A DNA stretch of 58,283 nt from Nanobdellota archaeon (GTDB lineage Archaea; Nanobdellota; Nanobdellia; Parvarchaeales; Parvarchaeaceae), in the NCBI GenBank assembly GCA_021794235.1, contig JAJYRE010000019.1, positions 1-58,283 on the forward strand, written 5' to 3'. The notes under the pieces are model-generated. The model was not told where the DNA came from and searched no databases. It saw nothing but the letters and a program-made list of their open reading frames with translations. This document shows positions 1 through 58,283 of the stretch, one piece after another. The position numbers and the translations under genes are program-made. Numbering within the stretch: position 1 is the first letter of the stretch; every line of letters starts with the position of its first letter.

Positions 1-22
1 CCGATCTTTTTTCCAGGACGTC

Positions 23-1354
23 TCAGTTTATTTCCGGAACCTTGAAATTTTCCTTTCCCTTGAATATGTCTATCTCAGACAGCAGTTCCTTTGCCTTCTG
101 TTTGTTGTCCTCAACTTTGATGTTTTTATCATCCTTCATAAATTCTTCGATTGTACCGTCCGTGCCGTTGACAGTCATCTTGAATCCGTCCTTATAAACG
201 GCTTTTCTGAGTTTCTCGTACGTATTCTTTACGTATTCCTCCCTGTGCTTGTATCCGCCGGGAAGAACTATGACTGCGCCGTAGGCTTCTGCAAAAGTCG
301 TTTCGGAATAAAGCCGGGTGTCATCGCCCCCCTGTACTATGTCTTCTATAAACTTTGGCAGATAGACCAGATTCTGATATCCTTTCTTTTTCTCGAATTT
401 TTTACCGTTGGGATACTTTATTATCATAGGTATTCTGGAAAGTTCGTCATACAGATATGTGCTGTGCAGCATGTAACCGTGTTCGTTTATCGCCTGGCCG
501 TGGTCAGAGGTTATTATTATCATCGTGTTGTCGTACTTGCCGGCTCTTTTGAGCGTGGATACGAGCCTGCCTATCTGCTCGTCCAAGTACTCCATCTCCG
601 CGATGTACTCGCTTCTTACGTTATTTATCCCGGCCTGACTCATCTTTTTTATCCCGGTTACATTATCCCATACCTCCTTCGAATTATAGTTTCGGTATGG
701 TTCGTGAACTTCAAGGAAATTTACGAATCTGAAGAATTTTGACTCCCAGTTTCCGTTAGCAAGTATCTTATTTGTCAGGTCAGCTCCCTTGTCCATCGGG
801 AAATTGAGAGCGGTGCTTATCAGCTTCTCTCTCTTTCTAAGCCTGGCAAACTCCCTTATCTTACCGAACTTTCCCTGCTTTATCAGCTTTATCGCGATCT
901 CCCTCGGACTGGCTCCCAGTCTTCTGGCTTCCTGAAAAGTCTTGTCTTCCTTGCTTACGGGGAAGGGGTCGAGTGTGAAGAAAAAATCGAATCCGATATC
1001 GAATGCCGTCTGCGGAGACACCATTGGGTTGTTGGATATACCGAACGTGTTGTAGCCCATCTTAGAAAGACGCTCCGGAAGCCTCTCCTTCTGAAGGTTG
1101 ATGTTGAATTTTGTCAGGTCCAAAAGCTTGTCCTTCTCGGTTTCGTGCACACCGTGCTCATTAAGATACATCCCGGTGAACATTGAAACGTGCGAGGGGA
1201 ATGTCCAAGGTGAAGGCGCTATCGCATTATCGTATACTACGGAATCCTCGGCCAGTTTGATGAGATTTGGAGTCCTCGCCTCCCCTCCATATATCTGCAT
1301 TATATCCTTTCTCAGGCTGTCGCAGACAATGAGTAAAACATCAGGTTCCATCAT
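23..1354 (-). CDS. Sulfatase-like hydrolase/transferase (alkaline phosphatase superfamily)
   Basis: N-terminal IVCDSLR, WTFPSHVSMFTG signature region, EVHEPY and TSDHG metal-binding motifs; next to a glycosyltransferase. Confidence 0.85.
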   Translation of the reverse strand: MMEPDVLLIVCDSLRKDIMQIYGGEARTPNLIKLAEDSVVYDNAIAPSPWTFPSHVSMFTGMYLNEHGVHETEKDKLLDLTKFNINLQKERLPERLSKMGYNTFGISNNPMVSPQTAFDIGFDFFFTLDPFPVSKEDKTFQEARRLGASPREIAIKLIKQGKFGKIREFARLRKREKLISTALNFPMDKGADLTNKILANGNWESKFFRFVNFLEVHEPYRNYNSKEVWDNVTGIKKMSQAGINNVRSEYIAEMEYLDEQIGRLVSTLKRAGKYDNTMIIITSDHGQAINEHGYMLHSTYLYDELSRIPMIIKYPNGKKFEKKKGYQNLVYLPKFIEDIVQGGDDTRLYSETTFAEAYGAVIVLPGGYKHREEYVKNTYEKLRKAVYKDGFKMTVNGTDGTIEEFMKDDKNIKVEDNKQKAKELLSEIDIFKGKENFKVPEIN

Positions 1355-1372
1355 CTAATACTAACTAATAGA

Positions 1373-2404
1373 TTATTTAACGTTTTCATTGATGAGCGAC
1401 TTGTAAATGCCTTTCACAGCTTCTCTGTTGCCGTCCCATGTAAACTCTTTCTTGATTTTTTCGCTTTTTTCCAGATATTCCTTCTTAAGCTCCTTATAAT
1501 CCATAGAATCTATGTCATCTATTCTGTCTATCTCCATTGCGTATTTCCTGACTTCTTCAGGTATAACCGAATCCTTGTAGACGAAAGCAGGTACGCCACA
1601 GGCAATGGCCTCAACAAGCGGCAGCCCGAAACCTTCGTAAGAGGTGGGATACACGAAGTATTTGAACTTGTTTATAGTCTCGACCAGCTTGTCCTCCGCT
1701 ATTTTCTCCTTGAATATTATGCTTCCGAACTTCTCATACCTTTTCTTCAGTGACGGATAGTCTCCAATATTATCACCGTATATAACAAGGTGCACCTTGT
1801 TGCTAATGGCAGATGCTATGAAATCGTCAATCAGCTTTCCAACCCTCTTTCTTCTGTTGAAGCCTCCGAAGTATCCTATGTCTTCACCGTCTCCCTTGTC
1901 CTTGCGCGGCTTAAACTTCTCGTCTATGCCGAAATTTGTGACTGTTATTTTTTTGCTGTTTATGTCCAGTATAGATACCAATTCGTCCCTGGTCTGCGAA
2001 CTGTTTGTAAGTATTGCGTCCGCTCTCTCCACGGCATATCTGAACTGCGATCTGAATGCGGCCCCCCTGATTGTACCGTAAGCCCCCTTAATCCTCATCG
2101 TTCCAAAGACTGCCAGATCGTGGACCGTGAGCACTATCTTTTTTCCGTCCAGAACGTTGGTTTTTGGCATTACCTCCGGCTGCGTAAAGTGTAGGACCTC
2201 TCCAAGATTCGAGGAGTTTTCCTCCAGATACTTCCTTCTGCGGTAGAGTCTATTAAGCACCCTGTCAGTAGCAGTACGATTTTTCAGTTTCTCGGAAAAG
2301 TTGATTATGCTCTTAAACTCCTTTATCTTGCTTATCTCATAGTTATATCTGGGGATTCCCCCGTTGCTAGGGTCAAGAGTCTCAACTATCAGAGTCACAT
2401 CCAT
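1373..2404 (-). CDS. Glycosyltransferase family 4 (GT-B)
   Basis: TVHDL, NSSQTRDEL and PTSYEGFGLPLVEAIACGVP (E-x7-E) motifs. Confidence 0.9.
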   Translation of the reverse strand: MDVTLIVETLDPSNGGIPRYNYEISKIKEFKSIINFSEKLKNRTATDRVLNRLYRRRKYLEENSSNLGEVLHFTQPEVMPKTNVLDGKKIVLTVHDLAVFGTMRIKGAYGTIRGAAFRSQFRYAVERADAILTNSSQTRDELVSILDINSKKITVTNFGIDEKFKPRKDKGDGEDIGYFGGFNRRKRVGKLIDDFIASAISNKVHLVIYGDNIGDYPSLKKRYEKFGSIIFKEKIAEDKLVETINKFKYFVYPTSYEGFGLPLVEAIACGVPAFVYKDSVIPEEVRKYAMEIDRIDDIDSMDYKELKKEYLEKSEKIKKEFTWDGNREAVKGIYKSLINENVK

Positions 2405-2620
2405 ACAATTTCATTGTTTATACGTCAATATATAATTTGGTTGTAGTGTCCTCTTCATAAATCCGTATATCCCCCATATACGGTAATGTGGTCTTGTAAG
2501 GGCCTTTGTATGGCTGGCACCCTACAAAGTCGTACAATCAGCGTATAACAGACCGTTCTTTTTCGGAAAGTGAATATCCACAGGCGCAGCAAAGTTTTTT
2601 AAGCCGGTTTTGGTTTGTTA

Positions 2621-3043
2621 ATGATTATGAACAGGAAAGTCCAGGTGATAGTTTTCAGGAGAACCCCCGAACTCGAGATACTTGTCCTGCACAAGACTCC
2701 GGAATCCGGCGGGATATGGCAGCCTGTTACGGGCAAAGTAGAGGAGGGCGAATCGGATAGGGAAGGTGCGCTCAGGGAACTTATGGAGGAGACTGGAATA
2801 TCGGGTGAATCAATAAGAGCTGTCATCGAACACGTTTATTCTTTCGATTATACCGGCAAGAACGGCGAAAATCATGAAGAAGTTTTCGGAGTGGAAGTTA
2901 CTCCGGATACCATTGTGGACATGTCAAAAAACGTCTACGTTGAGCACGATAAGTTCGAATGGGTCAATCCTGAGACCGCAAAGAAAATGATACACTGGGA
3001 CACTAATAGGATCGCACTAGCGGACCTTCTCAAGAAGGTATAA
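2621..3043 (+). CDS. NUDIX hydrolase (NudB-like)
   Basis: Nudix box WQPVTGKVEEGESDREGALRELMEETG; start ATG 2621 or 2627, downstream of TATA-like tttttaag at 2596-2603. Confidence 0.9.
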   Translation: MIMNRKVQVIVFRRTPELEILVLHKTPESGGIWQPVTGKVEEGESDREGALRELMEETGISGESIRAVIEHVYSFDYTGKNGENHEEVFGVEVTPDTIVDMSKNVYVEHDKFEWVNPETAKKMIHWDTNRIALADLLKKV

Positions 3044-3052
3044 AATAGTTTT

Positions 3053-3961
3053 TTATCCCTTTAGCAGCTTCCAGGACAGTACTATACTGATTGCACCCAG
3101 TATCGCTGCGAACAGCCCCAGATAAAGGAAATCGTACATAAACGGCACCGCAGGAGTTATTCCGAGCAAAGCACTTCTACCTATCTCTATAGTGAAGCTT
3201 ATCGGGTTTACGTTTGCTATCGCGCTAAGCCAGGATGGCATAGCTGATACCGGGAAAAATGCGTTGCTCATGAATAGTAGCGGTAGGCTAAGCAGGTTTG
3301 CCACGGCCATCTGCGACTGCCAATCCGTAGATCTTAATCCAAGAGCCACAAACAGTGACGACATTCCGAAAGCTAATAGGAACAGTGCACCGAATGTATC
3401 CAGCACCCCTACTAGTGTAAAGTTCGCCACGCTCATACCGAGCACTATGGCTATGATAAGCACCACAAGCGCCTGTACAAGCGCCCTTACGACGGAATTA
3501 ATTATCTTACCTAGCACTATCGATCCGCGTGATACGGGGGTGGTCAAAAGCTTGTCCAGGAACCCGAACCTCCTGTCCCAAACAACGGACATACCAGAAA
3601 ACATCGCCGTGAAAAGGACTATAAATGCCAGCATACCGACTGCTAAGAACGAGAAGTAACTGGTTGTTCCAAAACTGTTCAGAAGGAAAGTGTTTCCTAT
3701 CGTGTCAAGCACGCTTTTAGGTATGTTCAGACCTGGTATGTTAAAAGAACTGTTTGTAAATATTCCTGCGAGGTTGAATGCCTTTCCGAACAGGCCGAGC
3801 CAAACCACTGGCTGTATGAGCGAGATTATAAGTAGAACAGGCGCAAGGTACCACTTCTTAAGGTCCCTGTTCGCCAGCGACCACACACTTTTGAAAAAGT
3901 AAGCGACTTTGTGCTTTCCTATGTACTCTACACTGAAATTTTTGACAGACGTCCTTTTCAT
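3053..3961 (-). CDS. ABC-2 type exporter permease (DrrB-like)
   Basis: Multiple TM helices; WDRRFGFLDKLLTTPVSR and FMSNAFFP...MPSWL...NP motifs; co-oriented with an ATPase gene. Confidence 0.9.
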   Translation of the reverse strand: MKRTSVKNFSVEYIGKHKVAYFFKSVWSLANRDLKKWYLAPVLLIISLIQPVVWLGLFGKAFNLAGIFTNSSFNIPGLNIPKSVLDTIGNTFLLNSFGTTSYFSFLAVGMLAFIVLFTAMFSGMSVVWDRRFGFLDKLLTTPVSRGSIVLGKIINSVVRALVQALVVLIIAIVLGMSVANFTLVGVLDTFGALFLLAFGMSSLFVALGLRSTDWQSQMAVANLLSLPLLFMSNAFFPVSAMPSWLSAIANVNPISFTIEIGRSALLGITPAVPFMYDFLYLGLFAAILGAISIVLSWKLLKG

Positions 3962-3965
3962 ATTA

Positions 3966-4964
3966 TCAGCTCCTACTTAGCCTCATAGTTCTTCTGCTGT
4001 TCATCAAGTCTTCACCGCTACCTTGTTCCTCTCTCAATGATCTGCCGGTGTATTCCAGATAGACCTCGTCCAGTGTCGGTTTTGTAAGTGACAGCTTTGT
4101 TACCTTATAGCCTTTCCTGTTAACCAGCGATATCAGTATAGGTGCCAGAGTGTCCGCAGATTTGGCCTTTATCCTGTATTCTCTGCCGTTTTTCTTTACG
4201 TTTTTTACGTTTTTGACCTTCTTGATCATAGCGGTTATATCCGCTTTTTCATTGTCTATTGTCAGGGTTATTATGTCCCCGCCAACACTCTCCTTCAGCC
4301 TCTCCGGCGTGTCTATCTTTATTATCTTTCCGTGATCTATTATCGCTATCCTGTCACACAGTGAGTCTGCCTCATCCAGATAGTGGGTTGTCATGAAAAG
4401 CGTCATCTTATAGTCTTTCTTAAGTTTTTTTATGTAAGTCCAGACCGCACTTCTCGTTTGTACATCCAATCCAAGTGTAGGCTCGTCAAGAAAGAGCACC
4501 TTCGGATGGTTCACAAGGCCTATCGCGAGTTCCAGCCTCCTTCTCATTCCTCCAGAATATGTCTTTACCTTTCTTTTCGCCGCCGCACCGAGTTCCACAA
4601 GCTGCATCAGTTCGGCAATCCTATTTTTTGAGACAGAACGCGGTATATTGTACAGGTCTGCCAGTAGCAGCATATTATCGTACCCTGTGAGGTCTTCATC
4701 CGCTGTAAACTCCTGCGGAACTACGCCTATTATCGATCTTATCTCCGCCTGATTACGCACGATGCTCTTACCAAAGATTCGTGCATCGCCACTGGTCGGA
4801 GATATCAGAGTCGTTATCATCTTTATGGTCGTGGTCTTGCCGGCGCCGTTGGGCCCCAGGAACCCGAAGATTTCCCCCTCGTTTACCGAGAAGGACACCC
4901 CATTTACAGCTTTTGTTTTTCCGCCAAAAATCTTTGTGAGTTTGTTTACTCGTATGACTTCCAT
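3966..4964 (-). CDS. ABC exporter ATP-binding protein (DrrA-like)
   Basis: Walker A GPNGAGKTT, signature YSGGMRRR, Walker B LFLDEPT; likely start MEVIRV at 4964. Confidence 0.93.
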   Translation of the reverse strand: MEVIRVNKLTKIFGGKTKAVNGVSFSVNEGEIFGFLGPNGAGKTTTIKMITTLISPTSGDARIFGKSIVRNQAEIRSIIGVVPQEFTADEDLTGYDNMLLLADLYNIPRSVSKNRIAELMQLVELGAAAKRKVKTYSGGMRRRLELAIGLVNHPKVLFLDEPTLGLDVQTRSAVWTYIKKLKKDYKMTLFMTTHYLDEADSLCDRIAIIDHGKIIKIDTPERLKESVGGDIITLTIDNEKADITAMIKKVKNVKNVKKNGREYRIKAKSADTLAPILISLVNRKGYKVTKLSLTKPTLDEVYLEYTGRSLREEQGSGEDLMNSRRTMRLSRS

Positions 4965-5138
4965 GAATCTACAGTGTAATACGTATCCTGCTAAGCGTGT
5001 ATAATCCGCCCATATTTTATATTCTCCTTTATCATTTATACAGTTTATATCTTTGCTAAGTAACAGAATAATCATTGGCCGCTAAATTTCCTTTAACGCC
5101 GTATCAATCCCGTATTCTTTCCAGAAAATCACAAAAAG

Positions 5139-5146
5139 TTTATATA
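5139..5146 (+). promoter_or_regulatory. Archaeal TATA box (tttatata) with A-rich BRE; probable leaderless gene
   Basis: acaaaaag-tttatata located 24 nt before ATG 5170. Confidence 0.55.
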
Positions 5147-5169
5147 AGATGTTTATTCTTTATAGTGGC

Positions 5170-5673
5170 ATGAAAGATGAAAATTATAAATTTTTTACCG
5201 GCGGTAAATCTAATGTTCTGGCCGTGCGGAGCGCAAGAAAGAACCTGGACAGCGTTTTGGACGATATAAAGTCGGGCGACATACAGGAGTCTTTCAGATT
5301 CCAACACGGGACATCGGATTACTTCAGAGAGATGGTGTTTCACAAGGCATCGGATCTTAGAGACTCGGGAAAGTTCCCCTTAGACAGGAAGACTTTCCAT
5401 GTCGGCCGTGCGCTGGATAACCAGATGATGTGGAGTGATGCACCTAAAGCCTTTTACTCCAGGCACATCTATGTAGAGCGGCCGCCATACCACCTGGGTG
5501 TGATATCAATAGGTGTAAAGGGAAACCGCGGCATTATTAGCTGCGCAGAGATTGACTATGCAAGAAATAAGATCCTAGTCGATTCTAGTTTCCTTAATAC
5601 AGCAAACTACGACAGAATAAAGGACGTAATAGTTGTTGCCAGCATGGTATACTCCGACAATGTAAGAGGCTAA
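5170..5673 (+). CDS. Hypothetical protein (orphan; KNLDSVLD motif near N-terminus)
   Basis: Long ORF with own TATA box; no recognised domain. Confidence 0.7.
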   Translation: MKDENYKFFTGGKSNVLAVRSARKNLDSVLDDIKSGDIQESFRFQHGTSDYFREMVFHKASDLRDSGKFPLDRKTFHVGRALDNQMMWSDAPKAFYSRHIYVERPPYHLGVISIGVKGNRGIISCAEIDYARNKILVDSSFLNTANYDRIKDVIVVASMVYSDNVRG

Positions 5674-5750
5674 TCCTATACACCAGGCAATGTATTTTAA
5701 AAGTATTTATACTATTATTTGTCTTAAATTCTAATTAAAAAAGAGTCCTT

Positions 5751-6605
5751 ATGAGTAAGAAAAAAATTGAAGATTTGATAAGTTCGGTAAAAAGCGTACA
5801 CACCAATGGAGGTGACGTTGCACTATACAAAGAGGCACTCGATAAAGTCCCTAACATCGATCATTACGGAGTCGTTATGGTAGATAGACTGGTGAATGAC
5901 AATTACCCGAACGGAAACAAAGCCGGTAGATTCCTATATAATGATCTTTATCACAGCGGGGTTTTCGACCTTCATTTTAAGCGTCAATATGATCTAGTCA
6001 AGACTATAAATTCGATAATACCTGAGAACTCACAAAAACCGATAGCTGTACTGCATAATTCTGCCGATAAATGCGTAGGATACCTGGTCTCCGAAGTTCA
6101 CGGAATGCCGTTGGACGTATATCTGGAGTCGGGAGAGCTCATGGACATGTTAGCGATAGAAAGAAGAATGCAGTCGGTTTCTAGGGTCGAGAGCTTCCTC
6201 AGCGAGTCCGAAGTCTATAATATCCTTGCAAAGAGGGAACCATCGTATCTGGCAAGAACTTTTGACGATATCAAGAAATACAAGATATCATCCCAGGTAT
6301 ACAACGAAAGGAGGGCGGAGCTCAGTCAGGTTCTGACTAACCTGCGGAAAAGCGTAAACACACTCCACGGAAAGAACATTCATCATAACAGGATATCCCC
6401 AAGTAACATAATCGTCGACTACGACGGCAGGGAAACACCTGCAGTTTACCTTATAAACCCCCTTAACGGCGTGGACGCAGAATCTACGGCTGATAAGGAC
6501 GTATCAGATATGAAAGCTGTTGAGAAATTGATACTAAGGGAAATAGAAAAATCAAATTCAAAGGCAAACAAATACGAAGCGAAGTTAAAGCATCTTATAA
6601 AGTAA
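5751..6605 (+). CDS. Protein-kinase-like fold protein with degenerate catalytic motifs (pseudokinase candidate)
   Basis: GYLVSEVHGMPL...LHGKNIHHNRISPSNIIV...YLINP resembles the Bud32/RIO-type C-lobe with HGD->HNR and D(FG)->N; paralog at 27926-28597. Confidence 0.65.
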   Translation: MSKKKIEDLISSVKSVHTNGGDVALYKEALDKVPNIDHYGVVMVDRLVNDNYPNGNKAGRFLYNDLYHSGVFDLHFKRQYDLVKTINSIIPENSQKPIAVLHNSADKCVGYLVSEVHGMPLDVYLESGELMDMLAIERRMQSVSRVESFLSESEVYNILAKREPSYLARTFDDIKKYKISSQVYNERRAELSQVLTNLRKSVNTLHGKNIHHNRISPSNIIVDYDGRETPAVYLINPLNGVDAESTADKDVSDMKAVEKLILREIEKSNSKANKYEAKLKHLIK

Positions 6606-6611
6606 AACAGC

Positions 6612-8978
6612 CTAAAAATTCAGATCTTTGTCCTTCTTTACAGACCCCGTGGCCGCTTCCAGTTCTATGCGCCTTTCCACCGATGCAACAAGTTCCCTGA
6701 CGTGCACGGCAGAATCGGGATTTACGGAGATGTCATCTATATCAGCCCTAACCAGAAATTCTACTATCTCATCGTACTGTGATGGTGCCTGTCCGCATAT
6801 CGATACTGTCTTTCCATCTTTGTGGGCCGTCTTTATCAAGTGATTTATGAGCCTCTTTACGGCGAGGTTTCTTTCGTCGAATATCTCGCTCATCAGACCG
6901 TTGTTCCTATCTGCTCCTAATGTCAGCATAGTCAGGTCGTTTGATCCTACCGAATAACCGTCTATATATTCATTGAATTTGTCCGCCAGAATTATGTTGC
7001 TGGGGATTTCAGCCATAAGGAATATCTTAAAGTCTTCCGTCCTCTCAAGGCCGTTCTCTTTCATTATGGCCAGGACCTTCTTCAGTTCGTCAACTGTTCT
7101 TGTGAATGGTATCATAACCCAGAGATTCTTCAGTCCGCTGCTCTCTCTGACCTTCTTTACCGCTTTCAGTTCCAGGATGAAAGCCTCCTCGTAACCCTTA
7201 TGGTAATAACGTGAAGCCCCTCTCCATCCGAGCATCGGGTTGGATTCATCCGGTTCGAACTCCTTTCCCCCCTTTAGATTCTTATACTCGTCGGTTTTGA
7301 AATCGCTGAATCTGAGTATAACTGGCCTTGGATTGAACGCTGAACACACTTTTCCTATCCCTTCCGCCAGCGTATCGATTATCTTCTGGCTTTGACCGTT
7401 CTTTATCATAGACAGAGGGTGTTCCCCTATCTGGGCCCAAAGAAACTCCTCTCTCATCAGTCCCACTCCATCAACCGGCAGGCTCGCAGATTTTTCCGCC
7501 ATGCCTGGTTCTGAAAGATTGACAAATATCTTGACGCCGGTTATTATCTCGGAAGCTTGTACACCAGCGGCAGCCCGGTTGGCCTCCTTTGGCTGCTCCA
7601 TGTTTATGTTTCCCCTGTACACCGTTCCATCCCTTGCGTTAACAGTGATCATCTCGCCGTTTTTTATTACCTCGGTCGCTTTTTTCTCAACCGAAGCAGT
7701 GCCGACTATACATGGTATACCGAGTTCTCTTGATACTATTGCCGCGTGGCAGGTCATGCCCCCCTCGTCTGTTACTATGGCAGAGGCTTTCTTCATCACC
7801 ATCACCCAGTCCGGTGTAGTCATTTTTGTGACCAGAACTTCCCCCTCCTTGAATTTGTCTATTTCATTCAGGTCCAGCAGCACTCTTGCGGTTCCGCTGC
7901 CTACGCCGGGCGAAGCCGGCAGACCCTTGGTTATCAACTCGGCGTTTTCCGTATTCCCCTTCTTTTCCGTGGCAGCGCCCTTAGACGCCCCTTTGCCGGA
8001 CCATGCCGTTTCACTTCTGGCCTGCACTATGAACAGCCTATTATTTCTTTCATCCAGCGCCCATTCTATATCCATGGGGTGCCCGTAGTGATCTTCTATT
8101 CTCTTACCGTATCCTGCTAGCTCCTTTATCTGTTCATCGCTCAGACACTGCTTCGACGCCTCATCAGGGCCAATCTCAACTTCCGATACTCCTCCGTCCT
8201 GTTTTCTGACCAATTTTTTGGATTTCTCTTTCGATATTATCTTTCTTGCAATTTCTCCATCCTTTTTACCTGTGTAATAAGTGTCTGGTGTAACGACTCC
8301 CTGAACTACATACTCTCCGAGTCCGTAACTGGCCTCTATCATTATTACAGACCTGTCGCCGTTCGATACATCGAGTGTGAACATCACTCCAGAGGATTTC
8401 GAGAACACCATCCTCTCCACAGCTACAGCCAGCGATATCTTTACATTCTTGAATCCCCTCTTTATCCTGTAGTATATGGCTCTGTCGGTGAAAAGGCTGG
8501 CGTAGCATTCCTTGACCTTCTGCAGGACGTCCTTGTCGCCCTTGACATTCAGGAAAGTCTCCTGCTGACCCGCGAAGCTCGCTTCGGGCAAGTCTTCGGA
8601 AGTCGCGGATGACCTTATCGCCACGAACTCCTCTTTTTCGTCCTCTACTAATTTGTGATAGTGTTCTATTATCTCCTTTTTTAGCTGTTCCTGCAGGTTT
8701 GCGGCAAGAACCATCGCCCTGATTTTTTTTCCGGCGTCATCCAGCGCGTTTACATCCTCCTCGTCTACGCCTTCGAGCGTCCCGCTTATCCTTTCCTCAA
8801 GGCCGTTATTTTGTATAAACTGATCGAACGCGAAGGCAGTGGTCGAGAAACCTCCAGGTACAGGTACATTAACCGACGATATCATCTCTCCGAGGTTTGC
8901 GGATTTTCCTCCGACGATATTTACGTTTTCTTTTTTTATGTCCTTCAGCCAGATCACTAGAGAATTTTCTTTGTTCAT
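6612..8978 (-). CDS. ppsA: Phosphoenolpyruvate synthase (pyruvate, water dikinase)
   Basis: VGGKSANLGE, RSSATSEDLPEASFAGQQET, phospho-His motif TCHAAIVSRELG, NPMLGWRG, GSNDLT, SICGQAPS. Confidence 0.97.
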   Translation of the reverse strand: MNKENSLVIWLKDIKKENVNIVGGKSANLGEMISSVNVPVPGGFSTTAFAFDQFIQNNGLEERISGTLEGVDEEDVNALDDAGKKIRAMVLAANLQEQLKKEIIEHYHKLVEDEKEEFVAIRSSATSEDLPEASFAGQQETFLNVKGDKDVLQKVKECYASLFTDRAIYYRIKRGFKNVKISLAVAVERMVFSKSSGVMFTLDVSNGDRSVIMIEASYGLGEYVVQGVVTPDTYYTGKKDGEIARKIISKEKSKKLVRKQDGGVSEVEIGPDEASKQCLSDEQIKELAGYGKRIEDHYGHPMDIEWALDERNNRLFIVQARSETAWSGKGASKGAATEKKGNTENAELITKGLPASPGVGSGTARVLLDLNEIDKFKEGEVLVTKMTTPDWVMVMKKASAIVTDEGGMTCHAAIVSRELGIPCIVGTASVEKKATEVIKNGEMITVNARDGTVYRGNINMEQPKEANRAAAGVQASEIITGVKIFVNLSEPGMAEKSASLPVDGVGLMREEFLWAQIGEHPLSMIKNGQSQKIIDTLAEGIGKVCSAFNPRPVILRFSDFKTDEYKNLKGGKEFEPDESNPMLGWRGASRYYHKGYEEAFILELKAVKKVRESSGLKNLWVMIPFTRTVDELKKVLAIMKENGLERTEDFKIFLMAEIPSNIILADKFNEYIDGYSVGSNDLTMLTLGADRNNGLMSEIFDERNLAVKRLINHLIKTAHKDGKTVSICGQAPSQYDEIVEFLVRADIDDISVNPDSAVHVRELVASVERRIELEAATGSVKKDKDLNF

Positions 8979-9103
8979 AGCCAGTCTATACTAAAGAATG
9001 TAGTTTATGGCTTAAATATTAGGATTTCTTTTCAAAAAAGTTGTAATAATTCCAGAAATTCACGTAAACTTTATAAGTGTAAAGCGTTCACTATAGAATA
9101 TAA

Positions 9104-9109
9104 GGAGGT
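9104..9109 (+). promoter_or_regulatory. Shine-Dalgarno (ggaggt) of sod; TATA tttataag at 9070-9077
   Basis: ggaggt 6 nt upstream of ATG 9116. Confidence 0.7.
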
Positions 9110-9115
9110 TTTTTT

Positions 9116-9733
9116 ATGTCAAACTACGATGAACAATACGATGTCAAGGAAATAAAATACAAAGAGCTACAGGGGTTCTCGGAGAAGCAGATAAGCTTCC
9201 ATCACAATATACACTACGCCGGTTACGTAAAGAAGAGAAACGAAGTCCATAACAAGCTTAAAGGAGTCGACAAGGCTTCTGCCAACGCAAATTACAGCGA
9301 GTTCAGGGCACTCAAGAGGGAGGAGACATTCAATGCCAGCGGACAGTTGCTTCATGAGAGCTATTTCAGTACATTCGGGGGAGACGGTAAATACGCGGAG
9401 GACATGGATGTGATTAAAAAAATAACCGACGACTTCGGGAGTTTCGATAATTTCAAACAGGATATGATTGCTACGGCAAAGGCCGCGAGAGGCTGGGCAA
9501 TACTCGCCATAGACCCGACGGATGGCAGACTTAGAAACTTCCTGGCCGACGCACACAACGACGGCGCTGTCTGGGGTGCGATACCGCTCATAACACTGGA
9601 CGTGTACGAGCATGCATTCTACGTGGATTACGGGCCCGATAAGGCAAAGTATCTGGAACCTTTCTTTGCAAATCTGGACTGGAAAATAATAAACGAGCGC
9701 TATAATAAAGTCAAGGCCGTTTACTCAAAGTAG
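9116..9733 (+). CDS. sod: Fe/Mn superoxide dismutase
   Basis: HHNIHYAGY, LLHESYF and DVYEHAFYVDY metal-ligand motifs. Confidence 0.95.
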   Translation: MSNYDEQYDVKEIKYKELQGFSEKQISFHHNIHYAGYVKKRNEVHNKLKGVDKASANANYSEFRALKREETFNASGQLLHESYFSTFGGDGKYAEDMDVIKKITDDFGSFDNFKQDMIATAKAARGWAILAIDPTDGRLRNFLADAHNDGAVWGAIPLITLDVYEHAFYVDYGPDKAKYLEPFFANLDWKIINERYNKVKAVYSK

Positions 9734-9755
9734 ACTCCGGAATAACATTTCAAAC

Positions 9756-10091
9756 ATGGAAAAAACACTGTACGACTTTGCACCTAAGGTGCTGATGCCG
9801 AAGGAAGGCGATGCACTGAGCTGGGATATACTCTTTATGGGCAGACACGAGTCGCCAGTAAGAGCCGCCGGCGAAAAAGTCAGACAGAAGCTGCAGTCGA
9901 TACTGGACAATTCCGTAAGGAAAATGCAGGTGTGTGTGGAGGAGTATCCGGATAAGCACAAGTATTCCTTGATATTTGAGACCAGCCTTTCTTCATACGA
10001 GATAAAAGACATGATTAATAAGGCGGCGACAGAAAATAACCTCTGCCTGTACTCCAGGTCAAAACTAGTACAGGATGAGTACAATCTCTGA
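9756..10091 (+). CDS. Hypothetical protein
   Basis: ATG-started ORF closely following sod; no recognised domain. Confidence 0.6.
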   Translation: MEKTLYDFAPKVLMPKEGDALSWDILFMGRHESPVRAAGEKVRQKLQSILDNSVRKMQVCVEEYPDKHKYSLIFETSLSSYEIKDMINKAATENNLCLYSRSKLVQDEYNL

Positions 10092-10127
10092 AGATTGTCC
10101 CATCCGGTAAAAATTTACTATACACTT

Positions 10128-10463
10128 ATGAAATTGAATGAACTTATTGAAGCAAAAACAGTGAAGGGGGAGAAACCGAAAGCCATATGGAGAAACCTGT
10201 ATGACACAGTTATGGAATCCAGAAAGAAGCTAAAATGCGCCGATGGCCTGGAGAACCTTAACTACAACTCAAATCTTATCTGGAGCGAATACGGGGACAA
10301 ACAGCCAGACGCCATAAAAAGATTCGTAGATTCTTCGATAAGAAAGATGGGCCTTAAGTATCACTTTAATTTTGACCCTGGCGTGGAGGAAGAAGCCAAG
10401 ATAGCGGTTTACGGCTACGCCGTTCTATATACTTCCATGCACACGGATATGAGCGGATGCTGA
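10128..10463 (+). CDS. Hypothetical protein
   Basis: ORF from ATG 10128 (MKLNELIE); no recognised domain. Confidence 0.6.
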   Translation: MKLNELIEAKTVKGEKPKAIWRNLYDTVMESRKKLKCADGLENLNYNSNLIWSEYGDKQPDAIKRFVDSSIRKMGLKYHFNFDPGVEEEAKIAVYGYAVLYTSMHTDMSGC

Positions 10464-10466
10464 TCG

Positions 10467-10967
10467 TCAGCTGTGTCTTTTTAGTACGCTTCCATACATG
10501 CTCCAAAGGTCGTTTGATGGGTCGTAATCAAACACCTTGAAACCATCCTGGCTTTTCAAAAGGTCATCGTGGAATCTGTTCAGTTCCTTGAGAGTATCTC
10601 TGTAATCTATAAGTTTCTTTTTCAAAAGTATCTCGAACATGTCCGGAGTCGACAGTTCCAGGTGCCTTTTTAGCAGTTTTATAATCGTAGGAAAAGGCTG
10701 TAGCTTTCTTACCCTAGTTTTGGTTAGTTCTTCCACCTCAGACTCCTTTTTCGCGTATACGGATTTTACGATGCGAACCTTTGTTTTTCTTTTCTTTACC
10801 AGTTTGAGCTGCTCGCATGCGGAAAGCATCGAGGCTGAAGGAGGGTTGTGTGATTTCATCCCGCTATTTATGGCTCTTATGCTTGCCTCCCCACCGTTCT
10901 CTTTAAGGAATGACAGAAACATGTGGATATCCTGCATCGATACGTTGACCGGAAATCTCCTGACCAT
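10467..10967 (-). CDS. Stand-alone AAA-associated-domain-like (winged-helix) protein
   Basis: FP-x-VS...FL-x-E-x-GG-x-A...ACEQLKLV and C-terminal FDYDP resemble the C-terminal AAA_assoc domain of nitrate/sulfonate ABC ATPases; basic protein. Confidence 0.5.
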   Translation of the reverse strand: MVRRFPVNVSMQDIHMFLSFLKENGGEASIRAINSGMKSHNPPSASMLSACEQLKLVKKRKTKVRIVKSVYAKKESEVEELTKTRVRKLQPFPTIIKLLKRHLELSTPDMFEILLKKKLIDYRDTLKELNRFHDDLLKSQDGFKVFDYDPSNDLWSMYGSVLKRHS

Positions 10968-11036
10968 ATCAATACTAGCTGTCTTCTTTATAAAAGGTTA
11001 AAACAAAGCACGGATAGATTTGTTTGATCGAGGCGG

Positions 11037-11216
11037 ATGGATAAGAAATTTTATGTGATGGTTTTACCGCCGATAGTTGCGATGTCCGTGCTTTTCGGCG
11101 CGATAACAATCTATAGTCTTGGCAGCGGGTTCTACCCTACGATATTTGCAGTATCCGTTGAAATAGCAGTATACGGAATACTTTTCTACCTGTTTTTCGG
11201 ACATACACTTTCATAG
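11037..11216 (+). CDS. Small two-TM membrane protein (59 aa, not in ORF track)
   Basis: Translated by hand: MDKKFYVMVLPPIVAMSVLFGAITIYSLGSGFYPTIFAVSVEIAVYGILFYLFFGHTLS*; preceded by gaggcgg; fills the intergenic gap. Confidence 0.65.
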   Translation: MDKKFYVMVLPPIVAMSVLFGAITIYSLGSGFYPTIFAVSVEIAVYGILFYLFFGHTLS

Positions 11217-11293
11217 CTTTTCGGACCCCGGCCGAGCGGATTTTTCAGACTTAAATACAGCCATAATCTCTAATTTTTAGGAGGTGGAACCTT

Positions 11294-11494
11294 ATGGGTG
11301 AAATAGGTAAGATAACAGAGTTTGTAAGCATTTCTAGGGTAAGCTTTGAAGATGCTATCCAGAAAGCAGCTGCACGTATCTCAAAAACCGAAGAAGACGT
11401 AAGGGGGATGAAGGTTAAGAACGTCTCCGTGAGAATGGAAGGCGGGAAGATAACCGAGTGGAGAGTAAACCTCAAGGCCTCTTCAAAGCTCTAA
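11294..11494 (+). CDS. Dodecin family flavin-binding protein
   Basis: 66 aa; KITE...S-x-x-SFEDAI...A-x-x-x-SKT...GKITEWRVNLK pattern; strong SD aggaggtg at 11279-11286. Confidence 0.85.
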   Translation: MGEIGKITEFVSISRVSFEDAIQKAAARISKTEEDVRGMKVKNVSVRMEGGKITEWRVNLKASSKL

Positions 11495-11596
11495 GCTGAT
11501 TCGTTTTAGGTTTGGATGCTGTTGAGTTCTTAGTCCTACTGCTTATCAAAAAGCCTACAAAGGTATAAATACTTTCTGGAACAAACTAACTAGTTT

Positions 11597-12175
11597 ATGG
11601 ATAAAATCAAAATAGTCGGAATAATCGGAAGCCTCAGGAAGGATTCCTACAACAAGATGCTTTTCAACGCATCCAAAGAATTGATACCTGATGGCGTGGA
11701 ACTGGTAGAGGCTAACATATCCGACCTTCCTCTTTACAACGATGACTTGATGGAAAATATTCCGGAAAGCGTAAAGAAATTCAAGAATGATATTAAGGAT
11801 GCAGATGCATTTCTGTTCGTAACACCCGAATACAACTATTCTGTGCCGGGGGTCCTGAAGAACGCCATAGACTGGGCTTCAAGACCATACGATGACAACT
11901 CACTTTACGGAAAACCGGCTGCTATGATGAGCGCATCGGTAGGCATGCTGGGCGGGGCCAGGGCGCAGTATCATCTGAGACAGAGCTTCGTGTTCCTGAA
12001 CATGTTCACAATCAACAGGCCAGAGGTCTTTATATCGTTCGCGCAGGACAAATTTGACAAAGCCGGAAACCTTACCGATGAAAAAGCCAAGGAAATAATA
12101 AGAAAGCTGTTCCTGAACCTGGTTGACCTAACGAAGATCCTAGAAAGCGGAAAGGATATATTCAACAGGATATAA
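11597..12175 (+). CDS. NAD(P)H-dependent FMN reductase (ChrR/YieF-like)
   Basis: GSLRKDSYN, TPEYNYSVPGVLKNAIDWASR, GGARAQYHLRQ. Confidence 0.93.
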   Translation: MDKIKIVGIIGSLRKDSYNKMLFNASKELIPDGVELVEANISDLPLYNDDLMENIPESVKKFKNDIKDADAFLFVTPEYNYSVPGVLKNAIDWASRPYDDNSLYGKPAAMMSASVGMLGGARAQYHLRQSFVFLNMFTINRPEVFISFAQDKFDKAGNLTDEKAKEIIRKLFLNLVDLTKILESGKDIFNRI

Positions 12176-12220
12176 TCCGATATAAAAAAGGCTTTTATTC
12201 TGTTAATTTCTTACAGAGAT

Positions 12221-12457
12221 ATGGCCCTAAATCTATTTGGAAAAAAATTTAGATGCGAAGCATGTGGAGCAAAATTCAAGACGCAGGCCGAGCTTGATGA
12301 ACATGCGAAAGTCCACCAGGCTTCTATAAGTGCACCTGTACAGACTGAAACGTCAGAGGCGCAGGAAGTGGCTATGTTTGAATGTGAAACCTGCGGACAG
12401 CAGTTTAAGACTAAGCAGGAACTCGACGATCACATGAAGACCCATAGTGCGCAGTAG
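12221..12457 (+). CDS. Small protein with two C2H2 zinc fingers
   Basis: FRCEACGAKFKTQAELDEHAKVH and FECETCGQQFKTKQELDDHMKTH match F-x-C-x2-C-x3-F-x5-L-x2-H-x3-H. Confidence 0.88.
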   Translation: MALNLFGKKFRCEACGAKFKTQAELDEHAKVHQASISAPVQTETSEAQEVAMFECETCGQQFKTKQELDDHMKTHSAQ

Positions 12458-12535
12458 CTGAAAGCACGTTTAATGTGTATATAATAACCGCCAGTATTAT
12501 CCTCTATAAACTAGTAAATTCATTCTGAGAATACA

Positions 12536-13834
12536 CTACTCGTTATCCTTGTTCCCGTATCCGGTGTGCCGTCCGTGGAATCCTCTGTTTCTTCCGAACC
12601 TGTGTCCGTTTCCGCCGTGGCTTCTGCCGTGTCCGCCCCTGTTGGAAAAACGGTGTCCGAATCCGCCGCCGTACTGGCTGCGTCTGTGAAGATCCTCAGG
12701 AGAAGGTTCAGCCGACGTTCTGTACTTCTCAACGTCAAGTTCTATCTTCTCCATCTTTATCTTGGCCATGTTTTCTATTTCCCATACCAGATATTTTTCC
12801 TTTGCTATGAATATTGTAAATGCCCTTCCGTTAGCGCCCATTCTGGCCGATCTACCGACCCTATGCACGTAAACTGCAGGGTCCTCGCTGGCATCGAAGT
12901 TGATAACATCGGAAACATCCCTTATATCCAATCCCCTTGCGGCTACGTTTGTCGCTATCAGGAACTGAGTTCCCTTACGGAAATCCGACAGAGAGTACTC
13001 TCTTCGTGATTGGCTCAGGCCGCCGTGCATAAGGACTGCGTCAAAATTGTTCTTTTTTAGTACGCTGTATATCATTTCTGCACCCCTCTGCGTCTGAGAG
13101 AAGATAATCGCCTTCTGCGGCTTGAATTCGTTTATGTATGCCAGTAGAGTCGCCAGTTTTGAACTTCTGTCGGATATTGCGTAGTAGTGTGTTATTGTAC
13201 TGACTACAACCTCCTCCTCTCCTATCTTTAGGTGAAGCGGATTCTTCATGTATTTGTTAGCTATCTCCACAACTTCCTTCGGCATAGTGGCCGAAAATAG
13301 CATGGTTTGTCTGTTCTGTGAGGTTTTTGATATTATGTATGTGATGTCGTCTATGAAACCCATATCCAGCATAATGTCTGCTTCATCAAGAACAAGGAAT
13401 TTTATCCTATCAAGGTGGAGTTCGTTTCGTTTTATCAGGTCTATAAGTCTTCCGGGTGTGCCTATCACTATATTAACGCCCCTTCTTATCTCATGTATCT
13501 GTCTCTCTATCGATGCTCCTCCGTATACTGTTGCAACCCTCAAGCCGGCGTCTGAAGACAGCTGTTTTGCGACCGTTGTGACCTGGAGGGCCAGCTCCCT
13601 CGTTGGAACTATAACTATCGCAGAAAGATAGTCCTCCCTGCCCAGATTCTGTACTATAGGTATAAGAAATGCCCCTGTTTTGCCGCTTCCAGTCTTGGAT
13701 CTTACGACTACGTCTTTTCCGGAAAGAACCTCCGGAATCGCCCTTTCCTGAACTTCTGTAGGCTTTTCAAAATTAATCTTTTTAAGTGCGGACAACAGTT
13801 CCGGCCTTAGATTCATTGATTCAAACTCTGTCAT
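12536..13834 (-). CDS. DEAD-box RNA helicase
   Basis: Q motif, TGSGKT, PTRELA, DEAD, SAT, ARGLD, HRVGRSAR; G/R/H-rich C-terminal tail. Confidence 0.96.
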   Translation of the reverse strand: MTEFESMNLRPELLSALKKINFEKPTEVQERAIPEVLSGKDVVVRSKTGSGKTGAFLIPIVQNLGREDYLSAIVIVPTRELALQVTTVAKQLSSDAGLRVATVYGGASIERQIHEIRRGVNIVIGTPGRLIDLIKRNELHLDRIKFLVLDEADIMLDMGFIDDITYIISKTSQNRQTMLFSATMPKEVVEIANKYMKNPLHLKIGEEEVVVSTITHYYAISDRSSKLATLLAYINEFKPQKAIIFSQTQRGAEMIYSVLKKNNFDAVLMHGGLSQSRREYSLSDFRKGTQFLIATNVAARGLDIRDVSDVINFDASEDPAVYVHRVGRSARMGANGRAFTIFIAKEKYLVWEIENMAKIKMEKIELDVEKYRTSAEPSPEDLHRRSQYGGGFGHRFSNRGGHGRSHGGNGHRFGRNRGFHGRHTGYGNKDNE

Positions 13835-13979
13835 GATATATCTTATAAGACACAAGAAAAATATATATTATTAATACTTATGTTCTGAATTCTTATGCTT
13901 ATCCTAGTATATATACATGATAATGGCTACTTTCCCATCCGTGTCAAAGCTATTAATACAATCCTAGTTTATCCAATAT

Positions 13980-14936
13980 ATGGCAGATATGGCAGAACCA
14001 TCTGTTCAGGCGATCGACCTGACGAAGAGGTACGGCCAGTTTACCGCCCTTTCAAAATTAAATCTGAAGATAGAAGGGTCAAAATGCGTAGGCTTCCTGG
14101 GACCCAACGGCGCCGGCAAGACCACGACACTTAAGATATTCACGGACATGATCAGACCTTCCGAAGGCAAGGCCCTTATAAACGGGATAGATGTCCACAG
14201 ACAGAAAAAGAAGGCCCTTGAGAACTGCGGGGCACTTATAGAAACCCCTGAGATATATCCATCTCTAACCGCAAAAGAGGCACTTATAATGATTGCAGAA
14301 ATAAAAGGCATTCCAAGGAAAAAAAGGGAGAGGGAGGCAGAGAGCGCACTTTCCCGAGTCAAGATGAGGGCCTGGGCCGATAAGACAGTGGGAAAATTCT
14401 CCAAAGGCATGAAGCAGAGGATCAATGTCGCGGCCGCCCTGCTAGGGGATCCGGAGGTCATTTTGCTCGATGAGCCTACGTCCGGTCTGGACCCGCGCGG
14501 CATGAGCGAGGTCAGGGATATCATAAAGAATCTCAAGCGTGAAAACAAACTGATATTCCTAAGCTCACACTTGCTCAATGAGGTTTCAGAGATATGCGAC
14601 GAAGTCGCTATGATAAATCACGGTAAACTCCTGGCTTACGGGAAGATAGAGGATATCGTCAAGAAGTTTTCAAAGGAATCTACAAACATAGTGGAAGTAT
14701 CATTCTCAAGGCCGCTTGCCAATTCCGTCCTGCATAAGATAAGAGGGATAAACGGAGTATCAAAAGTGGAAAGGTCAGGCCAAACAGATTTGAACATTAA
14801 TGTAAAGGGGGGAATACCCGGGCAGGAGAAGCTGCTTTCGAGACTTGTCTCAATGAAATGCGGAGTGATAGGGTTCAAACCGGCGTCATCGGCACTGGAA
14901 GAAACTTATCTGAATCTGTTCAAAGAGGTAACCTAG
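13980..14936 (+). CDS. ABC transporter ATP-binding protein
   Basis: GPNGAGKTT, FSKGMKQR, LLDEPTSGLDP, SSH. Confidence 0.93.
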   Translation: MADMAEPSVQAIDLTKRYGQFTALSKLNLKIEGSKCVGFLGPNGAGKTTTLKIFTDMIRPSEGKALINGIDVHRQKKKALENCGALIETPEIYPSLTAKEALIMIAEIKGIPRKKREREAESALSRVKMRAWADKTVGKFSKGMKQRINVAAALLGDPEVILLDEPTSGLDPRGMSEVRDIIKNLKRENKLIFLSSHLLNEVSEICDEVAMINHGKLLAYGKIEDIVKKFSKESTNIVEVSFSRPLANSVLHKIRGINGVSKVERSGQTDLNINVKGGIPGQEKLLSRLVSMKCGVIGFKPASSALEETYLNLFKEVT

Positions 14937-15788
14937 ATGAAAGCACAGCATACGTCAAAATCTGCGGCGAAGCTGCCGTCCGATGCGGCACAGGTTCTGA
15001 CTATAATAAAATACTTCTTCCTCGATTACTTCAGGTCCAGAAGATTTTTTGTTCTGCTCCTTATAACGATAGCAGTGGGTCTTCTGATAACAGGGGTAGT
15101 GGGATACTACAGACCCCAGAGTTTCCTTTCATCGGACCTTGCATTCCTTTCAAATTTCTGGGGCGAATGGGTTAGCTTTGTTATAGTTCTTTCGGCGGTG
15201 TTCTTCGGTGGGGACGCGATTTCGTCGGAATTTCAGAATAAGACAGGCTACTTCCTCGTCGGAAATCCGATAAGAAGATCTACAATATATATAGGAAAAT
15301 ACATAGCTGCGCTCCTTGGGTCAATAATAATCCTGCTGGTTTTCACTGCGATAACCGTCGGAAACAGCACATACTACTTCGGTTTCGGAGTCCCTTACGA
15401 ATTCTTTGAATCATTCCTGTTCTCCATAGTATACATTATCTCAGTCATGGGGCTGGCTTTCCTGTTCAGCTCCCTGTTTAAAAGCAACTCCGTCGCAATA
15501 ATAGTTACGGTTATACTGATGCTTTTTGTATTCTCACTAATCGAGACTCTGGTGGCCAATCTGGTTGTTACAGAACCGTGGTTCGTACTCACGTACGGGT
15601 CTGAGATAATACGGAACATCCTTATATCGCCCTATCCGCCAGCGCACACTTCATCCGCTCACGGCGTGCCTTTCTCAATAGCAACGTATAACGCGTCTGT
15701 TCCAGAGGGTCTAATCATAATGCTGGCATACTTTGTGGTTTCATTTATAGCGGGTCTTACAATATTCGAGAGAAAAGAATTCACTTAA
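14937..15788 (+). CDS. ABC-2 family permease
   Basis: About six TM helices; DAISSEFQNKTG...PIRR...GKY; abuts the ATPase stop codon. Confidence 0.88.
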   Translation: MKAQHTSKSAAKLPSDAAQVLTIIKYFFLDYFRSRRFFVLLLITIAVGLLITGVVGYYRPQSFLSSDLAFLSNFWGEWVSFVIVLSAVFFGGDAISSEFQNKTGYFLVGNPIRRSTIYIGKYIAALLGSIIILLVFTAITVGNSTYYFGFGVPYEFFESFLFSIVYIISVMGLAFLFSSLFKSNSVAIIVTVILMLFVFSLIETLVANLVVTEPWFVLTYGSEIIRNILISPYPPAHTSSAHGVPFSIATYNASVPEGLIIMLAYFVVSFIAGLTIFERKEFT

Positions 15789-15825
15789 CTTTTATATCCG
15801 CCGATTACTTCTAAATCTCGAAACT

Positions 15826-16992
15826 ATGGCAAAGCACGATCGCTCTGGACTTGGGTCCTTGTTTACAACGGCATCGAACTACAAAAGCGTTGAACACAGC
15901 AGCGGTACCAAGGACAGATGCCGGAGAGTAATACTTCTAGTGGATATGGATTACTTTTTCGCAGCGTGCGAAGAACTGCGTCATCCCGAATTCTCAGGCA
16001 AGCCGTTGGTTGTCGGGGCCGATCCGGAGCACGGGACCGGCAGAGGGGTCGTAAGCACATGCAATTATACCGCCAGGAAATACGGGATACACAGTGCAAT
16101 GCCAATCTCCAGCGCTTACAAACTAAAGCCGGATGCGATATTCCTTCCAGTGGATTTTAGGTATTACAATAAAGAATCCGAAAAAGTCATGAGGATACTG
16201 AGAAGTCAGTGCGACAACTTTGAACAGATTAGTGTCGACGAGGCGTTTATGGATATATCGGGCAAATTCTCCTTTTACTACGAGGCGCTGGTATTCGCCC
16301 AGAAAATCAAGGACGAAATAAGGGAGAAGACTGGTCTGCCGTGCTCTATAGGGGTGAGTTTCAACAAGTTGCTCGCTAAGATGGCCTGCGAATCCGCAAA
16401 GCCGAACGGTATAAGGCTTGTTACAGAGAAGGATAAAAAAAGGTTCCTGTCCGGAATGCCGGTGGGTGAGCTATACGGAGTCGGACAAAAAACGGCAGCT
16501 CAACTGGAAAAGTCCGGGTTCAGGACAATAGGCGATATAGCGAAAACCGATAAGCAGAAACTGATCTCGAAGTTCGGAAAGTACGGACTCTCTTTATACT
16601 TCTCTTCAAATGGCATAGACGACAGCTCTGTGGAGGAGACCCGGGACATAAAGTCGGTTAGCCGTGAGACAACTTTCAAGAAAGATACCCTGGATAAAAA
16701 AACTCTGGATAGGACAATAAAGAAACAGTCCGTGGAAATAGTAAAGGAGCTAAATCAGTCACTGCTAAAGTTCAGAACCGTGTCTATAAAGATCAGGTAT
16801 TCGGATTTCTCGGAACATATCAGAAGTATAACGCTTAAGGAGGCTCTTAACGACCATACCATACTCTCTGAAACGGCAATCAATCTCTGCAAGGAATTCT
16901 TGCAACCGGGAAAGCCGGTAAGAAAAATAGGAGTCAGGGCATCCTGTCTGAGCGATGCAAAGGGAGATATAAAGCTGACCAGTTTTCAGTGA
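15826..16992 (+). CDS. dinB: DNA polymerase IV (Y-family, DinB/Dpo4)
   Basis: VDMDYFFA, CNYTARKYGIHSAMP, SVDEAF, LAKMA..KPNG, LYGVG; PIP-box-like C-terminus KLTSF. Confidence 0.95.
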   Translation: MAKHDRSGLGSLFTTASNYKSVEHSSGTKDRCRRVILLVDMDYFFAACEELRHPEFSGKPLVVGADPEHGTGRGVVSTCNYTARKYGIHSAMPISSAYKLKPDAIFLPVDFRYYNKESEKVMRILRSQCDNFEQISVDEAFMDISGKFSFYYEALVFAQKIKDEIREKTGLPCSIGVSFNKLLAKMACESAKPNGIRLVTEKDKKRFLSGMPVGELYGVGQKTAAQLEKSGFRTIGDIAKTDKQKLISKFGKYGLSLYFSSNGIDDSSVEETRDIKSVSRETTFKKDTLDKKTLDRTIKKQSVEIVKELNQSLLKFRTVSIKIRYSDFSEHIRSITLKEALNDHTILSETAINLCKEFLQPGKPVRKIGVRASCLSDAKGDIKLTSFQ

Positions 16993-17033
16993 TCCTAAAA
17001 TATTAATACTAAATGTAGTCTTTGTTTTAAACT

Positions 17034-18281
17034 ATGGTAGACAGTTATTCGCAGCGGGTACCCAGCAAGGGGCTGCACGATCTCCACGCACACATAAGCG
17101 GAAGCGTATCTTCCAAGGATCTTTTCGATCTTATGGCCTCCAACGAAGGAAATCAGCAGTATCTGGAACGCCTCACCGCTTTAACCGGTAGTTTCTTTCC
17201 CGATTTTGCAAATTCTATCCTTACCTCCGGGTATACCGATAAACTACGACAGGAGTTTCATGAAAAATTTACATACGGCGAAGATAAGAAGCGCCTGGAT
17301 AAGGGCAACAGCTTTGTGAATATACTATCAAGATTTCCACTTATAAATTTTGTTTTGGAAAACGGAGATACAAGATCCGCAGCGGCAGAGAAGATATGTT
17401 ATACCGCCGTATCCGAAGGCGTATCCTACATCGAGCTCAGGGCTGATCCATTTTCACCCGTCAGGGCAGGCACTGCCAAAAATCCCGTTGACGTTATTAG
17501 ACAGTATGTTTCCGGTATAAAATCCGCAGTGGACAGCACGGATGGATTCGAAGCCAACCTTACCCTGTCCATCGCAAAGCAGCACTACGTCGACACCTCC
17601 GGCAGCCCGGACCAGAAAAGACTCTCAGAACTGGAGAACGGCCTTTATACCATCGCAAAGACCATAAACAGGGATGACGATCTAAGCAGATTCGTAGTCG
17701 GCCTGGACGCTGTAAACAGAGAAGTCCTCCCTCTGGGTTATCTTAAGAAATCTTTCGATTTAATGAGAGACGAGTGCGGGTTAGTATCCGTACCGCATGC
17801 AGGAGAGTCTCCGCGTAGCATCGAGGAGGGTCTGGAAAACATACTCTCATCGATTTATGACCTCGGTGCACGCAGGATAGGCCACGCACTCGCGGCCGTT
17901 GTCGATCCGTATAACTATATAGGAAAGGTAGACGATTTCGGCGTAAGATACACGGAGAAGAGGGCTGACAGAATATACGAGCTGCAGCAATTGACACTTA
18001 TGGAGATGGTATCATCCGGCGTGGCGGTTGAAACAAATCCGACGGCAAATCTGATGGTCTCCGACATGAAAAGCCTTAGAGATCATCCGGTGGACAGATT
18101 CATACGCAAAGGTATCCCAGTGGTTATAGGCACCGATGACAAGGGTATATTCGGGAAGAGCCTGGCTGAGGAGATTTACTCGATATCAAAAGCCAAAGAC
18201 TTTTCGCAGGAGACAGTTTCATCCCTCGTAGAAAACTCGAAGAAGTATTCGATCAAATCTTTGACTCCCGGCAATAGATAA
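17034..18281 (+). CDS. Adenosine/adenine deaminase family amidohydrolase
   Basis: DLHAHISGS, YIELR, PHAGE, RRIGHA, ETNPTAN and GTDD motifs all present. Confidence 0.85.
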   Translation: MVDSYSQRVPSKGLHDLHAHISGSVSSKDLFDLMASNEGNQQYLERLTALTGSFFPDFANSILTSGYTDKLRQEFHEKFTYGEDKKRLDKGNSFVNILSRFPLINFVLENGDTRSAAAEKICYTAVSEGVSYIELRADPFSPVRAGTAKNPVDVIRQYVSGIKSAVDSTDGFEANLTLSIAKQHYVDTSGSPDQKRLSELENGLYTIAKTINRDDDLSRFVVGLDAVNREVLPLGYLKKSFDLMRDECGLVSVPHAGESPRSIEEGLENILSSIYDLGARRIGHALAAVVDPYNYIGKVDDFGVRYTEKRADRIYELQQLTLMEMVSSGVAVETNPTANLMVSDMKSLRDHPVDRFIRKGIPVVIGTDDKGIFGKSLAEEIYSISKAKDFSQETVSSLVENSKKYSIKSLTPGNR

Positions 18282-18295
18282 AGCCCTATACACCG

Positions 18296-19021
18296 CTAAC
18301 CCTGGTTTTTTAATAGCCCTACCCTGAGGCGATAGCTGTTAAGGTTGGTAAGTATGGATTTTGTCCCCCTTAAGTCGCCGCTGACGTATATCTCGTCTTT
18401 GTATATGTCAATAACTCTCGGCGATATGTACGTGTCGCCTTTTCCGGCGTTCGTCTCTACGATGATTCCGTTTGCGTTGTCCGGTATGAAATACATGGTC
18501 CATTCATTTACGCTTCCGTCCGATGAGGCATCCACGCTCTTGTGCATGAACTGGTATCCCGATCCTAGCAGGTTTTCATAATAGTCCACCTTCTCTTTTT
18601 TTGTCGGCTCTGCAAACATCGTCAGGTTTTTGACGTTATCATGGCTTTTTTTTGCCCACAGGACACTGTAAAGTCTTTTCTCGAGCGTAGAGATGTCGGA
18701 TAGATAATACTGGACGGAGTCATCTACATTAAATCCGCTGAATAGGAATTTTCCCAATCTGATGCTGTCACTGTTTTTGCTGGCCAACTTAATGCTCTTT
18801 ATATTAGACAGGTTACTGTCAGGATACTCGTGCGTAGTTACTATCAAATCCATTTTACTCATGTAGTTTGTTGTGCAGGCATAATCATTTGTTGTGTAGC
18901 ATCCGGTGGCCTTGGAACTTTTGATGGAACAATTACATCCATCCCCCTGTCCGCAGAGTATGGCTTCTATTCTGGCTTTCAATGGCTCCGGAAGGGCATG
19001 GGCCGTTTCATTCTTTGCCAT
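18296..19021 (-). CDS. Hypothetical protein with Cys-rich N-terminus
   Basis: 241-aa ORF; LCGQGDGCNC...GC...AC; no recognised domain. Confidence 0.65.
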   Translation of the reverse strand: MAKNETAHALPEPLKARIEAILCGQGDGCNCSIKSSKATGCYTTNDYACTTNYMSKMDLIVTTHEYPDSNLSNIKSIKLASKNSDSIRLGKFLFSGFNVDDSVQYYLSDISTLEKRLYSVLWAKKSHDNVKNLTMFAEPTKKEKVDYYENLLGSGYQFMHKSVDASSDGSVNEWTMYFIPDNANGIIVETNAGKGDTYISPRVIDIYKDEIYVSGDLRGTKSILTNLNSYRLRVGLLKNQG

Positions 19022-19072
19022 AAATATTATTATGGCTACAACAAGTTAAATATCTTAGAATGGCTGTCTGTT

Positions 19073-19651
19073 CTATCTCCTACTGAGCCATCTCATAAAA
19101 TTTTCTATGTTTCCGCCTCTTCCTACATCCTTCTGGTATGTCTTCCACTCATCCTCATTTAGCTCTGAAACTGCTCTCGGCATGTATTTTTCATACCCGT
19201 ATATGTTCATCAGGTCAGTCCAGCCGCGTTTGTTTCCGTCTCTGACTCCATCGACTACGAATCCGTGCTCTTCAGAAGTGAAAATCTTTGGTTTTTTCAT
19301 ACCCGGCTCTATAAACGCGAGACTCGATTTAAATTCAGCCCTCCTGTCTTTTTTCCCATCCATGAGCTTCATTATCCCGTCTACGCCGACATCATACAAA
19401 ACAAATTTGACCAGTGCGCCGGGGAATCCGTTTAACGCAGGGAGTGAAAACCCCCTGTCGTCTACGAACAGTGGCGCATTAATCCTTGAAAGAGCATACA
19501 GTGCCTTGGAACTTACTACCTGCCTTACGTCTTTGTCCTGCTTCTCATACAGCTCTAATTTCCTATTCTTGATCTTTATACCGTATTTCTTACCGTATTC
19601 CCTGGCCTGCTCTAGTTTGGCCTTGTTAGTAGTTACGAATGTCACTTCCAT
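19073..19651 (-). CDS. Ham1/RdgB-family non-canonical NTP pyrophosphatase (variant)
   Basis: TTNKAKL, ELYEKQ, VDDRGF...ALNGFPG; lacks the C-terminal FG[YW]D and SHR motifs. Confidence 0.85.
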   Translation of the reverse strand: MEVTFVTTNKAKLEQAREYGKKYGIKIKNRKLELYEKQDKDVRQVVSSKALYALSRINAPLFVDDRGFSLPALNGFPGALVKFVLYDVGVDGIMKLMDGKKDRRAEFKSSLAFIEPGMKKPKIFTSEEHGFVVDGVRDGNKRGWTDLMNIYGYEKYMPRAVSELNEDEWKTYQKDVGRGGNIENFMRWLSRR

Positions 19652-19737
19652 TCTGTATTATGCCTGGATTCAGATATATATGAATTTGCGGATATGTCAA
19701 CTTTTTATACTTAAAATAAATAATCTAATCATTAGCG

Positions 19738-22700
19738 ATGAAAGGAAAACGTAAAGTTTCGAAGAAAAGGGAAGAGTTTCACCAGCAGTCCGCCCTGGAA
19801 TACCTCATAAGCTGGGGCTGGATACTTATTATAGTTGCTGTATCACTTGCTATACTCTACAGTTTCGGAATATTCAGGGTTGGAGCACCACAGACTATAA
19901 TCAGCGGATTCCAGGGGTTATCCGTTACCAATGCGGAGATAAATTCGAGCATGTTTGTCATAGAGATAACCAACAATTTCGGTTCTCCTGTTAATATAAC
20001 TAACGTATCTGCTCAGATAGGAAGCTCAATATTCGATCATGCAGAGTGTGAACTGTCCATATTAACACAAGGCCGTACAACCTTTTGCAGACTGACGCTG
20101 GAAAATATATCAGGTACTGCCGTAACTTCAAGTGTAAATATTAATTTTGTCCCCTACCGTGCAAGGTTGGAACTTATATCCAACGGTACAGTAACCTCCG
20201 CCCTGATTACGGGTCCACTCGCCATCAATACACAGGTAACATACTTCATAGAGACCGGCCTTCCCGTCGGCAGCAATTTTTCCGTAACTTTCGGCGGTGC
20301 AACTGAATATCAACGTGTTTCCGCGGCAGGAGCAAACATAAGCTTTAACAAGCCATTCGGCACCTACCAATACGATGTCCCGCAGATAAATTATCAGGGG
20401 TGTGTAAGTGCGGCCACGCCATCATCTGGAAGTTCAGAAACAAGTACTGTAAATACCGTACCTTTCCTGTCAAACTGCACAACAACATTTATAGAGACTG
20501 GCCTTCCTTCGAGTCAGCAGTGGCATGTGGTGTACGGAGGGGTAAATTCCAGCGTTGCAAATACAGGTTCCAAAATACTTTTCACGCAGAACAAACTCAC
20601 CAGTGTCACATCCCCATCGGTTGTAGCATACAGCAATAATCTTGAGTGTTCATCTCCTACGAGTAATGTTCAGGAGGGCGCGACAGTAAGTTTGGGTTCA
20701 TGGACATGCACAACCACGTTTACAGAGTCCGGCCTTCCTTCGAGTCAGCAGTGGCACACGATATACGGAGGTACCAGCACAAGTAGCGTGAATACAAACT
20801 CGCCTATAACTTTTACACAGACTGGTGTAACAAACGTATCAAACTTTTCATCTACTGCGTACAGTAATTCTCTTTACTGCAATTCCTACAGTTCTCCGGT
20901 ACTATATCAGGGGGCTTCATACAATTTCGGAGCATGGAACTGTACTACAACTTTTACAGAATCAGGCCTTCTGTCAAATCAGCAATGGACTCTAAACTTT
21001 CTTGGAGCAAACTATACGGACAGCACAAATATCGCCAGTGGAACCCAGTCGGGTCCTATAACCATATTCCAGAGCGATATTTCATCCGTAGACACCACGA
21101 TCTCAACAAAAGCCTACAGCAACAGCCTTGCCTGTAATGAGGGACTGTCGCCGGTTTCGCAGGGCCAGACCCTTAATTTCGGCTCCTGGACATGCACAAC
21201 CACATTTACAGAGTCCGGAGTACCTCTCGGATCCAGCGGAAGCGGCATAAGCGGAACGTTAGGATGGTCAGGACTGCTTAACGGGAACAGTGTAGCCTCT
21301 TCAACATCCTCTTCCACTATAAGCTATGTACAGTCCGGTATAAGCACCATATCTTCACTAACAGCAGGAGCGGATACCAATGGACTTAACTGCGGAAGTG
21401 CGAACACCTATTCAATATACCCAGGAGGATCTGCTTCATTTTCCTCATGGAACTGTATAACATCTTTTTCAGAGTCCGGAGTACCTTTAGGATACTCCGG
21501 CGCGGGTTCCAGTACTACGGTTGGTTGGACTGCAGACTATCCCAGTGGAACGGCGATCAACTCTTCCACATCCAGCAGTTCTCTTACCTACAGAGAAAAC
21601 GGAGTTTCATCCATACTGTCCGCTAATTCGAATGCGGTAGTAAACGGTCTGAGCTGCAGCAGTTCAAACACCAACTCTCTTTACTACGGAGGGTCTACCG
21701 CCTTTTCTTTATGGAGCTGCGTGACAACGTTCGGATCGGGCATACCCTCATCGTACAATTCCTACACTTGGGGAATAAACTATGCTGGTCTTCCACCCAC
21801 TAGCGGAACCGGTGTCGGCAATGCAATATCGATTTCAACCACAGTCGGGACTTCAAACGGTCAATCCGCGACCATAAATAATCAACCAATCGATTCGGGA
21901 AGTCTTAGTGGTATAAGCTGCAGTTATAACGCTACAGGCAACTCGTACATGCAGGGTGGCAGTTTTACGCTTAGCGATAGCTACTGGGACTGTAAGACTA
22001 CATTTTCGGAATCGGGCCTCCCAAGTCCGAGTACATATTCGCCATACTATTGGAATATAACGTTCGGAAGCCAATTCCAGGGCGGGAATACCCCAACATC
22101 AAGCTTTACATTTAACAACATTCCTGCAGCAAGTGCAATAGGCTGGCGTACAGGGGGTACAAATTCACAGCTTGCACTTCAGACACAAGCTCCTTGGGTG
22201 GGTCCGATTAGCGGTACAGACGGCGCTGCATTTGGCGATACAAGCGGAACGCAGTCCATATCATTTACAGCTCCAACGTCAGCTGCGTACTACGGCCTTG
22301 TCGTTGTAATTGGTTCCGGTGTTCATGAGATAACCGCCGGATCCGAAAGCATAACTTCATCAGGGAGTACAAGCTCATGCTCTATCAGTTATATCAACGG
22401 TCCGACCGGAAGCATTTTCTCACCTTACGGTGAAACAGGGGCAGTTATCTGGTGCAACCCCGTTACAAACGGCGCGACTTACACTGTAAGCGTGACTGCA
22501 CACACCTCAGGCGCGTACATAGCAATTTCAGACTACTTTATACCCGAGTTAAACACCGCCCAGTATGATTACTTAAACTACTCCGGACAGGGCGGCCCCA
22601 CCGCAAACTGCGTCTCCGGCGGTACAGTGTGCCAGTATTACGCATACTCCGGAAGCACCATTACACCAGGAGGATTCACGAACACCGTTCAGTTCTGCGC

Positions 22701-23004
22701 CGGGGGCATCGGTGGAAACAGCGGTACCTACGAGACTAGCTTATCGATGTTCGCATTAAGCAGTCCTTATTACACTTACTCGATAGAGTCTGCAAACGGC
22801 AACTACGACGAGGCTATAACGGGACATTACAGCATAGGACCCGGTTCCCAATTGACCTGTTTTGCTAATGATGCGACGGAAAATACTGATACGGGGGAGG
22901 CAGTTGCCATGGTTGCGGCATATCCTCCGGGGTATCTAAGTTCAACTACAAGCGGGAGTTTGTATCCGGGGCAATCGACAACACTCTCATACGGACCGAC
23001 TTAA
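19738..23004 (+). CDS. Large surface adhesin A with class III (type IV pilin-like) signal and ~8 Cys-containing Ig-like repeats
   Basis: Basic N-terminus then QSALEYLISWGWILIIV (Glu+5); repeats C-T-T-T-F-x-E-x-GLP...W; S/T/N-rich. Confidence 0.85.
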   Translation: MKGKRKVSKKREEFHQQSALEYLISWGWILIIVAVSLAILYSFGIFRVGAPQTIISGFQGLSVTNAEINSSMFVIEITNNFGSPVNITNVSAQIGSSIFDHAECELSILTQGRTTFCRLTLENISGTAVTSSVNINFVPYRARLELISNGTVTSALITGPLAINTQVTYFIETGLPVGSNFSVTFGGATEYQRVSAAGANISFNKPFGTYQYDVPQINYQGCVSAATPSSGSSETSTVNTVPFLSNCTTTFIETGLPSSQQWHVVYGGVNSSVANTGSKILFTQNKLTSVTSPSVVAYSNNLECSSPTSNVQEGATVSLGSWTCTTTFTESGLPSSQQWHTIYGGTSTSSVNTNSPITFTQTGVTNVSNFSSTAYSNSLYCNSYSSPVLYQGASYNFGAWNCTTTFTESGLLSNQQWTLNFLGANYTDSTNIASGTQSGPITIFQSDISSVDTTISTKAYSNSLACNEGLSPVSQGQTLNFGSWTCTTTFTESGVPLGSSGSGISGTLGWSGLLNGNSVASSTSSSTISYVQSGISTISSLTAGADTNGLNCGSANTYSIYPGGSASFSSWNCITSFSESGVPLGYSGAGSSTTVGWTADYPSGTAINSSTSSSSLTYRENGVSSILSANSNAVVNGLSCSSSNTNSLYYGGSTAFSLWSCVTTFGSGIPSSYNSYTWGINYAGLPPTSGTGVGNAISISTTVGTSNGQSATINNQPIDSGSLSGISCSYNATGNSYMQGGSFTLSDSYWDCKTTFSESGLPSPSTYSPYYWNITFGSQFQGGNTPTSSFTFNNIPAASAIGWRTGGTNSQLALQTQAPWVGPISGTDGAAFGDTSGTQSISFTAPTSAAYYGLVVVIGSGVHEITAGSESITSSGSTSSCSISYINGPTGSIFSPYGETGAVIWCNPVTNGATYTVSVTAHTSGAYIAISDYFIPELNTAQYDYLNYSGQGGPTANCVSGGTVCQYYAYSGSTITPGGFTNTVQFCAGGIGGNSGTYETSLSMFALSSPYYTYSIESANGNYDEAITGHYSIGPGSQLTCFANDATENTDTGEAVAMVAAYPPGYLSSTTSGSLYPGQSTTLSYGPT
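19807..19856 (+). repeat. 50-bp exact repeat, copy 1 (pilin N-terminal helix)
   Basis: ataagctggggctggatacttattatagttgctgtatcacttgctatact identical at 24435-24484. Confidence 0.95.
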
Positions 23005-23006
23005 TT

Positions 23007-24284
23007 ATGAAAACTAAATCAGCGGTAATCATTGCGGTGGCTATAGTATTACTGGTCGGGCTTTTCGCGTGCTATGCTATAGCGTACATGCCTTTCGGAG
23101 GAACTCCGGCCACGCCTCTGCTTACAACTACATTCCTTCAATCCGGTCTTCCGCAGGGAAGTTCCTGGTCTATTACATTCAACAACGTTACCAAAATTTC
23201 TTCATCTAATTCAATAACATTCAAAACCATAAACGGAAGTTTCAAATTTAACATGTATGCGAATGAGATAAACGTCACTCCCATCAAAAACATAAGTGTC
23301 GGAGTCAGTCCGATGTGGATGACTTACTACCAGAACCTTGATGAGCTTCTTGTAACCAACGATGGCAGCAATACGCTCAGTGTTATCAACACAACAACGG
23401 ATGCGGTAGTTAGGACCGTTAAGGTTGGCTTATTCCCGGCAATACCGATTCTGGACAGTACACTTGGAGTAATATATGTAACCAACATGCATTCGGACAG
23501 CGTCACAGTAATCAATGCATCTAGTTTTAGTGTCATCAAAAATTTATCTACAGGATCCCTTCCCCTTGGCATCGCCCTGGACCCATCGAACGGATATCTT
23601 TATATCGGAAATTCCGGTTCAGGAACCGTCAGTGTAATAGACAGCGTAACCGGCGCAAATGTAACGACAATCAATGTAGGCGGTGCACCAAGAGGCGTTA
23701 CTTACAACCCGGCGAACGGTCATATCTACGTTGCCAATTACGACGAGAACAAAGTAAACGTGATAAACCCCGCATTAAATTCATTTTACAACATAACAGT
23801 CGGCACTAACCCTATGTGGGTCACATACGATCCATATAATCAGTACATCTATGTCGACGATTACGGGTCCAGCAATCTAATGTACATCTCCAACAATAGC
23901 GTCTTGGGTACGATACCTACAGGAATAGATCCGGTAGGTGTGGTATACGCAGGAAATCACCTGATTATGGAGATAAACTACGGATCCGGAACTGTCGGAT
24001 TGATAAATGACACAACAAACAGCGTTATGGTAAATCTGTATGTAAGCCTCACACCTGAAAAGGTTATCGGTAACTACACCAACCAAAACGGTACCTTCTC
24101 ATTCGTCACATACAAGAAGAACCTACCTATGTGGGCGATATACAACAATAATACGGGCCTGTTGTACATGACTTACTTCAGGACTAACTTCGTAAGGACA
24201 TTCAACATGTCTGTACTCCCGGATATGTATATCGGGATTTTATCTGCAGGCTCAAGCAGACAGATAAATTTTAGAAAGCCTTAA
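23007..24284 (+). CDS. Membrane-anchored YncE/YVTN beta-propeller protein with one Ig-like repeat
   Basis: N-terminal TM; FLQSGLPQGSSW repeat; multiple YVTN/YVAN...V-S-VI...I-x-VG-x-x-P blades. Confidence 0.88.
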   Translation: MKTKSAVIIAVAIVLLVGLFACYAIAYMPFGGTPATPLLTTTFLQSGLPQGSSWSITFNNVTKISSSNSITFKTINGSFKFNMYANEINVTPIKNISVGVSPMWMTYYQNLDELLVTNDGSNTLSVINTTTDAVVRTVKVGLFPAIPILDSTLGVIYVTNMHSDSVTVINASSFSVIKNLSTGSLPLGIALDPSNGYLYIGNSGSGTVSVIDSVTGANVTTINVGGAPRGVTYNPANGHIYVANYDENKVNVINPALNSFYNITVGTNPMWVTYDPYNQYIYVDDYGSSNLMYISNNSVLGTIPTGIDPVGVVYAGNHLIMEINYGSGTVGLINDTTNSVMVNLYVSLTPEKVIGNYTNQNGTFSFVTYKKNLPMWAIYNNNTGLLYMTYFRTNFVRTFNMSVLPDMYIGILSAGSSRQINFRKP

Positions 24285-24365
24285 GAATCAGGGTGTTCTA
24301 CCCACAGAACTTTCTTCTGTTTGTGCCCTATATAAACTTTTTAAGCGAAAATATGGTATATTATT

Positions 24366-27197
24366 ATGCAAATCATTCCATCTTCCCATAATTCCAAAAA
24401 AGGCAGGTCTTCCCAATCGGCACTGGAATACCTGATAAGCTGGGGCTGGATACTTATTATAGTTGCTGTATCACTTGCTATACTGTACGGCCTTGGAGTA
24501 TTCAACATTAATAGTCCTAGCACTCTGATTACAGGATTTCAGGGGGTATTGGTAACAGAATCTGCTATTAATTCCAGTATGTTTGTTATCCAGGTATCCA
24601 ACAATTTTGGGACCACAGTTAATCTTACAAACATATCAATACACATCGGCACCCAGACATTCTCTGATTTTTCCTGTGAGATATCCATCTTATCACAGAG
24701 TGGGCAAACACTCTGCAGAGTTAATAATATAACTGCAAATGGGGGCAGCGTTTCCTCCAGCGTCAGAATAGATTTTTTACCCTACAAGTCCCCGCTTGTG
24801 CTGACATCGAATGGAACCATAGTATCCTCACTAATACACGGGAAATTGGCCATAAATACGCAGATAACGTATTTCGTAGAAAACGGGTTACCTATAGGCA
24901 GCAACTTTTCCGCTACTTTCGGCGGGACAACCGGACATAGTGAAGTACTCGCATCCGGGGCAAACGTCAGTTTTGAAAAACCATTTGGAATATACAACTA
25001 TTACATCTCTGTCGTAACATACAAAGGTTGTGTAAGTGATCCGACACCTTCTTCCGGAAGCTCGCGGACTAGTATTGTGAATCAAATATACTTTTCATCA
25101 ACGTGCACAACTACCTTTTCAGAAACCGGGCTCCCGTCCGGCCAGCAATGGCATGTTAAATACGGCGGTTTAAACTCTTCTTCCGGAAACACTGGTTCTC
25201 CCGTATCATTTACACAGACAAAAATAAACCAAGTCTCTTCCCCAGCGGTTGTTGCGTACAGCAATAATCTGACATGCAGTTCCACTTCTCAGAATGTACA
25301 GCAGGGCGGATCGGCCACCCTCGGTTCATGGACATGCACAACATATCTTAATGAGGACGGGCTCCCGTCCGGCCAGCAATGGCATATGCAGTTCGATGGG
25401 ATTAATTCGATCGCTTCCAATACCGGCTCCCTAGCTACGGTAAGTCAATCGGGAATTTCGACAGTATCCGCATACTCCTCTCAGGCTTACGCTAATAATC
25501 TAAATTGTTATTCCTCGACCCAAAATGCGCTTCAGGGTAGTTCAAATGTAAGTCTCGGCAGTTGGACATGTATAACAACCTTCTCACAGTCCGGCCTGCC
25601 AAGTGGATCCTGGTATGCAACATTTGATGGCACTTTGCCGACAGTCAGTACATCGTCGGGAACGACAGTTACGCAGAGCGGTATAAGCACCGTATCAGAA
25701 TATGTTGCAGAAGGGTACCCTACCGGACTTACATGCAACTCATACAATACCCCTTCGCTATACCAGGGTTCTACGTACACATTCAACTCGTGGGACTGCA
25801 ATACCACATTTACCGAATATGGTCTTCCGTCGAGCGAGCAGTGGTATGCAGTGTTTGGCGGAACAAATTCAAACACCGTAGCTACGGGCTCTACAGCTAC
25901 CGTAACGCAATCCAACATAGCTACGATTTCTACTCTTTCCGCCACTGCTTACAGTAACACTCTTGACTGCGCATCTAATTCTAAAAACGTAGAGCAAGGC
26001 ACGGCATCCCAAACTCAACTCGGCACGTGGTCTTGCGTTACAGACTTCCAGCAGATAGGTATGAATTACGGATCCGGTACCTACTATGTTAACTTTAATG
26101 GAACCGACACATCATCTGTAGCGTATAACACCGTTACTAGCGCTGTATATATGAACAACATGAATGTGGTAAACGCCCTGCCGGCAACAGCCTACAGCAA
26201 TAACTACAACTGTTATACGCCCACAAGTAACGTTTACCCCGGATCGCCGCCTGCACCATACGGCCAGTTCCATGGCTATGTCGTCATGACGAATTGGAGG
26301 TGTATCACTACCTTTAATAGCGGATTGCCCTCCCAGTACAGTGGCCTGATCTGGCAAGTTTCAGACGGCGGGAACTCTGCATACGGCTCAGCTACCAGTC
26401 CACTCCAGTTAACATTCACATCCTCATCTTTTCCCGCGACTTATTCAGTATCAGTAACCGGTTCTTCAACCCAAGCATCCAGCGCCGGAAAAGCCTTTGA
26501 CTGTTCAACCTCGGCATCCGTGCCATCCGGTCAGACATACTCCTTTAGTTCAAGTGATTGGACTTGCTATGATAAGTTTTATGAAACGGGATTACCAACG
26601 GGTTACACATGGAGTCTAACATTCGGGGGCGTCACAGGATCCGCATCTTCTGGTAGTTCTATAACACTCACAACAAATGCTGGTTACTTTGGAGATTCAG
26701 CGAAGGCGCCAGGACTGTCGTGCTCGCCAGCAACCAGCTTTACGACTCCGGCAGGCACTTCAGGATTGAATTCAAGTTTTGGTGAAAGCGGTATAGATCA
26801 ATGGGACTGCACAAATTACCTATATTTGACATCCGGGTCCCCTTTCCCCTCATCAACTTACACGGAAACTGCCACTAACAATTTCGGCTTTTCCGGCGAC
26901 TCATGTTCTACGTCATACACATTGAATTGGCAGAATAATAGGACTACTCTGCCCAACGGCGATGCGGGTTTGATATTCCAATCATGTCCTATCTACACCT
27001 CAAATACATATTCATGGAGCATCTGTGGCAGCGGAGGAACCACAAGCGGATGTGCGACTACGATTTTAGGCACCTGTGGCGACGCAGGGCTATTTTCAAG
27101 ATACGAGTGGACTCCCAACGTATCAAGTGCTAGCGGGGAGCCTTTGGGAACAAGTGATTTAATCGGTTTCTCGGTAAGTACGGGAGGGTGTACTTAA
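24366..27197 (+). CDS. Large surface adhesin B, paralog of adhesin A (class III signal plus Ig-like repeats, Cys-rich C-terminus)
   Basis: KKGRSS-QSALEYLISWGWILIIV; collinear with adhesin A for the first ~400 aa; different C-terminal head. Confidence 0.85.
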   Translation: MQIIPSSHNSKKGRSSQSALEYLISWGWILIIVAVSLAILYGLGVFNINSPSTLITGFQGVLVTESAINSSMFVIQVSNNFGTTVNLTNISIHIGTQTFSDFSCEISILSQSGQTLCRVNNITANGGSVSSSVRIDFLPYKSPLVLTSNGTIVSSLIHGKLAINTQITYFVENGLPIGSNFSATFGGTTGHSEVLASGANVSFEKPFGIYNYYISVVTYKGCVSDPTPSSGSSRTSIVNQIYFSSTCTTTFSETGLPSGQQWHVKYGGLNSSSGNTGSPVSFTQTKINQVSSPAVVAYSNNLTCSSTSQNVQQGGSATLGSWTCTTYLNEDGLPSGQQWHMQFDGINSIASNTGSLATVSQSGISTVSAYSSQAYANNLNCYSSTQNALQGSSNVSLGSWTCITTFSQSGLPSGSWYATFDGTLPTVSTSSGTTVTQSGISTVSEYVAEGYPTGLTCNSYNTPSLYQGSTYTFNSWDCNTTFTEYGLPSSEQWYAVFGGTNSNTVATGSTATVTQSNIATISTLSATAYSNTLDCASNSKNVEQGTASQTQLGTWSCVTDFQQIGMNYGSGTYYVNFNGTDTSSVAYNTVTSAVYMNNMNVVNALPATAYSNNYNCYTPTSNVYPGSPPAPYGQFHGYVVMTNWRCITTFNSGLPSQYSGLIWQVSDGGNSAYGSATSPLQLTFTSSSFPATYSVSVTGSSTQASSAGKAFDCSTSASVPSGQTYSFSSSDWTCYDKFYETGLPTGYTWSLTFGGVTGSASSGSSITLTTNAGYFGDSAKAPGLSCSPATSFTTPAGTSGLNSSFGESGIDQWDCTNYLYLTSGSPFPSSTYTETATNNFGFSGDSCSTSYTLNWQNNRTTLPNGDAGLIFQSCPIYTSNTYSWSICGSGGTTSGCATTILGTCGDAGLFSRYEWTPNVSSASGEPLGTSDLIGFSVSTGGCT
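24435..24484 (+). repeat. 50-bp exact repeat, copy 2
   Basis: Identical to 19807-19856. Confidence 0.95.
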
Positions 27198-27221
27198 AAA
27201 TGATAGACTATAAATACTGAA

Positions 27222-27833
27222 ATGGAACGAAGAAGCTTACTGATATCCAGTGTCATTATCGTGATAATCATCTTATTTGCGGCCTTTTATCTGGTCACAA
27301 CGCTAAATTCTAGCATTTATACAAGTAATAGCTCAAAAACATCCGAGTCCTATTACGCACCGTCTCTTCATTACTATAACAGTTCTTCGTTGGTGTTCAA
27401 CTCTACAAATCAGGTTTTTATAACAAATGTCACTAAACTGGGTGAGCAATTCCCTTATGACATTGCTGTTTTTATGTTGCCCAGATACGTGTATGGCAAC
27501 TATACAAATTCAGTTAATTTGAATGCGTCGAGCTACATAGAAGTTTTTCAAAATAAAACTAACGAAAGCATAGGGTATTACTACTCGGACATGATGCACA
27601 CATTAAGTTCATTGGGTATATCTAACTACAGCGTTAAAAATGGAACTACTTTAGGATACCCTTCTTTTTCTATGCATACATCGGTTAAGAACGCGCAGAT
27701 ATACCTAACCATAATAGGCGGACCGTATGGCAGATTTACATACATATCTATGAACAATCTGAATGCTTCGTTTTCATCTGAGATGAACAGTTCGCTGAAT
27801 CAAATTATGAGTTCACTTAACTTCTCGAATTAA
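27222..27833 (+). CDS. Membrane-anchored secreted hypothetical protein
   Basis: N-terminal hydrophobic helix; many N-x-S/T sequons. Confidence 0.75.
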   Translation: MERRSLLISSVIIVIIILFAAFYLVTTLNSSIYTSNSSKTSESYYAPSLHYYNSSSLVFNSTNQVFITNVTKLGEQFPYDIAVFMLPRYVYGNYTNSVNLNASSYIEVFQNKTNESIGYYYSDMMHTLSSLGISNYSVKNGTTLGYPSFSMHTSVKNAQIYLTIIGGPYGRFTYISMNNLNASFSSEMNSSLNQIMSSLNFSN

Positions 27834-27925
27834 GGTTAATACCAGGATATTTTGGCTTGCTATCCAACGAATCCCAAAAGCAAGAGCTTTAAAATATAAA
27901 TTCCATTTTCGAGAGTTACGGTTAA

Positions 27926-28597
27926 TTATGTCCTGTATGACTTTCTCTCGTACTTCGAGTGTAGTTTCTCCAGATAGTTCGTTGTTTTCGTCAGATTTCT
28001 ATCCAGAACCTTTCCATTGCCATCGCAGAACGTCATATTCTGATTTGAATAGAACAATAGAATCTTTCCATTATCAGTGATGTACATATTATCTACGTCG
28101 AAAGTCCCAGTCGGTAGTTTATCGTACTGCCCATTCTTTTTCAGCGTGTCCTTTACAGCATCTAGCTGCGAAATAACGTCTTCAATGAGTTTCAGTTTGG
28201 ACAGTAACGAGTCCCTAGTCTTTTTACCATATCCCAGATGCAAAACTTCCCTTACGGGTTCGGCATTTTTTTCGTTTATAAGATATCCCCTGATATACCC
28301 TTTTTCCACCCCTTCGTCCAGTACCATACCTACCGGCTTCGAAGTATTCTCCGGAAGCATCTTGTTAATCTGTTTTAAGTTCTGGTACTCCTCCTTCATA
28401 TCCCTTGCTGGGAACGGGTTAAAAAGCGAACCAAATACACTTGGAGAGGTTATGGACAGGTATTGCGAAACGCGAGCATTGTAAGTCAGTTCGTCGATCA
28501 TTTTGTACGGGATGTCAGATAGGTTAAGATCCTTCATCCTAATGGCAATATCCTCGTTTATTATGCTATCAAGCCCTTTATCAGTTTTTTTCACCAT
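27926..28597 (-). CDS. Kinase-like fold orphan, paralog of 5751-6605
   Basis: KEEYQNLKQINKMLPENTSKPV...GYLI aligns with KRQYDLVKTINSIIPENSQKPI...GYLV. Confidence 0.6.
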   Translation of the reverse strand: MVKKTDKGLDSIINEDIAIRMKDLNLSDIPYKMIDELTYNARVSQYLSITSPSVFGSLFNPFPARDMKEEYQNLKQINKMLPENTSKPVGMVLDEGVEKGYIRGYLINEKNAEPVREVLHLGYGKKTRDSLLSKLKLIEDVISQLDAVKDTLKKNGQYDKLPTGTFDVDNMYITDNGKILLFYSNQNMTFCDGNGKVLDRNLTKTTNYLEKLHSKYERKSYRT

Positions 28598-29486
28598 TTT
28601 TCTTCGCCTCCTTTCTTTTCATTGTCATAGAGTTCCATTTTGCCAGAACTCCAGCGAGTGCCAGTCTTCCTGCGTATGATGCGGTCTTTGAGGCCGATGT
28701 CACCTTTACTGCCATGGAACCGTAGTAATCTATGTAGTAGCCGCTTCCGAGCCTTGCCTGAAATTTGTACCAGTTGATTACATCAGTCGGATTTACAGAC
28801 ACGTGTCCCATCAGCATGCCTATAGGGTAATAGAAGATACTGTTAGCGGCCCATCCTACCAGACTAAGGCTGGCTAATGATTTCAGCGACCTTATCTTTT
28901 TGTTGAATATCATAGGTATCGCTGCGCCGGCGGCTAATACTCCAAATTTCCATATGCCGTAGCTGTGGCTCGTTGCCACAGGGCTGTTGTCAAGATATGA
29001 AAGAATAGTCGCCCCATACCCTGCAGTGAAGGCGTATGCCGGCAGGCTGCCAAGGTTGTTCTTTTTTATCTCAGGTAATCCGTCATTTTTTCCCGCGAAT
29101 TTGGAATTATATGCTTCCAGCAGCAAGTCAAAGACATTTTTTGATTTTACAGATACAGGTTTCTCTGGATAGTATTCTGTAAGTTTATCCTCTATGCTTC
29201 CTGCTCCTTTTTTGGAGTATTGTTCCACGTATATTCTCCAAGTCATTTCCTTTCCGTCGAGGGCGGTGTTCCTTAAGCCGATATAATAATAATTCCTGTC
29301 TTCCTTGTAAGCGCCAAGAACGATATCGATGCTGCTCGCATCGTCCAATCTAGCAGTGTATTCGAATCCTGCATCTCTGGCGCGTTTTAGAAATTTTTCT
29401 ACGTTTTTGTCAATCTTTGACTTGTCATGCATTTCTTTGTCGTCTGCATCTTTACCCAGATATGTCTCTAAACTTGTCGAATGCAT
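28581..29486 (-). CDS. Hypothetical protein (soluble N-half, hydrophobic C-half)
   Basis: 301-aa ORF overlapping the next gene by 17 nt; several moderately hydrophobic segments. Confidence 0.7.
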   Translation of the reverse strand: MHSTSLETYLGKDADDKEMHDKSKIDKNVEKFLKRARDAGFEYTARLDDASSIDIVLGAYKEDRNYYYIGLRNTALDGKEMTWRIYVEQYSKKGAGSIEDKLTEYYPEKPVSVKSKNVFDLLLEAYNSKFAGKNDGLPEIKKNNLGSLPAYAFTAGYGATILSYLDNSPVATSHSYGIWKFGVLAAGAAIPMIFNKKIRSLKSLASLSLVGWAANSIFYYPIGMLMGHVSVNPTDVINWYKFQARLGSGYYIDYYGSMAVKVTSASKTASYAGRLALAGVLAKWNSMTMKRKEAKKNGEKN

Positions 29487-29642
29487 ATATTATTACTGGG
29501 ATATTCCTATATAAACCTTTTACCATTAAGAAATAACTAATTTAGTGTATATTATGTCTTTCCGGTCTCTTTACGTTCTCCCAGTACGTCCGATTTTGTT
29601 GTCCGATTAAAACTATAAATATACCAAATTTATCAATATTCT

Positions 29643-30941
29643 ATGAAAACTGCCCACGCAGCCGGGATATTAGTGATTGTCATCGCTGTTGTTGCTGTAG
29701 CAGTATTCTTCTTATACACACCAAGCGGTGCACAGAACAATGTCGTGGTTAGTCTTACAGACCCTGCAAACGTACCTTCTGGCACTCAGAGTCTTAACAT
29801 AACATATTCCAGCTTATCCGTTCACACTATAGGTGTTAACACAAGCGGCTGGACTAACTTTTCGAATACAGGTTCCGTCAATCTTTTGACGCTTGCAAAT
29901 TCAAGTATAACACTGGGTAGCTTTTCCGCTCCTAATGGCACTCTGATAAATCTGGTTAAGTTCAACGTTTCTTCCGCTAGCATAGCTATAAACAACACTA
30001 TATACCCGGTAACTCTTCCAAGTGGACAGATAGTGGCTCACATAAATGGTACTAAGATAGTAAACGGTACGGCAAAAGTGCTTATGGACCTTTCACCAAC
30101 CATCGTAACAATAGTCACGGCAAATTCAACCATATTCATAATGGTACCTTCGATAAGGGCGGTCTTGGTCCCCCATCCTGTAAGTGTAGACATAACGCCC
30201 GGTGCAATAGCGCAGCTGCATTCGCAGGATAGAATAAGACTTGAGGATATAACTCCTAATATCTCTATAACATCGGCATCTATATCCAATTTAAACAACA
30301 TCACAACCCTGCATGTGACTGTGAAGGACAACTCAAATACCAGCGTAGTTCTAAGGCACGTTTTGGTACTCGGTAACGAGTCATTGAATCTTCCAAAATT
30401 CAACATAACAGGAGTCCGTGAAGGATACAGGGGTAGCATAGAAGGCGGAGTCAGTATCGGACAGCCAAGCGGTATAACGATATCTGCTCGGGGTTACTCT
30501 TCAGATTTTACTAACGGCACGAATCAGACTTCTGGCAATCATTCAAATGAAACCATAGGAGCAACCAACGAAACCGAGATAGAGAACGAATTCATAAATA
30601 TGGGGCAGAACATTGCGAGAATGAGGACTCTAACATTCCAGATAAATTCAAACGGCACTCTTTTCATACCTTACCTGCAATGCACACAGCAAATTGGCGG
30701 AAATGGTGAGGACATAGGACCTACTCCTGCACATTCAGTGTGCCCTGCATACGTTAATTATTCTGCATTCAGGACAGGATTTGTTTTAAATTCCAATCAG
30801 AGTGTAACTCTTACATTCACCGGCTCACTGGTGCTCGGTGAAGGAAACTATCAGGTTAACGTAGTACCTGGAAACGCCTATAACCTAATAGTCCAGGGCG
30901 AAAACGGGGCAAGAGCCCAGACACTTGTCAACGCGACTTAA
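29643..30941 (+). CDS. DUF4382-like membrane-anchored surface protein
   Basis: N-terminal TM; VSLTDPANVP...LNITYSS..VH...GW...G-x-VNLL pattern; TATA tataaata ~20 nt upstream. Confidence 0.72.
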   Translation: MKTAHAAGILVIVIAVVAVAVFFLYTPSGAQNNVVVSLTDPANVPSGTQSLNITYSSLSVHTIGVNTSGWTNFSNTGSVNLLTLANSSITLGSFSAPNGTLINLVKFNVSSASIAINNTIYPVTLPSGQIVAHINGTKIVNGTAKVLMDLSPTIVTIVTANSTIFIMVPSIRAVLVPHPVSVDITPGAIAQLHSQDRIRLEDITPNISITSASISNLNNITTLHVTVKDNSNTSVVLRHVLVLGNESLNLPKFNITGVREGYRGSIEGGVSIGQPSGITISARGYSSDFTNGTNQTSGNHSNETIGATNETEIENEFINMGQNIARMRTLTFQINSNGTLFIPYLQCTQQIGGNGEDIGPTPAHSVCPAYVNYSAFRTGFVLNSNQSVTLTFTGSLVLGEGNYQVNVVPGNAYNLIVQGENGARAQTLVNAT

Positions 30942-31009
30942 GTAGATTACACCGGATCAAGAAATTTTCTGTTTTAACCTTTATATAGTGGTTCTAATCA
31001 TCTAATAAC

Positions 31010-31531
31010 ATGGCCGTTAAGATATCAGCTTACAGGATACTCATGGAGGAACTCCTCGATCTAACTAAGGAAAGGCACCCCATAAACATGTTTAATCCGT
31101 TCAGAAGCGACCATTCACCGCTTTCAGACAAGGAATACATTAAGATATCCGGCAGTGTCAACACCTTAAGGTCCTTCATGAAGGGCGGTGCAATATATGG
31201 AAAAGGAGAGCCGATAAATACGGGCAATCTTGCGATAAATAACGTTTATACCATTACGGACATTCTTACAGCAAGAAAAGATGAAGTTCTATCCGAGCTT
31301 GAAAACGTTCTTGATGTGTTTAAATCCCATAAAATAATGCCGGCGCTATACGACACTTTTAACAAGGTTTTTGACCAGATGGACCTCGTACCCAGCAAGG
31401 ACACAAAGGATGCGCTGGAATATTTTGATTCCATAACCGACGACAATGATCGGATACATAGATGGTGGCAATACTCCTGGGAAGACATAAAGGAGAAAAA
31501 GGCAGCCGGCAGCAACTGGCATTATCATTGA
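31010..31531 (+). CDS. Hypothetical protein
   Basis: 173-aa ORF with TATA (tttatatag) at ~30980. Confidence 0.65.
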   Translation: MAVKISAYRILMEELLDLTKERHPINMFNPFRSDHSPLSDKEYIKISGSVNTLRSFMKGGAIYGKGEPINTGNLAINNVYTITDILTARKDEVLSELENVLDVFKSHKIMPALYDTFNKVFDQMDLVPSKDTKDALEYFDSITDDNDRIHRWWQYSWEDIKEKKAAGSNWHYH

Positions 31532-31545
31532 ACCTTGGCAACAGT

Positions 31546-32730
31546 TTACTGTTTGTAATCTGGAAAATCAGCAACCCTTATTGTGTGATACCTTTCATTA
31601 GGCATCTGCCATCTTCTAACTACATTTACGGAGGTGCTGTCCGCGTGTTCAAACGCCGGGTAGCCGAGTTTGAAGGTCCTTAGACCATCTTCGGTTCTTA
31701 TATTTAATCTTGTCCGTCTAGCTCCCAGCAGCGAAAAGAACTCCTCCGGTCCGGCACCGCCCAGCGTGAGGTAATCCGTGCCTATCTCTTTTGCCAAGTA
31801 TATATTGAAAAGAATGCCTGCCTTCAATGCACCTATATATCCGATAGTCGACCAGTCCATCAATCCGTGGTAATACCGCTTGTTTATGGTAACGCCCTCC
31901 AACAGTTCCATAAACAGGTGTGTGCTGCCCTGCCTGTCAACGCAGACAAAATCCCTGCCGAACCCAACAACTTCCTTATTCAGCGATACAGTATATACTA
32001 TGGTTCCGGAATTCTTTGTGAAGTCGTTGTAGGTGTTTATAGCGAGATTTTTTGCATCATCTTCTCTCCAGCAGATCCTGGATTTCTTTGCCATGTTCAT
32101 GACTTTAGTGTATTTATCCCTTGTCGATAGAACATTTATCTCATAGTTGTTGTAAGTTGCATCCAGTATTGCTTCCAGTTCCGGATCGTCCTTTGTATCC
32201 TGTCTTTTTATTTTTCCTGAAATCTCGGACAGCCAGTCGACTATATGCATCTCCGATTTCGGTATATTAAACATAGATAACTCCTTCAGCATCCTATCAG
32301 GGTAGCTCAGCATGCTTTTTTCATAGAAGTTAATCTTGTTGTTTAGGAGATTGTCGTATGCGACACCATCAACCGCGGATGTTACACCCGATTTTAACTT
32401 GGATATGGTATCCAGTGGCACCTCATCAAACAGGTATTCCGACGGTGTAAGGATGCGCATCGTCCATTTCTCATCGAATTTCTGCAGACTGGTTATCGGA
32501 AAGCCCTTTTTACCGAGTTTTTTGTACAGGTCAAGCACTTTGTCGGAAGAAGTGGATATGACCACGCCCTTTCGGTCCCCCATAAGCGCCAGTTCTCTGG
32601 AATCAGGAGAAACAAACAGTGATCTTAACCGGCTTCTTTTTCCCGAACTGTTGACTCTGAAATTCTCATCAATAAGAATACGTTCAAGGTCCTTTCTGAA
32701 CTTCTCTTTTCCGTCTGCGGATGAATACAT
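31546..32730 (-). CDS. Hypothetical protein (possible GNAT-like C-terminal half)
   Basis: 394-aa ORF; TIVYTV..NKEVVGFGR...HLFMELLEG...AKEIG-x-x-x-L-x-L pattern is weakly GNAT-like. Confidence 0.65.
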   Translation of the reverse strand: MYSSADGKEKFRKDLERILIDENFRVNSSGKRSRLRSLFVSPDSRELALMGDRKGVVISTSSDKVLDLYKKLGKKGFPITSLQKFDEKWTMRILTPSEYLFDEVPLDTISKLKSGVTSAVDGVAYDNLLNNKINFYEKSMLSYPDRMLKELSMFNIPKSEMHIVDWLSEISGKIKRQDTKDDPELEAILDATYNNYEINVLSTRDKYTKVMNMAKKSRICWREDDAKNLAINTYNDFTKNSGTIVYTVSLNKEVVGFGRDFVCVDRQGSTHLFMELLEGVTINKRYYHGLMDWSTIGYIGALKAGILFNIYLAKEIGTDYLTLGGAGPEEFFSLLGARRTRLNIRTEDGLRTFKLGYPAFEHADSTSVNVVRRWQMPNERYHTIRVADFPDYKQ

Positions 32731-32826
32731 ACTTATGATACATCTGTTAGATTGGAAGGTCTATATATAATTTAGGCTTCACTTCAGACAAATTACTATA
32801 TAATATTCCAGTTACATCTAAATATA

Positions 32827-33045
32827 ATGATAACGGAGAAACTTACAAAATCCAAGAAAATAGCGCTGATGTCGGTAGTGATTACTTATTTTGTGGTCGG
32901 CTTTCTTCTGCTTGTAATATATCTAAGCTATCTTATCGGTGCAAATCTGGCCGGATTCGCATCCCTGATGTATCTTATACTCGGATGGTACATCATGATC
33001 AAGAAAAACGGCCTTTTTTACGTAATGAAAATAAAGCACGATTGA
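32827..33045 (+). CDS. Small two-TM membrane protein
   Basis: 72 aa with two hydrophobic helices; 6 nt upstream of the glycosylase gene. Confidence 0.65.
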   Translation: MITEKLTKSKKIALMSVVITYFVVGFLLLVIYLSYLIGANLAGFASLMYLILGWYIMIKKNGLFYVMKIKHD

Positions 33046-33051
33046 GAGTTT

Positions 33052-34008
33052 ATGGAACTATCCGAATATTTTTCCTTTAAACTAAAGCCGAGACCACCCT
33101 ACAACGTGACCCTTACTATAAAGAAGCCTGCAGGATGGGATCTTTTTACCCCAGAAGAGATGATGGAAGGGGATTCTCTCTACACCGCCCTGTATGTAGG
33201 CTCAGTACCTGTTGGGCTGAGGATATACGGGAACACGAACGCCAGGGATCCCGTTTTGAAGATCGTCGCATACACACAAAAACGGGCGGACAGCAGACTT
33301 AGAAGGGAGATCAAGGAATCTCTTGCGTTCCGTCTAAATGTAAACGGAGACCTGTCAGAATTCTATAGGTTCGCATCTAAAGACAGCATACTAAGACATG
33401 CTGTAAAAGACCTGTACGGAATGCACGACACTATAATGGCAAACCTTTTTTCAGCCTGCATACTGGGAGTGTGTCTGCAGATGGCCCCCCTGAAGAGGTC
33501 ACAGCAGATGATGGAGAATATACTGACAAATTACGGAAAGACTCTAAAGTTTTGTAATAAGACAATGAGACTGTGGCCGCTACCTTCTGATATACGGAAG
33601 ATAGCGACTAGTACGCTCGCCAAAAAATGTAAACTCGGATACAGGGCAAAATTTATTACGGGCATTTCAAGAGTCCTTAGCAAGGGAGACTTTCCCCCGG
33701 TAGAAATAATCAGTCAAATGACTGGCGAAGAAGCGAAAAAGAAGGTTATGGAGCTCCCGGGCATAGGCGATTACGCCTCGGACATAGTCCTTCCCCACGG
33801 CGGTTTTCCCATAGACGCATGGTCGGTAGAGGTATTCGGAGAACTGTTCTTCGGCAAGAAACCTAGCGAGAACAGATCGGCTATAGAACGCGTCAAAAAT
33901 GCGGGAATAAAAAGATTCGGCGGGTGGAGCTGGATGGCTTTCTTCTACGTAGTAAACGACCTTGGAAATCTTTCCAAAAAACTGGGCGTTAATCTACGGC
34001 TGGAATAA
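33052..34008 (+). CDS. HhH-GPD DNA glycosylase (AlkA/Ogg-like)
   Basis: KLGYRAKFI, HhH motif ELPGIGDYAS, catalytic FPIDAW. Confidence 0.85.
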   Translation: MELSEYFSFKLKPRPPYNVTLTIKKPAGWDLFTPEEMMEGDSLYTALYVGSVPVGLRIYGNTNARDPVLKIVAYTQKRADSRLRREIKESLAFRLNVNGDLSEFYRFASKDSILRHAVKDLYGMHDTIMANLFSACILGVCLQMAPLKRSQQMMENILTNYGKTLKFCNKTMRLWPLPSDIRKIATSTLAKKCKLGYRAKFITGISRVLSKGDFPPVEIISQMTGEEAKKKVMELPGIGDYASDIVLPHGGFPIDAWSVEVFGELFFGKKPSENRSAIERVKNAGIKRFGGWSWMAFFYVVNDLGNLSKKLGVNLRLE

Positions 34009-34047
34009 ACAATGAGATATTTAAGTTATAGACTCTTAATTAATAAA

Positions 34048-34770
34048 ATGAACACGAACGGGTTGGTCAGCCTTCACTTTGATATGGGAGGACTGCCAAT
34101 GACCGACAGCTCGACAGATAACCAGCGGCCTAATCCCGACATCTCAGAACACAGAAGAACCCTGGATATATTACTGATACATTCCATGTCCTCAACGAAT
34201 AAAGATCTGGGACAGTTATACAATGTGCGGCATTCGTACGCTTTCCGCGAGCCGAATCTTTACAACGGGGAAGTGTTCGACGACGTGCGTATCATAACAA
34301 GGCGTGTGAACAGAGTGTCTACTATGGAAAATTTTCTAGGCTACAAGTTTAATTTTATGGATAGTGTGAATGTAACAGCACCAGCCAATCACCTTATAAA
34401 ATCAGAATATCTGATGGGCGCTTTTCCTGTCGATACTTACAAGAATGGGCGCGAGATCGTAAAGAAGTACGTCCTATTAAGTCACTTCGGGCTTGAATTC
34501 AGTTCCATGGACGCGACTATGAAAACCCATGACATAGACGTGACACTGTTCTATAGAAGAACTGGAAACACGCTCATGGCAAGGGTTGTTTACGACAGTG
34601 AACTTGTCATAAATGTTGACAGCAGAGGGCGCTACAGCATACGAAAAGCCGGGTTGTCAGGCGTCTTTCACAGCGAGTCTAGTGGAAACCTACTTTCTGA
34701 AAAAGACCAAACGCTATCCGTGGACACCGCTACTCCGATAAGGATAAGCGCCGAACAGGACCGCCTTTGA
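34048..34770 (+). CDS. Hypothetical protein (start uncertain: 34012, 34048 or 34099)
   Basis: Long ORF; no recognised domain. Confidence 0.6.
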   Translation: MNTNGLVSLHFDMGGLPMTDSSTDNQRPNPDISEHRRTLDILLIHSMSSTNKDLGQLYNVRHSYAFREPNLYNGEVFDDVRIITRRVNRVSTMENFLGYKFNFMDSVNVTAPANHLIKSEYLMGAFPVDTYKNGREIVKKYVLLSHFGLEFSSMDATMKTHDIDVTLFYRRTGNTLMARVVYDSELVINVDSRGRYSIRKAGLSGVFHSESSGNLLSEKDQTLSVDTATPIRISAEQDRL

Positions 34771-34774
34771 ACCT

Positions 34775-35557
34775 ATGTTAATAGCGTTTGTAGTAATACC
34801 TCTTTTTGCAATGGCTGTTGCATTCATAAGCAACATGGCGGGACTCGGCGGGGGCGCACTGCTGGTTCTCTTTTTCCTGTACTACCTCGGACTCGGCTCC
34901 GTAGCCGCCGGCGGCCTCAGCCTTATCAGCATAGCGACCAGCTCCATAGTTGGATCTTCATCCAATATAAGACAGGGTCAGGTAAGCATCGGATTATTCA
35001 AGGTTCTGCTTGTATTCTCCTCGATAGGGATAGTACTCGGATCTGTACTCAGCCTAGTGGTCCCAACCGACATATTCAAGGGGATATTCGGCTTCATTCC
35101 GATATCCGTCGGGATAGCGTCAATCATTCTTATCCTAAAAGACAGGAAATTCAAAAAATATACAGAACCCAAGTCGTATTTTGACAGAGGTGTAACTTCG
35201 GCCGCTCTGGTCGCTGGAACTTTGTCCGGATTCACAGGACTGGGCATTGGAGGTATTACCGGGACTTACCTGACATCCATGCGCAGAATGAAGCCAAAAC
35301 TGGTATTTTCAACAATAGTCTTTACCATGATAATCACATCCATGCTCGGAGGGCTCATACATCTCGGGTCATTTAATTTTCCCCTGGACACAGTACAGTA
35401 TATACCTCTGCTTATGGCCGGCGCCGCAGCAGGCGGTTTCATAGGGGCAAGAGTGTCGGGAATCGTAAAATCTAAGTCCCTTAGGATGTTTCAGGCGGTA
35501 ACTCTTATAATTATCGGTATAATCGCCGTTTCCATATATTTGGTTACTCACATCTGA
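34775..35557 (+). CDS. TauE/SafE (TSUP) family membrane transporter
   Basis: Two GLGGG/GLGIGG repeats; ~8 TM helices. Confidence 0.88.
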   Translation: MLIAFVVIPLFAMAVAFISNMAGLGGGALLVLFFLYYLGLGSVAAGGLSLISIATSSIVGSSSNIRQGQVSIGLFKVLLVFSSIGIVLGSVLSLVVPTDIFKGIFGFIPISVGIASIILILKDRKFKKYTEPKSYFDRGVTSAALVAGTLSGFTGLGIGGITGTYLTSMRRMKPKLVFSTIVFTMIITSMLGGLIHLGSFNFPLDTVQYIPLLMAGAAAGGFIGARVSGIVKSKSLRMFQAVTLIIIGIIAVSIYLVTHI

Positions 35558-35649
35558 CGTAGGCTGTTAAAAAATAAGTTATTTGGAAAACGTTATAAAC
35601 TAAAAAGTTGTATTTTTAGTATCATATCAATTATAATACAAATGATAAT

Positions 35650-38600
35650 ATGGCTAAACGCAGCAGACATAGTACTAAAAAACATTATAATGTGCATTTC
35701 ACAGCATTTTTGATAGTCCTTGTCATCATGTTTATTGCTTTGTTCTTTCTGGCTACTCAAAGCAATCTCTTGAACGTCAATGTACTCGGCCTTGTGACAC
35801 AGACTATACACAGCATTATCTCTCCACCGCAGAACATAAGCACTTCACCACCATCCAATACAACAAACACAACCCTAATCACCCCAAGGTTTACGCTTTT
35901 CTATGAAAAGGGTCTGCCATCATCCACATTATGGTCCATCTCCTCCGGTACAAACATCCAGTATTCCAACGTGAATCTGATAAACTTCTCTTCAACCGGG
36001 GCATTAGTATCGTTTACGGTCAATAAGGTAATAATAAACGGCTGCGTGTTTACACCAGTACCTTTTTCTGCAGCCACCGCGTCCGGCTCCACAAATCAGA
36101 TAGTCTTCTCATCCAGCTGTACAACTACGTTTACAGAGTTGGGGCTGCCGAATGATACTGCGTGGGGGATGTCTTACAGCAATCTAACCAGAAACAGTTC
36201 TTCGGATTCCATAGGCTTTGATACCGGCTATGGGACTTTCAATTTTAATGTATTCCAGTCATCAAATTCGAGTTGTGCGTATGCACCATATCCCTTATCC
36301 GGCAGTCTTCAGGCAGGATCGTCCAAAACAATAGTCTTCCTGTCTTTATGCGCAAATTCAACAAATAGCGGAGTAGTATTTGCAGAGACCGGCCTGCCAA
36401 CCGGATATAACTGGAGCGTTACTTATGATAACACAACTCTGAGTTCAGTTAATCCATTTATAAAATTCAGCACAGTATCAGGTCATATTTATCCCTTCTT
36501 CAACACATCATCAATCAATAGAAACGGCTGCGTGTTTACGCCAAGCCCTCAGAGCGGAGGAGCTATCCCAGGAGAAACTGTAGCAATAAACTTCACATCC
36601 GAGTGTAACACCTCATTTCAGGAGACCGGCCTGCCATTCGGCTTAAACTGGAAAGTGTCTTATAACGGCTTAACGGAATCTTCAAACAGTACCTCCTTAA
36701 ATTTCAACACATCCTACTCAACTTCTCCCGCAACAGTAAACAACGTAATCGTCGGTAACTGTACATACATCCCATCTTTGAATTATTCCGGTAGTATCGC
36801 ATCAGGATCGGCGGTCAGCGTACTCTTCAAATCCAGCTGTGTTTCAACTTTTACGGAGAAAAACCTGCCGAGCGGTCTATCTTGGACCGTAAATTATGAT
36901 AACAAGGTAGTAACATCATACTCTAACAAGATCCAAGTCATTACTCCCAACATAACAACTAACTTCACCATAGAAACAACTGTTAATGGCGGTTGCATAT
37001 ATACCCCTACTCCAAATAACGGGAACCTCAGCAGCGGTTCCGGACAAAGTGTAGTTTTCGCACAAGCGTGTCATACTGTTTTCACATCAACCGGTCTGCC
37101 ATCAGGAATTTCCTGGGCCGTAGAATACGATGGGAGCACAAGAGACGGCGGGTATAATTCTTCTATAGAATTTCCATACTACGCAAACACTACTTTTGGA
37201 TTCAATGTTTCTACAATACGCTTAGGCAACTGTACTTACACCCCTTCACCCCAGAATGGAACTATACAAGGGGGTGCACTCCAGAATATTGTATTCAGCG
37301 CGGCCTGCAGTACTAGTTTCTATGAGAGCGGCCTACCATCAGGGGACTCCTGGGCTGTAACATATGACAATAATACACTATCATCAACATCAACATCCGT
37401 TGTTTTCAATGGAATAAACGGATCCTATAAATACAATTTATCGGATGTCCCAATCTCTGGCGGCTGTTATTACGCACCAAGCCCTTCCTCCGGAACGCTT
37501 ACAGCAGGGTCGAATATTAGCATACTGTATAGTAACGTGTGTACTACTACCTTTATAGACCCTGGCCTCCCACAGGGGGCAAACTGGACGGTGACGTTTG
37601 CAGGCGCAACTAAACACACTTTGCAGCAGAATGTCTCATTTGTTCTATCACCTGGAAAGTATTATTATCAGATATCACAAACATCGTTCGGGGGATGTAC
37701 CTACGCACCAAATGAGACGTCCGGTTCCACGAGTGTCGGCCAGGATGTGCATGTTACATTCAACCTCACCAGCTGCGATACGGTATTTAGTGAGAGCGGT
37801 CTGCCTTCCGGTTCCTCATGGCAGGTGAAATATGACGGCAGCAGCGTTGACTCGCAGTCGAGTTCTATATCCTTCAACAATCTACCGGGCAATTACAGCT
37901 TCTCTATAAGTCCAATCGTGCTAGGAACATGTACCTTTGCGCCAAACGAGTCCAGCGGCGTCATCGGGGCGGGTTCAACGCCTGCAATTCATTTTAACAG
38001 TTCCTGCTACACTGATTTTTACGAGAACGGCCTACCATCAAAAAGCCTATGGACCGTAAACTATTCGGATAAAAACACATCATCAGTGGGTACCTCCATG
38101 TCAATAAGCACCCCTTACTCCACTTATCCATACTCTGTCTACAATATCAGCGCAGGCCCCGACTGCTATTACATACCACAACCTTCGACAGGAACGGATT
38201 CGGCCGGTACATCCGTAACAATAACCTATGTAAGGGAGTGCGTCTCTACCTTTAAGGAGACCGGACTCTACGCCGGAACTCCCTGGTCCGTTGTGTATAA
38301 CGGGATAAACGCATCTTCAAGGTCTTCCAGCATATCCATACTTGGGGTCCCAGGAAACTACTCGTATAAGATAGTAAATGCTTATGGCTACGGATGCGAG
38401 TTTGTCCCTAACGAGACCAGTTCATCACTCGTTTCTGGGAACAACGTCAGTCTGAGTTTCAACGCGACTTCGTGCACCACCACTCTAACTGAAAAGGGTC
38501 TGCCATCCGGACAGTCTTGGAATGCTACCTTTTTGGCATTTAATTCCACCAATAGCAATACAGTATCCTTTGTTACAGGAGCCGGTAATTACAGTCTTTT

Positions 38601-41600
38601 AGTTCCACACCTTAACCTCAGTAATTGTATATTCGAAGCCTCTCCCCCGTCTGTTATTAGGGCAGGCACATCACTCAATCTTCAATTCCACGCTACATGT
38701 TATTCGAATATAACAGAGAGCGGCCTTCCCAACGGAACCAAATGGACTCTGAACCTGACTCCATCGTACAACTCTCTCGGATATCAGACATATCCGGACC
38801 AGGTATACTCAACCCAAAAAAGTTATATAGAATGGATCTCGGTAAACAGCACAAGAAATTTTGTAATAGACACTATTCCTATAAATCAAAAGTGCCACTA
38901 TGAACCGCAGCCATCATCCGGAAGCGTCACTGCTGGACATAACATGCACATCTCGTTCTACAATAGTTGTATAACGAATTTCTATGAGAAAGGCCTGCCT
39001 TCAGGCTCAAAATGGGCCGTCGACTATAACGGGATAAACGCAACCTCAACCTCAACTATAATATCGTTTACTACAGCAGTCGGCGTCTATTCTTTCAGGG
39101 TATACGGCGTGATATTTGGCGGATGCTATTATCTGCCAAACATGACATCCGGAACGATAAATTCCAGTTCTACTATAGGGATAGGTTTTGTAAAAAAGTA
39201 TTGTACCACCCTCTTCACAGAGAGCGGCCTTCCAAGCGGATACAAATGGAATGTTACATATAATTCAACAGTGCTATCATCCACCTCCTCATCAATATCC
39301 TTTAATACAACGCCATCCTCTTCAGCATTGTCTTATGTAGTGTCACCTACACATCTCAGTTCTGGCAACTGCTACGTTAATATTACATCCGGAAACGGTA
39401 CGGCCGTTCCCGGTTCGACAGTGTCGCTGCAGTATATAAATTCATGTGAAACAACATTCACGGAGGCTGGGCTGCCTTCTGGTGATACCTGGACCGTAAG
39501 CTATGGAGGGTTCACTAACAGCTCATCCACTTCTTCCATTATAATATATGCACTGCCCGGTGCTCACACCTTTACCCCTTCCATCGTAGGTGCCGGCAGC
39601 GGATGCTTCTACCAACCCTCACCCGTTTCAGGCAGTCTGTCTGCAGGCAGTTCCTCTTCAATAACATACTCTTTGGAGTGCAATACGACATTCACTGAAT
39701 TGGGTCTTCCAGGATCTGCACGTTGGAGTGTGGACTTCGGAGGTTCTAACCATAGTGCGACATCTTCTTCGATAGTATTTACAACATCTACCGGCAGCAA
39801 CAGTTTTACCGTTCCAAGTGTAAATTTTGCTTCCTGTTCTTACCTGCCGTCCCCCTCATCCGGCACCAGTGTAGCAGGGGGCAACACTACAGTCTCGTTT
39901 ACAGAAAACACCTGCAATACTACATTTTATGAAAAGGGTCTGCCGACCAAAACTACGTGGACGATAAAATACGATGGTATACAGGTATCCCCTTCGAATA
40001 ATAATATCACACTGACGACACCTGCCGGCATATTCGTTTTGGACGCATACAAGGTAAAAATATCTGGATGTGTGTACTCTCCGAGTACCTATTCCAGTGA
40101 CATAGCTGCAGGATCGCAGTTCACTATCGACTTTACAGCTTCATGCTCGACAAACTTCACAGAGAGCGGCCTTCCTCCTTCAACATACTGGTTTGTAGAT
40201 TACAACGGCACATCAGTTTCATCAAATACATCTATGGTTTCAATACCCAGCCAGAACGGTATTTATTCATACAGCGTTGCATATGTCGGTAACTCCAGCT
40301 GCTACTATTCCCCATCACCGTCTTCCGGTAACCTGGTGGCAGGCTCGGCTCTCGGTGTAACGTATACCGGGGGATGTACGACAACTTTTTACGAGAATGG
40401 GCTGCCACTCAACACAAACTGGACCGTAAGCTATAATGGATCCTCCTTGCATTCAACTGCCAGAAGCATGCAGTTTGTAACGGGTCCTGGAAACCACTCG
40501 TACAGCATATCAAACATAACTGTAGACAACTGCCTATATGTCGGCGTGCCCTCATCCGGCAATGCATCGGCAGGATCAAGTATCACGGTGGTGTTCAATC
40601 AAACCGAATGTAGTACGGTATTCAAGGCCAGAGGCTTAGCCAGCGGACTTAACTGGACCATAAACTTTGGCGATTCCAATTACACACAGTCATCTTCATC
40701 AGTCACAGTGACAACAAGACCCGGTCCGGTTAATCTTACAGCATATTCGATAACTAGTAACAACTGTACATTCAACCCATCGCCATCGTCTGCCAAGATA
40801 GCTGCAGGATCATCGATATACATAAACTACACCTCATCCTGTATAACCTCTTTCGTAGAAAAGGGTCTGCCGTCAGGGATAACCTGGAGTGCCAAATACG
40901 ATGGAATTACAAACTATTCTTCTACAAGCGGCATTAGTATAACATCGATATATGGAAACTTCACTTTTAATATTCCGCGTATCCAGGTATCTGCTAACTG
41001 CTATCTGACTCCTAATCCGGATACCGGACATTTGGTTTCAGGAGGCGCCGTATCGGTCAATTTTTCTACGTATTGTCTTTCTCAGTTCTCGGAGAGCGGC
41101 CTTCCCACCGGTCTAAAGTGGTCGGTAACCTACGATAGCATTACAAACTCATCGAATTCTGCAGATATGTTGTTTAATGTACTGTCCGGAAATTATTCCT
41201 ATTCTATAAAAGCTATAAAGGATGGGAATTGCTTCTACACTCCTAATTCATCCAGCGGATATGTAAATGCAGGCGGATATACCAGTGTAAAGTTTACGGA
41301 ATCTGCATGTACCTCCTATTTCTCGGAGAGCGGCCTGCCTTCTGGAACTTTCTGGAATGTAACATTCGATTCGCTGATAAACACCTCCACAAAACCGATA
41401 ATACAGTTGAACACCTCCAATGGACAGTATCCGTTCTCGATACCAAGCCAGATAGTTGCGGGATGCACATACGTGCCTGTTCCAGCTTCTGGTGATATTG
41501 GTGCCGGTTCAAATACCTCTATTACATTCAATCGTGACTATTGCATTTCCCATTTCAATGAGATCGGGCTACCTAGCGGTTTTGACTGGAATGTTACATT

Positions 41601-44600
41601 AGGTCCATTCAATGAAGTCTCAAACACATCCGCGATTTCATTCAATACGACTTATTCCACTTATTCGTACTCTACCGCAACTATAAAATACGGGCAGTGC
41701 GAGTTTATACCAAACAGCACCTCCGGGTCTACCGCAGCCGGTTCCACCGTTAATATAGCTTTCCAGAGTATATGTAAGAACTATTTCTTTGAAAGCGGCC
41801 TTCCAAACGGTTACTATTGGCATGTTTCATACTACAATACCACTAAATTGCCAACCACATCAGAGGTTGAGTTTACAACGGCATACGGCAAATTCAATCT
41901 TTCCATATTACCCACTGTGGTAAGCAACTGCGGATTTACACCAAATGTTACTAGCAGATCTCTAGTGTCCGGATCAAACCTATCAGTTACTTTCGTTAAT
42001 TCGAGCTGTCAAGAACCTGTTGTCATCCCTATATCGTTTTACAACCAAAACAATGTAACCCTCCCCAATGGTTATCAGCAGAAACTTGTTTTCGATTCCT
42101 TTAATTATTCAAAATATGAAAACGCCAATCTGTCTAATATAATGTTTACTTATGCAAACGGTACCGTCGTACCATCCTGGCTGGAATCCGGCAACTCTAA
42201 CACCTCGAATGACACCGTATACTGGTTTAAGCTTGCAGGCATCCCATCGGAGCGGGGCCTAACCATACATATGATTCTCAACCAGTCCTTCAAAAAATAC
42301 GCAGTGGACTTTAACAACCGCACCACTGGAGAAGCACAGCAGCTCGCTCCTTCATATGTAAACTACAGTGATATACAAAACGTGATGAAAAGCGGCCTGA
42401 TTTACCAGATATACTACGATTCCGGAAGTACAAGCTCCGGTGTTAGCACCGCTCAGGAGTCAGCTCTTTATAATGCTTCGATATCTAGCAGTACTACCAT
42501 ATCAGTGGGGGGGCAGTCCTTTATATCATCCACTCCTCTGTTCGTCGTACCGGGATCTACAAGCTCCCAGAACGTAGATGGGACCACCAGGAATTATGTC
42601 ATCAACAACTTGCAGGGAGGGTATTCCGGAGGGGCAGGCTTTCCAAACCCTCCTGTTGCCAACTATGGAAATGCCTTTATGATAAAGGAAATAGGTTTCA
42701 TCGCTTTAAACAGGCCTATACAATTTTCCGTTGATATAGACGATGGAGGAGCACTGGGAATCTCTAATTCAACCGGCAATGCATATTCCTGGCTCGGAAG
42801 CAGTTCTGTAAATCAGGCAAATATCCTAAATGAATGGGTGTCAGAGAGTGCTACCGTCCATTCATCCAGCCCTGTCAAGACCGGCGATTATGGCCTTGAA
42901 TACAGCTATATAAACCAAGGAGGTCCAGGGTACTGGAGTCTTTGGTCAAACGCCTCTTTGGGCTATTATTATCCGCTTGTTTTGGTAGATAATCTATCGG
43001 CTGGAACTCTTGTTAATACCTCCCTTTACACTACAACTGTTACAGAGACTGGTCTCCCTGCAGGATATAACTGGACTGCCTCATACGATGGAATCAACAA
43101 ATCAACAACATCTGGTTCGATATCGTTCAGCACAGTTTCTGGCAGCCATAACCTATATATAAGAACATTATCAAATGCATCATCAACACCAAATTGCACT
43201 TCTACTTACACACCGAATATCACACATTCAACTGAAACTGCTGGTACTACTACTCAAATTAAATTCTTCTCATCGGAGTTTTGCACGACATTATTCTTAG
43301 AGAAAGGTTTGATAGGAAGCCCGGCAAGTAACTCATTTTGGTCTGTAGCTTTCGATGGTAAGAATATTAGCTCCGCTATACCCAAGGTCTCGGTTCCTAA
43401 GGATATAGAAAGCTACAAAATTTTAAAAATCAAAAATTTACAAAATGTCTCAACAGTTCCTCCTCTCCAGCAGATGGTCAATGTCAGTAACAACATCTAC
43501 TCAGGTCTAGCCGCATCAAACTTCCAGAACGTGGAATTCTTTTATATAAACGGTACAGTTATACCTAGCTGGCTTGAAAACTACAGCTACGGTAAATACT
43601 CTGTATACTGGCTTGACCTTGGCACTATACCAGCCAACTCATCTATCAGTATATATATGGGATTCGCCCCCAACTCAACAAACGTATTGAACAATCTTAA
43701 TACGAGTATATCCTCTCAGCTTGGCCCTTATCCGCAGCCTTCAACTGGTTCTCAGTTACCTGCACGGCTAAGTGAAAACTATACCTCTTGTGGTAATTTC
43801 TTTGATATGGAAGAGTACCCAAATGGTGGAGGTCCAAACCCTAGTCCGAACAATATGATATGCTCATGGGTCGGCGGGAATGTTAATATTTATATGGCAG
43901 GAGGGAGCGGTGGTTACTCAGGATTGGGTATAACCGGAGTTTCAAATGGGAAGAACTATTACAGTCATTTCTTTAATACGCCATATTGCCTTAGCTCTTA
44001 CGGTTCAGTTTATTTACCGCCCGGTCAGTATAAACTAACTACTTCTAGAGGAAATGGGGGCGGCAGTTGTGGTCCCGGTGGTTTCATACTCACGGCACCT
44101 ACTATACAGATTTCTTATCCCAACAATATCATGCCGACTGCATTATTCATTTATCCAACAGTGGCATTTGGTGATGGTGCAATAAATGGGGCAATAACTA
44201 TATCAGATACACCATATAGTAATTATACTGCTGCAGCGTCAACTAATCTGTCGTGCTCTATAGCACCTGCATCAGTTACGGCAGGTTCCACGTTTTTGTT
44301 TACTGGATGGAATTGTACGAGCACTTTTGTGACTTTGAATATTCCTAGTGGATATCATTTCTCCGTTACGTTTGATAATGTTACAAGAAGCGGCAGAACC
44401 GGATCACCCCTGAACTTATCTACAATATCGTATACCGGATTATACAACTATAATGCAAGCACGCCATCTATAGGGTATAACACTTCTGGAAAAACATATG
44501 CTGGTGTTACAACACAGTTGTCGGAATGGTCGGTAACCAAACAATTTATAGAGACTGGTTTACCTGTGGGGGCCACCTGGTACGTAAATTACAATGGAAC

Positions 44601-47600
44601 AAATAAATACAGTACTTCAGATTTAATAGATTTTATAGGATCTTCTCAAAACCTTTCATTTACAATACCTAGTGTAGTAACGGGTAGTGCTTACATATAC
44701 GTACCAAATATCAGCAGTGGATTTGGTCAATCCACTGAAAATACGAGTATCTCCTTCACCCGTGAGAACGCACTTACACCTGCAGCGGTAACATCATTTA
44801 TACCAATAAATATAACTAATTCTCAATCAACCGCAACTACTGCACCCTTCCAGCAGATGGTCAATTTATCTTATTCTACTTACAGTGCTTATGCAAATCT
44901 CTCAAGCGGCCACCAGTTCCAAAACGTTGAATTTTTCAATTTGACCTCCGGTACACTAATTGACTCCTGGCTGGAAAACTACACTAAGAATTATGCACTA
45001 TTCTGGATAAAGCTACCTAATGGCATACCATCTAAGCGTACACTTGATGATATGGCCGTCGGTTTTGCTCAAAAGAATGTTAGCTTATTCAATAAAATTA
45101 CAACAGGAGAAGCCCCGCAGCTGTCTTTGACAGGCAATTATACTCTCGGTCTCCCTGGCGGATCGTACGCGGAACAGACTAATGGATTCAAATGGATGAA
45201 TAATGCTACGCAGCCGTTTACACTATCGATATGGGTCAATCCCGCTTCTCCAAACGGTGTTATCATTGATGAGGCTAGTCCGACCGCCAGCTGGCATGAT
45301 AGCTGGGTAGAACTTGTAAACGGCAATATTGATATGAAAGTATGGAATTTAGGTTGCGTAAGCCTAGGGTCCATACCGCTTGATCAATGGTCAAACATAG
45401 TAATATCAGGTTCCTTGTCTGGAAGTACGATAAATTATTCTGGTTATGTAAATGGCGTTTATAAGGGTTCTGGGTCAGGTTCCAGGAGCGTGCCCGGTAG
45501 CACTAATTTAATGTACTATCCACTCGGTATATCCGACAGTACCAACTGCGGTTCTGCAGCATCTTTCGTTGGGAGTATGGAAAATTATCAGATATACAAC
45601 AAGTCATTAACTACGACTGCCGTTACAAAACTGTATTCCGAGGGAATATATGGTGCGCCTGTTAACTCATACGGCGTGTCTGCGTGGTGGCCCCTTAATG
45701 GCAGCGGTAATAATCTTATACAGAATAACTCCATAAAGCTATATGGTACTTCATCCTACCACAGACAGGATGGATACGCGAAATATGATAACGGCGGTGA
45801 TGTATTTACTAACTACTTTGACTTCAATGGAACCGCACTTCCGAACGGATGGACAAATCATAATGCCGGTTTGCTTTATCCAAGCGATGGATTATTCTGG
45901 GGGCAGGGTATCTCCGGATACAGCACAACAACTTTCAGCCCTCCGTATATAGCTGAGATGTATGTAAAGTCCACTTCATATTCCGGCGGTGACGATGGGG
46001 TTCTACTTATGGGTCCGAGTATAGGAAGTTCTAATTATTGGGTCGGATTTGGCGACGGAGGTTCAACAAATTCTCCTGTATACGGATACGGTGCAAACAA
46101 CGCATGGTTATCTAGCAACCTTCAAGCGCTCAGCTTAAATTTCCCGTATATATTTGGGTATGAGGCATTTAACACCAGCAAATCTCAATATTATTTGAAT
46201 TATGCACTGAAGGCGAGTGATGCAATAGCTGCAAATTCACAATATCTTGAATTATGGTCCAACACTGGCACCTCCTCAGTCTATAAAACTTACTGGATAC
46301 GTTTCAGACAGGTGCCTCCTAACAACGTTATGCCTGCGGTTTCTACCGGACAAAATTATACTGTACCTATCACTCTTGCTCTAAACGGCATTCGGAACGA
46401 GAATAGAACTTTATCATACGGGAATCAGAGCAATTTCACCGCCGTATTATCCAACACGTCCGAATACGTAAGACTTTGGAATAATATAAGTGGCGTGATA
46501 ACACCCCTTACCGGTTTTAGCAGGTCAAGATCTACGTATCTTGCAAATTTATCCGCAGGAACTATAACCGTTACTGCGGGAACAAATTCCAGCGGCATAA
46601 GAAACATCACCTATACTGAGACTATATCCAAAGCAACTCCGTTCTTAGCACTTTCAGTTTCACCGTCCATAAACTATACGTACAACGCAACCAATATAAC
46701 AGTGAAAGCAAAGGTTTCTACAATAAATAACCAGCTGAGTGCAGGACTTTACATAAACGGTAAGTTTAACCAAACCATAACATCCTTGAAAACAATAAAT
46801 CTTGGCAATTCACCCGGCGTTTATTCGGTAATTCTGAATATAAGTGGTAATGCGAATTATTCAAGCAGTTCAGTAAAAATTACAAGAGAGATCTACCCTG
46901 CTTCATCGCTCGTCAATTACTATATTCCTCTTAACATAACAAATAGCCAGCTTGCGGCGACACCGGCTCCTTTCCAGCAATTGATCAACTTGTCATATGC
47001 ACAGTACAAGGCATACATAAATTTGAGCAGCGACCACCAGTTCCAAAACGTTGAATTTTTCAATTTGACCTCCGGTACACTAATTGACTCCTGGCTGGAA
47101 AACTACACTAAGAATTATGCGCTATTCTGGATAAAGCTACCTAATGGCATACCCGCCTCAACAGAACTGAGCGACGTGGCAGTAGGTTTTGCCCCAAACA
47201 CCACCAACCTGTTCAATCAGAATACTGTGGGGGAAGCCCCGCAGCTTTCACCATCCTACGGACAGTATGATAACGGTGCGGGTATATTCAGTTATTATTC
47301 CAGATTCGGCGATATGTCTGTACTGCCACCGGGATGGAATGAGAACGGTTCGCCTACAACCTCTTTCGGCACTGACTACCTTAAATTGACTGAAACGAAT
47401 ACAGGTTCTTGGCAAGGCATATCCAAGCTCTTTCCTGCCGGCGTCAACAAAACCGCAGGAGTCTTTGAAATTTATGGGAATATATATAAATCTGGTACAG
47501 AGTCCAATTACCAGGTACTTGCTGGCGTAGGGGCAAGTATGCCTGCGGTGGCTGCTGCCGTGGGTGGATACGACGATGATACATCACAACATCCGTATTG

Positions 47601-49788
47601 GTTTACATCCTTACTATCGAATGTTAGACAAGGTGGTGCGAGCGGATCCGCACAGTTGTTAAATAATTCATATGTGTCTGGCATAGCTTACAACGGCTTA
47701 GGAACTACAAAGTCCAATGGTGTGGGGTACTTGAATTATCAGGGTCAGGGTACAGTTACTTCCACAACATCAGAAAACGTGGCTTACATAAGTGTAGGAT
47801 TATCTGGCTATGGATTGGAAAGCGTATATCTGTACTGGCTGAGATTGCGTGCCTATCCGCCGAATGGATCTATGCCTTCCGTTAGCTTCGGGCCCATCGT
47901 ACCGAAGAACATAACAAATTATGTAATGCTCACCATATCCAATAGTCAGAATAAAGCTACATCTTCTCCTTTCCAGCAGATGGTCAATGTAAGCAACAAA
48001 ATCTACGGTAAGATAGCTAATTCGAACTTCCAGAACGTGGAATTTTTCTACAAGAATGGAACGATAATTCCTTCGTGGCTTGAGAGCTATAAATATCAAA
48101 ATAGCGCGCTTTACTGGCTGAGGCTCGGTTCGATTCCTTCAAACGGCACCCAGATTGCATACTTAGGATTCGCATCAAACAGTACAGTTCTGTTCAATGC
48201 CAATACAGTCGGAGAATCCCCGCAGCTCTCCTCAACTTATGGCCAATATGACAACGGTGCAAATGTTTTCGTTGCTTATGATAATTTCACAAGATTAAAC
48301 TCGAGTATCGGATGGATAAACGCTATAGGAACCGTACCAAGCTACACTGTGAATGATGGTCTTACTCTACACTCTACATCTACAAATACATGGGAGGGGC
48401 TTGTTCTAAACACTACCTACAACGCGACAAAGTACGTTATGGATTCGTACGCCCACTTTAGCTCATTATCAGGAGTTGGTGAAGAAATTGACATGCAGAC
48501 CAACCAAAATAGCTTCTCTTCTTCTAGTACGCATCACATAGGCTTGACTGATGAAAATACCGTTTACGCTTCTCAGAATTATAACGGTTCCAGTAGCATA
48601 GTAAACACGCCTATAAACTCACTGAATTTCGGTGTTTGGTCTATATATGCCAATAACACCTATTCAAAGTTGTCTTTCAATTATACAAGTACAACAAATA
48701 ACGGTGTTGACTTGCCAGTCTTAAGTTCACTATACCCTAGTATGGAGAGCGCTCGTTCTAACATTAGCATACTTATTAGGTACATTCGTATACGAAACCA
48801 ACCCCCCAATGGAGTAATGCCGACTGTAAAATTTTCAACCCTAAAGTTGCCCAGTGGAATTACGAATTATGCTAAAATATCTATAGACAATGCGCAGCCA
48901 GTTTCTGAATCAAATTACCAACAGATGATTAATCTTTCAAGCAACACATTCAAGGGCTACGCAGCTTCAAACCTCCAGAACGTCGAGTTCTTCTACTCGA
49001 ATGGCACAGTAATACCTTCATGGCTGGAGAACTACACCTATTCAAAGAACGCGTTGTACTGGATAAAAATGAACATTAATGCCGATTCAATTGAAAACAT
49101 ATACGTGGGTTTTGCGTCAAACAGCACAAATCTGTTTAATTCAAACACGGTGGGCGAGGCTCCGCAGCTGTCTTCCACCTACGGACAGTATGACAACGGC
49201 GCAGACGTATTCCCTATTCTGTATCAGAACTTTGCCGGGACTTCGGTCCCGACCGGATGGACATCCACCGGCTCTATCACAATAAACAACGGCGTCACAT
49301 CCGCGTACTCATCTTTACTCACTACGAGCGCCTCCAGCTATGGGGATAACTCCAGCCAGATACTGGATTTTTACGGAAAGTTTCCAACACCAAGCCAAGT
49401 GGACAACCCTATGGCCGGATACGTATCAAGCAGCGGCTTTAGCAATAACAACAATCCGGGGTCTGGTTTTGATCTCAATACCAACATAGGCTCTGGTTTG
49501 GCTATAATCGTTCACACTTCCAGCTGCAATCCGTATATCAGCACTTCTTTCCCGCTAAACACAAATACGGTTTTCTCCATCCACACGGTCTCCGGCAGTT
49601 CAACGCAGTTTTCCTACAATTATGGTGCGGTCGACAGTTTGGCATGCGGTCAGACAACCCAAATAACAGTCGGTATTTCTAATGATGGGTCTACAGGACA
49701 GACGATTGGTCCATTTTACTGGTTTAGGATAAGGGTAAATCCTCCGAATGGAGTAATGCCTTCAATGATCTTTGGAGAGGTACAGTGA
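35650..49788 (+). CDS. Giant (4712 aa) N-terminally anchored surface adhesin: ~26 tandem Ig-like repeats, six DUF2341-like modules, LamG-like and other head domains
   Basis: Basic N-terminus plus TM; 26 tandem F-x-E-x-GLP-x4-W type repeats, usually with paired Cys; six QQ..N..F...NGT/SGT..[PD]SWLE..W modules; FTLSIWVNP...F.GS..N.QIYN..L LamG-like segment. Confidence 0.9.
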   Translation: MAKRSRHSTKKHYNVHFTAFLIVLVIMFIALFFLATQSNLLNVNVLGLVTQTIHSIISPPQNISTSPPSNTTNTTLITPRFTLFYEKGLPSSTLWSISSGTNIQYSNVNLINFSSTGALVSFTVNKVIINGCVFTPVPFSAATASGSTNQIVFSSSCTTTFTELGLPNDTAWGMSYSNLTRNSSSDSIGFDTGYGTFNFNVFQSSNSSCAYAPYPLSGSLQAGSSKTIVFLSLCANSTNSGVVFAETGLPTGYNWSVTYDNTTLSSVNPFIKFSTVSGHIYPFFNTSSINRNGCVFTPSPQSGGAIPGETVAINFTSECNTSFQETGLPFGLNWKVSYNGLTESSNSTSLNFNTSYSTSPATVNNVIVGNCTYIPSLNYSGSIASGSAVSVLFKSSCVSTFTEKNLPSGLSWTVNYDNKVVTSYSNKIQVITPNITTNFTIETTVNGGCIYTPTPNNGNLSSGSGQSVVFAQACHTVFTSTGLPSGISWAVEYDGSTRDGGYNSSIEFPYYANTTFGFNVSTIRLGNCTYTPSPQNGTIQGGALQNIVFSAACSTSFYESGLPSGDSWAVTYDNNTLSSTSTSVVFNGINGSYKYNLSDVPISGGCYYAPSPSSGTLTAGSNISILYSNVCTTTFIDPGLPQGANWTVTFAGATKHTLQQNVSFVLSPGKYYYQISQTSFGGCTYAPNETSGSTSVGQDVHVTFNLTSCDTVFSESGLPSGSSWQVKYDGSSVDSQSSSISFNNLPGNYSFSISPIVLGTCTFAPNESSGVIGAGSTPAIHFNSSCYTDFYENGLPSKSLWTVNYSDKNTSSVGTSMSISTPYSTYPYSVYNISAGPDCYYIPQPSTGTDSAGTSVTITYVRECVSTFKETGLYAGTPWSVVYNGINASSRSSSISILGVPGNYSYKIVNAYGYGCEFVPNETSSSLVSGNNVSLSFNATSCTTTLTEKGLPSGQSWNATFLAFNSTNSNTVSFVTGAGNYSLLVPHLNLSNCIFEASPPSVIRAGTSLNLQFHATCYSNITESGLPNGTKWTLNLTPSYNSLGYQTYPDQVYSTQKSYIEWISVNSTRNFVIDTIPINQKCHYEPQPSSGSVTAGHNMHISFYNSCITNFYEKGLPSGSKWAVDYNGINATSTSTIISFTTAVGVYSFRVYGVIFGGCYYLPNMTSGTINSSSTIGIGFVKKYCTTLFTESGLPSGYKWNVTYNSTVLSSTSSSISFNTTPSSSALSYVVSPTHLSSGNCYVNITSGNGTAVPGSTVSLQYINSCETTFTEAGLPSGDTWTVSYGGFTNSSSTSSIIIYALPGAHTFTPSIVGAGSGCFYQPSPVSGSLSAGSSSSITYSLECNTTFTELGLPGSARWSVDFGGSNHSATSSSIVFTTSTGSNSFTVPSVNFASCSYLPSPSSGTSVAGGNTTVSFTENTCNTTFYEKGLPTKTTWTIKYDGIQVSPSNNNITLTTPAGIFVLDAYKVKISGCVYSPSTYSSDIAAGSQFTIDFTASCSTNFTESGLPPSTYWFVDYNGTSVSSNTSMVSIPSQNGIYSYSVAYVGNSSCYYSPSPSSGNLVAGSALGVTYTGGCTTTFYENGLPLNTNWTVSYNGSSLHSTARSMQFVTGPGNHSYSISNITVDNCLYVGVPSSGNASAGSSITVVFNQTECSTVFKARGLASGLNWTINFGDSNYTQSSSSVTVTTRPGPVNLTAYSITSNNCTFNPSPSSAKIAAGSSIYINYTSSCITSFVEKGLPSGITWSAKYDGITNYSSTSGISITSIYGNFTFNIPRIQVSANCYLTPNPDTGHLVSGGAVSVNFSTYCLSQFSESGLPTGLKWSVTYDSITNSSNSADMLFNVLSGNYSYSIKAIKDGNCFYTPNSSSGYVNAGGYTSVKFTESACTSYFSESGLPSGTFWNVTFDSLINTSTKPIIQLNTSNGQYPFSIPSQIVAGCTYVPVPASGDIGAGSNTSITFNRDYCISHFNEIGLPSGFDWNVTLGPFNEVSNTSAISFNTTYSTYSYSTATIKYGQCEFIPNSTSGSTAAGSTVNIAFQSICKNYFFESGLPNGYYWHVSYYNTTKLPTTSEVEFTTAYGKFNLSILPTVVSNCGFTPNVTSRSLVSGSNLSVTFVNSSCQEPVVIPISFYNQNNVTLPNGYQQKLVFDSFNYSKYENANLSNIMFTYANGTVVPSWLESGNSNTSNDTVYWFKLAGIPSERGLTIHMILNQSFKKYAVDFNNRTTGEAQQLAPSYVNYSDIQNVMKSGLIYQIYYDSGSTSSGVSTAQESALYNASISSSTTISVGGQSFISSTPLFVVPGSTSSQNVDGTTRNYVINNLQGGYSGGAGFPNPPVANYGNAFMIKEIGFIALNRPIQFSVDIDDGGALGISNSTGNAYSWLGSSSVNQANILNEWVSESATVHSSSPVKTGDYGLEYSYINQGGPGYWSLWSNASLGYYYPLVLVDNLSAGTLVNTSLYTTTVTETGLPAGYNWTASYDGINKSTTSGSISFSTVSGSHNLYIRTLSNASSTPNCTSTYTPNITHSTETAGTTTQIKFFSSEFCTTLFLEKGLIGSPASNSFWSVAFDGKNISSAIPKVSVPKDIESYKILKIKNLQNVSTVPPLQQMVNVSNNIYSGLAASNFQNVEFFYINGTVIPSWLENYSYGKYSVYWLDLGTIPANSSISIYMGFAPNSTNVLNNLNTSISSQLGPYPQPSTGSQLPARLSENYTSCGNFFDMEEYPNGGGPNPSPNNMICSWVGGNVNIYMAGGSGGYSGLGITGVSNGKNYYSHFFNTPYCLSSYGSVYLPPGQYKLTTSRGNGGGSCGPGGFILTAPTIQISYPNNIMPTALFIYPTVAFGDGAINGAITISDTPYSNYTAAASTNLSCSIAPASVTAGSTFLFTGWNCTSTFVTLNIPSGYHFSVTFDNVTRSGRTGSPLNLSTISYTGLYNYNASTPSIGYNTSGKTYAGVTTQLSEWSVTKQFIETGLPVGATWYVNYNGTNKYSTSDLIDFIGSSQNLSFTIPSVVTGSAYIYVPNISSGFGQSTENTSISFTRENALTPAAVTSFIPINITNSQSTATTAPFQQMVNLSYSTYSAYANLSSGHQFQNVEFFNLTSGTLIDSWLENYTKNYALFWIKLPNGIPSKRTLDDMAVGFAQKNVSLFNKITTGEAPQLSLTGNYTLGLPGGSYAEQTNGFKWMNNATQPFTLSIWVNPASPNGVIIDEASPTASWHDSWVELVNGNIDMKVWNLGCVSLGSIPLDQWSNIVISGSLSGSTINYSGYVNGVYKGSGSGSRSVPGSTNLMYYPLGISDSTNCGSAASFVGSMENYQIYNKSLTTTAVTKLYSEGIYGAPVNSYGVSAWWPLNGSGNNLIQNNSIKLYGTSSYHRQDGYAKYDNGGDVFTNYFDFNGTALPNGWTNHNAGLLYPSDGLFWGQGISGYSTTTFSPPYIAEMYVKSTSYSGGDDGVLLMGPSIGSSNYWVGFGDGGSTNSPVYGYGANNAWLSSNLQALSLNFPYIFGYEAFNTSKSQYYLNYALKASDAIAANSQYLELWSNTGTSSVYKTYWIRFRQVPPNNVMPAVSTGQNYTVPITLALNGIRNENRTLSYGNQSNFTAVLSNTSEYVRLWNNISGVITPLTGFSRSRSTYLANLSAGTITVTAGTNSSGIRNITYTETISKATPFLALSVSPSINYTYNATNITVKAKVSTINNQLSAGLYINGKFNQTITSLKTINLGNSPGVYSVILNISGNANYSSSSVKITREIYPASSLVNYYIPLNITNSQLAATPAPFQQLINLSYAQYKAYINLSSDHQFQNVEFFNLTSGTLIDSWLENYTKNYALFWIKLPNGIPASTELSDVAVGFAPNTTNLFNQNTVGEAPQLSPSYGQYDNGAGIFSYYSRFGDMSVLPPGWNENGSPTTSFGTDYLKLTETNTGSWQGISKLFPAGVNKTAGVFEIYGNIYKSGTESNYQVLAGVGASMPAVAAAVGGYDDDTSQHPYWFTSLLSNVRQGGASGSAQLLNNSYVSGIAYNGLGTTKSNGVGYLNYQGQGTVTSTTSENVAYISVGLSGYGLESVYLYWLRLRAYPPNGSMPSVSFGPIVPKNITNYVMLTISNSQNKATSSPFQQMVNVSNKIYGKIANSNFQNVEFFYKNGTIIPSWLESYKYQNSALYWLRLGSIPSNGTQIAYLGFASNSTVLFNANTVGESPQLSSTYGQYDNGANVFVAYDNFTRLNSSIGWINAIGTVPSYTVNDGLTLHSTSTNTWEGLVLNTTYNATKYVMDSYAHFSSLSGVGEEIDMQTNQNSFSSSSTHHIGLTDENTVYASQNYNGSSSIVNTPINSLNFGVWSIYANNTYSKLSFNYTSTTNNGVDLPVLSSLYPSMESARSNISILIRYIRIRNQPPNGVMPTVKFSTLKLPSGITNYAKISIDNAQPVSESNYQQMINLSSNTFKGYAASNLQNVEFFYSNGTVIPSWLENYTYSKNALYWIKMNINADSIENIYVGFASNSTNLFNSNTVGEAPQLSSTYGQYDNGADVFPILYQNFAGTSVPTGWTSTGSITINNGVTSAYSSLLTTSASSYGDNSSQILDFYGKFPTPSQVDNPMAGYVSSSGFSNNNNPGSGFDLNTNIGSGLAIIVHTSSCNPYISTSFPLNTNTVFSIHTVSGSSTQFSYNYGAVDSLACGQTTQITVGISNDGSTGQTIGPFYWFRIRVNPPNGVMPSMIFGEVQ
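35890..42010 (+). repeat. Tandem array of 26 ~79-aa Ig-like (thermopsin-type) protein repeats
   Basis: Counted by eye from FYEKGLP (first) to FFESGLP (26th). Confidence 0.85.
44910..45029 (+). repeat. 120-bp direct repeat, copy 1 (DUF2341-like core)
   Basis: Matches 47034-47153 with a single mismatch (44997 a vs 47121 g). Confidence 0.95.
47034..47153 (+). repeat. 120-bp direct repeat, copy 2
   Basis: 119/120 identical to 44910-45029. Confidence 0.95.
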
Positions 49789-49956
49789 GCATCAAGTAAT
49801 GCACAAGACAGTCAGTAGCATGATGAATGCCGCCTGTAAAAATCTACAGCATACAACTAAATTTATTGCTTTCATCCTATGTTCTGAAAATTGCCCCCCA
49901 CGTATTCGATTTGATATTAATAAACTATTAATATAACTACTTTTTAATAATGATAA

Positions 49957-51222
49957 ATGTTTATAGAATTATTATCAGCTTTCGCGACCACTGCTTTCAC
50001 CGGGATCAATGCAGTCTGGGCTGGAAGCAATGTTTACAATTTCTACCCGTTGCTGAAGGTCCGTAAACTGGAGAAATCAGAGCATGTCGGAGTGGAAGAG
50101 AAACCAAAAGTGTCCGTATTGCTGCCAGCTTACAGGGAGGAGAAGGTCCTTCTGAACACCGTCAAAAGGATAGAAAGCAACAGATACAGCAATCTGGAAC
50201 TTATACTGATGACAGAAAAAGACGATTTCAAAACCGACAGGATGGCAGAATATCTTCATAGAAAATACAAAAATGTCATTCATGTACCGGTAGAGGACAA
50301 CGGAACGGCAAGAGGGAAGCCCAGAGCCCTCAACCAGGGCCTGAGCAAGGCGACCGGGGAGATCATCGGTGTTCTGGATGCGGAAGACTATGTATCCGAC
50401 GATCTCTTTGATACAGTCGCCTCATCGATAAAAGGCGAGGGATACGATGCGGTGCAGGGCCAGCTCAAGCTAAAGTCGGAAAAAGAGTCGTGGCTGGACA
50501 AGCAGTTCCGTGCTGAGTACGATTTCTTCTTCAGCGAGTACCTGCCTAGGTTATCAAAGCTGGATTATATACTGCCGTTTGGTGGCACCACAAACTTCTT
50601 CAGAAAAGAGCTTGTGGATGAGCTAGGTGGATGGAAAGAAGGCAATCTGACGGAAGATTATGAGCTGGCCGTGAGAGCAAGCATGAACTCGGCGAATACC
50701 AGCAAAAAATACAAGATAGGCATGATAGACGTCGTGACTACAGAGCAGACAACTCCGAATCTCAAGTCCTGGATGAAGCAGAGGACCAGATGGCAGCAGG
50801 GAAAACTACAGACAACAGTTGAGTATTCAAAGCGAAAATACGACCCCAAAAGCAAGGCAAAGATGTATATGGCAGGGTTAGGCGCGTTTTTCGGACCTAT
50901 AAACTTTACGGGTATCGGGATGAGTGCGTTATTTTACCTCGACCACCTGCCGGTTCCGCAGGTTATCAAACCGCTCGCATATTTCAATCTCTCATCCGCG
51001 GCTTTCTACTGCTATATACAGGGAAGATCCTACGAGAAGATTGCAAAGAAGGAAAATAGAAGCCACCCTTATCTAAAAGGGTTTCTGATCGGGGTTACAA
51101 CACCCGTCTACTGGGTGCTCCAGTGGGCCGCAAGCACAAGGGCCGTTTTCAGGGAACTGAAAAACATGAAGAACTGGGAGAAAACCGAACACACCCCTAT
51201 CGATTACTCAAAAAAGAACTAG
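49957..51222 (+). CDS. Processive glycosyltransferase family 2 (cellulose-synthase/NfrB-like)
   Basis: PAYREE, GKPRALN, DAED, TED, QRTRW (QxxRW), C-terminal WEKTEH; TM helices. Confidence 0.9.
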   Translation: MFIELLSAFATTAFTGINAVWAGSNVYNFYPLLKVRKLEKSEHVGVEEKPKVSVLLPAYREEKVLLNTVKRIESNRYSNLELILMTEKDDFKTDRMAEYLHRKYKNVIHVPVEDNGTARGKPRALNQGLSKATGEIIGVLDAEDYVSDDLFDTVASSIKGEGYDAVQGQLKLKSEKESWLDKQFRAEYDFFFSEYLPRLSKLDYILPFGGTTNFFRKELVDELGGWKEGNLTEDYELAVRASMNSANTSKKYKIGMIDVVTTEQTTPNLKSWMKQRTRWQQGKLQTTVEYSKRKYDPKSKAKMYMAGLGAFFGPINFTGIGMSALFYLDHLPVPQVIKPLAYFNLSSAAFYCYIQGRSYEKIAKKENRSHPYLKGFLIGVTTPVYWVLQWAASTRAVFRELKNMKNWEKTEHTPIDYSKKN

Positions 51223-51360
51223 TTTTATCCGATGACTTTTACCCTGACAGTCTGGATAAGGCCAAGCCTTTCAGGAGGCTGGCTCAACAAGCCGATACCA
51301 CGTTATAAGGGCTTGAGAACCATAAAAAACTTTAAATATAACAAGTTTAATTCATATAAA

Positions 51361-52629
51361 ATGAGCAATGGGGGCGACAATACTTCTATAAACCCTGCCG
51401 ATTCGGCCGAATCTGGTAAATTGCCGCCGGAATCTAAAATTAATACACAACTTATTGTATTGATAGGTATAATCATAGCGGCCGTGGCAATCCTGTATGT
51501 CCTATACCAGTTTAATGTAATCGCCGGGATAAGTTTTCTAGGCAACGCTCCGGTAACGACGTTTTCATCCGCCAATAGCTCATCACAGGCGACGTTTGAC
51601 GCGTCTAATATCTTTAAATCCAGCAGTAACTTCAATATAAGCTATAATTACTCTTCAACTGCGTACTCTTCTGTATTAGGCGTCAATCACAGTACCACTA
51701 CCTCTCAAAGTGCTTACATAAGCAAATACGGTGAATATTTTAAAAATGTAATAAATAATTCAGGAATCGTTAACACTACTGTCTATAACGGATCAGGCCT
51801 AACAGAATGCCTGAGTTTTCTAGGACTGCCAACCTGCACTTTTACCCCAGTTTCATCCGATGCTATAAATAAGTCAGGTATTTTTTCGCAGCTTTTCAAT
51901 AATAGCGCGACATCCAACTTAATGGGCTCTGTAAAAAATTCCAGTTTTAAAAATTTAGGTGAGAAAACCTACAACGGCAATAGGTGTACAATGTTTGGGC
52001 TGTCAACGGTCCTTAAAAACTACTCCGTGTCTTTCGGCATCTCATCCGCCATAAGCGGATACATAGACGAAAACATCTGCATCTCCGATGAGTTTGGCGT
52101 AATATTATACGGAAATATAGGTTATGAAGCCAAGGTAGTGACAAACTCGAGTTTTATCGGAACTGCAGTAACGGGCGGAGTCGTAGATATAACGTCAAAG
52201 TTAGGTCCTGCCCCCACCCAGTCTGAAGTCCTTAGTCTGCCTAATAGATCCTCATCCGGTTTCGGTACCGGCTCATATAACGGAACTATACCCGGCATAC
52301 CATCCAATCCGAATACCGTTGACGTTAACGGTACATCCTGCGGTAACTTTAGCACGTCAACATACCCTTCCAGTCATATTGAGGGAACCTGCAACTGGAC
52401 GGGTGGAATCATAAATATAAGCTACGCTGGAGGGACTGCAGGCTATGCTTCTGTGACGTTGACGGGAGAGAACAGTAAGGTATACTATTCCAACAGCACT
52501 ACACTGTGGTGCTCATCCGATCCTGCGTATTCCATCATAAATCTTCCAGCTCAGCAGTATACTGTCAGGCTGGGTGCAGGACGCGGCGGTGGAGACTGCG
52601 GTGACTCGTACGTTAAACTCAGCGGATAG
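51361..52629 (+). CDS. Membrane-anchored surface protein with C-terminal 4-Cys domain
   Basis: Start ATG 51361 after TATA tttaaata (51331-51338); single TM; C-terminal domain homologous to a segment of the giant adhesin. Confidence 0.78.
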   Translation: MSNGGDNTSINPADSAESGKLPPESKINTQLIVLIGIIIAAVAILYVLYQFNVIAGISFLGNAPVTTFSSANSSSQATFDASNIFKSSSNFNISYNYSSTAYSSVLGVNHSTTTSQSAYISKYGEYFKNVINNSGIVNTTVYNGSGLTECLSFLGLPTCTFTPVSSDAINKSGIFSQLFNNSATSNLMGSVKNSSFKNLGEKTYNGNRCTMFGLSTVLKNYSVSFGISSAISGYIDENICISDEFGVILYGNIGYEAKVVTNSSFIGTAVTGGVVDITSKLGPAPTQSEVLSLPNRSSSGFGTGSYNGTIPGIPSNPNTVDVNGTSCGNFSTSTYPSSHIEGTCNWTGGIINISYAGGTAGYASVTLTGENSKVYYSNSTTLWCSSDPAYSIINLPAQQYTVRLGAGRGGGDCGDSYVKLSG

Positions 52630-52638
52630 ACCCTTCCG

Positions 52639-53265
52639 CTAACCGAGTAGTTTCAGAATTTCATTCAGGTCGGTGATATTTGCGTTGGCTATGTCCAGTT
52701 TTTCGCCGTCTCTGGAGATAAATACGGTGAAGGAACCTATCTGCTTTCCGGGTATTATATCGTTGTAGCTGTCGCCAACCACCATTCCCTTTTTTGGATC
52801 AGTGCCTATCCTTCTGAATGCTTCTACAAAAATCGCCGGGTCAGGCTTTCCTCTTTCGACTATGTCTGAGCTGATTATCGAATCTGCTAATTTGTCTATG
52901 GAGGTTATCTCTATCACCTTTGTAAGCAGGTCCTGCCCAAGGCCGGTTGCAACGGCTATTTTTATGTGTCTTTTTCTTATATCCTGCAGCACCCCCACTG
53001 TTTCGGGGTAAAAAAGAGGGCTGTTTAGCAGTTTGACGGCTTCGTCCCTTCTTTTTGACACAAGCATTTTTGCTGTGGACTCATCTGCGCCCGGAAGGTA
53101 TTTTTTTATTATATCTCTTGACGAGACTCCTTTTGTTTTTTCGTATAGTTCATCCGCTGAAATCTGAAGACCGCCCTCCTTGAAAGCATTAGACCATGCA
53201 ATTGACAGTGTCCTAGCGGTATCTATAAGCGTCCCGTCAAGGTCGAACACTATGCCGTCAATCAT
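52639..53265 (-). CDS. HAD-superfamily phosphatase
   Basis: FDLDGTL, ATG, KPDP and VGDS-x-x-D motifs. Confidence 0.92.
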   Translation of the reverse strand: MIDGIVFDLDGTLIDTARTLSIAWSNAFKEGGLQISADELYEKTKGVSSRDIIKKYLPGADESTAKMLVSKRRDEAVKLLNSPLFYPETVGVLQDIRKRHIKIAVATGLGQDLLTKVIEITSIDKLADSIISSDIVERGKPDPAIFVEAFRRIGTDPKKGMVVGDSYNDIIPGKQIGSFTVFISRDGEKLDIANANITDLNEILKLLG

Positions 53266-53442
53266 ATAAGTTTCTATCCGTATAGGATTAAATAGTGTAG
53301 GCTTTTTGGATGCTTTCTACTGGAAACCATGCAATTAGAAGATCCGGCAATTTCTAAGTGGACATCCACCCATATGAGAGTGTAAGATGGAATAGGAAGC
53401 ATGGCTTAACTTTACAGATGTGTTGAGTTTGCATTATAAATA

Positions 53443-53469
53443 TTTATATATGGATATATCATATATAAA
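53443..53469 (+). promoter_or_regulatory. Inverted repeat overlapping the TATA box of the MNT-HEPN operon (candidate operator)
   Basis: tttatatatg-N7-catatataaa, ending 3 nt before ATG 53473. Confidence 0.55.
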
Positions 53470-53472
53470 AAT

Positions 53473-54060
53473 ATGGCAAAGAAGACCTATAAACCAACTA
53501 TGCTCACGCAGGAAGCCTATAACACATTGAATAACGCCAGAATATATCTGCAGAAACGAACTTCCAGCAGGATAACATTTAACGATACCATATCCGAGTT
53601 TATAGGCAAAAAGCTCGCTTTAATGGAGTTAGAACCGACTCTAAGGGAGTATATCTTCAGTTTCGTAGAACAAATATCGAAATCAAGTGAAATTCGTGGA
53701 GTTATCCTGTACGGTTCTGTAGCCAAAGGCACGTCCGGTAAATTTAGTGATATCGACCTCTTTATTATGATAGAAGGGGATGAACAAGCCTTTTATGAAA
53801 AAACCGCCAGGGCGGCGTTTGAAAATACCGAAAAAATCCACAAAGAACTGTTGTCAAAGGGGATTTACTCATCTATAAGTCCATTAATCCTGTCTTTGAA
53901 AAGATTATCAGAGTTCAGTCCGCTCTTCCTGGATATATTAGATTACGGAATAGTCCTTTACGATAGGAAAAATACTGCAGATGACTTTTTATCCTCGTTA
54001 AGAAAAATAAAACACAAGCGGCTAAAAATCGCAGGCGTGGAGGTTCTGGAATGGACGTAG
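53473..54060 (+). CDS. Minimal nucleotidyltransferase (MNT) antitoxin with N-terminal putative DNA-binding extension
   Basis: LYGSVAKG...SDIDL (GS-x10-DxD); N-terminal EAY..L...TFNDTI resembles RHH/VapB-type antitoxins. Confidence 0.85.
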   Translation: MAKKTYKPTMLTQEAYNTLNNARIYLQKRTSSRITFNDTISEFIGKKLALMELEPTLREYIFSFVEQISKSSEIRGVILYGSVAKGTSGKFSDIDLFIMIEGDEQAFYEKTARAAFENTEKIHKELLSKGIYSSISPLILSLKRLSEFSPLFLDILDYGIVLYDRKNTADDFLSSLRKIKHKRLKIAGVEVLEWT

Positions 54061-54458
54061 AGAAAGTAAAAGCCGCCTTAGACAATTCGGATACGTGGTT
54101 GGGCTCCGCAAAAAGCAACTTCAGAGACGGTCAGTACAGTGCCGCCCTTTATAGTCTGGAAATGGCCGCTGAGATAGCCCTCAAATCTGTATTGCTGTCG
54201 ATAAATGTAAACGTTCCAAAGGTGCATGATATCTCTTCTTTAGTCGTAAAGTACGCGGAGGAAAATAAAAAGCTAAACATAATAAGGGAAAATGAGAAAT
54301 TCATAAAAGAAGTCTTCTTGGACCTTCTTACCTACAGGAATTCGGCCGGTTATATGTTTGAATACAGAAAATCCGAGAATGAATTTAAGAAATTGGTGAC
54401 GGAGTACCTGCCAAAAACAGAAAAGCTTATAGACATCTGTAGAAAGACAGCGCATTGA
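54051..54458 (+). CDS. HEPN domain protein (MNT partner)
   Basis: A..W..SA...Y..A...EMAAEIALK...PKVHDI...RNSAGY; overlaps the MNT gene by 10 nt. Confidence 0.88.
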   Translation: MDVEKVKAALDNSDTWLGSAKSNFRDGQYSAALYSLEMAAEIALKSVLLSINVNVPKVHDISSLVVKYAEENKKLNIIRENEKFIKEVFLDLLTYRNSAGYMFEYRKSENEFKKLVTEYLPKTEKLIDICRKTAH

Positions 54459-54696
54459 TTAGAATTGTTTAATAGGAAGCTTCACAATGTGTTCGTTCTC
54501 TAGACGACAAATGAAGTTTGGATTGAAATTTGTAGATCGGTGCATTTCTCATATAATTTCTACATCGTAACACAGTTCGGGAACCGCATATTTTGTAAAA
54601 TTTAGGGTAGTTTGCGGCATTTGTAAATGCGGGTTTTGCGTATAATGTTTTCTTATCCATTTATAGTTAGTTAAGATGCCTTTTTATTTATGAAAA

Positions 54697-56127
54697 ATGT
54701 CCTATTCTATGCGAGGACGACAGGACACCAGCGGTATTACTGAAAGCATAAACAATGCTTCTCTGGGCCTTTTCCATTACAAGACGCTTCTTATATCCGG
54801 AATGGGCTTTCTGACGGATGCGTACGATCTTTTCATAATAAGTACAGTCCTTAGTCTACTACCCCTTGCAGGATGGAGTATCAGCGTAGGACAGACGGCT
54901 CTGATAGGCTCGATATCCCTTCTTTCAGCTGTCATAGGATCCTCAATGTTCGGAGTCTTCCTGGACAAATTCGGAAGGAAGTCCGTGTACGGCATAGAAC
55001 TTATACTTCTAATCGGCGGTGCTCTGGGCAGTGCATTCGCCACACCCTTCAATAACGTGTATATACTGGCAATCTGGCGTTTTCTACTTGGGTTAGGGAT
55101 AGGCGGGGATTACGCCGCAAGTTCCGTTATAATGTCCGAATATTCGAATACGAAGAACAGAGGAAGACTCCTCGGGATGGTATTTTCCATGCAGAGCATA
55201 GGTCTTGCGTTGGGCCCATTGATAGCTCTCGGGCTGATCTCTTCCGGTCTTTCCGCAGCTATAGTCTGGAGGCTGCTGCTTGCGATAGGGGCAATCCCTT
55301 CGGCGATAGTGATATACTACAGGAGGAAGATGCCGGAGACTCCAAAATATGCGGCTAGAGTAAAGGGAAACATAGGGCAGATAGCGGGAAAGCTAAAGAA
55401 CTACACAGGTCTGAAGATGGTTGCAAGATCAAGGAACTCCAAGCTTGTAAAGGCCAACTGGAAAACACTCTTTACGGACAGGCGGCTTCTTCTTATACTA
55501 CTGGCGACCGCAGGAACATGGTTTGCCATGGACTGGTCATTTTATGGGAATACGATAATGGGCGGAAATATCTATAAAGCGCTCATTCCAACAGGCCTGT
55601 CGGCGATTCAGGGATTGATACTGCACACAAAATACGAGGCGCTGATCTTCGGAGTCGGTGCCCTTCCAGGTTACTGGCTGGCAGCGTTTACAATCGACAG
55701 GCTAGGAAGGAAGTTCATACAGATGCTGGGATTTGCCATGATGGCTGTATTGTTTTTCATAATATACGCATTTCCTTTCCTCGCGGCTGCACAGTACATA
55801 TTCGATTTTATTATAATATACGGCTTGAGTTACTTCTTTGTAGAATTCGGGCCAAACATGACTACCTTTATCTACCCGCCGGAGGTCTTCCCGGTTTCTC
55901 TTAGAGGATTGGGTAGCGGATTAGCAGCGGCGGGTGGAAAAATAGGTGCGTTTATAGGAACGGCTGTTGATGCATTTCTTTTCGCACAGGCCGGTGGTAT
56001 AGGAAAGGTGATGCTGATATCGGTAATTCTTTCAATTATAGGGCTACTGTTGACGATATTCATCCTTCCTGAGACCAAGCAGAGAGATATAGAAGACACT
56101 TCTCAGGAGAGCCGTTTTCAGACGTGA
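54697..56127 (+). CDS. MFS transporter, Pho84-like phosphate:H+ symporter family
   Basis: GFLTDAYDLF, DKFGRK, GIGGDY...MSEY, PETPKY, FGPN-x-TTF...EVFP. Confidence 0.85.
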   Translation: MSYSMRGRQDTSGITESINNASLGLFHYKTLLISGMGFLTDAYDLFIISTVLSLLPLAGWSISVGQTALIGSISLLSAVIGSSMFGVFLDKFGRKSVYGIELILLIGGALGSAFATPFNNVYILAIWRFLLGLGIGGDYAASSVIMSEYSNTKNRGRLLGMVFSMQSIGLALGPLIALGLISSGLSAAIVWRLLLAIGAIPSAIVIYYRRKMPETPKYAARVKGNIGQIAGKLKNYTGLKMVARSRNSKLVKANWKTLFTDRRLLLILLATAGTWFAMDWSFYGNTIMGGNIYKALIPTGLSAIQGLILHTKYEALIFGVGALPGYWLAAFTIDRLGRKFIQMLGFAMMAVLFFIIYAFPFLAAAQYIFDFIIIYGLSYFFVEFGPNMTTFIYPPEVFPVSLRGLGSGLAAAGGKIGAFIGTAVDAFLFAQAGGIGKVMLISVILSIIGLLLTIFILPETKQRDIEDTSQESRFQT

Positions 56128-56184
56128 GGGACCGGTTTTCGGCTATGGAAGCTTTAAATAGGGGCACACTTCATAAATATTAGA

Positions 56185-56631
56185 ATGGTAATGGATTCCA
56201 AAAACCTTGACAGCATTCTGGATAAACCAAAAACACTTCTTTCTAGGGTTTCAATAGCTAACAACGAAGAATTAAAATATCGTGGTTATAACGTTTCTCT
56301 AGCAAACGGTAAAAATTTGAAATATCAAGGTTCGTGGTTGTACTCGTCAAATGGCGAGAGCCCGTACACCGGAAAGAATGTAGAGGTTCTTAATCAGTAT
56401 ACTCACGAGAAGGAGACTGTTAGGCTAAACCTGCATCAAAGAGTAGCATTGGCCCTGGGTCGCCCTGTAAAAGAGAGTGTACGCAGATACGACGGTTGGG
56501 GGAAGGAGGGCCTAATATTTTATGTTTTTAAGTACAAGGACAAGGGGCATACATTTCTGATGCTTGATTATCCCCACAGTCATGACTACCATTTCCATAC
56601 CGATTACCGCGGTAGCGACGCAGTCCAGTAG
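56185..56631 (+). CDS. Hypothetical protein (orphan; KNLDSILD N-terminal motif)
   Basis: TATA tttaaata ~25 nt upstream; no recognised domain. Confidence 0.7.
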   Translation: MVMDSKNLDSILDKPKTLLSRVSIANNEELKYRGYNVSLANGKNLKYQGSWLYSSNGESPYTGKNVEVLNQYTHEKETVRLNLHQRVALALGRPVKESVRRYDGWGKEGLIFYVFKYKDKGHTFLMLDYPHSHDYHFHTDYRGSDAVQ

Positions 56632-56704
56632 ATCTGATCGGGTTCTGAACGGTAATTTTTATCAGTCCTTCGCGGATAATTTCGCATTTTAGTCAGTTTC
56701 CCAC

Positions 56705-56850
56705 TATTTTTATATAATGATATTATATCATTATAAATAATATTATTTATATAAGTACTATATCACAAATTAAATTTAATATCGGAAATATACTATATGA
56801 TATTATTATATAATTATTAAGTATAATAATTATAATTATATAACATAATA
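56705..56850. other. Extremely AT-rich intergenic element with nested palindromes
   Basis: 11-bp-arm IR at 56713-56735, perfect 20-bp palindrome at 56732-56751, 12-bp at 56769-56780, 14-bp at 56826-56839. Confidence 0.6.
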
Positions 56851-56941
56851 AGCGCAATAGTTTGCGACGTTTTTCTTCTTTTTTATACAATATATATGGG
56901 AAAATGCCTAAAAATAAATAGGAAGAGACCCCTAATTAAAT

Positions 56942-57340
56942 ATGCGTCAGAAAAGAATGCACGGTAGCGACATAGAAAAAGGGCTGAATATGCTCGGCTT
57001 CCCGTTTAGAGTCATATTTTCATTCATATTGGTGATGTTCCTGATCCTTGTTTTTTTATCGCTTGTATCGCTCGGGTTTTACTATAAATTTAATACGCCG
57101 ATAAACTGGCTTGGGAACGCCTGGAGCGCCTGGGGCGGCCTTTGGGTCGTACTGGCGGTAATATTCATATTCTTCCGGCCATGGTGGAGATGGTCATACT
57201 ACTGGAATGATTACAGGCACAGGGGACTTGATGAAGGCATCTCCACGAACATCGCAATGCACAGGGCAAGGATGAGGTTTGCTTCCGGTGAGATCTCCGA
57301 AAAAGAGTACAAGAATATAATAAATAACCTTAAAAATTGA
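56942..57340 (+). CDS. Two-TM membrane protein with C-terminal SHOCT domain
   Basis: ARMRFASGEISEKEY SHOCT motif; Trp-rich TM region. Confidence 0.85.
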   Translation: MRQKRMHGSDIEKGLNMLGFPFRVIFSFILVMFLILVFLSLVSLGFYYKFNTPINWLGNAWSAWGGLWVVLAVIFIFFRPWWRWSYYWNDYRHRGLDEGISTNIAMHRARMRFASGEISEKEYKNIINNLKN

Positions 57341-57364
57341 TAGCAATAATATTGTTATTCTAAT

Positions 57365-57874
57365 TTAATGTTTATAGTGCTCAGCAAAGTATCTTTTTTC
57401 GTAGTTTTGGTGGTTTTCAGCCATCTCTGCATGTGCGAGCGGTTGCGGGTATGCTAGTTCCTTTGTCCGATCATCGTAATAGTACAGCTGCTCCCTGGCC
57501 TGTCTTTCCACCCTCTCTAGGTTCCTTAGCCTGTTCTCTTGCTCCCGCTTTACCGATTCCCATGCACGCTTAAGGTCCTCCTCTTTTTCCTCTTTTCTGA
57601 TTAGGTGCATCCCCGCTAATCCGTAGGCTGCCATGATGGCTACACCGGTTATCTCTAGACCGTTTCCAAAGCCGGATGAACCGTTGCTATTCGCATACGC
57701 TCCTCCAAGAAACAAAGGGAGCCCATACAAAAACCTCATAAGAAAATTATTCGGAAAATCCTTTGATTTCCTGTTGCCTATGAATATATTTTGTAACCCT
57801 TCTTTTAGTTTGTAGAATCCACCGTTCGCGTCAGTTGTTACTGATAATTGCTCCTCTAATTTATGACTGGCCAT
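57365..57874 (-). CDS. Hypothetical protein (two TM helices plus coiled coil)
   Basis: Start MASHKLEEQL at 57874; Gly-rich hydrophobic hairpin followed by an E/R/K-rich helix. Confidence 0.7.
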   Translation of the reverse strand: MASHKLEEQLSVTTDANGGFYKLKEGLQNIFIGNRKSKDFPNNFLMRFLYGLPLFLGGAYANSNGSSGFGNGLEITGVAIMAAYGLAGMHLIRKEEKEEDLKRAWESVKREQENRLRNLERVERQAREQLYYYDDRTKELAYPQPLAHAEMAENHQNYEKRYFAEHYKH

Positions 57875-57954
57875 TTTATTACTAATTCGGCTAAATTTAT
57901 AATCTTTATCGTATCCAAAATCAACTATATAAGCGAACAAATACTTTGTATTTT

Positions 57955-58278
57955 ATGGTTGCGTTCATAGACGAACTGGCGTATTATCTGTTCGGTATAG
58001 CCTTCGCAGCCTTTTTACTTGCTTACTTAGCATCCGTAATGTACCTTTCCTACCGTAAGGATAGGATGGATATGCGCAGCCATCTGGAAGACATGTCTGT
58101 ACCTCTGGGATTCCTCGGCGGATATCTCCTGGTAATGGGTGCAATCTCCCAAATGACATGGTTCCTTCCGGGCGCGTATAATATATTGTTCTATGATCCG
58201 ATGGTATCATTGGGCCTTTTACTGTTGATATTTGCGTTTTCGATAAAGATGAAGTTTAAGCTGCAGTTTACCGGCTAG
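57955..58278 (+). CDS. DUF981-like membrane protein, probably truncated at the contig end
   Basis: FID-x-L...W-x-LPG-x-YNILF-x-DP pattern; the TAG stop overlaps a probable adapter remnant. Confidence 0.7.
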   Translation: MVAFIDELAYYLFGIAFAAFLLAYLASVMYLSYRKDRMDMRSHLEDMSVPLGFLGGYLLVMGAISQMTWFLPGAYNILFYDPMVSLGLLLLIFAFSIKMKFKLQFTG

Positions 58279-58283
58279 ATCGG

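Follow-up and report, generated by a model that had tools for sequence, protein, structure and literature searches.

A position-specific N-terminal peptide motif shared by otherwise unrelated proteins of a DPANN archaeal genus

We found that many otherwise unrelated proteins of this tiny acid-mine archaeon and its genus begin with a common short peptide, defined by the residues L-[DE]-x-φ-L. The motif exists, and it is position-specific, lineage-specific, selected at the protein level and modular. For the window, by which we mean the whole contig of 58,283 nucleotides analysed here, the first-pass annotation had described a short N-terminal motif common to many proteins of no known family that are free of Sec and pilin signals, a description that our analysis bears out. 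We give about an even chance to the reading that the motif is an N-terminal helix, portable between proteins, that serves as an address or docking site for a common partner.

Definition, position and lineage distribution of the motif

The motif had initially been written as K-x-L-[DE]-x-x-[LI]. In this strict form its enrichment in the own genome is marginal (9 in the first 30 residues versus 42 elsewhere, 1.9-fold, p = 0.065), with shuffled N-termini giving 4.2 ± 2.2 by chance against the 9 real occurrences, and we therefore dropped it as the defining motif. K-x-L is not what defines the tag; the basic residue preceding the core is a preference rather than a requirement. The refined core L-[DE]-x-[IVLF]-[LI], in contrast, is far commoner at N-termini than at internal positions: of its 138 matches in 705 gene calls of the own genome, 35 fall at residues 2-15 and 103 elsewhere (7-fold, p = 1.5e-16, a value inflated by the tuning of the expression on this genome after inspection). 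Gene starts were those of the longest ORF as given by a crude in-house caller, and the first leucine, L0, peaks at residues 5-8. Shuffling residues 2-20 yielded 6.4 ± 2.6 core matches, the highest count among 1000 shuffles being 16. Reversed and permuted core patterns gave no N-terminal peak in the own genome, and its C-termini show no core-motif peak; the loose pattern and its neighbouring permutations are in mild excess at N-termini. Written out, the consensus becomes M-x(3-7)-[basic/polar]-L-[D/E]-x-[I/L]-L-[acidic/G]; a Gly/Pro/Asn/Ser-rich linker often comes next, and stretches rich in these residues stand behind the tag in the carriers listed.

An unbiased scan of 3- and 4-mers in the own genome returned pilin-signal and transmembrane words as the top N-terminal words, while DSIL (7 versus 10) and KLE (22 versus 75) showed a modest N-terminal excess individually. 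Pilin signals (QSALEYLI) and transmembrane segments are likewise the false positives of the expression. The true pilin signals of the genome (QSALEYLISWGW...) form a separate class that matches by chance (ALEYLI) and is removed by a hydrophobicity filter. In a few carriers, namely hemerythrin and, at its N-terminus, PrkA, the pattern belongs to the known fold, so that some matches are ordinary helix starts.

Next, other genomes were scored with the expression frozen beforehand. Within the same genus, the core was again enriched in G012 (27 versus 115, 4.8-fold, p = 5e-10) and in G019 (12 versus 62, 3.5-fold, p = 5e-4), whereas no enrichment was seen in G034 (5 versus 97, 0.97-fold) and G025 (1 versus 50, 0.39-fold), each from another family of the same class, or in 250 kb of E. 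coli K-12 (1 versus 40, 0.57-fold). G034 and G025 are likewise small genomes. Cross-trained PSSMs replicated in the same genus as well and gave no signal in the controls, and carriers make up 5.0, 3.8 and 3.2% of the proteome in three genus genomes versus 0.3, 1.1 and 0.5% in the controls. Because of the kinship among the genus genomes, this replication is only partly independent.

Tagged genes in the window

All nine peptides listed in the first-pass annotation are present in the sequence, in the following genes.

5149..5673, plus strand: 174-aa orphan with the tag KNLDSVLD at nt 5239-5262; without a family in Pfam or NCBIfam
5751..6605, plus strand: 284-aa putative Bud32/RIO-like pseudokinase with the tag variant KKIEDLIS at nt 5760-5783
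18296..19021, minus strand: 241-aa Cys-rich orphan with ARIEAILC at nt 18953-18976 (residues 16-23), I standing for L0
27926..28597, minus strand: 223-aa kinase-like paralogue, catalytic motif lost, with the tag KGLDSIIN at nt 28556-28579; no Pfam family
28581..29486, minus strand: 301-aa orphan with the weak variant TSLETYLG at nt 29454-29477
31546..32730, minus strand: 394-aa orphan with the tag KDLERILI at nt 32671-32694; C-terminal half possibly GNAT-like
34012..34770, plus strand: 252-aa protein with RTLDILLI at nt 34156-34179, not a tag
56185..56631, plus strand: 148-aa protein with the tag KNLDSILD at nt 56200-56223, a linker of about 50 residues and a small conserved 'DYPHGY' core
57365..57874, minus strand: 169-aa orphan (from the ATG at 57874) with the weak variant HKLEEQLS at nt 57842-57865, Q at φ3

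Their placement near the N-terminus had been put loosely, the distance from the longest-ORF start ranging from 4 to 49 residues, and four of the nine are solid instances. RTLDILLI was rejected as a tag: it occupies residues 49-56 of the ORF (about 37 from the ATG at 34048 chosen earlier) and lies inside the conserved body, as HKRSLE[VI]ML, in 9 of 9 homologues. The genes at 5751 and 27926 are paralogues, and the remaining instances are variants or have no homologues to compare. Accordingly, the claim that the proteins share no other visible similarity fails for this paralogous pair and holds for KNLDSVLD and KNLDSILD, whose proteins align over the 12-residue tag alone. That the recognisable enzymes start otherwise was confirmed in the window: among the C17 genes, the only matches to the expression in the first 25 residues are those at 27926, 31546 and 56185 plus two pilin-signal false positives.

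The 174-aa orphan opens a conserved module of two genes, a kinase-like gene of 295-302 aa coming next in 7 of 14 homologues. Counted from the longest-ORF start, L0 of its tag is residue 33; counted from the ATG at 5170, it is residue 26. L-[DE]-x-[IVL]-[LI] is retained by all 14 homologues in the genus, near residues 18-26. In the neighbouring putative pseudokinase HHNRISPSN replaces HxD, and its seven orthologues begin MxKKxS[DEK]IE[KD][LV]L. The AF2 model of this protein (pLDDT 78.5) has a helix at residues 4-12 with pLDDT 54-64, and its top Foldseek matches, which are weak (E 6e-3, TM about 0.3), consist of kinases and pseudokinases only, Bud32 among them. BLASTP and MAFFT identified C15_39408, C15_46967 and C22_40473 in the own genome as paralogues of the 223-aa protein, the first two of which pass the Pfam kinase cut-offs (Kdo 22.6, Pkinase 33.7 bits). 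The catalytic Asp is lost in both kinase-like copies of the window and in the 302-aa orthologues (HHNRISPSN, HNNLYxxN, PTGTFDVDN).

In the 148-aa protein, AF2 models residues 4-13 as a helix (pLDDT about 50), 15-61 with low confidence and 62-130 as the core (pLDDT about 85), for which neither Foldseek (best E 0.2) nor VIA-align (best Z 2.1) found a fold. One search for homologous proteins returned the query itself only. Across 11 homologues, L8 of the motif is near-invariant and L12 invariant, with 4 Leu codons in use at the former and 3 at the latter. In the DYPHGY family of 222 members, L-[DE]-x-x-[LIV] precedes the core in 14 of the 17 best representatives (P0002-P0018) and a variant of it does so in 2 others, and the tag is found in 1 of 29 more distant representatives fetched, most of which begin directly at the core. 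In this family the tag is an addition, specific to one clade, to a widespread, older core domain.

Conservation is strong in the homologues of the genes at 5149 and 56185, and patchy in some other families. The strict core is kept in 5 of 11 genus homologues of the 394-aa orphan, with a one-residue variant in 3 more, and in 1 of 13 homologues of the 301-aa orphan, about five of which have [LIM]-E-x-x-L. The 169-aa orphan has one genus homologue, with MESGLEKALGG at its candidate start, and the Cys-rich orphan has no homologue in the 32 genus genomes searched. For the 394-aa orphan, Atlas structure rows point to GNAT (TM 0.31-0.42, from a poor model), which we take as a lead only. A weak, below-cut-off CdvA-like coiled coil was also seen at 56942-57340.

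The carriers as a class and selection on the peptide

Carriers amount to about 1 in 20 proteins of the own genome and about 30 per genus genome, and they are soluble, highly charged and fast-evolving. By Kyte-Doolittle analysis, TM-like segments occur in 4 of 36 carriers in the own genome (G000) and 1 of 33 in G012, none of them at the tag, versus 202 of 660 and 192 of 651 other proteins. A G012 homologue is present for 11 of 36 carriers versus 460 of 669 others (p = 5.7e-6), and the median identity to it is 35% versus 56%. As expected from the earlier description of the carriers as orphans, 6 of 33 have a Pfam family versus 23 of 30 controls (p = 3.7e-6), these controls being 30 window proteins rather than a random genome sample, and the scan leaving out three of the 36 clean carriers (C2_15496, C22_40473 and C23_9027). 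Contig C15 holds 11 of the 36 carriers among 51 of the 705 genes (p = 3e-5), with a 20-kb island; clustering within 3 genes is not significant (11 versus 9.1 expected, p = 0.31), so that the contig-level excess on C15 alone holds.

Furthermore, the motif is under purifying selection at the protein level: orthologues retain L0 and L4 across switches between CTN and TTR codons, while flanks and linker lengths diverge. Codon usage at the motif broadly tracks that of the genome. At the DNA level neither the motif nor the region ahead of it showed a repeat or a similarity between tagged genes, and these genes have no upstream k-mer or promoter in common. TATA-like boxes were seen in the upstream sequences, 25-35 nt ahead of the ATG of several tagged genes. 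AF2 predicts a separate helix, which may be free or packed on the core, exactly where the motif lies; this holds for two unrelated folds (residues 4-13 in one, 4-12 in the other), with a confidence below that of the cores. In the genus, the NAPRTase carries an extension of 12-15 residues, M[EK]KL[ND]SLL, that the G025 orthologue lacks, with mostly N rather than D/E at +1.

Candidate function, rival explanations and known systems

We propose that a short amphipathic helix, placed at the extreme start of many otherwise unrelated genus proteins, may present one hydrophobic face (L0, φ3, L4) and flanking acidic residues as a surface for a common partner, which would collect or route the tagged proteins. 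We infer one common reader for the tags; possible destinations are a contact or bridge between cells, a structure inside the cell, a chaperone and an unfoldase. Genus-conserved proteins without outgroup matches (partial outgroup sets) are mostly housekeeping and include no reader candidate, and the own genome, 78% complete, gave no match for MIT (PF04212) or Snf7/ESCRT-III (PF03357); two T2SSE-type ATPases and AAA ATPases are present in it, with nothing that connects either kind to the tag.

It is very improbable that the shared start reflects common descent, be it very diverged paralogues or a shuffled, exon-like N-terminal module without present function. Some carriers are indeed paralogous (five kinase-like genes and adjacent pairs on C20, C25 and C15), but 69 carriers from two genomes still fall into 55 phmmer groups once their N-termini are removed (in a single phmmer round, by which remote paralogy may be under-detected), the two AF2 cores are unrelated folds, and the motif is kept by selection in orthologues with no DNA-level similarity at or upstream of it. 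We regard as negligible the chance that the signal is a nucleotide or translation-initiation feature, such as a downstream box or a leaderless-mRNA signal, or a gene-calling artefact. The fixed distance from motif to start codon and modest codon skews, at two positions and in G000 only, would suit it; yet Leu is encoded by both CTN and TTR, Ser by both TCN and AGY and Asp/Glu by every codon, no common upstream k-mer exists, and the TATA-like boxes also speak against it. We rate somewhat higher, as rather unlikely, the view that there is no common reader and that the motif is the lineage's preferred start for small helical proteins (N-cap plus hydrophobic staple), amplified by many young orphans. 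The pattern is helix-forming in AF2, the PrkA and hemerythrin folds begin with it, the loose pattern and its permutations are mildly N-terminal, and conservation is uneven in some families. This view sits poorly with the lack of enrichment in G034, G025 and E. coli, though the first two are small genomes of the same class, with the confinement of L0 to the narrow window of residues 5-8, with the many carriers that keep the motif invariant despite variable or low-confidence linkers before the core, and with its addition to the older DYPHGY core.

A further alternative, which we hold to be unlikely, is a signal for export or translocation, by which an effector repertoire would reach the inside or the surface of the Thermoplasmatales host. 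The carriers are effector-like, being lineage-specific, fast-evolving, soluble and inclusive of kinase-like and possibly GNAT-like proteins, the C15 excess fits such a repertoire, and a position strictly at the N-terminus would suit threading or reading during translation. PMC4110969 adds that cytoplasmic bridges between ARMAN and Thermoplasmatales cells may let larger proteins be shared, and that ARMAN cells contain an unexplained cytoplasmic tubular structure. Against export, FtsK/SpoIIIE (PF01580), an ATPase family of the kind that serves T4SS- or T7SS-type secretion, had no match at E <= 0.01 in the 78%-complete genome, the two T2SSE ATPases are of the pilus type without a link to the tag, the adjacency of the tagged gene C25_36644 to a T2SSE ATPase is lost in G012, and the housekeeping NAPRTase has a tag-like extension. 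It is similarly doubtful that the tag is the address of a new archaeal delivery route, collecting soluble, Sec-independent Parvarchaeota proteins (kinase-like, acetyltransferase-like and many of new fold) by their N-terminal helix and taking them to Thermoplasmatales cells via bridges or contacts, or to the ARMAN tubular structure. If that were true, no effector repertoire of a DPANN archaeon would have been defined by sequence before this one.

Host cells are a necessity for DPANN archaea, and most of their lineage-specific genes are blank; we know of no signal or cargo list for proteins handed to hosts. A peptide that marks about 3-5% of the proteome gives a candidate interaction list, including the orphan and pseudokinase module and the C15 island, and the tag peptide itself could serve as bait for the reader and as a handle on protein crossing of the observed cell-cell bridges. 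Our literature search found no description of such a motif, and even a merely intracellular docking or turnover label would be, by that search, an undescribed proteome-wide archaeal short linear motif.

Among known systems, the tag resembles Sec, Tat and class III signals in being N-terminal with few polar or basic residues ahead of its core; it differs from Sec and Tat signals in having no hydrophobic h-region of about 8-20 residues behind a basic n-region (three hydrophobic residues only), no twin arginine and no TM-like segment at the tag. The class III prepilin signal here is QSALEYLISWGWILIIV plus a hydrophobic helix of about 20 residues, which tag carriers lack. Plasmodium PEXEL (RxLxE/Q/D), which is cleaved, and oomycete RxLR are short N-terminal host-targeting motifs that follow a Sec/ER-type signal peptide. 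With these the tag has in common a large, lineage-specific, fast-evolving repertoire, a host-dependent organism and a basic-x-Leu-acid flavour; it differs in having no preceding signal peptide, and any cleavage or export would be conjectural here. Cargo peptides of bacterial microcompartments (BMC) and encapsulins consist of a short amphipathic terminal helix and a flexible linker on unrelated cargo with one reader, and this archaeon is not known to have a compartment of this kind. The tag is like them in its terminal helix (AF2 4-13 and 4-12), its linker and its spread over many unrelated carriers, and unlike them in consensus and in shell genes, for which the 78%-complete genome gave no match (BMC PF00936, encapsulin PF04454; controls positive, absence not proven). 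Paxillin-type LD motifs (LDxLLxxL) occur in several internal copies in eukaryotic focal-adhesion adaptors and dock in grooves of helical bundles, and no prokaryotic reader of them is known to us. The tag has no homology to these motifs, but it shares with them a nearly identical core, L-D-x-L-L, and an amphipathic helix.

An N-terminal motif and its replication

The nine peptides listed by the first-pass annotation, which had read K-x-L-[DE]-x-x-[LI] near the start of orphan proteins as a candidate targeting or export signal, were all found in the sequence, and all nine proteins are orphans in that Pfam and NCBIfam families are absent at curated thresholds. The strict pattern itself is marginally enriched at N-termini, with 9 matches in the first 30 residues versus 42 elsewhere (1.9-fold, p = 0.065; 4.2 ± 2.2 expected from shuffled N-termini), and the element recurring among its matches is L-D-S-I-L and relatives, very near the start.

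We examined the refined core L-[DE]-x-[IVLF]-[LI] (the tag) in the source genome (G000; 714,732 bases in 25 contigs, 78% complete), of which the window is the entire contig C17; near-identical DNA is present in mine-drainage metagenome runs. Genes were called as the longest ORF with a codon-usage score and greedy non-overlap, giving 705 genes that cover 89% of the genome. The tag occurs 35 times at residues 2-15 against 103 in the remaining proteome (p = 1.5e-16), that is 3.55 versus 0.51 per 1000 residues, so that the question set beforehand, whether the motif is commoner at N-termini than internally, is answered in the affirmative. Shuffling residues 2-20 gave 6.4 ± 2.6 matches (1000 shuffles, maximum 16), and the first Leu peaks at residues 5-8. 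In this genome no N-terminal peak is left when the pattern is reversed, permuted in either of two ways or given K/R for D/E; no C-terminal enrichment of the motif was found.

Because the expression was refined on this genome, replication in other genomes is the value that counts. With the caller unchanged and the expression fixed, the excess recurred in both same-genus genomes, which are kin with some orthologues in common, so these replications are not independent draws. In the three genus genomes 5.0, 3.8 and 3.2% of proteins have the motif at residues 2-15, versus 0.3, 1.1 and 0.5% in the controls. Furthermore, when a position matrix built from one genus genome was applied to the other, N-terminal enrichment was 4- to 19-fold; on G034 and G025 it was about 1-fold or none.

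Table. Motif at N-termini versus remaining proteome in comparison genomes
G012, same genus; ~680 kb, 688 genes; 27 vs 115; 4.8-fold; p = 5e-10
G019, a more divergent member of the genus; 358 kb, 375 genes; 12 vs 62; 3.5-fold; p = 5e-4
G034, same class, different family; 400 kb, 444 genes; 5 vs 97; 0.97-fold; n.s.
G025, same class, different family; 345 kb, 328 genes; 1 vs 50; 0.39-fold; n.s.
E. coli K-12; 250 kb, 197 genes; 1 vs 40; 0.57-fold; n.s.

In the consensus of 76 N-terminal instances, M and a run of 1-12 residues enriched in K/R/Q/S precede L-[DE]-[E/S/K]-[I/L]-L-[E/D/S/G]-[D/E/K]-[G/E/D]; G/P/N/S-rich stretches such as MSLDSILGAGSPSDEGG and MTENLEQILGEDPGQEP come after it in many instances. 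True members that narrowly miss the expression have I at the first Leu, V at the last position or N in place of the acidic residue. False positives are transmembrane starts and the pilin-type signal QSALEYLI(S/T)(W/Y)GW; after a hydrophobicity filter, the clean carriers number 36 in G000 and 33 in G012. Two window proteins match by chance:

19738-23004 and 24366-27197 (+): 1088- and 943-aa proteins with the identical pilin-type N-terminus QSALEYLISWGWILIIVAVSLAILY

Tagged proteins and their orthologues

Transmembrane-like segments were found in 4/36 carriers in G000 and 1/33 in G012, versus 202/660 and 192/651 of other proteins, and K, R, D, E and Y are more abundant in carriers. A G012 homologue is present for 11/36 carriers versus 460/669 others (p = 5.7e-6), at a median identity of 35% versus 56% (p = 0.003). 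Of the 36 clean carriers in G000, 33 were scanned for Pfam families at E ≤ 0.01, and 6 of these matched one, versus 23 of 30 non-carrier window proteins (p = 3.7e-6), the six being two kinase-like proteins, a NAPRTase, a hemerythrin, a weak PrkA match and one spurious hit. Contig C15 holds 11/36 carriers versus 51/705 genes (p = 3e-5), mostly in one 20-kb stretch of small genes; clustering at fine scale was not significant.

C15, ~39.4-47.6 kb and 56.0-58.3 kb (locus L072): island of ~20 small genes, mostly on one strand, with two active-looking kinase-like paralogues, GNAT, a SAM methyltransferase, DUF218, a weak WLM-like match and many orphans; strict tags in eight genes, variants in several more

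Next, we asked how far homologues conserve the tag. They do so in the families of 56185+ and 5149+ (genes are named by window coordinate and strand), in part in that of 31546- and weakly in that of 28581-; the string of 34012+ we rejected as a tag, for it lies at residues 49-56 and is part of a body conserved in 9 homologues. Among all G000 proteins matching the expression that have a G012 homologue, the strict core is kept in 8/19, the misses being mostly pilin or transmembrane false positives, start-site shifts and one-residue variants.

Table. Tag conservation by family
56185+: L-[DE]-x-x-L kept in 10/11 members
5149+: core kept in 14/14 homologues, at about residues 18-26
31546-: strict in 5/11, variant in 3 more
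28581-: strict in 1/13
57365-: a single homologue, which reads GLEKAL at a candidate start
18296-: none found across 32 genomes

In the 56185+ family L8 and L12 are among the few invariant or near-invariant columns, and the linker varies from ~8 to ~60 residues. Seven of the 14 homologues of 5149+ are followed by a 295-302-aa kinase-like gene starting MxKKxS[DEK]IE[KD][LV]L, indicating that 5149+ and 5751+ form a conserved two-gene module with both genes tagged.

5149-6605 in the window, and loci L106, L108-L111, L113 and L115 (at least 7 genus genomes): ~175-aa orphan, then ~300-aa Bud32-like pseudokinase with HNNLYxxN replacing HxD

Modularity and the search for machinery

A search of 1.84 billion proteins with a profile of the 56185+ family (E ≤ 1e-3) retrieved 222 representatives, which share a widespread small domain, …GW.G.LPFY.FKC…DYPHGY…L.CP.C (residues 62-130 of 56185+). 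No Pfam family or PDB match was found for this core, which may end in a zinc ribbon. L-[DE]-x-x-[LIV] precedes the core in 14 of the 17 best representatives, and a variant does so in 2 more; of 29 more distant ones fetched, one has the tag and most start right at the core. In a single example of tandem duplication the full tag stands on the first copy only. Furthermore, the NAPRTase of the genus bears a tag-like N-terminal extension of 12-15 residues, M[EK]KL[ND]SLL, that is absent from the G025 orthologue in another family.

C15:12680-14104 (locus L073), and loci L090-L099 and L101: NAPRTase with the tag-like extension

In G000 we found two ATPases of the T2SSE family, a double-AAA protein resembling Cdc48 and three other AAA matches, and nothing ties them to the tag. 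The sole adjacency seen puts gene C25_36644 next to a T2SSE ATPase; lacking conservation, it was rejected as a link. No FtsK/SpoIIIE, encapsulin, BMC, MIT or Snf7 family was found in this 78% complete genome. Other features observed were:

56942-57340 (+): 132-aa membrane protein, weak below-cut-off CdvA-like coiled-coil match (PF18822, 22.7 bits)
35650-49788 (+): one ORF of 4712 aa, hydrophobic segment at the N-terminus, presumably encoding a giant surface protein
53473-54458 (+): overlapping nucleotidyltransferase (PF18765/PF01909) and HEPN (PF05168) pair, in the usual MNT-HEPN toxin-antitoxin-like arrangement
C11, ~42.5-45.8 kb: N-termini resembling those of DnaJ and DnaK, and a possible GrpE, as judged by eye

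Readings of the tag

Remote paralogy of the carriers is an unlikely source of the motif. With the N-terminus removed, 69 carriers fell into 55 groups in a single phmmer round. Of the proteins that the first-pass annotation listed as unrelated, 5751+ and 28597- are members of a single family, which also includes C15_39408, C15_46967 and C22_40473 elsewhere in the genome. The fold of this family is probably a small kinase of Bud32/RIO-like type: matches to Pfam Pkinase, RIO1 and Kdo reached the cut-off in two kinase-like paralogues, and the AF2 model of 5751+ (pLDDT 78.5) gave weak Foldseek matches to kinases and pseudokinases only, Bud32 included. The catalytic Asp is lost in the two window copies and in the 302-aa orthologues. 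An explanation at the nucleotide level is also unlikely, as motif codons vary freely (CTN and TTR for Leu, TCN and AGC for Ser), with four Leu codons at the first Leu and three at the last in ten orthologues of 56185+. Carrier codon use is broadly that of the genome, the modest skews seen at two positions being confined to G000, and no upstream k-mer common to carriers was found; TATA-like boxes 25-35 nt upstream of several carrier ATGs support the called starts.

The main rival is a helix start typical of the lineage, without any reader. In both AF2 models a helix lies exactly on the tag (residues 4-13 of 56185+ and 4-12 of 5751+), at pLDDT ~50-64 versus ~85 for the cores, and in 56185+ a low-confidence stretch (residues 15-61) follows it. 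We consider this reading possible, if rather doubtful. The motif's strictly N-terminal position, lineage specificity, protein-level selection, modularity and presence on unrelated soluble orphans hold together and jointly match the properties of a portable address or docking peptide with a common reader. Such a peptide would let one common partner read many proteins, and we give a tag with a putative common reader, whatever its destination, about an even chance. Delivery of tagged proteins to the host, a subset of the common-reader reading, is attractive because ARMAN cells are described in PMC4110969 as joined to Thermoplasmatales by cytoplasmic bridges and as containing a tubular structure in the cytoplasm that is unexplained; we judge such delivery improbable. 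A literature survey short of full texts found no account of the motif. Cargo-loading peptides and parasite host-targeting motifs are portable peptides read by a common partner, and it is in this portable address or docking character that the tag may be likened to them.
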